Below, one piece after another: positions 1 through 18,268 of a stretch of 18,268 nucleotides of DNA (within the stretch, counting starts at the first letter, position 1; the number at the start of each line of letters is the position of its first letter). Source of the DNA: a virus; UHGV virus genome UHGV-0201843. One strand, given 5' to 3'. Under the pieces are notes generated by a model, which worked only from the letters and a program-made list of their open reading frames with translations, did not search any database and had not been told where the DNA came from. The translations under genes were made by a program, and so were the position numbers.

Positions 1-191
1 CTATGGTTGTAAATTCTATGATCGTTTTTGGTGAAGAATAATTTTTCTTATACTTCACCCCACCCCCTCCCAAAAACGAGACTATAATTTGAGCGCATTG
101 CGAGACAAATTTCGATTGAAAGGTCGATGTACTTTCAAAAAATATTCAATCCATTCTTCACCAAAAACGATCATAGAATTTACAACCATAG
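1..191. repeat. Left terminal fold-back element: perfect 39-bp inverted repeat (1-39 vs 153-191) around a 113-bp spacer that carries the ITR core
   Basis: Direct reading: reverse complement of 1-39 (ctatggttgtaaattctatgatcgtttttggtgaagaat) equals 153-191 exactly. Pairing breaks at 40/152. The outer arm starts at window position 1. Confidence 0.85.
41..105. repeat. Inverted terminal repeat core, left copy (65 bp, perfect match to reverse complement of 18164-18228). Contains C-rich box ccccaccccctccc
   Basis: atttttcttatacttcaccccaccccctcccaaaaacgagactataatttgagcgcattgcgaga is present at 41-105. Its exact reverse complement lies near the right end. Similarity continues imperfectly to about 125. 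Confidence 0.9.
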
Positions 192-228
192 CGACGAAAA
201 TTTTTTTCAAAAAATATCATCAAAACTA

Positions 229-257
229 TTGCAAAAAATTCACACCTATTATATAAT
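229..257 (+). promoter_or_regulatory. Sigma-A-type early promoter (TTGCAA - 17 bp - TATAAT) upstream of first early gene
   Basis: TTGCAA at 229-234, 17-nt spacer, TATAAT at 252-257. About 30 nt upstream of the GGAGG RBS of the 289 CDS. Confidence 0.5.
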
Positions 258-288
258 GGAATCAAGTTAGAAATGGAGGTGAAAAAAA

Positions 289-561
289 GTGACAGATGAA
301 AAAGGTCAAGCCTATACGGAAATGTTGCAACTATTTAATTTACTTCAACAATGGAATGATTTCTACACTGCAGAAAATGCAAATAATTTATTAGTTGCTT
401 GTCAACAATTATTGATTAATTACAATGAACCAGTCATTAAATTTATCAACGATGAAAATGAAGATAAGTCCCTACTTCAATATTTAGCTGGTGATGATGG
501 TTTAGCACAATGGCAATTTTACAAAGGTTTTTATAACAACTACAATGTACACATTTTCTAA
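289..561 (+). CDS. Early protein, 90 aa, unknown function (GTG start)
   Basis: ORF with GGAGG RBS (275-279) 9 nt upstream of GTG at 289. First gene after the left-end promoter. No recognisable motifs. Confidence 0.6.
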   Translation: MTDEKGQAYTEMLQLFNLLQQWNDFYTAENANNLLVACQQLLINYNEPVIKFINDENEDKSLLQYLAGDDGLAQWQFYKGFYNNYNVHIF

Positions 562-614
562 TGAACTGAGTTAATACTATATTCTACTAAAATATAATAA
601 ACGGAGGTGTGTTG

Positions 615-830
615 ATGAATTATATTGATGTTGAAATTAAGGGTTTTACAATTTACTCAAAAAATGATAGACATGAAGAGTATGACTTTTTTATTCCTAA
701 ACAAGATTATAGAATTACTAAACGTGAAATATTACAACATATTCCAGAAGGTCATACGCTACTCGACAGTAAACGAACATCAAAAATGATTACAGTTTCA
801 TATGATGAATTATTAAAAATTGAAATATAA
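615..830 (+). CDS. Early protein, about 71 aa, unknown function
   Basis: GGAGGTG at 603-609 followed by ATG at 615. The track ORF 609-830 begins with GTG/TTG codons inside the RBS. ATG 615 is preferred. Confidence 0.55.
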   Translation: MNYIDVEIKGFTIYSKNDRHEEYDFFIPKQDYRITKREILQHIPEGHTLLDSKRTSKMITVSYDELLKIEI

Positions 831-844
831 AGGAGATTAAAACA

Positions 845-1354
845 ATGGCAAATGTAAAAGATTTATTAAACAAATATTCAAACGGTGGTGCAAAATTCGA
901 GTATGACAATGAAAAAGAAAGAGATTACATCAAACTAGGTGAATTGGATTCATCAAAAACATACCCTATTGAAGCACTATTTATTAATACCAAAGGTAAA
1001 TTTGGTGATCAAGGTGTTATTATTAGTGGTGATTATATTGTAAATCTACCTAATCACTTAACAGAAATGATTGAAGATATGAGAAAAGATGAAGAAATGG
1101 TTGATGCAATCAATCAACGTTTATTTGATTTTGAAATTTATGAATTTGAATCTAAAAAATATAATCGTAAATCACATAGTATTAATTTAGTACCTAGTGA
1201 AAAAACAAAACAAGAGGTTGAACCTGAACCTGAGCAACGTAATCCGTTATATCGTGAACCTGAATCTGAAAAAAAAGTAGAAAATGATCGACGTAACCCG
1301 TTCGCTCACGCTAATGGTGCAATTGATATTAGTGATGAAGATATACCATTTTAA
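845..1354 (+). CDS. SSB-like early protein (169 aa) with acidic/Pro-rich disordered tail ending in the SSB-type C-terminal tip DISDEDIPF
   Basis: AGGAG at 831-835, 9-nt spacer, ATG at 845. The C-terminal hexapeptide DEDIPF matches the bacterial SSB C-terminal protein-interaction motif (consensus DDDIPF). It is preceded by a low-complexity E/P-rich linker. The N-terminal approximately 115 aa is not recognisably a canonical OB fold by eye. Confidence 0.6.
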   Translation: MANVKDLLNKYSNGGAKFEYDNEKERDYIKLGELDSSKTYPIEALFINTKGKFGDQGVIISGDYIVNLPNHLTEMIEDMRKDEEMVDAINQRLFDFEIYEFESKKYNRKSHSINLVPSEKTKQEVEPEPEQRNPLYREPESEKKVENDRRNPFAHANGAIDISDEDIPF

Positions 1355-1367
1355 ATAAAAATTAAAT

Positions 1368-1392
1368 AAAGGGGGCAATGCCTCCTTTTTTA
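1368..1392 (+). terminator. Rho-independent terminator or attenuator after SSB-like gene
   Basis: aaagggggc / gcctccttt stem (9 bp with one G-U, 3-nt loop) followed by TTTTT at 1386-1390. Sits 14 nt after the stop of the 845-1354 CDS. Confidence 0.55.
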
Positions 1393-1408
1393 TTATGGAG
1401 TGATAAAT

Positions 1409-1654
1409 ATGTTTGGTACTATTGTGACAATTGGATTATGTTTATATGGTATAATTGCATTATTAGTGGTTTCAATTGTAAATTATAAAAGGAATGATTA
1501 TATGAACTTAATTCAAGCATATTATAAAATCGTTAATGCACTCAATGATTATGATTTAACAGATGAACAAAAAGAAAAACTTGAACAAGCACTATTTGAA
1601 ATCACTTGTGTATTAAACGATTTAGAAAGCGAGGGAAAATATTTTGATTATTAA
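1409..1654 (+). CDS. Small N-terminally membrane-anchored early protein (about 81 aa)
   Basis: GGAG at 1397-1400 then ATG at 1409 (MFGTIVTIGLCLYGIIALLVVSIV...). The track start 1400 is a GTG inside the RBS. One predicted TM helix then an acidic helical tail. Confidence 0.6.
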   Translation: MFGTIVTIGLCLYGIIALLVVSIVNYKRNDYMNLIQAYYKIVNALNDYDLTDEQKEKLEQALFEITCVLNDLESEGKYFDY

Positions 1655-2873
1655 ACATCAAATAAAACTACATTTAAACGAATTGATTGATTGGGTGTGG
1701 AGACATAATATCAAGAATGAAAAATATTACTCAAATAATGGTTCATATGTGATATTTGATCATGGTGCAGTCGTTGAAACGTATATTATTAATAAAAATG
1801 ATTTATTTAATGTGACTGATGAAACAGAAATCACACTTGATACACCAATTCAACATTTTTTAGAAAAGGATATGTATGGTAATTATCGTGAACATTTTGA
1901 TATATCAATTCATCAATTATTGTTTTTAAATACAACAACTGATTTATGGTTAATTAATAACGATGATTCACACATTTTAATATATAAAGACGGAAAACTC
2001 ATTGATGAATATATGTATCATGAATTTGAATATGAAGCCAATCAGAATAAGCATATTTACCAAAATAATAAAGCAAGTGGTACATACCCACATCAAAGCG
2101 AACAAAACGTAAAAAAACCGAACAATCACCCTACCCCAAAACCTGAAACACCTGAAGATCACACACCAAAAGTTAGAACAGTTAAGACATTAAACGGTAC
2201 AGTAATGAAAGATTATACACCCGTTTCATCAATACAATATGTTAAATCTGTTGGAATCATTGGTGACAGTGTGGGTAAAGGCGCGCATGCTTCATATAAC
2301 TTTGGTGATTATATTAATGAAAAAAGTGGTGCAAAAATAAAAAACTTATCAGTCAGTAGTGCCACAATGAGTGATGTGAAAGATAATAATATCATTAATC
2401 AAGCGAAACAATTAAAAGATAATGAACTCGTGATTATACAGGGTACTGATGATGATTGGTTGTTTAATTCTAATACAGGTGTTGAAGTAGGAAATAAACT
2501 TACAGATACGAAAACATATATCGGTGCATTTTATAAGGTTATCGAAACGGTTAAAGAAAATAACCCAAAAGCTAAAATCATAGTGATTACACCTACAAAA
2601 CAAGCAAAAGTTGACGATACTGGAAAAGTAATCAGACGTGATACAGATAAAAATAAAAAAGGTTACACGTTGAAAACCTATGTTGACGCACAAGTAAAAG
2701 CAACTAAAGATTTAGGATTAGCTTTATATAATGCGTATGATGATTCATTGATTAATCCATATGAAGCAAAATTCAGACAATCGTCAATGAAAGATGGATT
2801 ACACCCAACAAAATGGGGACATGAAGTAATGTACTACCGTATAGCAGAAACATATCATAAAAAATTTGATTGA
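1644..2873 (+). CDS. Fusion protein (409 aa): N-terminal domain of unknown function, Pro/Thr-rich linker, C-terminal SGNH/GDSL-family hydrolase (esterase) domain
   Basis: TTG start at 1644, preceded by GAGGG (1631-1635) with an 8-nt spacer, overlapping the upstream stop. SGNH blocks: GDS in VGIIGDSVGKG (block I); GTDDD (block III variant of GxND); DGLHPT (block V DxxH catalytic dyad). Linker PNNHPTPKPETPEDHTPK. Confidence 0.7.
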   Translation: MIIKHQIKLHLNELIDWVWRHNIKNEKYYSNNGSYVIFDHGAVVETYIINKNDLFNVTDETEITLDTPIQHFLEKDMYGNYREHFDISIHQLLFLNTTTDLWLINNDDSHILIYKDGKLIDEYMYHEFEYEANQNKHIYQNNKASGTYPHQSEQNVKKPNNHPTPKPETPEDHTPKVRTVKTLNGTVMKDYTPVSSIQYVKSVGIIGDSVGKGAHASYNFGDYINEKSGAKIKNLSVSSATMSDVKDNNIINQAKQLKDNELVIIQGTDDDWLFNSNTGVEVGNKLTDTKTYIGAFYKVIETVKENNPKAKIIVITPTKQAKVDDTGKVIRRDTDKNKKGYTLKTYVDAQVKATKDLGLALYNAYDDSLINPYEAKFRQSSMKDGLHPTKWGHEVMYYRIAETYHKKFD

Positions 2874-2883
2874 GGTGTAGTAA

Positions 2884-3387
2884 ATGAGAAGTGGTAATAA
2901 AGGTAATCGCATTGCACGTTCAAATGCGTTTAGAAATGCAACAAGCAAAAATCAATCAACGTATGAACGTGACGGTTTTGTTTTTTTATTTGATGATGAA
3001 GAATTACAAAAAGAATATATACATGAATATAACAAATTTAATAATTTATTTGTGGAAAAAGGAAAGGTTAAATTACCTAAACCGAAAAAGATAAGTTATA
3101 TTGATGCTAAAAGTTTAGTCAGTGGAAAGAATCAAGAAAAGTTAACAGAAATAGAAAATGTTTATAAACAATTGGACTATGACTGGGAAGAAAAAGGGAA
3201 TATGCACAAACGCCACCTATTCCAAGAAGCAGTCAAAGAAAATGACGGCTCACAAGAAATATCACACTTTATTAAATCAACTGAAAAGTTATTTGAGGAA
3301 CTCGCAGAAGCAACGAACGTACCAGATATTGTCAATAAAAAACAAGTGAAATATAACGTGGTTTATTACGTCAGACGGGTAGGTTAA
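2884..3387 (+). CDS. Basic 167-aa protein of unknown function (candidate DNA-binding or terminal-protein-like)
   Basis: GAGGTG at 2872-2877, ATG at 2884. Lys/Arg-rich N-terminus (MRSGNKGNRIARSNAFRNATSKN). Sits immediately upstream of the packaging ATPase and polymerase genes. Confidence 0.6.
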   Translation: MRSGNKGNRIARSNAFRNATSKNQSTYERDGFVFLFDDEELQKEYIHEYNKFNNLFVEKGKVKLPKPKKISYIDAKSLVSGKNQEKLTEIENVYKQLDYDWEEKGNMHKRHLFQEAVKENDGSQEISHFIKSTEKLFEELAEATNVPDIVNKKQVKYNVVYYVRRVG

Positions 3388-3445
3388 AATATGTTTGAAA
3401 ACATTCAAGATATTATTGATTATTATTCAAGTAAGGAGGGACAAC

Positions 3446-4705
3446 ATGAAAAAGTCACGACTGAATGAGGTCAAAGATTATCAAAATTTTGTAACTAAGT
3501 TTAGACGATCTATTCCAAAGCAATATAACCAAATTGAACTTGTTGATGATTTAATGAATTTAGATATAGATTTTCTTATTTCTATATCAAACCGTTCAGA
3601 TGGTAAAACATTCAACTATGTTGCTTTTTTTATGAAGTTAGCCATTGATTTAGACATCAAATTCACACTACTAGCAAGACACCATACGTTACGTGACGCA
3701 TACAGAGAATTGTTAGAACGTATTTGTATCGAACAAAAACATTTTAACGATAATGATCTATTCTTTAGAAACACACAAGACTATATAGCTGTTGGATATG
3801 GTGATAAAGAAATAGGGATTATTACACATCTCAATAACGCAACAGATTTAAAATATCATTCCAACTTCATGAAAAACTTTCCTATTATCATCTATGATGA
3901 ATTTTTAGCATTGGAAAGTGACTATTTGATAGATGAGTGGGAAAAGTTAAAAACGATTTATGAATCTATTGATAGAAATCATGGCAATATTGATTATATT
4001 AAAATTCCTAAAATCGTATTATTAGGTAATGCTGTGAACTTTTCAAGTCCACTACTTGCAAACTTAAATATTTATGAACAATTACAACATCATTCTAAGT
4101 TTGCGATGAATAGTAAACGTCAATACGGAAATATCATGTTAGAAATGAGGCGTAATGAATTTTCTAATGAGAATCGTAATACACGTGCATTTAATACGGA
4201 TCATGATTCAATGACAACGGGTGAATTTGATTTCAATACATTTAATTTAGCTGATGATCATTTACGTGCACATATATCGAGTAATGGAAACTTTTTCTAT
4301 ATTAAAACCCCTTACAATTATATTAAAGTAATGTATCACTTGAATGACTATCAAACGAATATTAAAGTCGTGCCTTATGCAGACAATTATCAGTTTTGTA
4401 CTGATGTTTCAGATGTTGAAAAAAACGCAATATATTTAAAAGATACATTTTATAAGGAAAATCATTCTAAACGTTATTATAACCCCTCAAATCTTCATTT
4501 TGACAATGCTTATAGTAAGTCTTTTATATTGAATCAAGATGATTTTATTTATCTAAACATGAACAAAATTATTAAGTATCATTTAAAAACTGAACGTAAT
4601 AAAAACGGTTACAAACCTTTTGAACAAAAAGAAAAAATGTATTATGATAATTACATTGAACGTACCAAAAAAAATCTAGTCAAATCATTTATAAGCAATG
4701 TGTAA
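3446..4705 (+). CDS. DNA encapsidation (packaging) ATPase, phi29 gp16-like
   Basis: Strong RBS GGAGGG (3435-3440) before ATG at 3446. The upstream ATG at 3395 lacks a good RBS. Walker A-like SNRSDGKT and Walker B-like hydrophobic run + DE (IIIYDEF). Position upstream of the polymerase as in 44AHJD-like phages. Confidence 0.7.
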   Translation: MKKSRLNEVKDYQNFVTKFRRSIPKQYNQIELVDDLMNLDIDFLISISNRSDGKTFNYVAFFMKLAIDLDIKFTLLARHHTLRDAYRELLERICIEQKHFNDNDLFFRNTQDYIAVGYGDKEIGIITHLNNATDLKYHSNFMKNFPIIIYDEFLALESDYLIDEWEKLKTIYESIDRNHGNIDYIKIPKIVLLGNAVNFSSPLLANLNIYEQLQHHSKFAMNSKRQYGNIMLEMRRNEFSNENRNTRAFNTDHDSMTTGEFDFNTFNLADDHLRAHISSNGNFFYIKTPYNYIKVMYHLNDYQTNIKVVPYADNYQFCTDVSDVEKNAIYLKDTFYKENHSKRYYNPSNLHFDNAYSKSFILNQDDFIYLNMNKIIKYHLKTERNKNGYKPFEQKEKMYYDNYIERTKKNLVKSFISNV

Positions 4706-4709
4706 AGTT

Positions 4710-4738
4710 TTTACATATTGCTTTTTATGTGTTATAAT
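4710..4738 (+). promoter_or_regulatory. Strong sigma-A promoter with extended -10 (TTTACA - 17 bp - TGTTATAAT) for the DNA polymerase gene
   Basis: TTTACA at 4710-4715, 17-nt spacer ending TGT, TATAAT at 4733-4738. The polymerase RBS GAGGTG and ATG at 4763 follow. Confidence 0.55.
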
Positions 4739-4762
4739 GAATTTTGATTAGAGGTGTAGAAC

Positions 4763-7057
4763 ATGGGATTATTAGAAGCAATGCAAAAAAATAAAGGTCA
4801 AAAACATATGTACCTTTATTGGGATATAGAAACATTAAATTATAATAAAATTGCTGGTAGAGAAAAACCTACAAAATATAAAAACGTGACATACAGTGTT
4901 GCAATTGGTTGGTATGATGGACAACATATTGATGTTGAAGTTTTTTCTAGTTTTAAAGCCTTTTATCAATCTTTTTTCGAATATGCACAAAGACGAGATA
5001 CAATAACAAAATCACAAACTACAATCAATATGATCGCACATAATTGTAATAAATATGATAATCACTTTCTACTACACGATACACAAAATTTCTTTGGTGA
5101 TGATTTAATTATTGAAAATTTATATATGAAAAGTGCTGATGATAATTCAAATACAGTTAATATCAATGAAGCAAAATTATTATCTAAAGAAACCAATGTG
5201 ATTTTAGAAAAACGTGTGAAATCAAGTATTAATTTAGATTTAATGATGTATTTAAAAGGTTTTAAGTTTAATATTATAGACAATTTTATGAAAACCAATA
5301 CATCAATCGCAACACTCGGTAAAAAGCTCAAAGACGGTGGGTTTATCAGTGAAGATGAGTTAAAAACTGATTTTGAATATGATGTGTTTGATGTTGAACA
5401 TGATATGACAGATAAACAAGCTTATGATTATGCTTATGAATGTTTTCATCAACTTACAGCATCACAAATGACCTATATTAGAAACGATGTCATCATATTA
5501 GGTATGTGTCATATCCATTATAGTGATATATTTCCCGGATTTGATTATAGTGCGATGACCTTTAGTGTAAATATTATGAAAAGCTATATTAATAATGAAA
5601 CAACACGATTGCAATTACTCAATAAAAAAGGTAAACAAAAAATATCATATACGGACTTTACATTTTTTGATATGAATTTTTATGACTTTATCAAAGGTTT
5701 CTATCGTGGTGGTTTAAATATGTATAATTCACGATACGTTGACAAAATCATTGATGAGGAATGTTTTTCAATAGACATAAATAGTAGTTATCCCTATGTG
5801 ATGTATCATGAAAAATTACCGATGTATATTTATGATTTTGATGAATATGAACAACCGACAACGATACACATTGATTTAACCAATAAAGATTATTTTTCAC
5901 TTTATAAAATGGATAAGGTCACATTTAATCGTACTATTTTAAGAAATATTGAAAGTGATTTAATTAAGCAATGTCTTGTTAAATACTACAATAATGACAA
6001 AAAGTTTGTTAATATAAATACAAACACTTTACGCATGATTGAAGATTTAACGGGTTTAACTTTTGACAAAATAAAAGTGTTTGCTTTTGTGTGTTATGAA
6101 TGTGAATACTTTGGCGCTCGTGATATTATTCATCATAATTATTTCATCAAAACGCAAGGTAAATTAGATAAAAAAATCATTATGGATTCACCCTATAATT
6201 ACACGATCACTGATGAAGTCAATACACATACTTATTCAAAAGAAGAAATCATGTTAAGTAAAGTTGTTTTAAATGGTCTGTATGGTATACCTGCTTTACG
6301 GTCACATTTTAATTTGTTTAGACGTGATGAGGACGGTTTTTTAGTTAACCATGAAAATGGATATAAAAACAGTGAACGTAATTTATTATTTTCTACTTTT
6401 GTGACATCACAAGCCCTTTATAATTTACTTGAACCATTAAAGTCATTAACACAATCTGAAATAGATGACTGCTTTATATATTGTGATACTGACAGTTTAT
6501 ATTTAAAATCAAAAATTAAACATAAAATAAATGATGAATTATTTGACCCTATTGCATTAGGTAAGTGGGATATAGAAAATCATGTCATTAAAAAAATGTA
6601 TGTACTCAATCATAAAAAGTACGCCTACCAAAAAGAAGATAACACAATTAAAATTGCCAGTGCAGGTATTCCATTAGACGCATTTAATAAGAATCAATCT
6701 TTTGAAAATTTTATTAAAAATGATTTTCACCATAAAGCAATTGTGTATAACAATAAATCCATTTATAACGAACAAAAAACAATATCTATTTACCCGTCAA
6801 AAACATATATTGAAAAGGGTACGCCTTATGATTATTATTTCACTAAAGAATTAGAGGATAGAAAAGAAGATGTTTTAAAACAAGCAAGACAAGAATATGA
6901 TGATGTGAATGATGATGATATATTATATATAGAGAGTGAAGTAGGCGCTTTTTCATTTAGTGACTTATTTCCATATCAATTTGAAATTAAAAATAAATGT
7001 GATCTTAACATATTATATATGGTTCATCAAGATATAAAAAATGACGCTACATCATAG
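4763..7057 (+). CDS. Protein-primed family-B DNA polymerase (phi29-type), 764 aa
   Basis: Exo I (LYWDIETL), Exo II (HNCNKYDNHFL), Exo III (YIRND), motif A (DINSSYP), motif B (KVVLNGLYG), motif C (YCDTDS), KxY (KKY). GAGGTG RBS. Confidence 0.95.
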   Translation: MGLLEAMQKNKGQKHMYLYWDIETLNYNKIAGREKPTKYKNVTYSVAIGWYDGQHIDVEVFSSFKAFYQSFFEYAQRRDTITKSQTTINMIAHNCNKYDNHFLLHDTQNFFGDDLIIENLYMKSADDNSNTVNINEAKLLSKETNVILEKRVKSSINLDLMMYLKGFKFNIIDNFMKTNTSIATLGKKLKDGGFISEDELKTDFEYDVFDVEHDMTDKQAYDYAYECFHQLTASQMTYIRNDVIILGMCHIHYSDIFPGFDYSAMTFSVNIMKSYINNETTRLQLLNKKGKQKISYTDFTFFDMNFYDFIKGFYRGGLNMYNSRYVDKIIDEECFSIDINSSYPYVMYHEKLPMYIYDFDEYEQPTTIHIDLTNKDYFSLYKMDKVTFNRTILRNIESDLIKQCLVKYYNNDKKFVNINTNTLRMIEDLTGLTFDKIKVFAFVCYECEYFGARDIIHHNYFIKTQGKLDKKIIMDSPYNYTITDEVNTHTYSKEEIMLSKVVLNGLYGIPALRSHFNLFRRDEDGFLVNHENGYKNSERNLLFSTFVTSQALYNLLEPLKSLTQSEIDDCFIYCDTDSLYLKSKIKHKINDELFDPIALGKWDIENHVIKKMYVLNHKKYAYQKEDNTIKIASAGIPLDAFNKNQSFENFIKNDFHHKAIVYNNKSIYNEQKTISIYPSKTYIEKGTPYDYYFTKELEDRKEDVLKQARQEYDDVNDDDILYIESEVGAFSFSDLFPYQFEIKNKCDLNILYMVHQDIKNDATS

Positions 7058-7070
7058 TAGCGTCTTTTTT
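7043..7070. terminator. Bidirectional rho-independent terminator between the convergent early (+) and late (-) operons, overlapping the polymerase stop codon
   Basis: Perfect 8-bp stem gacgctac / gtagcgtc with loop atcata (contains the polymerase TAG). Followed by TTTTTT (7065-7070) on the plus strand and preceded by an A-run (tataaaaaat, 7033-7042) that gives a U-run for the minus-strand transcript. Confidence 0.65.
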
Positions 7071-7163
7071 CGAGGTATAGTGACATGTTTCGCCTGTCTA
7101 CGGATTATGTTTTGTTGTTTATTTACTAGAATGTTCTAGCATACTTATATTATAGCATAAAAT

Positions 7164-8582
7164 TTATTTAATACCACTAAAGAACATAATATTATCTCCT
7201 GCATTTTCCGGTACACCATCAATCAGTGCATATTCAACAACACGACTAGGCGCCCAATAAGGTGGTACGTTATAGTTAGCTGTTAAAAATGAACCATCTT
7301 TAAATACTGCTACAACAACACCTGTATGTCCGACACCCGGTAACATCGCTTGTAGGTAATTAGGTTTACTACTGAATCCATAGCCAACTGTTGGTCGGTG
7401 TGTCACACGTGCGCCTTGATTACGATATACCACCCAAACACGTTGACCGTTTGTGACTTGATTATCCCATGCAGGTTGTCTTTTACCCCATATTTGGTGC
7501 ATATAAGCCCATGTCAATTCTGTACATTGTCCAGTATCACCTGTATTAACAAATGGACTACCTGCTAAATATTTTGGATCAAATTTAGGTACTTCAATGG
7601 CATCTTTATACTTTTGTGGTAAATTGGAATAAGTCCAGTTACCACCTATTTTTCTTCCACTTTTTCCATTAGGCGCAACGGATTTACCAGCTTTTCCACC
7701 ATGATCACCATCACTATCATCAGCACCCGTATCATTTCCACTACCTCCATCAATTCTTGATATTAAGTCTTTCATTTCATCAAGTAATTTTTGATTCATA
7801 TTTAAACGATACGTGTTATTATATGTTTTGGTGATAGTGAACATTTGATTTGAAAAAAATTTATCAGTACCAATAGAGTGCAAATCCCACTGCATACTGT
7901 CTTGTAATTTTTTGAGAAATTCTTCAAAGGCACGTGCCACAACATCAAGCCCACCACTAGGACTACTAGAACTACTTGAACCACTACTTGATCCTCCTTT
8001 ACCGTCTATTTTACCACCCCAACCCAAAATGGTATTTGCTGCGTCTAAAAATGGATTACCGTAAGTTTGAACTCTATTATAACTTGCTTGTAATCCCTCA
8101 GGATAATAAGCAGCCCAAGTTGCAGCAGCTGTTAATGGTATATAAGCACGTCCTACTTTTCCATTTTTCATATTATGTGAAAAGTCATAATTTCCTTTCG
8201 CTTTTACACTAGCAGGAACAAAGTCAACTGGATTTCCTTGGTCTATCCAACTTGGCGTACCTGCTTGACGTGATTGTGAAACAAGTTTACGTGCCACAAA
8301 TTGTGCATCGGTTAAATAATTTCCCTGTGGTGATGTATGATTTAACCAACCCCAACTACCATTATATCCCTCATTTTTTTCATATGCTGCAAAAAGAGCA
8401 GGTGAAACTCCAATGCTTTTAACTGCATTAAGGACTTGCTTAATTTTAGTTGAACTATTTCCACACCATGCAGAAAATCGACCTATACCCTTAACTTTTC
8501 CGACTAAATCATCAACACTTAATCCAAAATCATCATTTAAATTGGAATGTATAAACTTATCAATTTTTTCTTTATCATTCAT
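7164..8582 (-). CDS. Virion-associated (tail-tip) peptidoglycan hydrolase, about 472 aa: N-terminal putative glycosidase-like domain, Gly/Ser-rich linkers, C-terminal CHAP domain
   Basis: ATG at 8582 preceded by GAGGGTG. The track start 8606 is an upstream GTG. CHAP signature Cys in DTGQCTELTWAY and His in GVGHTGVVVAV. Linkers GGKIDGKGGSSSGSSSSSSPSGG and GGSGNDTGADDSDGDHGG. Last gene of the late operon, as for the phi29 gp13-type tail lysin. Confidence 0.7.
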   Translation of the reverse strand: MNDKEKIDKFIHSNLNDDFGLSVDDLVGKVKGIGRFSAWCGNSSTKIKQVLNAVKSIGVSPALFAAYEKNEGYNGSWGWLNHTSPQGNYLTDAQFVARKLVSQSRQAGTPSWIDQGNPVDFVPASVKAKGNYDFSHNMKNGKVGRAYIPLTAAATWAAYYPEGLQASYNRVQTYGNPFLDAANTILGWGGKIDGKGGSSSGSSSSSSPSGGLDVVARAFEEFLKKLQDSMQWDLHSIGTDKFFSNQMFTITKTYNNTYRLNMNQKLLDEMKDLISRIDGGSGNDTGADDSDGDHGGKAGKSVAPNGKSGRKIGGNWTYSNLPQKYKDAIEVPKFDPKYLAGSPFVNTGDTGQCTELTWAYMHQIWGKRQPAWDNQVTNGQRVWVVYRNQGARVTHRPTVGYGFSSKPNYLQAMLPGVGHTGVVVAVFKDGSFLTANYNVPPYWAPSRVVEYALIDGVPENAGDNIMFFSGIK

Positions 8583-8985
8583 CTTTTCCACCCTCTTTTT
8601 TTCCACGTATCACTTTTAATTTTTCACCTATTTCATCTGGAATAAGAACCCCCATTTCTGCACAGTTTTCAATAATAGATAATCCCTCATTAGCAATATA
8701 GAAAAAGATTGTTACCATTAATAATCCATTATTTAAGTTTAAAATTTGATCGATAATATTTGCTAAAATAATAATACAGAAAACAAGTATTTTACGACCG
8801 AATCCATACATTGATTTTCTACTCCATAAATTTTTATTTTTAAAACCTTTTGCTAAACCTGTAATAATATCAACACACATTAATATCATTAAAAAATAGA
8901 GTAATTTTAAATCACCTGCATAGATAAATGTATGAAAAATATCTGTTTGTGTGTATTGTACATTGATTTCACCTTTTTGTTCCAT
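8575..8985 (-). CDS. Holin (3-TM, phage_holin_4_1/LL-H-like), 136 aa
   Basis: Three hydrophobic segments (LLYFLMILMCVDIITGL, ILVFCIIILANIIDQIL, LLMVTIFFYIANEGLSII) and a charged C-terminal tail KKEGGKDE. Stop overlaps the start of the downstream hydrolase gene. Confidence 0.7.
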   Translation of the reverse strand: MEQKGEINVQYTQTDIFHTFIYAGDLKLLYFLMILMCVDIITGLAKGFKNKNLWSRKSMYGFGRKILVFCIIILANIIDQILNLNNGLLMVTIFFYIANEGLSIIENCAEMGVLIPDEIGEKLKVIRGKKEGGKDE

Positions 8986-8993
8986 TAAATATC

Positions 8994-10760
8994 CTACTTT
9001 CTAAATTTATTTTTAAATACATTTTGTGCCATTGGATTATTTGAACCATCATTGTGCCAAAATCTTACACCCGTTTCAAGTAATACTTTTAACTGTTCTA
9101 AAAGCATTGGATCAATACCATCAATGGTATATGTACCTCTCATTCTTAAATAATTGCATACCGTCCATGAATCAATTGGAAACGGTGTGCCTGCTTGATC
9201 GTTGGTTTCAAAACCTAACATAAAATAATAACGTTGGATATTATCCATATCAAATGGTGCGGGTACACCAATTTTCATAGTTAATCCATTAATACTATTT
9301 GCGATTTGGAAAGCATTTCCCATTTCTGAACTTGTTACTGTTGGTGGTTGTAATGCTAAATCCTTATATTCTGCTCGTAATTCTTTATAGTAATTATATT
9401 CATCATTAAATTTTGAAAATAATGCCGTTGGTGAAAGATTTGATCCAATGCTTACAGCATCATAAAATCTTGATTTTAAATCATTACCATTGACAACATT
9501 ATTGATTCTATTTGAAATTAAATTACTTTGTGCATTTTTTTGTTTATTAGCTTGTTGTGATTGAGCAAGTAATCCATTATCAATCAAAATAGGTACTTCA
9601 GCAAAGCTATCAAATGTAATAGCTGTATTTAAGAATGAACCTGTATCTATTAATATTGAATTATCACTTGCTTTGATTGGTTTTTCATTAGGTGCACTGT
9701 TATAATCTACTGGATAAATACGTACCTCGTTATGATATCCAATAATAGATTTTGTTTTTAATTTAACACCTGTTCTTTCTGTTATTTTTCCTGCATCAAG
9801 TAGTAAACTGTCACCATTCCATGAATATATTTCAATCGTTAAATATTCATTTCTAACTAAATGTTTTAATTCATCTTGATTACTATTTAACATATATTGC
9901 AATCGTTCAAATGGTACACGTAATTCTTTTAATTCCCACTCATTAGATAATTTATCATTTTTAAGTGTCATTAATCCTTTTATATCTTCTTGTGTTTTGA
10001 CTGCTTCTAAATCATCTTTATTAATAAATGTTGCAGGTATTAATATGATTTTTTGAAAGTTTTGTGTAATCCATGGATATTTACTCATTTTATCCATAAA
10101 GTTATTAAAATCCTCACGATTCATGACATATAAATTAACTGGACTTGTAATGTAATCGTAAGTAATTCCTTTTGAAGATTCTAAGTTTGGTTCTTTTTTA
10201 GTACCAAATTTTTTAGATAAATCAGCACTTGATTGGAATAAAACAAGATTACCACCAAACTGTTCAAGATAATTATTCAGATAGTATTTGTTACTGGCTT
10301 TAATAACATCATCATTATTTCTCAGTGATGGTAACAAATAATTATAGACCTCACGTGGTAAATGTTGACGTTCAACAAAAGCATTTTGAACAGTAGATAA
10401 TACATTGCCCTGTGTGTAAGTCATGACTGTATCAATGACTAAATACATACGCGTCACATGATCATTGACATATTCAATTTGATTGACAAACGCGTAATAA
10501 CGTCTATTTTCAAAATCAGATTTAAATGTACAATAATTGATACCCTGTGCGTCTTGCCATGACATTTGTTCAAGATTCACCATATTTCTATCACGTATAA
10601 AATTAAATGGTATATTTTTGTAATCAATCGCATAAAAGTGATTTTCATTTAAAAAATAATGATCACGTGCAGCATTTGATGGAAAGTGAATTGTATTCTG
10701 ATAATCTGTCATTGGTGTATTATAGAAAAATTTAAAATGTGTTAATTTTCTATCTGCCAT
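8994..10760 (-). CDS. Tail knob (distal tail tube) protein, phi29 gp9-like, 588 aa
   Basis: AGGAGG RBS 7 nt upstream of ATG at 10760. Size and position match the gp9 tail knob of phi29-like phages. Assignment is by synteny and size, not by motif. Confidence 0.55.
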   Translation of the reverse strand: MADRKLTHFKFFYNTPMTDYQNTIHFPSNAARDHYFLNENHFYAIDYKNIPFNFIRDRNMVNLEQMSWQDAQGINYCTFKSDFENRRYYAFVNQIEYVNDHVTRMYLVIDTVMTYTQGNVLSTVQNAFVERQHLPREVYNYLLPSLRNNDDVIKASNKYYLNNYLEQFGGNLVLFQSSADLSKKFGTKKEPNLESSKGITYDYITSPVNLYVMNREDFNNFMDKMSKYPWITQNFQKIILIPATFINKDDLEAVKTQEDIKGLMTLKNDKLSNEWELKELRVPFERLQYMLNSNQDELKHLVRNEYLTIEIYSWNGDSLLLDAGKITERTGVKLKTKSIIGYHNEVRIYPVDYNSAPNEKPIKASDNSILIDTGSFLNTAITFDSFAEVPILIDNGLLAQSQQANKQKNAQSNLISNRINNVVNGNDLKSRFYDAVSIGSNLSPTALFSKFNDEYNYYKELRAEYKDLALQPPTVTSSEMGNAFQIANSINGLTMKIGVPAPFDMDNIQRYYFMLGFETNDQAGTPFPIDSWTVCNYLRMRGTYTIDGIDPMLLEQLKVLLETGVRFWHNDGSNNPMAQNVFKNKFRK

Positions 10761-10778
10761 TTCTTATCCTCCTTATAT

Positions 10779-10810
10779 GTAAAAAATAGACACGCTTTCA
10801 CGTGTCTATT
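10779..10810 (-). terminator. Rho-independent terminator on the minus strand between the coiled-coil fibre gene and the tail knob gene
   Basis: Perfect 10-bp stem aatagacacg / cgtgtctatt (10785-10794 / 10801-10810), 6-nt loop. On the minus strand it is followed by TTTTTT (plus 10779-10784 aaaaaa). Confidence 0.55.
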
Positions 10811-10820
10811 ATATCATAAT

Positions 10821-11618
10821 TTAGTCTATAAATACTGTATTAATTGGACACCATTCATCGCCCGTTGGTGAATCATTTGTTGTACCCTCTAAGACAATAT
10901 CTCCCTCACGTTTAATTGTGATTCTCATAAAGTTGATTGACCCACTTTTTTTAGATGTATTTTGTACATAATAATGTGGATTTGACAACTCACCACTGAT
11001 AGGAATTTTACCAACTGTGTTATTGTCACCTTTATATCCATTGACTGCACCACGTAAAGCAATAGTTCTAATTCCTTTTACAGTTGTTATTCTATATTGT
11101 GGTGGATCAGTATGTGGTGTTAATCCACTACCAGTGATGTTAATATTTTTCCAACCTGTATCTGTAATATTAATTTCATTGATTTTATTCGTATTCGATT
11201 GAATTTTTTCATTTGTTTCGTTTGTTGTTTCGTCAATCTTTTCTGATAACGTTTTTTGTTCTTGTTTCAATTCATCGATATTAATTGAATCAATTTTTTG
11301 TTCATTATCATAGATACGTTTTTCATTATCTGATAGTTTTTCTTGAACTTCTTGTACTTCATCTGGTAAAAATTCAACCTTTTTTATTTTTTCTTCATTA
11401 TTATAAATACGTTGTTCGTTATCTGATAATTTTTCTTGAACTTCTTGAACTTCATCTTGTAATGGTTCGATACTTTCTAAATGAAGAAAACCATTTTTTG
11501 TGTAAATGTAAACATCACCATCAACGGTTGAACATATATCATTTTCGTCAAGAAGATTTGTATTAAAATTTTGTAGGTTATAAATATCTTTGACACTTCT
11601 TACAAATTTACTTGCCAT
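10821..11618 (-). CDS. Coiled-coil fibre-like structural protein (about 265 aa) with internal 31-aa tandem repeat and C-terminal beta-rich knob domain
   Basis: GGAGG RBS then ATG at 11618 (MASKFVRS...), overlapping the amidase stop by 11 nt. The track ORF extends to 11684 inside the amidase gene. Heptad-like repeats LxDEVQEVQEKLSDNExRIYxNExKI occur twice. The C-terminus is Gly/Thr/Asn-rich and beta-like. Confidence 0.6.
   Translation of the reverse strand: MASKFVRSVKDIYNLQNFNTNLLDENDICSTVDGDVYIYTKNGFLHLESIEPLQDEVQEVQEKLSDNEQRIYNNEEKIKKVEFLPDEVQEVQEKLSDNEKRIYDNEQKIDSINIDELKQEQKTLSEKIDETTNETNEKIQSNTNKINEINITDTGWKNINITGSGLTPHTDPPQYRITTVKGIRTIALRGAVNGYKGDNNTVGKIPISGELSNPHYYVQNTSKKSGSINFMRITIKREGDIVLEGTTNDSPTGDEWCPINTVFID
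11292..11462. repeat. Imperfect 93-nt tandem duplication inside the coiled-coil fibre gene
   Basis: Two DNA copies (about 11292-11369 and 11385-11462) encode LPDEVQEVQEKLSDNEKRIYDNEQKI and LQDEVQEVQEKLSDNEQRIYNNEEKI. Same reading frame, period 31 aa. Confidence 0.8.
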
Positions 11619-12507
11619 GCTTTTCAACCTCCAATTTTCCCCAAAGATTTTTTTCATTTTTAATTTTTTCTTGTTTATCTTCAATATGACCTATTGGCAT
11701 ATAGAAATATTTATCGCTTGAACCTTTTTTAGCGTATTTAAACTTAATCCACCATAATTTTGCTTGTTTATCTTTTATGATTTGATAAAACGGTACATAT
11801 TCATTAGGTTGTATATATGAATCTTTATCAACCTCTTTTGCAGTCATACCATAATCATATCTAGGAACAATCGGTAATGTATTTGTTTTATGAGCAGTAA
11901 ATGTACCACGCCAATTATATTTAACGTATTTATTTTCACTCACTTGTGGTTTATCAGGTGTTTTTCCACCGTTTGCATAATGTTTAATACGAGAGATAAA
12001 GTAATCAATCAATTTTAATTGGTTTGCTCTTGTATTTGGTGCATTAACCCCTATGTGTATATCCCAACTACGATGAGGACAAGACGTTGAAAAGTATTCA
12101 CGATGTAGGTGAACCGTATTACGATTAATTGGTAAATTGTATGATTTCATCACATCGGCAACAACTTTAAAAGTAGCTTCTTCATTTTTCATAAATGTTT
12201 CATCAGATATATGATTTGGATAACTTTCACAGACTTCAAAACCAATTAAATGTTGGTTTGCGTATTGATTTCCACAATGCCACTCAACAAAATTTGTAGG
12301 GTGATACCATAAAACCTCATTACGATTGATATAAACTGAAGCCCAACCCTGTGTATACGTACCATTTTGTTCACGTGTATATAACCAGTTTAAATATTGG
12401 CTAGGTGTCATTGAACCGTAATCATTATGAATGACTACGCCATCAATACTAGGTTTTTGACCTGTCAACTTTTGACCTTTAATGTGATTTGAATAAATGT
12501 TTTTCAT
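11608..12507 (-). CDS. Endolysin: N-acetylmuramoyl-L-alanine amidase (Amidase_2/PGRP type) with C-terminal SH3-like cell-wall-binding domain, 299 aa
   Basis: AGGAGG RBS 7 nt before ATG at 12507. Zinc-amidase motifs: His in GVVIHNDYG, and H...E...CP in HLHREYFSTSCPHRS. C-terminal approximately 90 aa is Trp/Tyr/Lys-rich and SH3b-like. Confidence 0.75.
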   Translation of the reverse strand: MKNIYSNHIKGQKLTGQKPSIDGVVIHNDYGSMTPSQYLNWLYTREQNGTYTQGWASVYINRNEVLWYHPTNFVEWHCGNQYANQHLIGFEVCESYPNHISDETFMKNEEATFKVVADVMKSYNLPINRNTVHLHREYFSTSCPHRSWDIHIGVNAPNTRANQLKLIDYFISRIKHYANGGKTPDKPQVSENKYVKYNWRGTFTAHKTNTLPIVPRYDYGMTAKEVDKDSYIQPNEYVPFYQIIKDKQAKLWWIKFKYAKKGSSDKYFYMPIGHIEDKQEKIKNEKNLWGKLEVEKHGK

Positions 12508-12543
12508 TATAATACCTCCTTAAAATTTAAGGATAGGCAAAGC

Positions 12544-14373
12544 CTACCCTAGAATAATCAACCCTTTACTTGATAATGTTTGAGGGTCAACATTGGTAGA
12601 ATATCCATGGTCTTTATCTGTAAATATCCTACTACCATTATACACGTTATAAACTGTTTTGTTACTAGATATGTTAGAACCAAAACAAGTAATTTCACCA
12701 CCACGTGTTGCATAAACGGGTTCATTTTTAGTACCTGAAATATTTGACGCTTCGGCGAACACTTTAGACGCATAAGCTAAAATACCAAAATCACCACTAC
12801 CTTTAATTGTGATTCTATCTGCAAATATTTGACCACCACGTGTGGCTTCAATACCGTTACGACCTGCACGTTCAATCACTGCTTCATTAATAGAAATCAC
12901 TGAACCATATGCCAATACGTTATCATCTTTTGAACGTGATACTTTCGCACCATATGCAGCGACATATCCACCACGTGTGGCTTCTAATCCACGACGACCA
13001 TTTCCATCACAATTAATCAATTGACAATACACATCACCTGCATAAGCAAGTACGCCATTACGTTTATTTCCATTCGTTGTTGATAATCTTGCTTGAACTG
13101 TTGAACCATGTGTACATTGGATTCCGTCAAGTCCGTTTTCATTTGCATTACCACTTGTGAAATCCACTTTTGAATTGTTACTTGCTATGACACCATGCCA
13201 TTTATTACGTGAAGCTGTAGCTTTAGTAGCATCAATTGAACAACCTCTATTTGCCATAATACCACTTGCACCACAACCATTAGCAATCCCTTGATCAAAG
13301 TTAATATTTGATGAACGGGTAGCAATGACACCGTATGTTGTTTGTGAATTTGAGCAATCAGAATATCTTAAATCAATATCACTTGAGGCGTAACTAACAA
13401 CGTTATCATCAATAGTATCAGTGATTTTACAGTTTCTAGCACTGGCTTGTGAACCTGTGGTTACCATTAAACCATGATGACCGTTGAAACGTGCTTCAGT
13501 ATAATCTATATAACCACTTGCACCATGTGAGAAATGAATACCAATCTCACCACAACGATTGACTGTCATGTAATTGGCTGTGAGTGATGAGTTAAATATT
13601 CTTATTCCATCACCATACATATTTTGTTGATTGTTAAATTCTTCTAATTGTTCACGATTACCATTGTAGGAAAAATCACAATAGTTGGCCCCTATATGTG
13701 AACCATTGACACCACATAAACCAATAAAATTAAAGTGTGTTGACCCACCACGTTCAGTCATTTCAAACGTTGTATTATCCATTAAGAAACCACAGTTAAT
13801 ACTATCTGAAAAATCTTTGTTTTGAAGTTTAAAATCAATTTTAGGGAATGTTGAATTAATTCCATAAAATAATGGTTTTACTCTAAAAATTGGATTTGTT
13901 TTTATTTCAACTTGACGATTTAATTCAGTTTCATAGGCTTCTACAATATCATTTTCTGATGTAATCGTAATATGATTATAACGTTTATCACGTAAGAATA
14001 ATTGTTCGCCCATCTTGTAATCTTTAAGTAAAATCACACGTATAGATTTTGGTTGTACAATTAAATCTTCAATATGTTCAAAACAATGATTCAATGTATC
14101 AAAGTCACCTTTTTGTCCGACTGTATAAGTCACATCAGTATTTGATAATGTTAAAGCGTCGTATGTTTCTTTCATTTTTTGTATATCATCTGCTAAACCA
14201 TTGACAAAATCACATAATTCAAAAATAAAACCATTGAAACGTGCTAAGTAATCATAATATGATTTTGAATTGGTATTGTAATCTGCATTGTCTGTATAAA
14301 ATGGTAATCGTGACACACCACGTCTATATCCGTATTCATTATTGTAGTTGATTCGACCGTTATTAATATACAT
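12544..14373 (-). CDS. Tail fibre / appendage (receptor-binding) protein with beta-helix (pectate-lyase-like) repeats, 609 aa
   Basis: GGAGG RBS 7 nt before ATG at 14373. Gly/Asn/Ser-rich beta-solenoid-like repeats (NGSHIGANYCDFSYNGN, GIHFSHGASGYIDY, NGHHGLMVTTGSQ). Position between lower collar and lysis genes as for the phi29 gp12 or P68 fibre. Confidence 0.6.
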   Translation of the reverse strand: MYINNGRINYNNEYGYRRGVSRLPFYTDNADYNTNSKSYYDYLARFNGFIFELCDFVNGLADDIQKMKETYDALTLSNTDVTYTVGQKGDFDTLNHCFEHIEDLIVQPKSIRVILLKDYKMGEQLFLRDKRYNHITITSENDIVEAYETELNRQVEIKTNPIFRVKPLFYGINSTFPKIDFKLQNKDFSDSINCGFLMDNTTFEMTERGGSTHFNFIGLCGVNGSHIGANYCDFSYNGNREQLEEFNNQQNMYGDGIRIFNSSLTANYMTVNRCGEIGIHFSHGASGYIDYTEARFNGHHGLMVTTGSQASARNCKITDTIDDNVVSYASSDIDLRYSDCSNSQTTYGVIATRSSNINFDQGIANGCGASGIMANRGCSIDATKATASRNKWHGVIASNNSKVDFTSGNANENGLDGIQCTHGSTVQARLSTTNGNKRNGVLAYAGDVYCQLINCDGNGRRGLEATRGGYVAAYGAKVSRSKDDNVLAYGSVISINEAVIERAGRNGIEATRGGQIFADRITIKGSGDFGILAYASKVFAEASNISGTKNEPVYATRGGEITCFGSNISSNKTVYNVYNGSRIFTDKDHGYSTNVDPQTLSSKGLIILG

Positions 14374-14384
14374 TGTTTATCCTC

Positions 14385-15236
14385 CTACCATATGTGTAAA
14401 AAACATTCTTTATCATATGTTTTAAATATTGTATCACGCATGGAATATAATTTTTGTAAGTTATCAATTAAGTATTGTTTTGTTAAACCTGTACGATTCA
14501 TTTCATTTTGTGACTCAGTATTACGTTTCGTATCACTTTCACCGTTTCTTAATGAATCAAACGTATTATCTTTTGTACCTGTTTTTTCTGATACTGTTTC
14601 ACTGGTATTTTTATCTCGTGAAATCGTGTTTGTGTCTGCATAATCAAGCACTGTATTATCTACATCAATATTCACTTGTGATTGTGGTAAAGTAGATTCA
14701 GCAGTACGGTTATCATCAAAACTTTTTGTAATTGTATCTTCATAATCTTTATATTCTTCATGACCTTTGTCTTGTTGTCTATCTTTCGTTTGACCTTGTT
14801 CAATGGCATTTTCTAATGCTTTGCCAATATCCGTTGACTGTGTGTCAGTCATTTGTTCAATATATTTATACATATCTGAACCATAGACACGATATATATA
14901 TTCTTCATGTGTCATGGTGATGTATAATACTTGACTTGCAAAGGATTCTACTGTTTGACGACCTATTTCACGATATAAAAAACGCAATGTGAAACTTTCT
15001 TTAAAATATCGGTCAATCCGTTCATCATTAAACATGAAACCTTTAAAAAACATATTATCAACAATTTGTTTGACATCATCATCAAAATACAACATCTTTT
15101 GCATAAACGCATGTTTTGAATCGTTAAAGTGGATTCTATCATTATTAACAAATTCATTTAACCCTAAACGTTGTAATTCACTTTCAATGATTTCATATAA
15201 CGTTGTTGTGTGTTTACTCAACTTTTCCACCACCAA
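14385..15236 (-). CDS. Lower collar protein (putative), about 280 aa. Start codon uncertain: TTG/GTG cluster at 15236-15219
   Basis: Size and synteny (downstream of portal). No ATG and no clear SD. Start overlaps the portal C-terminus (GGTGGTGGAAAAGTTG), which suggests translational coupling. Polar low-complexity C-terminal region. Confidence 0.5.
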   Translation of the reverse strand: MVVEKLSKHTTTLYEIIESELQRLGLNEFVNNDRIHFNDSKHAFMQKMLYFDDDVKQIVDNMFFKGFMFNDERIDRYFKESFTLRFLYREIGRQTVESFASQVLYITMTHEEYIYRVYGSDMYKYIEQMTDTQSTDIGKALENAIEQGQTKDRQQDKGHEEYKDYEDTITKSFDDNRTAESTLPQSQVNIDVDNTVLDYADTNTISRDKNTSETVSEKTGTKDNTFDSLRNGESDTKRNTESQNEMNRTGLTKQYLIDNLQKLYSMRDTIFKTYDKECFLHIW

Positions 15237-16221
15237 AATTATCAGTCTTGATATTCATTATATCCATTTCAGATATAGCTTCATCATCATAATAAGGGTG
15301 AATATCCAAATTAAAACGACGATTTAACATTTCAAAAGGGTAGCGACCTCTTAAATAAATATTACTATTTGATGTAGTAAATGAACGGTTTGATTTTGCT
15401 TCAGTGTCACTGACACCACTTTCTTTATCTACTGCAAGTGAATTGACACCTAAGAAATTTGATAACTCACTGACTTTGTTTTGATACTCTCTTTTCATCT
15501 CAACTAAAGCAGTAGTTACAAAATCACTACCCAAATCAATGATATCTTCATCAGGATCAATATAATGATCTGTTTTAATAAAAGGTGCACCATTATACAA
15601 TTTATTAATAAATTGGTTTATTGTTTCATCTTGAATATCAGATAAAAATATTTTACTAAATTTAGATTGCATAATAAGTGAAAAACGACTTAATATAATT
15701 TCTGCTAACTCATCACAATAATGTTCTATAATTTGATAATCATTATTTAAATTAATAGGTTTATTGCGTAATACAATAAAATCACCACTTTGGCAATTAT
15801 CATAGTATTCAATTTCTAACGCATATTCTGGTCTTAAATATTCTGGAATGATAAATGTAATATCATCTTGAGTTAATCGTCTGTTAAAAGTTAAATTGAA
15901 GTTATTGATAAAATCGTTACTATTTTTATAATACATAGATTGAATATACCCTAATATCATAATGACACCATTTCTAGCTTTACCAACCACAACTTGATAC
16001 CCTTGTCTTAATGCAATCTCAAGTTGTAAAAAGTCAATACCAACACTTTTTTGATTGGTGTAATTAATAAGTAGTGGTAAAAATTCAACGTAACGATTAA
16101 AAATTAACCGACGAAATCGGTTTCTATGTTCCATAATTCGTCGGTCAATATCTTCTGGCAATTCAACTTTTAAACCACCATTATTATCTTTACCAATATA
16201 ATCGTTGTCTAAATAATTCAT
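15214..16221 (-). CDS. Portal / upper collar (connector) protein, 335 aa
   Basis: AGGAGG RBS then ATG at 16221. N-terminal basic RNA/DNA-binding-like motif EHRNRFRRLIFNRYVEF resembles the phi29 gp10 RQKRNRWFIHYLNYL segment. Size close to gp10. Confidence 0.65.
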   Translation of the reverse strand: MNYLDNDYIGKDNNGGLKVELPEDIDRRIMEHRNRFRRLIFNRYVEFLPLLINYTNQKSVGIDFLQLEIALRQGYQVVVGKARNGVIMILGYIQSMYYKNSNDFINNFNLTFNRRLTQDDITFIIPEYLRPEYALEIEYYDNCQSGDFIVLRNKPINLNNDYQIIEHYCDELAEIILSRFSLIMQSKFSKIFLSDIQDETINQFINKLYNGAPFIKTDHYIDPDEDIIDLGSDFVTTALVEMKREYQNKVSELSNFLGVNSLAVDKESGVSDTEAKSNRSFTTSNSNIYLRGRYPFEMLNRRFNLDIHPYYDDEAISEMDIMNIKTDNFGGGKVE

Positions 16222-16239
16222 GGTTTAAAAGCCTCCTTA

Positions 16240-17460
16240 TTATTCTGTTTCTTCGCTATCTTCTGGTTGTTCTTTTGGTGCTTCAGTGATTAATATTTTA
16301 TTGAAGAAAGGTGACATGGCTTTAAATGAATAGTAATGAATCCAGTGTGTGACTTCATCAAATTCACCATTATAAAATGGCTCTTTTAACATGCCTTTTG
16401 TATTACGTTTGTATTTAAGTGCATTAATATCAAAGATAAATGCGAATAATTCGCCTTGTGGTTTAATTTCTTCAATATTTCCACTAAATTCTTTTAAGTT
16501 TGATACATCAAACGTAAATACTGAACCTGTAGGGATTACATCACCAATCATTGCTTGATAATCACCAAAAGCACGTAAGTAATTAATTGTATCTTCATTA
16601 GATAGTGTGACATCTTTTGTTGTTTTATACACACCACCTAAATCATCAAAACTGATAATGTGATCTGTGAAATCAATACCAGCCATTTGGAAAGTGTTCG
16701 CTATTTTCGTATCAAGTAAATATGATTTAAGTGAATCTGTCGTTAAAATTGCAATATCTTTTAATTTAGATACCGTTGTATATTGTCCTACTGTACCACC
16801 ACTAGCTTTATGAACCTCATTGTATTTGGCACTGTTGTTTTGCATGTTTAAAATTGCTTCAAATACACGTTCAGTTAAATCTTCTTTTGATGAAGCAGTA
16901 CGACGGTTTGAATCTTGTAATTGATTAATTGCATAATCAACCATCATTGCTCTTATTTCTTTTTCTTCTTGAACATTAATATCAGAAATCTTTTTACGTA
17001 ATACACCTAACGCATAATTTGTAGCGTCACCTAATGTTTGGAAATTAAAACGAACATCATTATTATTCAATGTGAATTTCTGTTTTTTAACTATTCCGGA
17101 ACCGTATAAACGCGTTGCCATTTGTGGATAGTTACGTTTTAACATTAATTCTTCTGATTTTGATAAATTCATTTCAATAGGGATCGTATCCATGATGACA
17201 TATTCTTCAGAATATTGTCCGATAAAATCTTGCTCTTTTGCTAACCAATTAAAACGATTTCCCAATGCAATATCAATGAGTAATGTTTCATTGATTTTAG
17301 GGAATAAGTATTTATTCACATATGTTTCAAACATTGTATTTACATTAGACCAATTCTCACCAAAAGTCCATTGCTTACCATAATCATGGTTAAAATCTTG
17401 CAATGACGCTTTTGTTGAATCAGCAATTAAAGTAGGTATATCTGTTTTTTTAGTTGCCAT
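16240..17460 (-). CDS. Major capsid protein, 406 aa
   Basis: GGAGGAG RBS 7 nt before ATG at 17460. Size and position (after scaffold-like gene, before portal) match the MCP of P68-like phages. Confidence 0.6.
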   Translation of the reverse strand: MATKKTDIPTLIADSTKASLQDFNHDYGKQWTFGENWSNVNTMFETYVNKYLFPKINETLLIDIALGNRFNWLAKEQDFIGQYSEEYVIMDTIPIEMNLSKSEELMLKRNYPQMATRLYGSGIVKKQKFTLNNNDVRFNFQTLGDATNYALGVLRKKISDINVQEEKEIRAMMVDYAINQLQDSNRRTASSKEDLTERVFEAILNMQNNSAKYNEVHKASGGTVGQYTTVSKLKDIAILTTDSLKSYLLDTKIANTFQMAGIDFTDHIISFDDLGGVYKTTKDVTLSNEDTINYLRAFGDYQAMIGDVIPTGSVFTFDVSNLKEFSGNIEEIKPQGELFAFIFDINALKYKRNTKGMLKEPFYNGEFDEVTHWIHYYSFKAMSPFFNKILITEAPKEQPEDSEETE

Positions 17461-17473
17461 TGTTTAACTCCTC

Positions 17474-17665
17474 CTATACTTCTTGTGTACCTTCATCACT
17501 ATATGATTGTTTTGTTAATGAATGAACTTGTCGTCCGTATTCATCTTCTGATTTTGATGTAGCAATACTCATATTTTCATTTAATTCTCTTGATTTATTT
17601 AAACGTGAATCTTCATAATTGGCATGTGTCATGCCACGCATTTCATTTCCATCAAATACTGACAT
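17474..17665 (-). CDS. Small polar protein (about 63 aa) between scaffold-like and capsid genes, unknown function
   Basis: AGGAGTG RBS then ATG at 17665 (MSVFDGNEM...). The track start 17674 is a GTG within the RBS. Confidence 0.5.
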   Translation of the reverse strand: MSVFDGNEMRGMTHANYEDSRLNKSRELNENMSIATSKSEDEYGRQVHSLTKQSYSDEGTQEV

Positions 17666-17677
17666 ATTTTTCACTCC

Positions 17678-18001
17678 TTATAAATTTAACATTTCTTTAA
17701 TTTCTTCACTTGATTCAATACCATCTGTTTCTTGATCGTCATCAACTTCAGTAGGTGATGTTTTATCTTCAAAATTTGGATCACTTGATGTTTCATTAGT
17801 TGATTGTGCTTCTTGATTATTCAATCGTTGCTCTAATGCAGTCACACGTTGTTCTAATTGAACAAAAGCCTCTGATTTTTCTTCTGTTGTTTCTTTTTCT
17901 GGTTCAGTGACAACATCTTCTGCACTTTCAATTTTTTCTGGTGATTCTTCTGTTGATTCTGTTTCAGGTTCTTCTTTGATAATTTTTTCTTCTTCTGCCA
18001 T
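17678..18001 (-). CDS. Acidic coiled-coil head protein (scaffolding or inner-core candidate), 107 aa
   Basis: GAGGTG RBS 9 nt before ATG at 18001. Very acidic (E/D/S/T-rich) with central heptad-like LEQRVTALEQRLNNQE. First gene of the late operon, as for phi29 gene 7. Confidence 0.55.
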   Translation of the reverse strand: MAEEEKIIKEEPETESTEESPEKIESAEDVVTEPEKETTEEKSEAFVQLEQRVTALEQRLNNQEAQSTNETSSDPNFEDKTSPTEVDDDQETDGIESSEEIKEMLNL

Positions 18002-18058
18002 TTTATTTACACCTCTTTATTTTATAAAAATAATTAAGCAAATAATTTGCTTGTTTCA

Positions 18059-18087
18059 ATTATAACATAAAAATAAATAAATGTATA
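18059..18087 (-). promoter_or_regulatory. Late-operon promoter on minus strand with extended -10 (TATACA - 17 bp - TGTTATAAT)
   Basis: On the minus strand: TATAAT = complement of 18059-18064, TGT = complement of 18065-18067, -35-like TATACA = complement of 18082-18087. About 55 nt upstream of the first late gene. Confidence 0.45.
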
Positions 18088-18094
18088 AATTTGT

Positions 18095-18268
18095 ATCGTT
18101 TCTTATTCATAATCCATCGTTTAATTTTGAATGTATTTTTCTTAACCTTTTACTCAAAATTTCTCTCGCAATGCGCTCAAATTATAGTCTCGTTTTTGGG
18201 AGGGGGTGGGGTGAAGTATAAGAAAAATACATTCAAAATTAAACGATGGATTATGAATAAGAAACGAT
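18095..18268. repeat. Right terminal fold-back element: perfect 50-bp inverted repeat (18095-18144 vs 18219-18268) enclosing the inverted copy of the 65-bp ITR core (18164-18228)
   Basis: Direct reading: reverse complement of 18219-18268 equals 18095-18144 exactly. The repeat ends at the last base of the window. 18164-18228 is the exact reverse complement of 41-105. Confidence 0.85.

Follow-up and report, generated by a model that had tools for sequence, protein, structure and literature searches.

Phages of the genus Andhravirus (family Rountreeviridae) are small phi29-like podophages of the Staphylococcus epidermidis Andhra-like type, and they are thought to replicate from a terminal protein. 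For Andhra, gp7 has been proposed as the 5' terminal protein on the basis of cryo-EM and an AlphaFold comparison with phi29 gp3 (PMC9710869). Sliding-back initiation, the start of replication in such systems, needs a terminal reiteration, which is 3'-TTT in phi29, GA-1, Nf and Cp-1 (PMC4974454). Inverted chimeras of sequenced DNA form a second body of relevant knowledge: their overlaps are mostly 5-8 nt long with hotspots at 12-13 nt, and their preferred distances are ~80 and ~280 nt (PMC9984789). In a related library-preparation artefact, partial single strands anneal through short inverted repeats of natural origin, an exonuclease trims the 3' tails, and the remaining gap is filled in (PMC10908179).

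We analyzed the UHGV virus genome UHGV-0201843, whose whole stretch of 18,268 nt is referred to here as the window. It is an Andhravirus. Its full length can be aligned with Staphylococcus phage Andhra, at 91% identity, and also with Pontiff, JBug18, Pike, St 134, BESEP3, PSU3 and the S-CoN_Ph series. Two of its genes bear on replication:

4763-7057, plus strand: family-B DNA polymerase related to the protein-primed (phi29-like) type, 764 aa (phi29 polymerase in the PDB, 1XHX, E=2.6e-7; PHROG 1907, E=3e-170)
2884-3387, plus strand: putative terminal protein ORF, 167 aa, by synteny and equal length with Andhra gp7 (Andhra_07) and with the ORF of St 134 that carries the annotation '5' terminal protein'

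The polymerase scores E=5e-4 against Pfam PF03175, which is below the family cutoff. Neither the putative terminal protein ORF nor the encapsidation ATPase matches Pfam, and in PHROGs the former falls only into PHROG 6099, an unnamed family with no assigned function. With a phi29-like polymerase and a gp7 counterpart, the genome is thus expected to be linear and monomeric, its 5' ends linked to protein and its inverted terminal repeat (ITR) reaching to the last base.

In Pontiff, Pike and PSU3, both ends start 5'-AAATATTAAG(G/A)A...TTTTTTTGGTACTTCACCCC (in a fuller stretch, ...TTTTTTTGGTACTTCACCCCACCCCC). The JBug18 record begins with poly-T junk, followed by AAATATTAAG, and S-CoN_Ph31 has a complete end that is followed by an unrelated inverted segment. 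At both ends of the Andhra record, ...ACGGCATACGAGAT-CACTGT-GTGACTGGAGTTCAGACGTGTGCTCTTCCGATCT, which we take to be an Illumina TruSeq index adapter, directly adjoins AAATATTAAGG. Two IMG/VR contigs from one metagenome sample likewise carry, at one end each, an adapter remnant ...GTGCTCTTCCGATCT fused to AAATATTAAGG:

UViG 3300045988_138792 and _136760, last ~25 bases: adapter-bearing ends of Andhra-like IMG/VR contigs, matched by a degenerate ITR pattern

As the adapter is ligated directly to the AAATATT terminus, it marks the physical 3' end of the molecule. Judged from these deposited sequences, the terminus of the genus is established as 5'-AAATATTAAG, which opens with an AAA reiteration.

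Two of these records deserve separate mention. In the Andhra reference record (KY442063), adapter occupies positions 1-55 and 18492-18546, so that 42 nt of the published and annotated 155-nt ITR (14-168) are adapter. The true perfect ITR of Andhra is 113 nt long, as annotated for Pike and JBug18, and its genome measures ~18,436 rather than 18,546 nt. The JBug18 record (MH972263) has long poly-T runs at 1-~94 and ~18458-18547, outside the annotated ITRs, which are non-genomic junk.

At the left edge of the window, bases 1-39 are the exact reverse complement of bases 153-191 (39 nt, 100% complementary, arms 113 nt apart). The pairing of the arms ends there because A at base 40 faces C at base 152. 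The spacer carries the ITR, of which 65 nt (41-105) are exactly reverse-complementary to 18164-18228; in its extended form, 41-124 against 18145-18228, the repeat covers 84 nt with 95% identity and 4 mismatches. An exact inverted repeat of 39 nt is expected ~2e-13 times by chance at the composition of the window. The longest exact inverted repeat in the window interior has 18 nt, and the longest ones in 100 first-order Markov random sequences averaged 16.4 nt, with a maximum of 24. An earlier, sequence-only reading had described the exact arms with their mismatch at 40/152, the 113-nt spacer with its 65-bp ITR core, and a vanishingly small probability of chance origin, and our repeat search, base inspection and random sequences confirm all of these. 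The left edge is composed as follows:

1-39, plus strand: left outer arm, copied in exact reverse complement from 153-191 and judged to be a snap-back extension, not genomic sequence
33-40, plus strand: left junction zone, AAGAATAA, which resembles the sub-terminal AAGGAA(A/T)A of relatives (alignment A1)
41-124, plus strand: left ITR copy as retained, exact over 41-105, homologous to the ITRs of all relatives, with the terminal ~14 nt absent
153-191, plus strand: left inner arm, the template of the outer arm; genuine genomic sequence with a homologue at the same place in S-CoN_Ph32 and weaker ones in Andhra and Pontiff

Base 40 (A) is a member of neither arm. Bases 33-39 of the left arm may also be read as genuine sub-terminal sequence, and from the likeness of 33-40 to AAGGAA(A/T)A the true left junction could lie anywhere in 33-40. 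Microhomology demonstrable at this junction amounts to 0 nt, and would amount to 6 nt (AAGAAT) only if the unseen terminus reads AAGAAT. The fold-back is symmetric about ~96 and encloses a non-palindromic loop of 113 nt.

The right edge has a fold-back of its own, in which 18095-18149 pairs with 18214-18268 (55 nt, 96% identity, 64-nt spacer), flush with the last base; the exact part comprises 50 nt, 18095-18144 against 18219-18268. It had gone unmentioned in the earlier note. Its parts are:

18095-18149, plus strand: right inner arm, the template of the right outer arm; genuine genomic sequence, clearly homologous to sequence in Pontiff, Pike and Andhra (alignment A2)
18135-18144, plus strand: internal microhomology partner, ATTTTTCTTA, the site of right snap-back priming
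18145-18228, plus strand: right ITR copy as retained; its last 10 nt, 18219-18228, are TAAGAAAAAT, the primer side of the microhomology
18229-18268, plus strand: right outer arm past the microhomology, copied in reverse complement from 18095-18134; judged not to be genomic sequence, and without counterpart in relatives

TAAGAAAAAT at 18219-18228 is the reverse complement of ATTTTTCTTA at 18135-18144. This 10-mer occurs three times in the window (in the two ITR copies and at 18135-18144), with 0.43 occurrences expected by chance, and the pairing of the 3' end is exact over 10 nt and extends to 13 of 15 positions when the flanks are counted. Pairing over these 10 nt, loss of the unpaired tail and extension along 18134, 18133 and onward would yield exactly the observed 18229-18268. 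The axis of symmetry lies at ~18181, with a loop of 64 nt. The two outer arms are unrelated to each other, each duplicating unique sequence just inside its own ITR copy, and the two fold-backs have neither sequence nor arm length nor loop length in common.

A short natural inverted repeat is present at 18135-18149 / 18214-18228, between a T-rich sub-terminal ITR word, which recurs at 41-50, and the internal AAGAAAAAT. In the window, where the ITR has a C in place of the T of the relatives, it pairs perfectly over 10 nt; in the relatives themselves it is imperfect. This natural repeat may merely be the seed of the artefact.

How the window ends relate to the terminus of the genus is evident from the alignments of the left (A1) and right (A2) ends, in which homology of the window starts at ~33-41 and stops at 18228. 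No counterpart of 1-~33 or of 18229-18268 was found among the relatives in these alignments, and no homologue of the left outer arm at the ends of Andhra, Pontiff, Pike, BESEP3, PSU3, Ph28 and one IMG/VR contig. Since the inner arms have clear homologues and the outer arms have none, the inner arms are the originals and the outer arms the copies. The word TACTTCACC lies 24 nt from the end in the relatives; in the window it lies at 51 and is preceded by only 10 nt of shared ITR (41-50). This offset, 24 against 10 nt, indicates that ~14 genuine terminal bases are absent at each end of the window, with the fold-backs in their place.

The assembled ends read 5'-CTATGGTTGT and 5'-ATCGTTTCTT (CTATGG and ATCGTT). 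They are not identical at their extremes, as identity between the ends is confined to 41-124 and 18145-18228; no nucleotide is reiterated at bases 1-3 or in the last 3, where relatives start with AAA; and the outer 39-40 nt at each end match none of the close relatives. Being neither identical nor reiterated, CTATGG and ATCGTT would be unusable as protein-primed origins as presently understood (PMC4974454). The polymerase and terminal protein that characterize a protein-primed genome are encoded by the genome as a whole and lend no such character to the outer arm. The common stopping place of the ITR at the two ends calls for no particular cause, because the recognizable ITR extends only as far as the junction that lies further in. 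Taken from sequence comparison, the real genome is probably ~18.2 kb long (41-18228 plus ~14 nt per end), with 5'-AAATATTAAG... at both ends, and an artefactual origin of the fold-backs would predict true 3' ends of ...CCAAAAAAATT(T)CCTTAATATTT-3' or similar.

Immediately inward of the ITR, the two ends of the window are mosaic (125-200 against 18095-18144), the left being S-CoN_Ph32-like (GTCGATGTACTTTC...) and the right Andhra/Pontiff-like (GTTAAGAAAAATACATTC...). The ITR of the window therefore spans only ~84 nt (plus the missing tip), compared with 112-143 nt in relatives.

We consider it very likely that both contig ends are snap-back (copy-back) chimeras that have replaced the true terminus. 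The fold-back is most likely a curation problem, neither a replication origin nor a real biological element. According to this explanation, the free 3' end of the strand ending at each terminus would fray from the very A+T-rich end, fold back over 65-115 nt and pair with a short complementary word on its own strand. The unpaired terminal ~14 nt would be removed by a proofreading exonuclease, and a polymerase would extend the end inward, creating a strand that consists of the reverse complement of internal sequence, the junction, the ITR and the internal sequence. Reads of such molecules, which are perhaps rare (low read support is assumed), could carry the assembler past the true end, where the contig overruns because a physical end offers no competing extension path. 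The order of these events and their in vitro setting, that is, end repair/A-tailing or amplification, are what we infer.

Several observations directly support the snap-back explanation: the two fold-backs as such, their non-homology to each other and to the defined ends of relatives, the missing terminal bases and the microhomology on the right. The appended segments are exact reverse complements of nearby sequence (39 of 39 positions on the left, 50 of 50 on the right, with partners 113 and 64-74 nt away) and are not conserved in homologous genomes, as expected of chimeras. Both partners of both junctions lie within 200 nt and are inverted, which argues for intramolecular snap-back rather than random ligation. 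Furthermore, the arms are identical at 39/39 and 50/50 positions, compared with 4 mismatches per 84 nt in the genuine ITR, so the copies must be very recent. The 10-nt overlap and the junction distances also agree with the published properties of inverted chimeras (PMC9984789) and with the library-preparation model (PMC10908179). Several points count against a snap-back artefact: the left junction lacks demonstrable microhomology, and the window and S-CoN_Ph32, which are independent assemblies of the same lineage, both have a left fold-back that holds the ITR core in its loop. The arm lengths of 39 and 50-55 nt, which fit no single assembler k-mer size and so do not account for where the assembler stopped, likewise count against it. 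An assembler k-mer setting as the cause of arm length was rejected, as the exact arms of 39 and 50 nt correspond to no one k.

Inverted duplications also occur in other Andhravirus records, and their quite different geometry, like the adapters of Andhra and the poly-T of JBug18, speaks for an artefact at the ends of the window. S-CoN_Ph32 (OR354855), the closest relative of the left end of the window (82.5%), has a terminal fold-back (4-617) at one end only, with an exact arm of 270 nt (10-279 as the reverse complement of 342-611), a 62-nt loop and a junction inside the C-rich ITR core, at a site different from that of the window. Ph36 (OR354859) has a 1446-nt arm, with 1-1446 being the reverse complement of 1628-3073. 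In Ph31 (OR354854), an 889-nt inverted copy of 3243-4131 is appended past the true end at 18309-19197, and Ph34 (OR354857), at 25,977 nt, is an inverted chimera with a ~7.4-kb inverted second copy that is 77% identical. In these four 'complete genome' records, many genes are fragmented. The S-CoN_Ph genomes were obtained from Nanopore ligation libraries by Flye assembly (PMC11001980), and with the Nanopore ligation protocol 0.18-7.33% of reads are inverted-repeat chimeras (PMC13141652). Neither end showed a local fold-back in Andhra, Pontiff, JBug18, Pike, St 134, BESEP3, PSU3, Ph28, Ph29, Ph30, Ph33 or Ph35. Viral, metagenome and genome contigs gave no match when scanned with exact patterns for the window-specific ITR and for the inner arm, and the degenerate ITR pattern found nothing in genome contigs and, in IMG/VR, only the two Andhra-like contigs listed above.

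The sequence-only reading had offered two interpretations of the left edge, a real origin or telomere and an inverted chimera from library preparation, amplification or assembly. Comparison with the ends of relatives supports the chimera, apart from the detail that the true end was placed near position 40: with ~14 terminal bases absent, the true end is not in the contig. A genuine packaged origin or telomere, whose end folds into a long hairpin, would account for a perfect repeat that greatly exceeds chance and borders directly on the end of the sequence, and for the comparable structure at the other end. We nevertheless regard it as highly improbable, because the outer arm has no counterpart in relatives with defined ends, the two ends are neither inverted repeats of each other nor reiterated at their tips, and the conserved AAATATT terminus, adapter-marked in Andhra and the two IMG/VR contigs, is absent. 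The dissimilarity of the arms between the ends in sequence, length and loop is also difficult to reconcile with a telomere, as is a symmetry axis (96) that lies off the physical end, unlike that of hairpin telomeres. Repair of a damaged end by copying the inner arm, as the same interpretation had suggested, cannot work, since the inner arm is internal and not terminal sequence, and copying it restores no end. A covalently closed hairpin telomere was discarded as well, its axis being required at the end and found here at ~96 (113-nt loop) and ~18181 (64-nt loop). A structured RNA at the ends, such as a packaging RNA, was also dismissed, there being no Rfam match at gathering thresholds anywhere in the window, phi29-type packaging RNA included. 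It is extremely improbable that the fold-backs arose purely in the assembly graph without a chimeric molecule, or by end-to-end or fragment-to-end ligation. The ITR does collapse to one de Bruijn graph node, and a left junction without demonstrable microhomology is what blunt ligation would give, but the junction words rc(153...)-40/41 and 18228-rc(18134...) must have been present in reads and the right junction has its 10-nt microhomology. End-to-end ligation of two genomes would yield a palindrome centered on the physical end and not an asymmetric 113-nt loop, and random ligation of fragments was rejected in view of the proximity and inversion of both partners and the 10-nt overlap on the right; inverted partners within 200 nt at both ends would be rare, ~(200/18268 x 1/2)^2 = ~3e-5 by our own estimate.

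Copy-back could also take place inside the cell, if a template switch close to the terminus, made by the strand-displacing, protein-primed phage polymerase or by a displaced strand at its 3' end, gave hairpin-ended by-products that were co-purified and sequenced. This appears unlikely to us, although the polymerase of the window is phi29-like, polymerases of the phi29 type give mostly inverted chimeras in vitro (PMC9984789), and template switching by phi29 polymerase in vivo is on record, as far as the citation of Murthy et al. 1998 in PMC4974454 goes. The independently sequenced S-CoN_Ph32, with its ITR core in the loop of a left fold-back, points in the same direction, and this shared left-end fold-back could hint at a biological tendency to snap back. 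However, the Ph32 junction lies elsewhere and the S-CoN_Ph genomes come from Nanopore ligation libraries, which are prone to inverted-repeat chimeric reads (PMC13141652). Moreover, seven Andhravirus records (Andhra, Pontiff, JBug18, Pike, St 134, BESEP3 and PSU3) have no local fold-back, with the sequencing platform known from a paper for Andhra only (Illumina), and sequence alone does not separate the in-cell process from an in vitro artefact. A stronger version, which we rate as slightly more doubtful still, holds that Andhravirus ends intrinsically snap back in the infected cell at short inverted repeats in or just beyond the ITR, and that the phage polymerase extends them, making hairpin-ended copy-back genomes a routine side product, or a controlled dead-end, of protein-primed replication. 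The strands that fold would be displaced ones, or nascent ones at the end of the template, and the products would have to be abundant enough to enter independent assemblies (both ends of the window and the left end of S-CoN_Ph32). Whether formed in vivo or in vitro, the outer arms are not a viable genome end.

For curation, the snap-back explanation means that annotation as genome, origin or ITR should be withheld from the first 39-40 and the last 40-50 bases of the contig; 1-39/40 and 18229-18268 should be trimmed and the termini marked incomplete. As the true ~14 terminal bases of each end, which contain the actual replication origin, are absent, statements on ITR length or origin that are drawn from this record would be wrong. 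The same check of the ends reveals problems in public reference records, such as the adapter-containing ITR of Andhra, and provides a usable rule, namely that the terminus of the genus is 5'-AAATATTAAG. Copy-back molecules formed in vivo, if real, would constitute a new class of by-product for protein-primed replication; nothing here requires them.

Some further features of the window were noticed. The ITR core recurs in diverged form, as a direct repeat, in the left inner region that includes the inner arm (50-112 against 142-203), with 41 of 63 positions matching at a spacing of 91-92 nt and a score above that of all 300 shuffles. By eye, the repeated CAGAAACGATACAA..AATTTG word is also seen at the corresponding places of S-CoN_Ph32; in Pontiff and at the right end of the window, nothing past a 9-nt word was found. 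The repeat could represent a protein-binding site present in two copies, or an ancient duplication. Ahead of the first ORF (289-561), positions 229-257 hold a strong sigma-70-like promoter (TTGCAA, 17 nt, TATAAT), whose sequence hardly varies among all the relatives aligned in A1. Two tandem 93-nt copies with 83% identity are located at 11293-11478, within ORF 10821-11684 on the minus strand, which corresponds to the head-fibre or 'minor tail' gene of Andhra.

Set against known systems, the window shares with the hairpin telomeres of poxviruses, phage N15 and Borrelia a terminal inverted repeat able to form a hairpin. In those telomeres the axis is at the physical end, whereas that of the window lies 96 nt inside and is surrounded by an asymmetric 113-nt loop. 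Prokaryotic hairpin telomeres (N15, Borrelia) require a telomere resolvase, and no window gene beyond the Andhra set is evident. The subgenomic molecules of phi29 reportedly keep the normal protein-linked origin on the outside, with the switch at internal sites; the window, in contrast, has the origin region in the loop and internal sequence outside. Common to both, to the extent that Murthy et al. 1998 is cited in PMC4974454, would be a strand-displacing, protein-primed polymerase that switches template and thereby gives rise to aberrant molecules.

The chimeras of Ph32, Ph36, Ph31 and Ph34 resemble the window in having inverted duplications at or near a contig end, and Ph32 additionally in holding the ITR core in its loop and in lacking the terminal bases. 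They differ in their far longer arms (270, 1446 and 889 nt and several kb), in their junctions and loops, in their restriction to one end and in their origin from Nanopore sequencing and Flye assembly. With the inverted chimeras of MDA and library preparation (PMC9984789, PMC10908179), the window shares an outer segment that is the exact reverse complement of nearby sequence from its own molecule, a junction distance of 64-113 nt, the 10-nt overlap on the right and the loss of an unpaired 3' tail before extension. Such chimeras are usually a minority of soft-clipped reads, whereas the fold-backs of the window are in the consensus at both ends of a linear, supposedly protein-capped genome, and the overlap on the left is not demonstrable. 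In comparison with the Andhravirus ITR and the phi29-type origin, finally, 41-124 and 18145-18228 are homologous and both a polymerase and a putative terminal protein are encoded, but a genuine ITR starts with AAA and reaches to the last base, while the window carries foreign sequence outside its ITR.

Follow-up and report, generated by a model that had tools for sequence, protein, structure and literature searches.

The whole stretch of DNA analyzed here, 18,268 nucleotides from the virus genome UHGV-0201843 and referred to below as the window, carries the same sequence in opposite orientation near its two ends, with a C-rich box embedded in it. This raises the question of what the repeated element is, whether the window ends where the genome ends, and what the box may do. 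A repeat search of the window found inverted arms at 41-124 and 18145-18228 (84 nt, 95% complementary). When the two copies were compared directly, 80 of 84 positions were identical, with mismatches at 106, 113, 116 and 118; since the mismatches start at 106, positions 41-105 form a perfect 65-mer. The original prediction had placed an exact inversion of 41-105 at 18164-18228 and imperfect homology to about 125, and both are borne out, the repeat reaching 124 on the left and 18145 on the right. Beyond the repeat, identity between left and right falls to 28/76 for 125-200 and to 11/40 for 1-40.

The window shares 91% nucleotide identity with phage Andhra over 40-18268. The segments 41-124 (plus strand) and 18145-18228 (minus strand) are the two inverted terminal repeat (ITR) copies of an Andhravirus. 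This phi29-like Staphylococcus phage has a linear genome, replicated by protein priming that starts at either end; its identity to Andhra, together with an ITR at both ends, agrees with the earlier assignment to a protein-primed Staphylococcus picovirus. The element is thus an ordinary ITR, a known kind of element in a known phage genus. Terminal repeats of Andhra have been published before; for Andhravirus phages, ITRs appear as GenBank annotations and in a report by Cater et al. 2017. The genomes of Andhra, Pontiff, Pike, JBug18, PSU3, St 134 and BESEP3 are 88-91% identical to the window in nucleotide sequence and their ITRs have the same layout, consisting of an A+T-rich tip, GGTACTTCACCCCACCCCCACCCAGAAACGA, AATTTG, GCGA, AAATTT and AAAGGT blocks, and inward promoters just within. 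The window differs from these relatives in having a T in the third C-run (CTCCC rather than CACCC), AAAAACGA in place of AGAAACGA, the outer variant AATAATTTTTCTTA, and a shorter length shared end to end (84 nt, or 98 nt with the missing tip described below, versus 113-128 nt). Its sub-terminal modules are mosaic, the right one resembling Andhra's left and the left one resembling S-CoN_Ph32, and its ends are replaced by fold-backs.

As candidate 5' terminal protein the window encodes a basic protein of 167 aa (2884-3387, plus strand, pI 9.0), which shares 88% identity with Andhra gp7 and 90% with the protein named "5' terminal protein" in St 134. Hawkins et al. 2022 made the gp7 assignment on two grounds, the density seen in the tail and an AlphaFold model whose topology matches that of phi29 gp3. 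The protein-primed family B DNA polymerase (4763-7057, plus strand) is 96% identical to Andhra gp9 and aligns with the phi29 and Cp-1 polymerases, the exonuclease and polymerase catalytic motifs being invariant. [quoted passage not shown] 2022. Consensus matches predict an inward sigma-70-like promoter for the left gene block inside the ITR boundary (TTGCAA-17-TATAAT, 229-257, plus strand) and an inward extended -10 site for the right gene block (TG-TATAAT, 18059-18087, minus strand).

Searches for further copies of the repeat were sparse in result. The ITR variant CACCCCACCCCCTCCCAAAAACGA had no match in JGI metagenomes and TTTTTCTTATACTTCACCCC had none in IMG/VR. The latter pattern gave three internal matches in GTDB genomes, on large contigs of unrelated MAGs, which we take for chance. 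In metagenomes it matched contig L125, by chance, and contig L126. The spurious 55-aa ORF at 89-256, sought as a route to contigs carrying only the ITR, was not on record.

The extreme bases of the window differ between its ends (CTATGG and ATCGTT), as had been remarked. At each end a stretch repeats nearby sequence in reverse complement without a mismatch: 1-39 repeats 153-191 on the plus strand (39 nt, 100%, 113-nt loop), and 18219-18268 repeats 18095-18144, or 55 nt at 96% if extended. Both arms reach exactly to the window ends; their sources lie on the inner side of the repeat core, at a distance of 113 nt on the left and 74 nt on the right, and their junctions carry the microhomologies AAGAAT (34-39) and ATTTTTCTTA (10 nt, 18219-18228). 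The fold-back-only sequence is 1-33 on the left (the reverse complement of 159-191), which is found at no relative's end, and 18229-18268 on the right. Neither arm was mentioned in the original prediction. An apparent extension of 40 nt past the shared core at each end proved to be a coincidence of where end identity stops.

Genuine genome sequence probably starts at 34 on the left. Here AAGAATA (34-40, plus strand), present at the left end only, corresponds to positions 8-14 of the canonical terminus and matches the Pike-type terminus at 6/7 positions, compared with 1/7 at the right end. The related metagenome contig L126 begins AAATATTAAGAATAATTTTTCTTATACTTC / AAATATTAAGAATAATTTTTCTTATACTTCACCCC; window 34-55 is identical to its positions 8-29, and the right ITR copy aligns to its terminus from position 15. 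Two IMG/VR contigs and either end of Andhra have AAATATTAAGG directly next to an Illumina adapter, and the Pontiff, Pike, PSU3, CoN28 and CoN33 records begin at AAATATTAAGG. Taken together, the fold-back arms and the start of L126 indicate that the window lacks the 7 (left) and 14 (right) true terminal bases, AAA included. As read from these sequences, the absent tips are AAATATT on the left and AAATATTAAGAATA on the right, i.e. AAATATT(AAGAATA); with them in place of the fold-backs the genome would measure 18,216 bp. We infer that the outer 33 nt (left) and 40 nt (right) are an artefact and not genome end. The suggestion that the true termini lie inside the window was therefore half right: the window ends are not genome ends, but what lies outermost in the window (33-40 nt) is fold-back copy, and the last 7 and 14 nt of the real genome are absent.

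The sliding-back mechanism of initiation is published to use a terminal 3'-TTT, and the identical reiterated ends that characterize it are absent from the window as given, which had been read as inconsistent with sliding-back. This reading fails once the tips are restored, because the AAA/3'-TTT reiteration is present in the relatives and in the same-lineage contig L126 (AAATATT...). We attribute the lack of a sliding-back terminus in the window to its missing tips and not to the phage itself.

The likely explanation of the fold-backs is that they are snap-back or template-switch chimeras arising from library preparation or from a strand-displacing polymerase; an assembler would retain such a fold-back at a physical end as nothing competes with it, and the short true tip would be clipped. 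They resemble the snap-back chimeras known from library preparation by strand displacement or PCR in being reverse-complement copies from about 75-115 nt away, with 6-10-nt microhomology and exactly at contig ends, and in that sister records carry adapters and homopolymer junk. A single de Bruijn k-mer size does not account for their lengths, the perfect arms being 39 and 50 nt.

Within the repeat, the C-rich box CACCCCACCCCCTCCC is located at 56-71 (plus strand) and 18198-18213 (minus strand). These are its only two matches in the window with up to 3 mismatches, against 0.01 expected from 200 shuffles. The box has 81% G+C in a genome of 29.9% G+C, much as described from the sequence originally, and is the genome's most C-dense 12-mer, equalled by 0/592 internal 60-nt segments. 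It sits in the most conserved ITR block, TACTTCACCCCACCCCCTCCCAAAAACGA (51-79 on the plus strand, with an identical 29-mer at 18190-18218 on the minus strand), which is the longest near-invariant block of the repeat in an alignment of 25 distinct Andhravirus ends. The box lies 30 nt from the true end, its Cs always on the 5' (terminal-protein-linked) strand, and the terminal 29 bp before it are 83% A+T. Relatives lacking the box had been named as evidence that would speak against the original reading; instead, the box is present at all Andhravirus ends that extend to its position, as well as in more distant protein-primed phages.

A C-tract on the 5' strand near the end was also detected in P68, 44AHJD, C1, Cp-1 and GA-1 and at the left ends of phi29 and B103, and was noted for Pabna and Av-1. 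In each genome tested, the end C-tract is the most C-dense 12-mer. A survey of IMG/VR picovirus contigs, many of which do not stop at a true genome end, gave 8 or more C in 12 nt at 23/113 ends (20%), compared with 1.64% for internal segments (binomial P = 1e-18). Related lineages account for some of these 23 ends, which fall by eye into about 13 distinct families. The G equivalent occurred at 1/113 ends (1%; C versus G, Fisher P = 9e-7). The uncultured relatives in this comparison share only about 24% polymerase identity. These findings establish a similarly placed, strand-specific C-tract as a general feature of protein-primed podophage ends, with a box-to-end distance that ranges from about 9 to about 45 nt between genera. 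The phi29 right end has a weak C-tract (7/12), a level reached by 45/628 internal segments; since the phi29 right origin is active with this weak tract, a strong box is not universally needed for initiation.

The details differ among these systems. Phages phi29, B103 and GA-1 (Salasmaviridae) are likewise protein-primed, with AAA-starting ends, a homologous polymerase and a 5'-strand C-tract near the end (AAAGTAAGCCCCCACCC at the phi29 and B103 left ends and AAATAGAGTCCACCCTTCCTCCCCTCCC in GA-1), but their ITR is only 6-7 bp, and their strong box, positioned at 9-17 nt, is confined to the left end in phi29 and B103. Cp-1, with a 236-bp ITR, has the 5'-strand C-box AAAGCATGTACTCCCCCACCCC and has GTACT followed by C-runs in common with Andhra; Streptococcus phage C1, with a 143-bp terminal repeat, has ..GATTTCTCCCTCCCCCCTCC. 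In the Rosenblumvirus pair P68 and 44AHJD, P68 reads (AA)ATATAATAGGGAAAAAG...TTTACACCACCCCACCG; its box lies some 31-43 nt into the record, and its terminus shows homology to AAATATTAAGGAAA. The repeats of Cp-1, C1 and P68/44AHJD are otherwise unrelated to that of the window except for tip and box, and box lengths and distances differ. The adenovirus origin, with a core and auxiliary NFI/Oct-1 boxes, is alike in principle, being protein-primed with a conserved ITR box tens of bp in, but has no homology with the phage ITR. The adenovirus boxes bind host transcription factors.

Taken as a whole, we consider the observations likely to be explained by an Andhravirus ITR with a conserved, strand-specific C-box that acts in duplex form as an origin element, and by fold-back window ends. 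As a duplex, the box would be a cis element of the terminal replication origin, and conservation, position and strand bias make a role in origin function plausible. The terminal-protein/polymerase complex or an accessory DNA-binding protein may recognise the box or be positioned by it; recognition by the polymerase/terminal-protein complex, as originally proposed, is plausible on the same sequence features. Alternatively, the box could form a G:C-rich boundary confining end-melting to the 83% A+T terminal 29 bp. We know of no protein that binds a phage C-box, nor of a p6 homologue in Andhra-like phages. In phi29, according to published work, origin activation relies on p6 bound to bendable DNA, bendability and not a specific sequence being what p6 recognises, and the required sequence lies within the last 12 bp.

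A broader and more tentative proposal, which we regard as possible but doubtful, is that all protein-primed podophages (Rountreeviridae, Salasmaviridae and uncultured relatives) share an as yet undescribed cis element, a 5'-strand C-tract at 9-45 nt from the end. Either the packaging motor or the terminal-protein/polymerase complex would read it in a strand-specific way, and the fold-back ends would partly be real snap-back synthesis at A+T-rich tips. In the literature searched, nothing relevant turned up on the motif, on C-rich protein-primed ITRs or on a G-quadruplex at the phi29 origin, though the box may have been described before.

The box could also lack any sequence-specific reader and serve as a mere G:C clamp against end fraying, or as a panhandle stabiliser for the displaced strand. 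The 83% A+T terminal 29 bp stand directly before an 81% G+C stretch, phi29 origins are known from published work to be stronger with unpaired ends, and the position of the tract differs among genera, all of which would suit a clamp. Yet a pure clamp needs neither Cs on one particular strand, where C exceeded G by 23/113 to 1/113, nor the near-invariant flanks TACTT...AGAAACGA, and we judge this explanation unlikely.

We think it quite improbable that the C-tract is instead a signal for packaging initiation or end polarity, read by the packaging motor with the terminal protein and unconnected with replication. The idea draws on phi29 and B103, in which the strong box AAAGTAAGCCCCCACCC is restricted to the left end, and in phi29 the left end is the one packaged first; strand specificity would suit a motor tracking one strand. 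A further point in its favour is that the window showed no pRNA-like RNA that could serve packaging recognition; neither pRNA nor any other known RNA near the ends had an Rfam match. Long-ITR phages (Andhra, P68, Cp-1 and C1) have the box at both ends, however, so polarity is not given by the box alone, and the right ends of phi29, B103 and GA-1 do have a weaker conserved C-tract, CATTTCCCC(C)AT.

Returning to the fold-backs, we hold it very unlikely that they are genuine, which would mean that template switching by the phage polymerase at the ends adds hairpin or snap-back extensions in vivo to the phage DNA or to a sizeable subpopulation of it. Such ends do recur across technologies: besides the window they occur in an ENA MEGAHIT contig, in the Pabna record (1-109 versus 217-325; Illumina/SPAdes) and in S-CoN_Ph32 (at least 179 nt; Nanopore/Flye). 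As they occur in Illumina as well as Nanopore assemblies, biology may have some part in them. The junctions sit at microhomologies, and strand-displacing protein-primed polymerases make palindromic products in vitro. But the window's two ends are mutually unrelated and lack the AAA with which a protein-primed end must start. The ENA contig k141_11390, 99.9% identical to the window, has the same left join with 9 extra nt, so that the junction shifts by 9 nt between the two. At least nine related records have AAATATTAAG and no fold-back at the physical end, as judged from a ligated adapter or the record start. Deposited picovirus ends also bear adapters and poly-T junk, which shows that assemblers extend physical ends with rare reads. 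Covalently closed hairpin telomeres of the N15, poxvirus or Borrelia type, whose ends are near-perfect palindromes with a tight turnaround, alike on both sides, and which come with a telomere resolvase gene, were rejected. Here the loops are non-palindromic and span 113 nt on the left and 74 nt on the right (64 nt with the imperfect 55-nt arm), the arms are unrelated between the two ends, and the ends of relatives are open and bear ligated adapter. In order and size the genes agree with the 20 annotated in Andhra, which cover replication, packaging, structural, lysis and small hypothetical functions, none being annotated as a resolvase.

The original prediction had also raised a two-quartet G-quadruplex. 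We give scarcely any credence to the reading that the G-rich template strand GGGAGGGGGTGGGGTG folds into one at the 3' end and so drives or regulates initiation. In the window and the Andhra/Pontiff type the strand has four runs of two or more Gs with loops of at most 7 nt, and ViennaRNA with its quadruplex term predicts a two-tetrad structure, but this energy term is generous. Two-tetrad DNA quadruplexes are of marginal stability. The motif is present in the window, Andhra/Pontiff, C1 and GA-1, yet a single-base change removes it in BESEP3 (both ends; its variant of the G-rich strand is GGGTGGGGTGGGG), PSU3 (right end) and CoN29, and it is absent in P68, Pabna, Cp-1, phi29 and B103, all of which keep the C-tract. 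Four G3 tracts were absent from the window and 11 other termini tested by regular expression, and the box is 30 nt away from the 3' end, not at it. The quadruplex idea thus does not hold among relatives that retain the C-tract, and the box does not appear to act in this form. A conserved single-stranded hairpin with the box in its loop was likewise set aside: the ITR folded no better than shuffles in the window (z = -0.84 and -0.38 for the two strands) or in Pontiff (z = +1.46 and +2.06).

Almost no weight attaches to the inverted repeat being an assembly artefact, such as one end duplicated onto the other: the ENA contig of the same phage does lack the left copy and joins the arms via a single repeat, but the two copies differ at 4 positions and run on into different unique sequence, all relatives have ITRs of about 113-128 nt, and the Logan contig L023, an exact copy of window 76-288 from an independent run, bears the left-specific version of the repeat and stops 30 nt into its perfect part, where a k=31 assembly should break if Logan uses that k-mer size.

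In sum, the window, like several deposited picovirus genomes, stops elsewhere than at the genome end. Origin fragments, minireplicons or end primers based on it would carry the wrong 40 bases and miss the AAA start, and the corrected genome end can be given as AAATATTAAGAATAATTTTTCTTATACTTCACCCC... The presence of a C-tract near the ends of very distant protein-primed phages may help to explain which features, apart from the parental terminal protein and the last 12 bp, mark a genome end.

Megablast of the whole window returned Staphylococcus phages only, with Andhra as the top match (91.0% identity across 40-18268), followed by Pontiff, JBug18, Pike, St 134, PSU3, BESEP3 and the S-CoN phages, all of them in the genus Andhravirus, family Rountreeviridae. 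Gene order in the window is that of Andhra, and the DNA polymerase (4763-7057), the 167-aa basic protein (2884-3387) and a 169-aa protein (845-1354) are 96%, 88% and 91% identical to Andhra gp9, gp7 and gp3, respectively. On the strength of tail density and of an AlphaFold model that shares the topology of phi29 gp3, gp7 has been proposed as the likeliest 5' terminal protein, and the SSB role was given to gp3 (Hawkins et al. 2022); the St 134 record labels the homolog of the 167-aa protein "5' terminal protein". Judging by these matches, the gene order and the polymerase, gp7 and gp3 homologs, the window is a predicted phi29-like, protein-primed picovirus, which bears out what had been assumed for it. 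No Rfam family reached gathering score anywhere in the window and hence there is no recognizable phi29-type pRNA. Two tandem 93-nt copies (83% identical) lie at 11293-11478 within a minus-strand gene (10821-11684) homologous to Andhra gp13, which is annotated as a minor tail protein and was named head fiber by Hawkins et al.

The inverted terminal repeat (ITR) of the original prediction is real. Its arms (41-124 and 18145-18228) are 84 nt long and 95% complementary; base-by-base comparison found 80 of 84 bases identical, with mismatches only at 106, 113, 116 and 118, so that 41-105 is a perfect 65-mer. Beyond the arms, end-to-end identity falls to 28/76 inward and 11/40 outward. The left copy and its left-specific continuation are confirmed by an independent Logan contig, SRR1952315_431, which matches window 76-288 exactly. 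This contig ends 30 nt into the perfect repeat, the expected break point for a k=31 assembly, which we take to be the Logan setting. [quoted passage not shown]

The sub-terminal modules just inside the ITR (125-191 and 18078-18144) are mosaic when compared with Andhra and S-CoN_Ph32: the right module (…AATACATTCAAAATTAAACGATGGATTATGAATAAG) is near-identical to the left end of Andhra, and the left module (GGTCGATGTACTTTCAAAAAATATT…) matches S-CoN_Ph32. This pattern suggests that end modules may be exchanged both between phages and between ends. In another Logan contig, SRR6216742_56 (1-268), from a relative with an identical 90-aa first gene, the ITR-proximal module is tandemly duplicated (…AACGAGAC…GCGAGACAAATTTCGAGT.AAAGG twice) upstream of the promoter.

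Both window ends are fold-backs, a point missed by the original prediction. Positions 1-39 form, across a 113-nt loop, the perfect reverse complement of 153-191, and 18219-18268 that of 18095-18144 (55 nt at 96% when extended into the core). Both arms reach the window ends exactly, and 1-33 and 18229-18268 consist of fold-back only; among 15 related records and contigs, the window alone has such exact terminal fold-backs. The right junction falls on a microhomology, ATTTTTCTTA, common to the outer edge of the repeat and the reverse complement of internal sequence, and the left junction on AAGAAT. A MEGAHIT contig in ENA (ERZ27276124 k141_11390; 18,227 nt, 99.87% identical to the window) represents essentially the same phage. 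In it, the reverse complement of left internal sequence is joined to the repeat at the same ATTTTT motif, followed by 9 additional bases (GGATTGAAT) and then the right-end version of the repeat. Its left arm is linked to its right arm via a single ITR copy and the fold-back junction, and it is therefore a falsely circularized genome lacking one ITR copy.

Fold-backs of a similar kind were seen in two deposited records. Pabna (MH972260), assembled with SPAdes from Illumina reads at ~2,100-fold coverage, has at 1-109 an inverted copy of 217-325 (95%) with a P68-like terminus in the loop. In S-CoN_Ph32 (OR354855), whose series was assembled with Flye from Nanopore reads only, the arms of a perfect fold-back lie at 101-279 and 342-520 within 1-520; they measure at least 179 nt, as bounded by the range searched, and enclose a 62-nt loop that contains a damaged copy of the C-rich motif described below. 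The P68-like terminus of Pabna, AAATATAATAGGG, is internal at ~128, the arm mismatches appear by eye as G-to-A in the outer arm, and 237-325 was annotated as the repeat by the authors.

The fold-backs are most likely chimeric molecules kept by the assembler at physical ends. A 3' terminus set back by a few bases within the A+T-rich tip could pair with nearby complementary microhomology, on the same or the sister strand, and its extension would give exactly the arrangement seen at the window ends. Since nothing competes with rare chimeric reads at a physical end, the assembler would follow them, and the true 7-14-nt tip would be a short dead end prone to clipping. That assemblers lengthen picovirus ends with junk is shown by the adapters and poly-T of sister records, and authors in the field already caution that picovirus contig ends are unreliable. 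No single k-mer size accounts for the arm lengths (39 and 50 nt). It seems very improbable that genuine snap-back products made by the phage polymerase contribute.

Records of relatives point to the real ends of the genome. The Andhra record has an Illumina adapter (…GTGACTGGAGTTCAGACGTGTGCTCTTCCGATCT) directly against AAATATTAAGGAAATTTTTTTTGGTACTTCACCCC at both ends, and two IMG/VR contigs have the same junction; a ligated adapter marks a physical DNA end. AAATATTAAG is the exact starting point of CoN28, CoN33 and both ends of Pontiff, Pike and PSU3, and in JBug18 it follows poly-T junk. Upstream of TACTTC the two window ends have only ATTTTTCTTA in common, and at positions 8-14 of the canonical terminus the left end matches 6/7 and the right 1/7. 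From the left-end match we predicted the terminus AAATATTAAGAATAATTTTTCTTATAC. Scanning metagenome contigs for a lineage-specific stretch found OIFN01000345.1 (18,121 nt, ~90% identical to the window), which starts with exactly this sequence and whose positions 8-29 equal window 34-55. Seven true bases are thus absent from the left end of the window and 14 from the right, and the expected genome length is ~18,216 bp. Once restored, the end begins AAA, which gives the 3'-TTT reiteration that serves sliding-back in phi29, GA-1, Nf and Cp-1. As the original prediction correctly held, the window ends do not fit sliding-back and the true termini are elsewhere, but these do not lie inside the window: the true tips are missing altogether.

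In Andhra (KY442063 / NC_047813), 1-55 and 18493-18546 comprise Illumina adapter adjoining the true end AAATATTAAGG; some 42 nt of the annotated and published 155-nt ITR (14-168) are therefore adapter, which leaves a real repeat of ~113 nt, like those of Pike and JBug18. Positions 1-95 and the last ~91 nt of JBug18 (MH972263) are poly-T junk outside the true termini. In three IMG/VR contigs of uncultured picoviruses (L083, L090, L092), TruSeq/Nextera adapter remnants adjoin C-tract-bearing ends, which could mark verified physical termini.

The C-rich motif of the ITR, or C-box, CACCCCACCCCCTCCC, lies at 56-71 (+) and 18198-18213 (-), starting 30 nt from the true end. These are its only occurrences in the window even at 3 mismatches (0.01 expected). 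It has 81% G+C vs 29.9% for the genome, and its C density is equaled by none of 592 internal 60-nt segments from the two strands. When 25 distinct Andhravirus ends are aligned, the longest near-invariant block is TACTTCACCCCACCCCCnCCCAnAAACGA; its flanks are variable, and it is followed by the short conserved blocks AATTTG, GCGA, AAATTT, AAAGGT and ATGGATTAT.

The box is also present beyond Andhravirus. Terminal C-tracts were found in P68, 44AHJD and Pabna (…TTTACACC[A/T]CCCCACCG), Streptococcus phage C1 (…GATTTCTCCCTCCCCCCTCC), Cp-1 (AAAGCATGTACTCCCCCACCCC), the left ends of phi29 and B103 (AAAGTAAGCCCCCACCC), GA-1 (AAATAGAGTCCACCCTTCCTCCCCTCCC) and Av-1 (TGTGTCTGTGCCCCCC). The box is, in every complete genome examined, the 12-mer with the highest C density; the exception is the phi29 right end, where there is only a weak tract. 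CATTTCCCC(C)AT occurs ~26-40 nt from the right ends of phi29 (26-39), B103 and GA-1, in regions otherwise dissimilar by eye, and is a second, weaker conserved C-tract.

We surveyed 80 IMG/VR loci, recovered via the polymerase (23-96% identity), for 12-nt stretches with 8 or more C (or G) within the first 80 nt of 113 true contig ends. On the 5' strand, 23/113 ends (20%) were positive for C, a frequency that underestimates the true one because many contig ends are surely not genome ends, compared with 1/113 (1%) for G and, for C, 1.64% of 24,760 internal 80-nt segments on both strands (binomial P = 1e-18; C vs G, Fisher P = 9e-7). The C-positive ends fall by eye into roughly 13 sequence families. 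The concern that relatives might lack the box is clearly dispelled by the Andhravirus alignment, the distant phages and this survey. In the searchable literature, which does not extend to older end-sequencing papers and the 2001 phi29-family review, we found no paper describing the C-tract as common to the ends of protein-primed phages in general, and we claim no priority.

The conserved feature is a strand-specific oligo-C·oligo-G duplex that borders the A+T-rich tip on its inner side, and on this comparative evidence we favor a role for the C-box, in duplex form, as a cis element of the origin at each terminus. The terminal-protein/polymerase complex or an accessory protein may recognize it or be positioned by it, and it may possibly also bound the region of end-melting; phi29 origins are stronger with unpaired ends. 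The requirements defined for phi29 origins comprise the terminal 12 bp, the parental terminal protein and p6 bound to bendable DNA, and the right origin of phi29 functions despite its weak C-tract. A packaging role is a live rival, given that phi29 and B103 carry the strong box at the left end only; in phi29 the left end is packaged first. Another rival, a pure G:C clamp, is opposed by the C strand bias.

Roles based on structure, including the G-quadruplex originally suggested, fare badly: ITR strands fold no better than shuffles (z -0.84 and -0.38 in the window, +1.46 and +2.06 in Pontiff), no terminus tested has four G3 tracts, and the two-tetrad motif seen in the window does not persist in BESEP3, PSU3 (right end), CoN29, P68, Pabna, Cp-1, phi29 and B103, which keep the C-tract. 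The finding originally submitted is itself ordinary; the comparative C-tract result, with a duplex origin element as its favored reading, and the corrected termini are useful by-products.

Follow-up and report, generated by a model that had tools for sequence, protein, structure and literature searches.

Described relatives of the phage

The phages closest to the genome analysed here are Andhra (KY442063 / NC_047813; Andhravirus andhra), Pontiff, and JBug18 of the genus Andhravirus, which is placed in Rountreeviridae, Rakietenvirinae. Protein roles, a lytic lifestyle, and protein-primed replication have been described for such phages (PMC9710869), and the two Andhra lysins have been characterized (PMC5362749). 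St 134 (KY471386; Andhravirus St134) belongs to the same genus and has the same gene layout, and the S. aureus phages P68, 44AHJD, 66, and SAP-2 (genus Rosenblumvirus) belong to the same subfamily. The Bacillus phage phi29 (Salasmaviridae) shares with the genome studied here a protein-primed PolB, a terminal protein, ITRs starting with AAA, a phi29-type capsid protein, a connector, a knob, and a packaging ATPase, but it differs in family, in arm layout, and in its prolate head. Moreover, phi29 carries a 174-nt pRNA gene at its left end, whereas a search for the Rfam pRNA gave no match in our sequence; in the literature on staphylococcal picoviruses we found no report of a pRNA.

The DNA examined in this study (UHGV virus genome UHGV-0201843, 18,268 nt at its full length, hereafter "the window") sits inside the genus Andhravirus. 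We are highly confident that it represents the nearly complete linear genome (~18.2 kb) of an uncultivated Andhravirus member with less than 95% similarity to Andhra, with contig ends that are probably chimeric. All 96 records that match the window by Megablast are Staphylococcus phages. Andhra aligns along the entire window (100%) at 91.0% identity, and St 134 and the skin phages S-CoN_Ph28-35, BESEP3, PSU3, and V1SC05, all more distant than Andhra, align at 88–89% over 90–98% of it. By tblastn, 19 of the 20 Andhra proteins are present at 79–100% identity, with order and strands unchanged; Andhra, Pontiff, and JBug18 alike match the window in these 19 genes, in genome size, and in having convergent arms. 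They also share with it the distinguishing genes, namely those for the GDSL hydrolase that anchors the receptor-binding protein (RBP), the beta-helix RBP, the Amidase_2+SH3b endolysin, and the CHAP tail tip lysin; their ITRs are of the same sequence family, and both the central terminator and the conserved intergenic unit occur in them as well. Unlike Andhra, the window lacks gp4, and its head fibre is only 79% identical to that of Andhra.

Gene order is also collinear with that of the Rosenblumvirus phages, whose packaging ATPase, polymerase, tail lysin, knob, portal, and capsid protein are 64–78% identical to those of the window, and whose intergenic promoter and 5' part of the small unit discussed below are conserved at ~82%; whole-genome similarity is 44%. 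The P68-type endolysin (CHAP+SH3_5) has no similarity to gp14 of the window (Amidase_2+SH3b_P2), the P68-type RBP is a 5-bladed propeller instead of a beta-helix, gp5 and gp6 homologues are absent from Rosenblumvirus, and the head fibre is longer there (481 aa). A first-pass annotation of the window had named three differences from P68, of which the endolysin type held. The holin, thought to be placed differently, occupies the same slot between tail lysin and knob in both groups (P68 ORF12 and gp11 of the window are both Phage_holin_4_1), and the supposedly extra fibre-like gene encodes the head fibre, for which P68 has ORF14.

Gene content of the two arms

Plus-strand ORFs span 289–7057 and minus-strand ORFs 7164–18001, and GC skew flips sign near 7000, in agreement with the initial reading of a phi29-like Staphylococcus podophage with two convergent arms. 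The called genes take up 93.6% of the window, whose GC content is 29.9%. Pfam and PHROGs assign the SSB, GDSL hydrolase, packaging ATPase, PolB, CHAP tail lysin, holin, and tail knob, as well as the head fibre, Amidase_2+SH3b endolysin, beta-helix RBP, lower collar, portal, and phi29-type capsid protein. The gene list of the first-pass annotation had omitted the GDSL hydrolase, the terminal protein, the tail tip protein, and the capsid lining protein. Identities below are to the Andhra homologues, whose numbering is used.

The left arm (plus strand) opens with a gp1 homologue of 90 aa with a GTG start (289–561; 100%; phrog_6274), a tail tip protein according to PMC9710869 and the St 134 annotation, followed by homologues of gp2 (615–830; 95.8%; phrog_6346) and of gp3, a single-stranded DNA-binding protein (845–1354; 90.1%; phrog_378 SSB, E=1e-10). 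The accessory gene gp4 of Andhra, expected before gp5, gave no tblastn match in the window, where a 208-nt gap corresponds to Andhra 1443–1651; gp4 is likewise missing from four relatives (L009, L010, L012, and L027). Next come the gp5 homologue (1409–1654; 87.5%) and an SGNH/GDSL hydrolase homologous to gp6 (1644–2873; 86.1%; Lipase_GDSL_2, E=1e-9; phrog_33778), which starts at a TTG at 1644, or at 1662 going by Andhra homology, and whose role is that of an RBP anchor (PMC9710869). The gp7 homologue (2884–3387; 88.0%; phrog_6099) is the presumed 5' terminal protein, which would act as the replication primer; this assignment goes back to an AlphaFold model matched to phi29 gp3 (PMC9710869). 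The arm ends with the DNA encapsidation (packaging) ATPase gp8 (3446–4705; 94.5%; phrog_2150, E=2e-106) and the protein-primed family B DNA polymerase gp9 (4763–7057; 96.2%; phrog_1907, E=3e-170), which scored 19.6 bits against PF03175, under the cut-off of 25.8.

The right arm (minus strand) carries, from its inner end outwards, homologues of the tail tip lysin gp10 with a C-terminal CHAP domain (7164–8582; 98.9%; CHAP E=1e-7; phrog_5979), a role described in PMC9710869 and PMC5362749, the holin gp11 (8575–8985; 98.5%; Phage_holin_4_1, E=1e-30), and the tail knob protein gp12 (8994–10760; 98.5%; Caud_tail_N, E=1e-38). The gp13 homologue, a head fibre (10821–11618; 78.8%; phrog_30677; role from PMC9710869), is the gene most diverged from Andhra; it contains an internal repeat of ~90 nt, and the region 10501–11500 is 98.6–98.8% identical to a different lineage (L008). 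It is followed by the endolysin gp14, with Amidase_2 and SH3b_P2 (11608–12507; 92.3%), the RBP gp15, a tail appendage with a right-handed beta-helix (12544–14373; 95.9%; Beta_helix; phrog_37178) whose receptor-binding role comes from PMC9710869, and the tail stem/lower collar protein gp16 (14385–15104; 96.7%; phrog_3225). For gp16 an alternative upstream start is possible at 15221 (278 aa), and the gene call in an independent assembly (L047) also has 278 aa. The outer part of the arm encodes the portal (upper collar) gp17 (15214–16221; 95.5%; Phage_connector; phrog_2038), the major capsid protein gp18 (16240–17460; 97.3%; Phi29_MCP, E=3e-84), the capsid lining protein gp19 (17474–17665; 87.3%; phrog_6289), and gp20, an acidic portal-proximal core protein and possibly a scaffold (17678–18001; 82.6%; phrog_34730); the roles of gp19 and gp20 follow PMC9710869 and the St 134 annotation.

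Transcription signals and the proposed life cycle

Consensus scans predicted one sigma-70-like promoter at the outer end of each arm: TTGCAA-17-TATAAT at 229–257 (plus strand), the position of which is kept in the alignment of Andhra and Pontiff, and TATACA-17-TATAAT with TG at 18059–18087 (minus strand). Directly 5' of the polymerase gene, a strong promoter-like site (TTTACA-17-TATAAT with TG; 4710–4738, plus strand) and an overlapping terminator-like hairpin (4693–4723, plus strand) were predicted in the same way; two relatives (L032 and DSP1) have an equivalent TATAAT upstream of the polymerase gene. Between the arms, as the first-pass annotation had noticed, lies a bidirectional intrinsic terminator at 7043–7064 (GACGCTAC-loop-GTAGCGTC), detected on both strands with an A-run at its 5' side and a T-run at its 3' side, and with a T-run on each strand. 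It overlaps the stop codon of the polymerase gene (7055–7057) and is kept in relatives, among which L032 has a different hairpin sequence; in divergent genomes, seven of the eight pairs are altered on both sides.

The left arm would be transcribed rightwards from the promoter near 229–257, giving the SSB, terminal protein, packaging ATPase, and polymerase together with the virion proteins gp1 (tail tip) and gp6 (RBP-anchor hydrolase). The right arm would be transcribed leftwards from the promoter near 18059–18087, giving the capsid, portal, tail stem, RBP, endolysin, head fibre, knob, holin, and tail tip lysin, and transcription of both arms may end at the single terminator at 7043–7064. Replication would be primed by the terminal protein gp7 on each 5' end and carried out from the ITRs by the family B polymerase gp9. 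We infer this scheme of replication and transcription from the family.

Within the 106 nt that separate the arms lies a conserved promoter-to-terminator unit without annotation. This predicted small transcription unit (7036–7157, minus strand) begins with an extended -10 element, TGCTATAAT, at 7157 to 7149, and its predicted RNA of ~108 nt (7143 to 7036) would consist of a 5' hairpin, a conserved A-rich single strand, a second hairpin, the motif CACUAUACCUC, and the terminator. The RNA fold has a z of -5.0, covariation supports the unit, and its sequence matches 97 records, most of them without annotation beneath the match. The unit resembles a structured small RNA of ~108 nt common to staphylococcal picoviruses.

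Inverted terminal repeats and contig ends

The first-pass annotation placed an ITR at the ends of the arms, and we found one of 84 nt at 95% identity (41–124 vs. 18145–18228), the first 65 nt identical and the remainder with four mismatches. The same annotation took the window for a whole genome. It is essentially complete, but 7 nt of the true terminus on the left and ~14 nt on the right are replaced by inverted internal copies. The retained part of the left ITR covers 34–124 (plus strand), of which 34–52 match the terminus of a relative (L030), and lacks the AAATATT (7 nt) that is terminal throughout the genus; that of the right ITR covers 18145–18228 (minus strand). Positions 125–196, at the inner side of the left ITR, are diverged from Andhra, Pontiff, and JBug18, so the ITR would be ~98 nt once the 7 missing nucleotides are restored.

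The outermost 33–40 nt at each contig end are the inverted internal copies. On the left, 1–39 is an exact 39-nt reverse complement of 153–191, in which 1–33 is foreign to the terminus and 34–39 (AAGAAT) is a junction microhomology of 6 nt. On the right, 18219–18268 is an exact 50-nt reverse complement of 18095–18144, in which 18229–18268 is foreign to the terminus and 18219–18228 is a 10-nt microhomology (ATTTTTCTTA on the reverse-complement strand). Genomes of relatives open with AAATATTAAG, and they carry AAATATTAAGAATAATTTTTCTTATA at the start, then CTTCACCCC. Their termini are fixed by Illumina adaptors ligated straight onto AAATATTAAGG (Andhra, L017, L023, and L036), and clean contig ends give the same terminus in Pontiff, L008, L029, and L030.

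These ends could derive from real molecules, produced for example by dead-end template switching of the protein-primed polymerase near the termini and abundant enough to be assembled. Both ends fold back on their own diverged inner sequence at microhomologies, and in the independent MEGAHIT assembly L047, inner sequence of the left end is fused with the repeat at a microhomology close by, so some recurrent physical process may be involved. However, the two ends start with different sequences and without the conserved AAATATT origin, so fold-back ends would not be replicated by terminal-protein priming. None of the ~35 relatives has a fold-back inverted copy at its end, and the other assemblies of this phage (99.98–100% identical) lack these fold-backs, ending within the ITR or joining the ends via a different junction. 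Further, each contig end runs exactly 40 nt past the shared repeat, which looks technical. We therefore consider real fold-back molecules unlikely. Going by sequence comparison, the ends are probably chimeric fold-back junctions from library preparation or assembly, and not physical termini.

Host and lifestyle

The window is a strictly lytic-type phi29-like podophage genome. As the first-pass annotation had stated, it has no integrase, repressor, tRNA, or host gene: Pfam and PHROGs gave no match to integrase or repressor families among the called genes, and no tRNA genes were found in the window. That it could instead be a prophage, or part of a contig from a host or plasmid, is extremely improbable; no point in support of this was found, the knob gene has no relative in 185,579 bacterial and archaeal reference genomes, and independent contigs of the same phage measure 18.0–18.2 kb and are phage-only, without host flanks. 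The host is likely a coagulase-negative staphylococcus, as the earlier annotation had suggested, since relatives of at least 88% identity all come from S. epidermidis, S. capitis, S. ureilyticus, or skin CoNS, and the RBP is 95.9% identical to Andhra gp15.

Taxonomic rank and mosaicism

By a re-implementation of the VIRIDIC calculation, not VIRIDIC itself, the intergenomic similarity values for the window are 90.2% (Andhra), 89.9% (Pontiff), 89.7% (JBug18), 87.6% (St 134), 44.0% (P68), and 44.5% (SAP-2). The grouping by ICTV is recovered with this measure, which gives at least 95.4% similarity among Andhra, Pontiff, and JBug18 and 92.7–93.9% between these three and St 134; the species line of 95% is a convention. 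Among 36 contigs from IMG/VR and metagenome collections, the maximum similarity to the window is 87.1%. The same phage was found in four other public metagenome assemblies.

It is very unlikely that the window is just one more strain of Andhravirus andhra, and hence of a species already known, as whole-genome similarity is 90.2% and ICTV ranks St 134 as a separate species at 92.7–93.9% on the same measure, even though gene order is shared, most structural proteins are 95–99% identical, and some segments are 98–99% identical to Andhra. Still less probable is the distinct, undescribed staphylococcal picovirus lineage first proposed, with gene order rearranged relative to P68/44AHJD. The low similarity to P68 and SAP-2, the endolysin and RBP body without P68 homologues, and the lack of P68 counterparts of gp5 and gp6 would fit such a lineage, but these differences already define Andhravirus, described in 2017, and the window is collinear both with P68 and with Andhra, which, like Pontiff, had been named as a comparator in the first-pass annotation. 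Megablast, tblastn, the similarity figures, and P68 collinearity all led us to reject this lineage. Gene order is identical to that of a described phage, at a nucleotide identity of ~91% and not above 95%.

With ~90% identity to Andhra and the same gene order, the phage is therefore an ordinary new member of a described genus; it would count as a new species, of a known kind, because its similarity to described phages is below 95%, although the phage collection dates from August 2025 and a closer isolate may have been added later. Along its length, the best match per 500-nt interval alternates among relatives at 82–100% identity, and the genome thus forms a mosaic drawn from the gene pool of Andhravirus.

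Taxonomic Placement

A megablast search of the window against 50,697 phage records returned 96 matches to Staphylococcus phages and none to other phages. The closest match was Andhra (91.0% identity, 100% of the window covered), followed in rank by Pontiff, JBug18, Pike, the skin S-CoN phages, and St 134, at 88-90% identity. Three records had megablast identities of 95-99%, and those among the matches listed were uninformative 38-nt stretches. In a VIRIDIC-style calculation, the intergenomic similarity to the window was 90.2% for Andhra, 89.9% for Pontiff, 89.7% for JBug18, and 87.6% for St 134, all above the ICTV genus convention (~70% nucleotide over the whole genome), and 44.0% and 44.5% for the S. 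aureus Rosenblumvirus phages P68 and SAP-2, both below it. As a calibration, Andhra, Pontiff, and JBug18 were mutually 95.4-97.2% similar, and St 134, which is a separate species, was 92.7-93.9% similar to them; the measure thus recovers the ICTV grouping, with the Andhra trio at 95.4% or more and St 134 below 95%. The 36 additional contigs from IMG/VR and metagenome collections reached at most 87.1% similarity to the window.

Judged by nucleotide similarity, the window is a member of Andhravirus (Rountreeviridae; Rakietenvirinae). It lies under the 95% species line to all compared genomes, including the exemplars of Andhravirus andhra (90.2%) and Andhravirus St134 (87.6%), and by that convention is a newcomer at species rank. 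Its host is probably a coagulase-negative staphylococcus. The first-pass annotation had described a whole lytic phi29-like staphylococcal podophage, which stands, and a distinct lineage, which does not, as the genus has already been described and the gene order is unchanged. Comparison with described phages, among them Andhra, Pontiff, and SAP-2, did bear out that none exceeds 95%. The placement itself is a minor result, since isolates of Andhravirus, a complete cryo-EM structure of the virion, and numerous relatives from skin metagenomes are already on record.

Gene Content and Gene Order

The window has a GC content of 29.9%, and gene calls span 93.6% of its 18,268 nt. The ORFs form the two convergent arms that had been proposed from the sequence, one on the plus strand (289-7057) and one on the minus strand (7164-18001), and the GC skew changes sign near 7000. 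Searches with Pfam and PHROGs assigned an SSB, a GDSL/SGNH hydrolase, an encapsidation ATPase, and a family B polymerase to the left arm, and a CHAP tail lysin, holin, tail knob, head fibre, Amidase_2+SH3b_P2 endolysin, beta-helix receptor-binding protein (RBP), lower collar, portal, and phi29-type capsid protein to the right arm. The first-pass account of the gene set was correct, although it had passed over the GDSL hydrolase that anchors the RBP, as well as the terminal, tail tip, and capsid lining proteins. The phi29-type virion and packaging set is present (Phi29_MCP, Phage_connector, Caud_tail_N, phrog_2150). The polymerase matches the protein-primed family (phrog_1907, E=3e-170) and is 96.2% identical to Andhra gp9, while its PF03175 match (19.6 bits) is under the 25.8-bit cut-off. 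The window also encodes a homolog (88% identity) of Andhra gp7, for which a terminal-protein role has been predicted from a structural match to phi29 gp3 (PMC9710869).

The reported absence of lysogeny genes and tRNA held: ARAGORN found no tRNA in the window, and no called gene matched an integrase or repressor family in Pfam or PHROGs. With the knob gene as query, no relatives were found in 185,579 bacterial and archaeal reference genomes. None of the features of a temperate phage or prophage (integrase, repressor, host flanks) was found in the window.

By tblastn, 19 of the 20 Andhra proteins are present (79-100% identity), with order and strands unchanged, together with all the features that distinguish the genus from Rosenblumvirus, i.e., Lipase_GDSL_2 (RBP anchor), Beta_helix (RBP), and Amidase_2+SH3b_P2 (endolysin). 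The exception is gp4 (69 aa in Andhra), whose place is a clean 208-nt gap in the alignment; the regions compared are 1355-1408 in the window and 1439-1648 in Andhra. Since four close Andhravirus contigs (L009, L010, L012, L027) lack gp4 too, as do L019, L032, L033, and L038, which are more distant, it is a dispensable accessory gene.

Three departures from the P68 gene order had been suggested, of which only the endolysin type is real (CHAP+SH3_5 in P68, Amidase_2+SH3b_P2 in the window). The window proteins are fully collinear with those of P68 and SAP-2 by tblastn; the P68 holin (ORF12, Phage_holin_4_1) likewise lies between tail lysin and knob, and the supposed extra fibre-like gene is the head fibre, the counterpart of P68 ORF14. 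Other true differences from P68 are the RBP, a 5-bladed propeller in P68 and a beta-helix in the window, gp5, gp6, and the acidic core protein gp20, all already known distinctions between Andhravirus and Rosenblumvirus (PMC9710869, PMC5362749).

The top-matching relative switches every few hundred bases along the window, for example to the contig L026 at 15501-16000 (100% identity), indicating a mosaic genome as is usual for a recombining gene pool. The segment 10501-11500, in the head fibre region, is 98.6-98.8% identical to the relative L008 but only 82-86% identical to Andhra, and this near-identity marks a recombination patch. The head fibre gene (10821-11618) is the most diverged from Andhra (79% amino acid identity), and contains two copies of a ~90-nt unit (~30 aa, LxDEVQEVQEKLSDNExRIY...) at ~11239-11462. 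Because the genomes are mosaic, single-gene typing of Andhravirus would mislead.

A Conserved Intergenic Unit between the Two Arms

The bidirectional terminator expected between the arms was detected on both strands at 7043-7064. This conserved element shares bases with the polymerase stop codon; the central terminator of L032, P68, and DSP1 consists of other sequences that still pair. Terminator-like hairpins are enriched in the window (18 observed vs. 5.2 expected). Promoter-like sites occur at background frequency (133 observed vs. 130 expected), so single calls, such as those from the consensus scan at 229-257 in the left arm, at 18059-18087 in the right arm, and at 4710-4738 just upstream of the polymerase gene, where the site overlaps a terminator-like hairpin, are leads only.

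In ~30 Andhravirus genomes, the 106-nt gap that separates the polymerase stop (7057) from the tail-lysin stop (7164) shows a level of conservation typical of coding sequence, and the lysin-proximal part is ~82% identical even in the S. aureus Rosenblumvirus phages. In all, 97 records match this unit, nearly all of them without annotation there. On the minus strand, it begins with a perfect extended -10 box (7157 to 7149, TGCTATAAT), followed by a 5' hairpin, an A-rich conserved stretch (AAAUAAAnnACAAAACAUAAUC), a variable second hairpin, the motif CACUAUACCUC, an A-run, a terminator hairpin, and a U-run. The predicted 108-nt RNA has a fold z of -5.0, and its G-U pairs are compatible with the minus strand only.

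Of the 21 loci searched with a covariance model trained on eight Andhravirus sequences, 15 gave a strong match, one per staphylococcal picovirus genome, with P68, SAP-2, and DSP1 among them. The unit was conserved in every staphylococcal picovirus examined. Counterparts of window 7036-7157 (minus strand) lie at 7279-7388 in Andhra, and at 6342-6455, 11455-11547, and ~6415-6650 in the relatives L004, L046, and L045, respectively; PT1-9 has an enlarged version of ~235 nt that retains the outer stem and core. In the model-fitted alignment, 98.6% of cells pair, compared with 23-59% when the partners are slid. Changes on both sides occur in 12 of the 20 pairs (2/7 in the 5' hairpin, 3/5 in the second hairpin, 7/8 in the terminator), in an alignment that is fitted to the model and to which only ~4 independent lineages contribute. 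For the first two helices, the trend was the same in an independent MAFFT alignment. Covariation supports the predicted helices.

We consider the chances about even that this unit is a real, expressed, and functional RNA of ~108 nt in all staphylococcal picoviruses (Andhravirus, Rosenblumvirus, DSP1, and PT1-9). If so, the candidate small RNA might regulate translation of the terminal protein and polymerase. In a small-RNA target scan, the pairing energy of CACUAUACCUC was -17.2 kcal/mol with the ribosome-binding region of gp7 and -14.2 kcal/mol with that of gp9, beyond the 1% background value of -12.4 kcal/mol; a large share of this pairing is generic anti-Shine-Dalgarno complementarity, and in P68 the motif is not clearly conserved. 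The pairing is therefore suggestive at the level of speculation. The translation start regions of the terminal-protein gene (TTGATTGAGGTGTAGTAAATG, 2860-2886) and the polymerase gene (TTGATTAGAGGTGTAGAACATG, 4738-4765) are near-identical. A functional analog of the phi29 packaging RNA (pRNA) would be a less likely role than translation regulation, and we regard it as improbable. The whole window, searched against Rfam at E up to 1, gave no pRNA (RF00044) and no family for the intergenic unit, and pRNA is known only from Bacillus phi29-like phages according to a 2024 review. The Andhra structure paper does not mention such an RNA (PMC9710869), and a literature search for pRNA or small RNA in P68, 44AHJD, or Andhra, whose scope did not extend to the 2003 description of P68 and 44AHJD, returned nothing relevant. 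An equivalent unit after the polymerase gene was also sought in Idefix (Enterococcus) and C1 (Streptococcus), but their layout is different, with genes continuing on the same strand, and offers nothing to compare.

Genome Ends

An inverted terminal repeat (ITR), as had been claimed, is present at 41-124 and 18145-18228 (84 nt, 95% identity, first 65 nt identical). Beyond it, the window runs 40 nt further on each side, and these extensions are unlike each other: positions 1-39 are the exact reverse complement of 153-191, and positions 18219-18268 that of 18095-18144. None of the ~35 relatives has such fold-backs. The genomes of Pontiff, L008, L029, and L030 show the physical terminus, starting with AAATATTAAG, and in the Andhra record, L017, L023, and L036 the first A of the terminus is directly abutted by an Illumina adaptor (GTGACTGGAGTTCAGACGTGTGCTCTTCCGATCT). 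In L030, AAATATTAAGAATAATTTTTCTTATA precedes CTTCACCCC and serves as reference for the missing nucleotides: of its 26 terminal nt, the window keeps the last 19 at the left end and the last 12 at the right, so that 7 nt and 14 nt have been lost, respectively. The lost nucleotides include AAA, the short base repeat expected for sliding-back at the ends of such genomes, and fold-back copies stand in their place.

The two window ends are unlike one another and without the conserved origin, so that terminal-protein priming would presumably not start from them. We read them as chimeric fold-back junctions, most likely technical, with microhomologies of AAGAAT (left) and ATTTTTCTTA (right); that real molecules end in this way carries a small probability in our judgment. 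De Bruijn k-mer joins were rejected as the cause, as a microhomology of 6-10 nt is too short for graph joins at the usual k, and chimeric reads would be needed. Removing 1-33 and 18229-18268, and restoring AAATATT at the left and AAATATTAAGAATA at the right, would bring the corrected genome to ~18,216 nt and its ITR to ~98 nt. The window needs this trimming and restoration before deposition or ITR analysis.

Just inside the left ITR, 125-196 is diverged relative to both the right-end copy and the related phages, with many G-to-C or A-to-C differences, which cuts the ITR to ~98 nt from the 128 nt annotated in Pontiff. An inversion was rejected as the origin of this stretch, because direct alignment to relatives explains it about equally well. 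The only matches in the Rfam search, sub-threshold ones to the plant-miRNA models MIR7533 and MIR2670 at 1-199 and 18080-18268, are false positives, given the long fold-back hairpins at the window ends.

Recurrence and Quality of Public Records

By exact-protein look-up, the one search that recovered it, the window phage recurs at 99.98-100% identity in ENA ERZ27276124, ENA ERZ28650448, and Logan SRR1952315 and SRR1166542, and given this near-100% recurrence in several public metagenomes it is common in its environment. These four independent assemblies (L047-L050) align to window 2544-18236; one contig is present in 5 samples, and three of the four end inside the ITR. L047 (ERZ27276124 k141_11390, MEGAHIT, 99.98% identity) is circularly permuted, its two ends overlapping by 141 nt (1-141, 18087-18227), so a circularity test would misread the linear genome as circular. 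A GAATA-TTTTT microhomology marks its junction near 4527-4539, where left-inner sequence is fused to the terminal repeat and one ITR copy is lost. The exact 67-nt left-end pattern of the window had no match in the metagenome or reference-genome collections, and the single IMG/VR contig that matched a 54-nt gp1 pattern was rejected as a different relative (~89%).

The GenBank/RefSeq record of Andhra (KY442063) carries an indexed Illumina adaptor at both ends (1-67 and 18480-18546), abutting the terminus AAATATTAAGG. Of its published 155-nt ITR (14-168), ~54 nt are therefore adaptor, and the true length is ~101 nt. JBug18 has a poly-T run ahead of the terminus, and adaptor is found at the ends of three metagenome contigs as well; the ends concerned, besides those of Andhra, are those of L007, L017, L023, and L036. 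Two other records look like chimeric assemblies: OR354840.1 (S-CoN_Ph17, 88 kb), in which ~9 kb at 31106-40070 are Andhravirus-like (82% identity, 6 pieces), and OR354857.1 (S-CoN_Ph34), an Andhravirus record of 25,977 nt.

Implications

Phage therapy counts staphylococcal picoviruses among its candidates, and no reports of non-coding RNA in them were found in the literature searched. The intergenic unit is the sole item here that merits experiment: a conserved gene for a small RNA within a genome of 18 kb, if true, would be a new functional element of these phages.

Follow-up and report, generated by a model that had tools for sequence, protein, structure and literature searches.

The closest described counterpart of the gene treated here is gp6 of the Staphylococcus epidermidis picovirus Andhra, a virion protein that was found there both by cryo-EM and by mass spectrometry, with spectral counts of 61/62 (Hawkins et al., 2022; PMC9710869). 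Each Andhra virion carries 12 copies of gp6, arranged as six asymmetric dimers (PMC9710869). [quoted passage not shown] The linker that follows has no resolved density in the map, and the C-terminal domain, a predicted hydrolase related to the C-terminus of 80alpha Tal, was placed by rigid-body fit of an AlphaFold model into weak density (PMC9710869). A similar domain of predicted activity is found in Tal (gp59) of the S. aureus siphovirus 80alpha/phi11 (PDB 6V8I; PMC7048315), again borne by the virion at the end that contacts the host. In Tal, however, the SGNH domain follows a gp27-like baseplate hub at the N-terminus (Pfam PF24650, PF06605) and forms a trimer at the tail tip, whereas in gp6 it is fused to an RBP-anchor domain and, in the Andhra structure, sits in dimers on the tail stem (PMC9710869). 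Since the module also stands at the C-terminus of Tal of staphylococcal siphoviruses, it has repeatedly been placed at the host-contact end of virions.

The window analysed here, a stretch of 18,268 nucleotides, is a complete genome of an Andhra-like S. epidermidis picovirus, with ~91% identity to phage Andhra over 100% of its length. On its + strand, an ORF at 1644..2873 runs from a TTG start to a TGA stop and is translated into 409 amino acids with no internal stops. By sequence comparison, this ORF is the orthologue of Andhra gp6 and a member of the RBP-anchor-hydrolase family (PHROG 33778). Its full-length match to PDB 8EGR chain K (residues 1-409 to 1-409), at E = 5.6e-245, puts the observation far beyond chance, and PHROG 33778, named 'virion structural protein', matches at E = 6.6e-251. 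The two proteins, 86.3% identical overall, share the length of 409 aa, the TTG start, the Shine-Dalgarno sequence, the three-part architecture, the W-x-W motif and all catalytic blocks. They also share the genomic position, with gp5 before the gene and those for the terminal protein and encapsidation after it. On the other hand, the N-domain is just 80.4% and the linker 66.7% identical, although the RBP and stem partners are 96-97% identical; codon 7 is Met in Andhra and Ile here; and the neighbouring gp4 gene of Andhra is absent from the window.

Thus, the finding is real and already known, because the gene has been described in Andhra as a tail anchor with a tethered predicted esterase-type enzyme. 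The sequence-only reading had placed the ORF, its TTG start and the motifs GDSVG, GTDDD and DGLHP with Asp384-x-x-His387 correctly. The novelty that it saw in the gene does not hold, since homologues in related phages are present and annotated. Indeed, matching genes in the Andhra-like records examined are annotated, among other names, as 'putative esterase or lipase', 'SGNH/GDSL hydrolase family protein', 'RBP anchor; hydrolase' (the annotation of the St 134 orthologue) and 'virion structural protein', so that the idea of esterases being foreign to this arm of the genome is wrong for the genus, Andhravirus.

Anchor domain and linker

The N-terminal domain had been described as unknown, but it is the RBP-anchor domain already solved in Andhra (8EGR chains K/L) and grouped in PHROG 467/33778. 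It covers residues 1-143 (1644..2072, + strand). The W-x-W motif by which gp6 was recognised in the Andhra cryo-EM map (PMC9710869) is present in the N-terminal helix as W17-V18-W19 (1692-1700, + strand). PHROG 467, whose members are staphylococcal phage proteins of ~130 aa that mostly stand alone, matches the domain at E = 3.2e-19, and the identity to such stand-alone proteins is 35-36%. The Pfam matches to the domain and its stand-alone relatives were DUF1828 (E = 0.07-0.24), YjbF (0.03) and MotCF (0.11), all under the cut-offs and regarded as noise. As expected of a protein with no signal peptide, no hydrophobic segment was found, the maximum Kyte-Doolittle mean over 19 residues being 0.75. 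In the AlphaFold2 model of the full-length protein, residues 1-172 have pLDDT below 50, which makes the model of the N-domain unusable, and the solved Andhra structure was therefore relied on for this part.

Residues 144-185 (2073..2198, + strand) form a flexible linker, with 7 Pro, 6 Thr and 5 Lys in 42 residues. The Pro/Thr-rich linker to a separate N-terminal domain, as proposed from the sequence, is supported by this composition together with the low pLDDT, which stays below 50 over residues 121-172 and thus over most of the linker. It is also the most divergent part of the protein in comparison with Andhra.

Both partners of the N-domain are encoded on the - strand of the window: the gp15 orthologue, a receptor-binding protein, at 12544..14373 (95.9% identical to Andhra gp15) and the gp16 orthologue, the tail stem or lower collar protein, at 14385..15236 (97.1% identical to Andhra gp16). 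The true start of the latter may lie a few codons inside the ORF. Judged by the cryo-EM structure of the Andhra orthologue, residues 1-143 would form six asymmetric dimers, or 12 copies per virion, and these dimers would wedge between the gp16 tail-stem barrel and twelve gp15 RBP trimers, fixing the trimers in place. The linker, about 40 residues long, would then tether the serine hydrolase domain.

The SGNH-fold domain and its oxyanion hole

The C-terminal domain (residues 186-409; 2199..2870, + strand) has the three-layer alpha/beta/alpha SGNH fold and is more conserved than the other two parts, its identity to Andhra being 93.8% where that of the N-domain is 80.4%. Pfam PF13472 (Lipase_GDSL_2) matches residues 206-394 with 39.5 bits, above the curated cut-off of 32.9; PF00657 scores 23.5, just under its cut-off of 23.6; and AlphaFold2 models the domain with pLDDT above 90. 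Together with an alignment of 101 homologues of ~30-90% identity, these results bear out an SGNH/GDSL fold with a catalytic Ser and an Asp-x-x-His pair, as first read from the motifs. Block I, GDSVG (residues 207-211; 2262-2276, + strand), contains the predicted nucleophile Ser209 (codon at 2268..2270, + strand), and G207, D208 and S209 are invariant in 101/101 aligned homologues. Block V, DGLHP (residues 384-388; 2793..2807, + strand), provides the predicted triad residues Asp384 and His387. The histidine is again found in 101/101 homologues, and residue 384 is Asp in 96/101 and Glu in 5/101. Conservation of Ser209, His387 and Asp384/Glu across the alignment argues for selection on what would be a catalytic triad.

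The oxyanion hole is different from the canonical family pattern, in which it is built from Gly and Asn (PMC9487903). In block II (NLSVSSAT; 2343..2366, + strand), Ser239 takes the canonical Gly position, a column occupied in the 101-sequence alignment by G (57), S (21) and A (20). In block III (QGTDDDW, residues 266-272; 2439..2459, + strand), the canonical Asn position is taken by Asp, either D269 or D270 of the stretch G267-T-D-D-D271, according to the register of the 4Q7Q or the 7BXD alignment; these nearest solved relatives read GTNDW (4Q7Q) and GGVND (7BXD) in this block. QGTDDDW is invariant or nearly so in the 101 sequences, and throughout the gp6/Tal clade Asp stands where the oxyanion-hole Asn would be. 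Tal shares this clade-specific block as well as DGLHP, its SGNH domain being 45-49% identical along the entire length (E = 2e-59), but the Ser-Ser of gp6 in block II is Gly-Gly in Tal. Thus, the GDS of block I and the D-x-x-H of block V are present, while the Gly of block II and the Asn of block III are not. At the block II position the backbone amide alone is needed, and Ser is found there in S. pneumoniae OatA (SpOatA) too; the SASA family and BcPatB1, accepted as SGNH members, also have no functional Asn (PMC9487903). A literature search for Asp replacing the block III Asn gave solely other kinds of exception. Since homology and fold stand despite the absence of this Asn, the domain is classed as an SGNH-fold homologue whose oxyanion hole is non-canonical. 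It belongs to the SGNH superfamily by homology and fold and is not a canonical S-G-N-H enzyme; Ser239 in block II is a mark of this non-canonical variant and does not exclude membership.

On this evidence, the protein is very probably a two-module tail protein, in which an RBP anchor carries a tethered SGNH hydrolase that would act on an ester of a cell-wall polymer. The clade-wide Asp in block III and, in Andhra-like proteins, Ser239 in block II count against such a mechanism. They would suit a C-terminal domain that keeps the SGNH fold with no hydrolase activity and serves as a spacer or as a binding module, for example for wall polymer, so that RBP anchoring would be the sole real job of the protein. 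Indeed, changing the Asn to Ala abolishes activity in S. aureus OatA (PMC9487903), in PT1-9 and probably P68 the anchor alone suffices, and no demonstration of activity was found in the literature. An inactive domain is nevertheless quite unlikely: Ser209 and His387 never vary, and residue 384 is restricted to Asp or Glu, over 101 sequences that represent several genera and domain architectures, a pattern difficult to account for if catalysis had been lost. Block III, rich in Asp, is invariant as well and so looks like a functional variant and not like a decayed one, and SpOatA, BcPatB1 and the SASA family show that genuine SGNH enzymes can have an altered oxyanion hole (PMC9487903).

In the two-module reading, the RBPs would bind wall teichoic acid first and the tethered enzyme would act afterwards. 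Ser209, His387 and Asp384 would take an ester-linked substituent off a cell-wall polymer, the most plausible targets being peptidoglycan O-acetyl groups and, on teichoic acid, D-alanyl or other acyl esters; both the activity and the substrate are what we infer. Removal of the ester would make it easier for the tail-tip lysin gp10 to act or for the tail to come near the membrane. The closest functionally characterised neighbours of the domain are mostly carbohydrate O-acetyl esterases; for the nearest structural neighbour, 7BXD ('Ca_00815'), a literature search yielded no functional data. Comparison with Ape1-type peptidoglycan O-acetylesterases gave no specific similarity beyond the general SGNH fold. 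Both the canonical SGNH carbohydrate esterases, such as Ape1 (8GLD, 4K3U), and the phage tail-fibre deacetylases, such as G7C gp63.1 (4QNL) and SFP21A Gp09 (9LNA), have an identity of just 13-19%; many unrelated SGNH esterases are at least as close to gp6 as these, so that a common substrate is not indicated. A true lipase or acylhydrolase, which would attack membrane lipids or the lipoteichoic-acid anchor and open the cytoplasmic membrane for DNA entry, is very unlikely given these mostly carbohydrate-acting neighbours. The domain would face the wall surface and not the membrane beneath the thick peptidoglycan, and the 'lipase' names among GDSL entries are mostly unverified structural-genomics labels.

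Start codon and genomic setting

The TTG start (1644..1646, + strand) is preceded at a distance of 8 nt by the Shine-Dalgarno sequence GAGGGA (1631..1636, + strand), and the same context is found unchanged in Andhra and St 134. Such a start was once considered unusual for this gene, but TTG is a common start in Staphylococcus, and in Andhra gp6 it was established from the cryo-EM density (PMC9710869). In the PT1-9 gene, ATG stands at the equivalent position. Since codon 7 is ATA here (1662-1664), the ATG annotated as the start in the GenBank record of Andhra does not exist in this genome.

The start overlaps by 11 nt with the end of a gp5-like gene (1409..1654, + strand; ATG at 1409), whose 81-aa product is 87.5% identical to Andhra gp5. 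Its single N-terminal transmembrane helix is strongly hydrophobic (Kyte-Doolittle 2.68), so the upstream membrane-protein gene noticed at the outset is indeed there. In Andhra, gp5 was not detected in virions (PMC9710869). A scan for sigma-70 promoters gave 55 sites, against 56.4 expected.

The + strand arm around the gp6 orthologue contains genes for SSB, the terminal protein and DNA polymerase, and had been labelled an early/replication arm. It is not purely early, because the left arm also codes for the tail-tip protein gp1 and the packaging ATPase. Among the functions offered by the sequence-only reading, association with the virion agrees with the orthologue being a tail component of Andhra (PMC9710869), and host takeover and anti-defence found no support. 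A non-structural, intracellular early esterase for either purpose, to which the replication genes of this arm and the early/replication modules housing the stand-alone N-domain relatives in siphoviruses and myoviruses would point, is hardly credible when the orthologue is abundant in purified Andhra virions (61/62) and built into the tail density (PMC9710869), and when gp1 and the packaging ATPase share the arm.

Anchor-only relatives and the wider clade

Several relatives have the anchor and no esterase domain. In PT1-9, an anchor-only gene (WWT40380) occupies the same position, and the esterase is thus dispensable in at least one related phage. For ORF6 of P68 (PHROG 7529), also devoid of an esterase domain, pairwise BLAST gave E = 0.04 and Foldseek nothing significant; it is probably a distant homologue consisting of the anchor alone, although no P68 counterpart is given in the literature. 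The stand-alone ~130-aa proteins of PHROG 467 in staphylococcal sipho- and myoviruses, such as phiIPLA7 IPLA7_0051 and SEP1 gp118, lack the esterase domain as well, and their genes sit among early/replication genes.

Two linked readings are put forward tentatively and are, on the whole, rather doubtful. One takes the acidic block III as a sign of altered catalysis or of a preference for cationic esters: the invariant QGTDDDW in place of Asn could reflect a different catalytic arrangement, or the choice of a cationic ester such as D-alanyl of teichoic acids over O-acetyl. The other takes the anchor domain as the older and more widespread part, fused only later to the esterase. If so, P68-like phages may have an RBP anchor that has gone unnoticed, and the 'early-region' homologues of ~130 aa in staphylococcal sipho- and myoviruses may be virion or assembly proteins not recognised as such. 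gp6 of the Andhra type would have arisen when the anchor was joined to an esterase module that siphovirus Tal has as well.

As a described and structurally solved protein has been re-identified, the finding in itself changes little. The virion-borne SGNH clade to which it belongs, however, spans Andhra-like picoviruses and the Tal proteins of many staphylococcal siphoviruses. The anchor-only variants, in PT1-9 and probably P68 ORF6, are a natural comparison for what the esterase adds. To know what this clade removes from the envelope of staphylococci would help in understanding host range and could show how therapeutic phages are best designed.

Identity and genomic setting of the 1644..2873 product

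The window is a complete Andhra-like picovirus genome (Rountreeviridae, Andhravirus) of 18,268 bp, and by megablast it shares 91% identity along its whole length (100%) with Andhra, a phage of Staphylococcus epidermidis, and 88-90% with Pontiff, JBug18, Pike, St 134 and others. Its ORF at 1644..2873 (+ strand) runs without interruption for 409 codons from a TTG start, with a Shine-Dalgarno sequence, GAGGGA, 8 nt 5' of the TTG. The start overlaps by 11 nt an upstream gp5-like gene (1409..1654) for an 81-aa protein with one transmembrane helix. In the translated ORF, GDSVG (residues 207-211), QGTDDDW (266-272, nt 2439-2459) and DGLHP (384-388) all stand where the sequence-only reading had put them, and its observations on the ORF, the TTG, the linker and the upstream membrane gene are likewise borne out. 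The linker comprises 42 Pro/Thr/Lys-rich residues (144-185) between the two halves, and a scan of the protein for a hydrophobic segment found none.

This ORF is the orthologue of Andhra gp6. Amino-acid identity is 86.3%, and full-length matching to chain K of the Andhra upper tail structure (PDB 8EGR, "SGNH_hydro domain-containing protein") gives E = 5.6e-245. PHROG 33778, "virion structural protein", also matches (E = 6.6e-251). In GenBank, the orthologues are labelled "putative esterase or lipase" in Andhra, "RBP anchor; hydrolase" in St 134, and "SGNH/GDSL hydrolase family protein" in Pontiff and JBug18. Hawkins et al. (2022, PMC9710869) detected Andhra gp6 by mass spectrometry of purified virions, the spectral counts being 61 and 62. 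In the tail map, its N-terminal 143 residues were built, the anchor point being a W-x-W motif, and 12 copies form six asymmetric dimers that bridge trimers of gp15, the receptor-binding protein (RBP), and the gp16 tail-stem barrel, hence the name "RBP anchor" (PMC9710869). By HHpred the C-terminal ~200 residues match lipases and hydrolases including 80alpha Tal (6V8I), and an AlphaFold model of this domain fits weak densities in two sets, one at the RBP periphery and the other at the distal stem (PMC9710869). The gp6-type protein of the window is already known. The sequence-only reading was right about an SGNH fusion and about virion association, which it had offered as one option; its claim of novelty fails because the protein is the structurally characterised Andhra gp6.

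Gene-by-gene comparison finds one-to-one orthologues in the window for all Andhra genes but gp4 (69 aa), which is absent. At window 1355-1410 (compare Andhra 1387-1651), a terminator-like hairpin (1368-1388) separates the SSB gene (845..1354) from the gp5-like gene, the next one along. The sequence ttattatggagtgataaatATG lies 5' of gp4 in Andhra but 5' of gp5 in the window, and therefore this is a clean one-gene difference. The left arm, which had been taken as the early/replication arm, is not purely early: besides SSB, the terminal protein and the polymerase, that of Andhra has genes for the tail-tip protein gp1, for gp6 and for the packaging ATPase. Terminator-like hairpins (5 sites in the scan vs. 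1.8 +/- 1.6 expected) flank gp5, gp6, gp7 and gp8 at 1368-1388 and 4693-4723; as a pattern match, this suggests that the four genes may form one transcription unit. A promoter scan of the window gave background level. A promoter-like site of the extended -10 type, close to consensus (TTTACA-17-TATAAT with TG, 4710-4738), lies immediately 5' of the DNA polymerase gene and overlaps the hairpin at 4693-4723, and a bidirectional terminator-like hairpin (7043-7064) lies between the two convergent arms.

Codon 7 of the window ORF is ATA (Ile), and therefore the ATG annotated by GenBank in Andhra is absent. More distant orthologues (P0014-P0017) have Ile or Leu at this codon, and in the related phage PT1-9 an ATG stands where the window has TTG. 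In this way the window adds a minor item of evidence on where gp6 starts.

Fold and active site of the SGNH domain

The C-terminal domain scores 39.5 bits against Pfam Lipase_GDSL_2, above the curated cut-off of 32.9. In an AlphaFold2 model built from an alignment of 43 sequences, pLDDT is above 90 at residues ~190-409, and the SGNH fold is therefore confirmed. Its structural neighbours do not tell substrates apart.

Conservation was assessed by aligning the window protein with 100 homologues of ~30-90% identity over the SGNH domain, a gp6/Tal-type set named also for Tal, the tail-tip protein of staphylococcal siphoviruses. Ser209 and His387 do not vary across the 101 sequences, and residue 384 is Asp in 96 and Glu in 5. 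Block III reads Q-G-T-D-D-D-W with essentially no variation in the same set. Canonical block III is G-x-N-D, in which the Asn side chain contributes to the oxyanion hole (PMC9487903). The nearest solved relatives, 7BXD (GGVND) and 4Q7Q (GTNDW), keep this Asn, whereas the gp6/Tal clade has Asp at its position, D269 or D270 according to the alignment chosen. In block II (residues 234-241, nt 2343-2366), Andhra-like proteins have Ser239 in place of Gly, and the clade as a whole has G, S or A at this position; 80alpha Tal has Gly-Gly here, while the window gp6 has Ser-Ser. Altered oxyanion holes are known elsewhere, in the SASA family, SpOatA (block II Ser) and BcPatB1 (PMC9487903), and a search of the SGNH literature found no precedent for Asn to Asp. 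No gp6 assay was found in the papers searched. Most likely, the C-terminal domain functions as a serine esterase whose oxyanion hole is non-canonical; both the activity and the substrate are inferred.

The anchor domain and its stand-alone relatives

The N-terminal domain, formerly described as unknown, is solved in the Andhra structure and matches PHROG 467 (E = 3.2e-19). An exhaustive phmmer search through 1.84 billion representative proteins returned 67 clusters at E <= 0.001, nearly all of them stand-alone proteins of 120-140 aa; among these clusters an SGNH domain is attached only in the Andhra type. Examples are IPLA7_0051 of phiIPLA7 (3992-4378; 36% identity, E = 1e-12), which has an endonuclease gene on one side and rinB/rinA on the other, and gp118 of phiIBB-SEP1 (3992-4402; 35% identity, E = 2e-15). 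Each aligns in full and ends in G-K-L-[VI]-D, a conserved sequence with which the gp6 N-domain core closes. In staphylococcal siphoviruses and myoviruses, the genes for these ~130-aa proteins are placed with the early/replication genes, outside the tail modules. A 2025 phietavirus paper names such genes "Putative RBP anchor subunit" (PMC12323379); the homology has therefore already been noticed at the annotation level. In the 89-kb record of staphylococcal phage S-CoN_Ph8 (OR354831.1), 88925-89191 encodes residues 1-89 of the gp6 N-domain at 76% identity; this fragment occupies the very last bases and may be an assembly join or picovirus contamination.

Between the window and Andhra, identity is 80.4% for the N-domain, 66.7% for the linker and 93.8% for the C-terminal domain, against 95.9% for the RBP and 97.1% for the stem. 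The anchor domain (1644-2072) is thus far more diverged than the RBP and stem that it contacts (12544-15236). Within the phage collection, the nearest N-domain, at 89%, comes from vB_SurP-PSU3. The other structural proteins that diverge fast from Andhra are the head fibre protein gp13 (78%) and the core protein gp20 (81.5%).

Table 1 of the Andhra paper lists no P68 equivalent of gp6 (PMC9710869), and the P68 structure paper has no mention of ORF6. In P68, the gene with the matching location is ORF6 (136 aa), which has the SSB gene on one side and, on the other, ORF8, the counterpart of the Andhra terminal-protein gene in Table 1 (PMC9710869). Evidence on its relationship to the anchor is mixed but mostly positive. 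It gives a weak but full-length match to PHROG 467 (E = 0.0039), its family profile aligns with that of the N-domain over 119 columns (hhalign probability 95.2%, E = 2.7e-8), and an AlphaFold2 model from the ORF6 family only is confident (pLDDT 87.9). P68 ORF6 is probably a remote homologue consisting of the anchor only.

Anchor-only genes are also found at the gp6 position itself. Three ~18-kb metagenomic picovirus contigs carry there a 129-aa protein, P0126, with 55% identity to the window N-domain (1768-2157, 1697-2086 and 1579-1968 in L006-L008, respectively). These contigs share 84% identity with PT1-9 (PP212902.1), a phage isolate whose host is S. chromogenes and which is an Andhravirus by classification. 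PT1-9 has a 129-aa anchor-only gene (1730-2119) which retains W-V-W, and the genes of PT1-9 and the three contigs share 54-55% identity with the window N-domain; the RBPs of PT1-9 and the window are 72% identical. By tblastn, no SGNH domain was detected in the complete 18,318-bp PT1-9 genome at E up to 10. Since PT1-9 keeps the anchor without the SGNH domain, the anchor is the conserved core of gp6 and the esterase an accessory module.

Follow-up and report, generated by a model that had tools for sequence, protein, structure and literature searches.

Head fiber gene and its neighborhood

The window analyzed here, an 18,268-nt stretch of viral DNA (UHGV virus genome UHGV-0201843), is a near-complete Andhravirus genome with ~91% nucleotide identity to Staphylococcus phage Andhra over 100% of its length, and the phage is, to judge from its sequence, an Andhra-like Staphylococcus epidermidis picovirus (Rountreeviridae, Andhravirus). 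Our interest is in a gene of 265 codons plus stop at 10821-11618. The open reading frame and the peptide strings quoted from it in a first-pass annotation are all present as described; that annotation was silent on the strand, which is minus. The gene and its surroundings are arranged as follows.

12530-12550, minus strand: terminator-like hairpin in the gap between the tail receptor-binding protein (RBP) gene and the endolysin gene (consensus scan only)
11608-12507, minus strand: endolysin gene (Amidase_2 and SH3b), the upstream neighbor, whose last 11 nt overlap the fiber gene start
11628-11632, minus strand: Shine-Dalgarno sequence GGAGG, read from the sequence, 9 nt upstream of the ATG at 11618
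10821-11618, minus strand: head fiber gene, 265 aa plus stop, orthologue of Andhra gp13 and P68 gp14 (open reading frame, translation, blastn, PHROG, and synteny)
10785-10810, minus strand: terminator-like hairpin with an 11-bp stem and a T run, after the fiber stop and before the tail knob gene (consensus scan only)
8994-10760: phi29-gp9-like tail knob gene, the downstream neighbor

Using blastn, the fiber gene matches 24 Staphylococcus phage records, with 82% nucleotide identity to Andhra gp13 along the entire gene (100%) and 93.5% to S-CoN_Ph32; its product matches PHROG 30677 (E 1.5e-141) and aligns collinearly with Andhra gp13 apart from a replaced segment of the stalk. A Pfam-A scan of the protein found no family at E <= 0.01, and specifically no match to the phi29 head-fiber family. 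The location between endolysin and tail knob genes had been correctly recognized, and the same order is present in Andhra, in 12 other records, and in three metagenomic contigs. However, the gene had also been described as an 'extra' one, and this does not hold, as it is conserved and syntenic in every Andhravirus examined and in P68. We note that the endolysin-fiber pair is bracketed by the two terminator-like hairpins at 12530-12550 and 10785-10810; an Rfam search of the whole window gave zero matches.

The fiber ATG had been proposed to lie within the end of the amidase gene, and the string ATGGCAAGTAA is indeed found there, with the ATG at 11618-11616, the endolysin TAA at 11610-11608, and an overlap of 11 nt. 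Among 14 phages compared this overlap is common but not universal, whereas the arrangement GGAGG-N9-ATG/GTG is retained in all 14, two of which have no overlap and an endolysin gene whose 3' end is unrelated; the fiber start codon in S-CoN_Ph32 is GTG. A longer 287-aa reading frame beginning at a TTG at 11684 was considered and rejected, because the ATG and GGAGG are kept even beside unrelated upstream sequence; that the position of the fiber ATG is occupied by GTG in some relatives also disfavors the TTG. The start in the Andhra record is annotated 18 codons farther upstream than the ATG of the window, and annotations should use the conserved ATG (at 11618 here) instead of the upstream starts that lengthen the protein in the records of Andhra, Pontiff, and JBug18. 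The fiber would then be translated from the ATG at 11618 with its own GGAGG, as the second member of the endolysin-fiber pair in a late minus-strand operon.

Head fiber identity and predicted capsid placement

The gene encodes a head fiber; it is a known gene, ordinary for the Andhra phage group, and neither extra nor new. Its product can be divided into the following segments.

[quoted passage not shown]
11376-11468, minus strand: stalk repeat copy 1, residues 51-81 (EPLQDEVQEVQEKLSDNEQRIYNNEEKIKKV), equivalent to the coiled coil of 30 residues that cryo-EM shows in Andhra
11283-11375, minus strand: stalk repeat copy 2, residues 82-112 (EFLPDEVQEVQEKLSDNEKRIYDNEQKIDSI), replacing an Andhra-type segment, VIETSVEDNKLKVNEITEKFNSYNLEEMKQ
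11169-11282, minus strand: distal stalk, residues 113-150, with an invariant IxxNTxxI motif at 139-146 (helix 114-147 in the structural model)
10824-11168, minus strand: C-terminal knob, residues 151-265, a receptor-binding-head-like beta sandwich (AlphaFold and Foldseek)

The assignment follows from the orthology and synteny with Andhra gp13 set out above, together with the identity of the 48 N-terminal residues to the domain of Andhra gp13 that has been seen on the capsid. Andhra gp13 forms trimers, is present at 15 copies per virion (with 99 normalized spectrum counts in virion mass spectrometry), and is positioned by cryo-EM on five portal-proximal capsid hexamers, where a 30-residue coiled coil is visible and where residues 23-66 in its 285-aa numbering (5-48 here) have been modeled (Hawkins et al. 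2022, PMC9710869). In Staphylococcus aureus phage P68, cryo-EM and mass spectrometry likewise show gp14 to be present as five trimers on portal-proximal hexamers, each trimer comprising a domain that binds the capsid, a helical stalk, and a receptor-binding domain (Hrebik et al. 2019, PMC6795507). In neither cryo-EM map could the distal stalk or the knob be seen (PMC9710869). The window's protein shares with Andhra gp13 its locus, the first stalk unit, and a 113-aa knob type (81% identity), and shares with P68 gp14 the same three-part plan, including an RBP-like C-terminal domain, although P68 gp14 is longer (481 aa, ~284 of them in the stalk, versus ~100 stalk residues here) and is only ~32% identical to Andhra gp13. 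On the basis of the sequence match, the N-terminal ~50-residue beta domain is predicted to be the capsid-hexamer binder, as in Andhra; AlphaFold places beta strands at 9-46, with low confidence, and the pLDDT of this domain is 40-69.

The earlier suggestion of a second receptor-binding protein or a head/neck fiber fits well with the head fiber status of its Andhra orthologue. The architecture predicted at that time, a coiled-coil stalk with a beta knob, likewise stands by way of the Andhra and P68 orthologues, but the trimeric state of this particular stalk is something that we infer. By analogy with Andhra, we assume that five trimers occupy the portal-proximal hexamers in this phage also. 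Three chains would trimerize into one fiber, with the 48 N-terminal residues of each contributing to a beta-prism seated on the A-domains of alternate capsid subunits, on five hexamers around the portal vertex, and with residues ~49-150 forming an alpha-helical stalk, presumably a trimeric coiled coil.

Homologues have typically been annotated differently, and the products named 'minor tail protein' or 'tail protein' in GenBank, together with the 'tail' labels of PHROGs 30677, 9604, and 17481, would make this protein a tail component, either a minor tail protein or a second tail fiber beside the main receptor-binding appendages. The gene does sit amid tail genes, with the RBP and endolysin genes to one side and the tail knob gene to the other, and the fold of the fiber knob (see below) is that of tail-borne RBPs of siphophages. 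We nonetheless regard a tail location as very improbable, as these GenBank and PHROG labels are automatic and either predate or ignore the cryo-EM work, which in both Andhra and P68 puts the orthologous N-terminal domain (identical in Andhra and the window) on the capsid hexamers surrounding the portal. Moreover, the Andhra tail model explains its densities by other proteins (Table 1, PMC9710869), and the curated record for phage St 134 names the gene 'head fiber protein'. Head fiber, rather than minor tail protein, is therefore the label that these records should carry.

A stalk module present twice

The stalk contains the strongest tandem repeat in the window by far. Tandem Repeats Finder reports a single array with a 93-nt period at 11293-11462 (1.8 copies, 89% matches, no indels, score 284), and a second repeat search gives two 93-nt copies with 83% identity. 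Compared in codon phase, the copies are identical at 75/93 nt (80.6%) over the full period and at 64/72 nt (88.9%) over a core that encodes DEVQEVQEKLSDNExRIYxNExKI, such that the figure of about 85% given in the first-pass annotation is a fair one. The proximal module of 31 residues, comprising four heptads plus three residues and with Asn at two core positions, is present twice.

The full-length AlphaFold monomer has helices at 51-81, 85-110, and 114-147. Hydrophobic residues are spaced in a 3-4 pattern whose register moves by three residues at V81/L84, and because 31 residues do not make a whole number of heptads and there is a proline at the junction, the two modules may be separated by a kink rather than forming one continuous coil. 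Within the distal stalk, K138, N142, and I146 are invariant in 54 homologues. The AlphaFold models are of monomers; a trimeric stalk would fit their helices and the 3-4 spacing, and in the Andhra map the first unit forms a coiled coil of three chains. When the entire protein was searched by sequence against the PDB, no solved structure of the fiber was found, and just a weak match (E 0.014, fiber residues 49-139) to the trimeric stalk of Moraxella UspA1, a trimeric autotransporter adhesin of the bacterial outer membrane; UspA1 likewise has a repetitive three-chain coiled coil in which Asn occupies core positions, but the resemblance is one of coiled-coil composition alone and gives no evidence for homology. 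Evidently, the Andhra and P68 head fiber models have not been deposited under the fiber's sequence.

Comparison with Andhra suggests how the second copy is accommodated. In Andhra, the single DE(M/V)QEVQEKLSDNE unit of the stalk precedes the segment VIETSVEDNKLKVNEITEKFNSYNLEEMKQ, whose place is taken in the window by the second unit; the distal stalk that follows is the same, though the window's version resembles that of SeAlphi more than that of Andhra. Nucleotide identity to Andhra falls to 45-67% solely across positions ~211-330 of the gene, and copy 2 exchanges a 30-aa Andhra-type stalk segment for one of 28 aa, giving total lengths of 265 aa here and 267 aa in Andhra. From these alignments, the duplication adds no net length and is a replacement, not a net insertion. 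A simple tandem insertion into a one-copy ancestor was also considered, but is contradicted both by copy 1 ending in EEKIK, exactly as in Andhra-type alleles, and by the one-copy forms described below, which are chimeras of copy 1 and copy 2 with two different switch points.

The duplication had been thought to be recent, but this is not borne out. The same two diverged copies are present in 19 metagenomic protein clusters as well as in S-CoN_Ph32, whose copies are 98.9% and 97.8% identical to their counterparts in the window, and some two-copy stalks carry a knob with just 44% identity to the window's knob. The divergence between the two cores (11%) equals that of either copy from the single unit of Andhra.

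Variation in repeat number had also been anticipated, together with a comparison of copy number in relatives, and both one- and two-unit forms do exist, so that the number is not invariant. Two relatives with fibers of 234 and 235 aa are copy-1/copy-2 chimeras, and since their crossover points differ, one unit has been lost at least twice. These one-copy forms are from Logan and ENA metagenome contigs of 17-18 kb with normal synteny. Overall, stalks in the relatives range from 121 to 195 residues, and knobs from 113 to 120 residues, with most having 113. The S-CoN_Ph35 and S-CoN_Ph17 records were omitted, as they are riddled with frameshifts and S-CoN_Ph17 looks like a chimeric 88-kb assembly.

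The frameshifts in these records, the metagenomic origin of the one-copy forms, and fold-back artifacts at the window's own ends, which reveal an imperfect assembly, raise the question as to whether the 93-nt repeat and the copy number differences arose in sequencing or assembly. We find this scarcely credible. The repeat is in frame, its copies differ at 18 sites, and the same pair is found again in a GenBank isolate of independent origin and in the 19 protein clusters, which are from different sources. Logan assemblies are of the k=31 type, and the longest run that is identical between the copies, 18 nt, is too short for collapse in such an assembly, which we reject as the source of the one-copy forms. 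Furthermore, the two one-copy forms differ in both pipeline (Logan and ENA) and crossover point, and have normal synteny. In the preferred reading, the two repeat copies serve as substrates for recombination through which related phages lost one of them, and the stalk varies more generally by in-frame duplications and deletions, with knobs exchanged between stalk types.

The knob and its predicted role

The beta-rich C-terminal knob that had been suggested is supported by structural prediction, being all-beta in an AlphaFold model of the knob alone (pLDDT 91.5) and having pLDDT >90 in the full-length model also. The top Foldseek match is the RBP of Listeria phage PSA (6R5W; E 3e-4, TM 0.66), followed by the RBP heads of TP901-1 and p2 and then by adenovirus fiber knobs, with 3D8M at E 5e-3; 6R5W and 3D8M are the same two structures cited for Andhra (PMC9710869). 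The modeled knob is therefore predicted to have the fold of phage receptor-binding heads (PSA gp15, TP901-1, and p2), in which a helical stalk of three chains ends in the same beta-sandwich head (Foldseek assigns TP901-1 and p2 a probability of 1.00). The likeness is at the level of fold, as sequence identities are 11-16% and these RBPs belong to siphophage baseplates or tail tips and are not mounted on capsids. A profile of full-length distant homologues searched against the PDB was set aside for fold searching, since its results were messy and came mainly from unrelated N-terminal and stalk regions (9m8o Gp18 and 80alpha gp62); only a 30yz 'receptor-binding protein' match (E 1.7e-5) falls in the knob.

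The capsid fibers of the small podophage phi29 provide an analogous, though not homologous, example. Phi29 gp8.5 forms trimeric, dispensable capsid fibers in a related small protein-primed podophage, and is thought to aid attachment; its shaft is built from a helix-turn-helix repeat that is supercoiled, and the fibers are spread more widely over the capsid. That they are dispensable is one reason for considering that the head fiber may be purely structural or decorative, with a knob that has no receptor-binding role and a stalk whose length reflects neutral drift of a low-complexity coiled coil. Receptor binding by Andhra-type knobs is a prediction only, and the stalks of 121-195 residues all occur in otherwise complete genomes of ~18 kb, such that length seems weakly constrained. 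Phage 44AHJD similarly lives without a fiber gene, but its host range is narrower, and the comparison with P68 favors a receptor role (PMC6795507).

The behavior of the knob in relatives also argues against decoration. In 77 distant homologues the knob is at the extreme C-terminus, always following stalks that vary, and its fold is that of bona fide receptor-binding heads. It is more divergent from Andhra-type phages (~80-81% identity) than is the rest of the structural module, the tail RBP being 94-96% identical, and only 30-41% identical to the head fiber homologues of S. aureus picoviruses; the same domain recurs in S. epidermidis siphophage proteins annotated as baseplate proteins. Knobs are shuffled between stalk types, and the most divergent one on a two-copy stalk, that with 44% identity, belongs to a phage whose tail RBP differs too. 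We consider a purely decorative fiber unlikely. The knob, as the piece of the structural module most divergent from Andhra and one exchanged between lineages, is instead a plausible secondary determinant of host range on sequence grounds. By analogy with P68 gp14, it would bind a cell-wall glycopolymer reversibly, helping to hold the virion tail-down on the cell.

We have considerable confidence in this explanation as a whole: a head fiber with a stalk built with a duplicated module and a knob resembling receptor-binding heads, acting as an adhesin by analogy. More speculatively, and with a good deal less than even expectation that it is correct, the Andhravirus stalk could be a hot spot for tuning of length, in which recombination between repeats time and again duplicates, converts, and deletes short in-frame modules (of 4, 7, 11, 12, 22, and 31 residues), and knobs move onto different stalks irrespective of the tail RBP. 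The range of coagulase-negative staphylococci to which a phage can adsorb, these hosts differing in thickness of wall, capsule, or biofilm, would then depend on fiber reach and knob specificity in combination, and the two-copy allele would be one state of a reversible two-to-one switch and not a frozen accident. A literature search on variation of Andhravirus head fibers turned up a general review alone.

The basic picture published for Andhra and P68 is unchanged by these findings. The stalk polymorphisms provide an allelic series, with one or two 31-residue units along with several other in-frame indels, all bearing the same knob, for examining fiber length and adsorption. S. epidermidis picoviruses are candidates for phage therapy, and their engineering should not ignore the predicted role of the head fiber knob in host range.

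Identity and setting of the head-fibre gene

The window aligns over 100% of its length to Staphylococcus phage Andhra at 91% identity, and to ~18 other Andhraviruses at 88–90%; it thus represents nearly the entire genome of a picovirus of the S. epidermidis type (Rountreeviridae, Andhravirus). Both window ends fold back, with bases 1–39 being the exact reverse complement of 153–191, and 18214–18268 being 96% complementary to 18095–18149; the expected inverted terminal repeat lies inside the fold-backs (41–124 versus 18145–18228, 95%). The genome is linear and protein-primed, and the outermost ~40–55 nt at both ends have the look of artefacts from its assembly. All neighbours of the fibre gene are minus-strand genes, matching Andhra.

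Features around the head-fibre gene
12544–14373, minus: beta-helix tail receptor-binding protein (Andhra gp15)
12550–12530, minus: terminator-like hairpin directly before the endolysin (consensus scan only)
11608–12507, minus: Amidase_2 + SH3b endolysin (Andhra gp14)
10821–11618, minus: head-fibre ORF, 265 codons plus stop
10810–10785, minus: terminator-like hairpin directly after the fibre stop (consensus scan only)
8994–10760, minus: phi29-gp9-like tail knob (Andhra gp12)
8575–8985, minus: holin
7164–8606, minus: CHAP tail-tip lysin

The gene had been described in the first-pass annotation as an extra fibre-like gene, but it is the already characterised head fibre of the Andhravirus group, also present in P68. 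It has nucleotide matches in 24 Staphylococcus phage records, with 93.5% identity to S-CoN_Ph32 and 80–82% to Andhra, BESEP3, St 134, JBug18, and others, and its product matches PHROG 30677 (E 1.5e-141). Two of the related records, S-CoN_Ph17 (OR354840.1 41263–42102, an 88-kb Sextaecvirus record), where a stretch similar to the window-type gene is full of frameshifts, and S-CoN_Ph35, a record likewise broken into many tiny CDSs, are probably error-rich or chimeric assemblies. The Andhra orthologue, gp13, is identified as the head fibre in the Andhra structure paper, a trimer with 15 copies in each virion that is abundant by mass spectrometry of virions; a 30-residue coiled coil is visible in the map, followed by further predicted coiled coil and a C-terminal domain resembling the receptor-binding domains of Listeria phage PSA (6R5W) and lactococcal TP901-1 (3D8M) (PMC9710869). 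The equivalent P68 fibre, gp14 (481 aa), is described likewise, and the P68 fibres are proposed to position the virion tail-down on the cell; 44AHJD is without the gp14-equivalent gene and has a narrower host range (PMC6795507). The first 48 residues of the window protein are 100% identical to Andhra gp13 (residues 23–66 of the 285-aa Andhra annotation correspond to 5–48 here), and the visible coiled coil of gp13 corresponds to residues 49–78 here, that is, to repeat copy 1.

Start codon and flanking junctions

The fibre ATG (11618–11616) lies 8 nt ahead of the TAA of the upstream gene (11610–11608), giving an 11-nt overlap, ATGGCAAGTAA, and a GGAGG is positioned 9 nt 5' of it. GenBank starts for this gene are inconsistent, with Andhra gp13 annotated at 285 aa, JBug18_13 at 325 aa, and Pontiff_13 at 276 aa; these extended forms overlap the endolysin gene by as much as 186 nt, whereas the conserved GGAGG-ATG gives 263–267 aa. 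In the window itself, a 287-aa ORF could be read from a TTG at 11684. However, the GGAGG-spacer-start is kept in all 14 phages compared, and this conservation leads us to prefer a predicted 265-aa product from 11618 over both the 287-aa ORF and the longer GenBank annotations. Ph32 and several metagenomic alleles start with GTG, and gene callers then run upstream.

The overlap with the endolysin varies among relatives. The endolysin stop directly adjoins the fibre ATG in St 134, Ph36, and DSP1; in BESEP3 and SeAlphi the endolysin gene ends before the fibre ribosome-binding site, without overlap and with the same ATG. The BESEP3 and SeAlphi endolysin genes are shorter (759 nt versus 900 nt) with unrelated 3' ends, and homology to the window resumes at the fibre ribosome-binding site and ATG, which places a recombination junction exactly at the endolysin-fibre gene boundary. 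Two hairpins bracket this gene pair within the late operon by consensus scan only, where four terminator-like sites in 2.4 kb compare with 0.8 expected from shuffles; the bracketing hairpins may be attenuators or mRNA-stability elements.

History of the stalk repeat

Tandem Repeats Finder reports a 93-nt-period array at 11293–11462 (1.8 copies, 89% matches, no indels, score 284), with its other rows, sub-repeats of this array excluded, scoring at most 53, and with a second, independent tool the repeat is seen as two copies of 93 nt, 83% identical. The first-pass sequence observations on the ORF, the repeat, and the overlap with the upstream stop are thus borne out by the coordinates, translation, and repeat finders, and all of its quoted peptide strings occur in the ORF translation. 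The two copies match at 75 of 93 nucleotides over the whole period and 64 of 72 in the core, with five synonymous and eight nonsynonymous codon differences.

Stalk repeat copies, in codon phase
Copy 1, aa 51–81: EPLQDEVQEVQEKLSDNEQRIYNNEEKIKKV
Copy 2, aa 82–112: EFLPDEVQEVQEKLSDNEKRIYDNEQKIDSI

We compared the protein with 13 readable phage records and 79 aligned protein clusters from genomes and metagenomes. Andhra, BESEP3, St 134, V1SC05, PSU3, Ph29, Ph30, and most metagenomic clusters (267 aa) have one DE(M/V/I)QEVQEKLSDNE unit followed by a different segment, VIETSVEDNKLKVNEITEKFNSYNLEEMKQ. The window allele did not arise by simple insertion of a second unit: 28 aa containing copy 2 stand in place of the 30-aa VIETSVEDNKLKVNEITEKFNSYNLEEMKQ segment, and the dip in identity to Andhra is limited to gene nt ~211–330 (only 45–67%, versus 88–100% to the left and 83–92% to the right). 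Copy 1 ends EEKIK, as do the Andhra-type alleles, and stalk length is kept (start-to-DTGW distance of 152 residues versus 154 in Andhra-type alleles). Copy 2 thus arose by a replacement of conversion or template-switch type, and this replacement of another segment at constant length is a modestly new observation.

Nor is the duplication recent, as had been supposed. The two-copy allele is widespread, being common to S-CoN_Ph32 and clusters P0001–P0016 and P0061–P0063; the window and Ph32 are 98.9% identical in copy 1 and 97.8% in copy 2, and the P0061 lineage, whose knob is only 44% identical to that of the window, has the same states at 11 of 18 copy-distinguishing sites. The differences between the copies are therefore inherited among two-copy alleles. 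Moreover, core divergence between the copies (11%) equals that of either copy from the Andhra unit, so the duplication is old on the scale of the genus.

Four clusters (P0017, P0022, P0033, and P0036; 234–235 aa) are short by exactly 31 residues. For two of these, P0017 and P0022, DNA was retrieved and scored at the 18 copy-distinguishing sites; both genes lie on 17–18-kb contigs with normal synteny from two different pipelines. P0017 has copy-1 states to unit nt ~67, interrupted by a single copy-2 state at nt ~51, and is of copy-2 state from nt ~76 on; P0022 switches between unit nt 11 and 21. The longest exact run common to both copies is 18 nt, arguing against assembly collapse as the origin of the one-copy forms. 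The different crossover points imply that one unit was lost at least twice independently, the repeats having recombined or slipped against each other, and this resolution back to one copy is also modestly new. No three-copy form was found among the 13 phage records and 79 protein clusters.

Stalk and knob architecture and exchange

The stalk hydrophobics have a 3–4 spacing, read directly from the sequence (copy 1: I50, L53, V57, V60, L64, N67, I71, N74, I78, V81; copy 2: L84, V88, V91, L95, N98, I102, N105, I109, I112), so that a unit spans four heptads and three further residues; two of its core positions are Asn, and the register shifts where the two units meet. Trimeric coiled coils with core Asn residues typically show such a pattern. 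The sole PDB sequence match of the protein is weak (E 0.014), to the trimeric UspA1 stalk, and an I139-x-x-N142-T143-x-x-I146 motif does not vary across 54 homologues. With 54 homologues as input, the full-length AlphaFold model (mean pLDDT 77) has low-confidence beta strands at 9–46, helices at 51–81, 85–110, and 114–147, and a beta domain at 151–265 (pLDDT >90); the helix breaks fall at 82–84, exactly where the two repeats join (EFLP), and at 111–113. Modelled alone, the knob has a pLDDT of 91.5, and its best PDB match by Foldseek is PSA gp15 (E 3e-4, TM 0.66), followed by the TP901-1 and p2 receptor-binding heads (probability 1.00) and then adenovirus fibre knobs. The fold search thus reproduces, with another method, what had been published from HHpred. 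The first-pass reading of a stalk-plus-knob fibre was right.

An exhaustive HMMER search with the knob recovered 77 representatives, always with the domain at the extreme C terminus, in proteins of 117–711 aa. By tblastn, S. aureus picoviruses have it at 30–41%, and S. epidermidis siphophages at ~27%, where the genes are labelled as baseplate proteins. We infer from its fold, its diversity pattern, and the P68 precedent that the knob binds receptor.

Stalk length varies further, with all listed changes in frame.

Other stalk indels
+12 aa, duplication of KIDSINIDELKQ: SeAlphi and ~10 clusters
+7 aa: Ph36 type
+11 aa: P0061–63
+22 aa: P0044
+30 aa: P0068
+13 aa and others: P0055
-4 aa: JBug18, Pontiff

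Across alleles, the start-to-DTGW distance is between 121 and 195 residues, with an N-terminal domain of constant length, and the knob is mostly 113 residues, with a few alleles up to 120. The tail receptor-binding protein gene has direct repeats of its own (12833–13134, minus; at 12833, 12968, and 13103, 63–81% identity), whose 135-nt spacing is consistent with successive coils of a right-handed beta helix. In an Andhravirus-like ENA scaffold (L018, 17,193 nt; 1–551), the 609-aa beta-helix protein is replaced by a 725-aa protein whose C terminus is a Peptidase_S74 (intramolecular chaperone) domain, together with an extra 139-aa gene. This scaffold has a 44%-identical head-fibre knob, yet the same two-copy stalk (P0061 lineage).

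Two-unit stalks bear knobs from 96% to 44% identical to that of the window, and the next-closest knobs (93% and 91%) are on one-unit Andhra-type stalks; stalk and knob types are thus shuffled relative to each other. Relative to Andhra-type phages, the knob (10824–11162) has ~80% amino acid identity, versus 94–96% for the tail receptor-binding protein (12547–14373) and a genome average of 91% in nucleotides. The fibre knob is thus the fast-changing or exchanged surface module here, and the behaviour of stalk and knob as modules that can be exchanged independently is modestly new.

Follow-up and report, generated by a model that had tools for sequence, protein, structure and literature searches.

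The window, by which we mean the whole 18,268-nt stretch analysed here (UHGV virus genome UHGV-0201843), is, as judged from its sequence, the complete genome of an Andhra-like Staphylococcus epidermidis picovirus (podophage) of the genus Andhravirus, family Rountreeviridae. Phage Andhra aligns with 91% identity across 100% of the window length, and the gene order is the same. Both genes that mark a protein-primed linear genome are present on the plus strand: a terminal protein (TP) gene (2884..3387), ortholog of Andhra gp7 with 88% identity, and the gene of a protein-primed family B DNA polymerase (PolB; 4763..7057) with 96% identity to Andhra gp9. The PolB gives a weak match to PF03175 (DNA_pol_B_2; E = 4.8e-4, under the gathering score), and no Pfam family was found for the TP, the packaging ATPase and the SSB, whose identities come from orthology to Andhra. 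Andhra gp7 was assigned as the 5' terminal protein (PMC9710869), and replication of Andhra-like phages was described as phi29-like, with monomeric linear DNA whose 5' ends each bear a TP and whose replication is initiated at the extreme termini (PMC9710869; PMC4974454). Since a terminal protein gene is present, the native 5' ends of this genome are therefore expected to be protein-capped.

At both ends of the contig an inverted terminal repeat (ITR) is enclosed by a pair of complementary arms. The initial annotation had reported a perfect 50-bp inverted repeat at the right terminus, and a string test bore this out: 18095-18144 is the exact reverse complement of 18219-18268 (50 nt, 100%). In a repeat search this pair could be extended to 55 nt at 96%, with mismatches at 18217 and 18218. 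The described overlap of the right outer arm with the ITR by 10 nt is likewise real (18219-18228, TAAGAAAAAT), and the last letters of the inner right arm, ATTTTTCTTAacc, indeed nearly repeat the ITR start ATTTTTCTTAtac. The same arm-core-arm' architecture is found on the left, where 153-191 is the exact reverse complement of 1-39 (39 nt, 100%, string test). A motif claimed for both ends, ATCGTTTnnnnTTGAA, occurs exactly at 18116 on the right and again, as a copy, at 18248; on the left, only ATCGTTT-TTGG-TGAA is found, which is one base out of register. The distance between arm and template is 113 nt on the left and 74 nt on the right, and the two contig ends do not resemble each other in their outermost 40 nt. 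An origin of the arm lengths from one de Bruijn k was considered and dropped as inconsistent, the left arm implying a k of about 39-40 and the right arm one of 50-51.

Between the arms of each pair lie the two ITR copies as retained in the window (41..124 on the plus strand and 18145..18228 on the minus strand), which match over 84 nt at 95% in the repeat search. Their first 65 nt are identical and they differ at ITR positions 66, 73, 76 and 78. The two arm pairs and the ITR are the three longest of the 175 inverted pairs listed for the window, the remaining ones being 20-44 nt long with just 70-84% complementarity; the arm pairs are therefore not attributable to chance. The perfect arms, the architecture shared by both contig ends and the very stable hairpins predicted for them (single-strand folding energies of -55.5 and -48.5 kcal/mol, with z-scores of -15 and -11 relative to shuffles) would speak for a native structure, which would be a new picovirus telomere design with virion DNA ending in a hairpin-capable arm-ITR-arm'. 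The stability itself results from how the ends are built.

With 84 nt, of which 65 are perfect, the ITR of the window is shorter than those of Andhra, Pike, Pontiff and PSU3, which measure 113-143 nt. As seen from 106-152 against 18117-18163, divergence on the left end has affected the inner half of the ancestral ITR, and S-CoN_Ph32 has the same variant left subterminal segment as the window. On the left, the inner part of the ITR is also repeated about 90 nt inward as a degenerate direct repeat (70-113 versus 161-204, 70% identity). The hexamer AAACGA occurs at 74 and 165 on the plus strand and at 18102, 18123 and 18196 on the minus strand, which gives two to three copies per native end in constant orientation relative to the tip, and 21 copies on both strands over the whole 18 kb. 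AAACGA may be a binding motif for an origin-binding or other DNA-binding protein.

To place the ends in the context of the genus, the termini of all records were anchored on the conserved TTCACCCCACCCC. The physical end of the genus lies 26-27 nt upstream of this anchor and reads 5'-AAATATTAAG(G/A)A..ATTTTTTTGGTAC, with the consensus layout 5'-AAATATTAAGRA..ATTTTTTTGGTAC|TTCACCCC. The evidence for this position is nearly direct. The records of Pike, PSU3 and Pontiff start and stop exactly at AAATATT, in JBug18 poly-T junk adjoins AAATATT at both ends, and in the Andhra record the full Illumina index adapter is joined to AAATATT. In total, Illumina adapter is fused straight to AAATATTAAGG at four assembled ends, namely at both Andhra ends and, once in each, in two unrelated IMG/VR contigs (IMGVR_UViG_3300045988_138792 and _136760), in which the last ~25 nt are untrimmed Illumina Read2 adapter. 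Read from the assembled sequences, the fusions in these two contigs are independent evidence for the physical terminus. In this small sample, the strand carried is of the P7/Read2 type at each of the four adapter-marked ends and never of the P5/Read1 type. In TruSeq chemistry, the P7/Read2-type strand is ligated to the 3'-OH. The exclusive P7/Read2 pattern is as expected if a blocked 5' end leaves the 3'-OH strand alone ligatable, and TP-blocked ends were reported not to be ligatable (10.1101/2023.06.12.544617). Sliding-back initiation needs a terminal base reiteration, which is 3'-TTT in phi29, GA-1, Nf and Cp-1 (PMC4974454). The 5'-AAATATT start thus supplies the reiteration for this type of initiation.

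Measured against this terminus, both ends of the window are truncated. Of the 26 nt preceding TTCACCCC, 19 are retained on the left and 12 on the right, and the 12 nt common to both ends are ATTTTTCTTATAC. On the left, agreement with the genus tip AAGAAYA persists over AAGAATA (34-40), including the A at position 40, which is unlike the G of the reverse complement of 152; the AAATATT(A) expected before this stretch is missing. On the right, about 14 nt of native tip (the reverse complement of AAATATTAAGAATA) are missing after 18228. The missing 7 nt on the left and 14 nt on the right are replaced by inverted copies of sequence located about 100 nt inside: the unique part of the left outer arm (1..33) is a non-native inverted copy of 159-191 and that of the right outer arm (18229..18268) a non-native inverted copy of 18095-18134. 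In end-region searches and alignments, no counterpart of the outer arms was found in any of the 17 related records, whose matches begin at window 34-40 on the left and stop at about 18227-18229 on the right. The inner arms (153..191 and 18095..18144, both on the plus strand) are ordinary native subterminal sequence in every relative. Therefore, the inner arms are the originals, i.e., the templates, and the outer arms are the copies. In S-CoN_Ph32, as in other relatives, an orthologue of the left inner arm occupies the corresponding position, and two independent assemblies of the same phage (L203 and L209) contain the arm at 100% identity. The right inner arm aligns to all relatives at an equal offset from the ITR; the Andhravirus fragment on S-CoN_Ph9 has it at 100% identity, as do two Logan contigs (L199 and L200).

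In the contig as given, the ITR fails to reach the last base at either end, and the outer arms are judged non-native for this reason. A terminal reiteration (5'-AAA / 3'-TTT) is also lacking, the contig ending in 5'-CTATGG and, on the reverse complement, 5'-ATCGTT. The window resembles Andhra, Pike and PSU3, which have ITRs of 113-143 nt starting with AAATATT, in its TP and PolB genes, its ITR core (TTCACCCCACCCCC...) and its gene order. It differs from the protein-primed picovirus termini of phi29 (6-bp ITR AAAGTA), Cp-1 and Andhra/Pike/PSU3 in that the outermost 33-40 nt are not ITR, the ends are mismatched, 5'-AAA is absent and the native tip is missing. Despite these ends, the genome belongs to the protein-primed family. 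With the native tip of this phage (AAATATTAAGAATA) reconstructed from its relatives, the native genome most likely has blunt ends with a TP on each 5' end and starts with 5'-AAATATTAAGAATA-ATTTTTCTTATAC...; the string AAATATTAAGAATAATTTTTC would mark this native tip, as opposed to the strings that mark the junctions.

Searches of IMG/VR, JGI/ENA metagenome contigs and GTDB genomes gave no match for the two junction strings of the window, J1 (GGTGAAGAATAATTTTTC) and J2 (GAAAAATACATTCAAAAT), and none for the ITR variant of the lineage, TTCTTATACTTCACCCCACCCCCTCCC. Thus, no independent contig reaching the true tip of this exact lineage was recovered from these sets. Scans with 15-16-mers of the genus ITR motif returned almost exclusively chance matches; two real Andhravirus contigs were obtained, both from IMG/VR, and none came from the metagenome-contig or genome-contig sets. 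Exact-protein look-ups for three small ORFs spanning the subterminal regions found none on record.

Both junctions lie on short complementarities. On the left, the 6-nt microhomology AAGAAT (34..39) is common to the inverted copy (the reverse complement of 153-158) and to the presumed native tip (..TTAAGAATA|ATTTTT). On the right, the microhomology is 10 nt long: TAAGAAAAAT (18219..18228) belongs to the ITR tip as well as to the start of the inverted copy, and its internal partner in this natural inverted repeat is ATTTTTCTTA at 18134..18143 on the plus strand, the putative priming site. Within 500 nt, the terminal 45 nt have no longer inverted match than this one, and 10 nt or more were reached in only 2.6% of shuffles. 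The 10-nt repeat on the right exists because the ITR of this lineage starts with CTTATAC in place of the genus TTGGTAC. The left 6-nt site is not the best available, since three 7-nt alternatives exist, and this counts against a chimeric origin of the arms. At both ends an identical inverted copy of nearby sequence is found together with a skipped segment, as in a fold-back chimera.

The same phage was located in public metagenome assemblies by exact-protein look-ups. Logan contigs from SRR1162601 and SRR1166542 and the ENA scaffold ERZ28650448 are 100% identical to the window, have no arms and end inside the ITR at the repeat boundary, which holds for L199, L200, L203 and L209 (all 100%). A MEGAHIT contig, k141_11390 of ERZ27276124, is 99.98% identical to the window and pseudo-circular: here, the right version of the ITR tip (window 18228) is followed by window 143-222, with 5 nt (TATTC) shared with the expected native tip, and this tip-to-inner junction (J3, GAAAAATTATTCAATCC) lies 10-12 nt from that of the window. 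Given the shared ITR, the join in k141_11390 can be a fold-back, an end-to-end join or an assembler path choice. By arithmetic, the ends of this 18,227-bp contig, compared here up to its last 3.1 kb, should overlap by about 141 nt, and one ITR copy together with 142 nt of the left end has been lost. In one lineage, the truncated ITR tip is therefore joined in three ways, namely at 159, at 148 and at the reverse complement of 18133, and in independent samples of the same phage the junctions are absent or different. A telomere structure would be expected to be fixed, whereas a population of template-switch products would vary; the three different joins thus argue against a telomere structure.

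Taken together, we consider it probable (about 0.78) that the outer arms are microhomology-primed fold-back or template-switch chimeras that became fixed at under-represented, protein-blocked ends, and not telomere structure. The chimeras were most likely formed in vitro, during end repair, from PCR run-off products or in amplification. In such a scheme, the strand with its 3' end at the genome tip would lose its last 7-14 nt, and the trimmed 3' end would pair via a short natural inverted repeat about 100 nt inside (ATTCTT/AAGAAT on the left, TAAGAAAAAT/ATTTTTCTTA on the right). Extension of the paired 3' end by a polymerase would then place an inverted subterminal copy on the truncated ITR tip. 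The chimeric molecules would have ordinary ligatable and amplifiable ends, and the true tips would be protein-blocked and under-represented in libraries. In the assembly graph, the true tips would potentially form a dead end of 7-14 nt past the branch point, so that the assembler would follow the chimeric branch and drop the real tip. The chimeric branch would survive assembly because true tips at protein-capped ends are poorly captured (10.1101/2023.06.12.544617) and the dead ends are very short. The arms would then be expected to show low coverage or support from chimeric reads.

Products of this anatomy have been described. In the PDSM model of end repair, short inverted repeats pair, an exonuclease removes the 3' single strand and a polymerase fills the gap (PMC10908179). 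Of the chimeras generated by MDA, 85% are inverted with an intervening deletion, and the complementarity at their junctions is 2-21 nt (Lasken & Stockwell, 2007; PMC1855051). In ONT ligation libraries, inverted-repeat chimeric reads amount to 0.18-7.3% (PMC13141652). The arms of the window resemble MDA and end-repair PDSM chimeras in that they are inverted copies of nearby sequence with a skipped segment, 5-10 nt of complementarity and 100% identity, and the loss of an unpaired 3' tip, which we infer for the window, would be a further likeness. They differ from these chimeras in that the donor 3' end is the natural genome terminus and not a random break. Therefore, the chimera lies exactly at the contig end and in the consensus rather than in a minority read.

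It is tempting to speculate that the chimeras were already made in vivo, although we regard this as rather unlikely. During protein-primed strand-displacement replication, displaced or near-end nascent strands might snap back or the phage polymerase might switch template; a proofreading exonuclease would trim the unpaired tip and the polymerase would copy back, giving hairpin or palindromic dead-end DNA, which, being TP-less, would be preferentially sequenced from lysates or infected cells. Similar joins occur in three independent datasets obtained with two technologies (the window, the MEGAHIT contig k141_11390 and the ONT record S-CoN_Ph32), and when SSB is limiting, phi29 polymerase was found to switch to the displaced strand (PMC4176320). 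According to PMC2175359, citing Esteban et al. (1997), phi29 SSB prevents short palindromic DNAs; the palindromic DNAs made without SSB resemble the ends of the window in being origin-containing inverted duplications produced by a strand-displacing protein-primed polymerase, and differ from them in being known from in vitro amplification. However, library chemistry alone is known to yield equal products (PMC10908179; PMC13141652; PMC1855051), such joins are lacking in the majority of Andhravirus records as well as in the remaining assemblies of this phage, and the sequence reads alike for in vivo and in vitro formation. If the chimeras were formed in vivo, the arms would report a real side reaction and would still not be the telomeres of the genome. 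If true, such joins, frequent enough to be recovered from independent metagenomes and isolates, would measure how often protein-primed replication misfires at the ends and would be the natural equivalent of the palindromic DNAs that phi29 TP-DNA amplification yields when SSB is lacking.

A purely computational misjoin via the ITR or a short repeat, with no chimeric molecule involved, appears very improbable. ITRs make bidirected assembly graphs ambiguous, and one MEGAHIT contig of this phage, k141_11390, is pseudo-circular. However, the shared 5-10 nt are far below the usual k-mer or overlap length, which makes such a misjoin unlikely, and the junctions are novel strings that must have occurred in reads. 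Moreover, the arm is not adjacent to the ITR as a turn-around in the graph would predict, the left arm starting 28 nt further in.

The initial annotation had left the choice between a systematic end artefact and a real telomere feature; our results support the former and argue against the latter. The refuting condition named there, true ends that lack the outer arms, is borne out indirectly by the comparative data. Native arms are the least probable of the readings weighed here, because the outer arms lie outside the genus-conserved terminus and replace its last 7-14 nt instead of being added to it, occur in none of 17 related records and in no other assembly of this phage, one such assembly having a different junction instead, are joined at microhomologies like template-switch chimeras, are 0% diverged from their templates and differ between the contig ends, which share neither a terminal sequence nor a terminal reiteration, both required for TP-primed replication (PMC4974454), in a genome whose gene content is the ordinary TP/PolB set. 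The ends do recall the covalently closed hairpin telomeres of phage N15, poxviruses and rudiviruses, for which reading round the hairpin gives arm-loop-arm' at a contig end. Unlike these, the ends of the family to which the window belongs are protein-capped, and the arms differ between the two ends, are not conserved and have junctions whose position varies between datasets; no telomere resolvase is found among the 20 annotated genes of Andhra, with which the window is syntenic.

End defects were also observed in other Andhravirus records. In Andhra (KY442063 / NC_047813), Illumina P7 index adapter (…CAAGCAGAAGACGGCATACGAGAT-CACTGT-GTGACTGGAGTTCAGACGTGTGCTCTTCCGATCT) occupies 1-55 and 18493-18546 (55 and 54 nt), and the published and annotated '155-nt' ITR (14-168) includes adapter; the native Andhra genome is 56-18492 (18,437 nt) with a perfect 113-nt ITR. 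JBug18 (MH972263) carries about 91-95 nt of poly-T-rich junk ahead of AAATATT at both ends (1-95 and 18457-18547). The S-CoN records originate from ONT ligation libraries assembled with Flye (PMC11001980). In S-CoN_Ph32 (OR354855), 10-279 is the reverse complement of 342-611 flanking the left ITR, with 100% identity, and the ITR lacks its first ~30 nt. S-CoN_Ph31 (OR354854) has an 889-nt inverted copy of 3243-4131 after the right ITR (18309-19197, 100% identity). Such terminal inverted copies, peculiar to the individual record, favour the reading of the outer arms as chimeras. S-CoN_Ph34 (OR354857) is a 26-kb join of two phages, its 17400-25977 being the inverted left half of a second Andhravirus with ~80% identity. 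Finally, the 89.8-kb Sextaecvirus record S-CoN_Ph9 (OR354832) contains at 88858-89830 (locus 2359-3331) an Andhravirus right end with gp20/gp19-like genes. This tail of about 970 nt starts inside the ITR and is 90% identical to window 17195-18169, rising to 98-100% in its subterminal portion, and is apparently a product of chimeric assembly or of cross-talk between samples.

With the outer arms read as fold-back chimeras, the contig is about 73 nt too long, with 33 non-native nucleotides on the left and 40 on the right, and, since the true 7-14-nt tips are missing, the replication origins as deposited are wrong. A circularity-based completeness call on k141_11390 would be wrong as well, the genome being linear. 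The main value of the finding thus lies in the quality control of the window contig and of related reference records. In summary, end artefacts are common among deposited Andhravirus genomes, and adapter-verified ends (AAATATT...) should be the starting point for work on replication origins, ITR evolution and TP recognition in these therapeutic phages.
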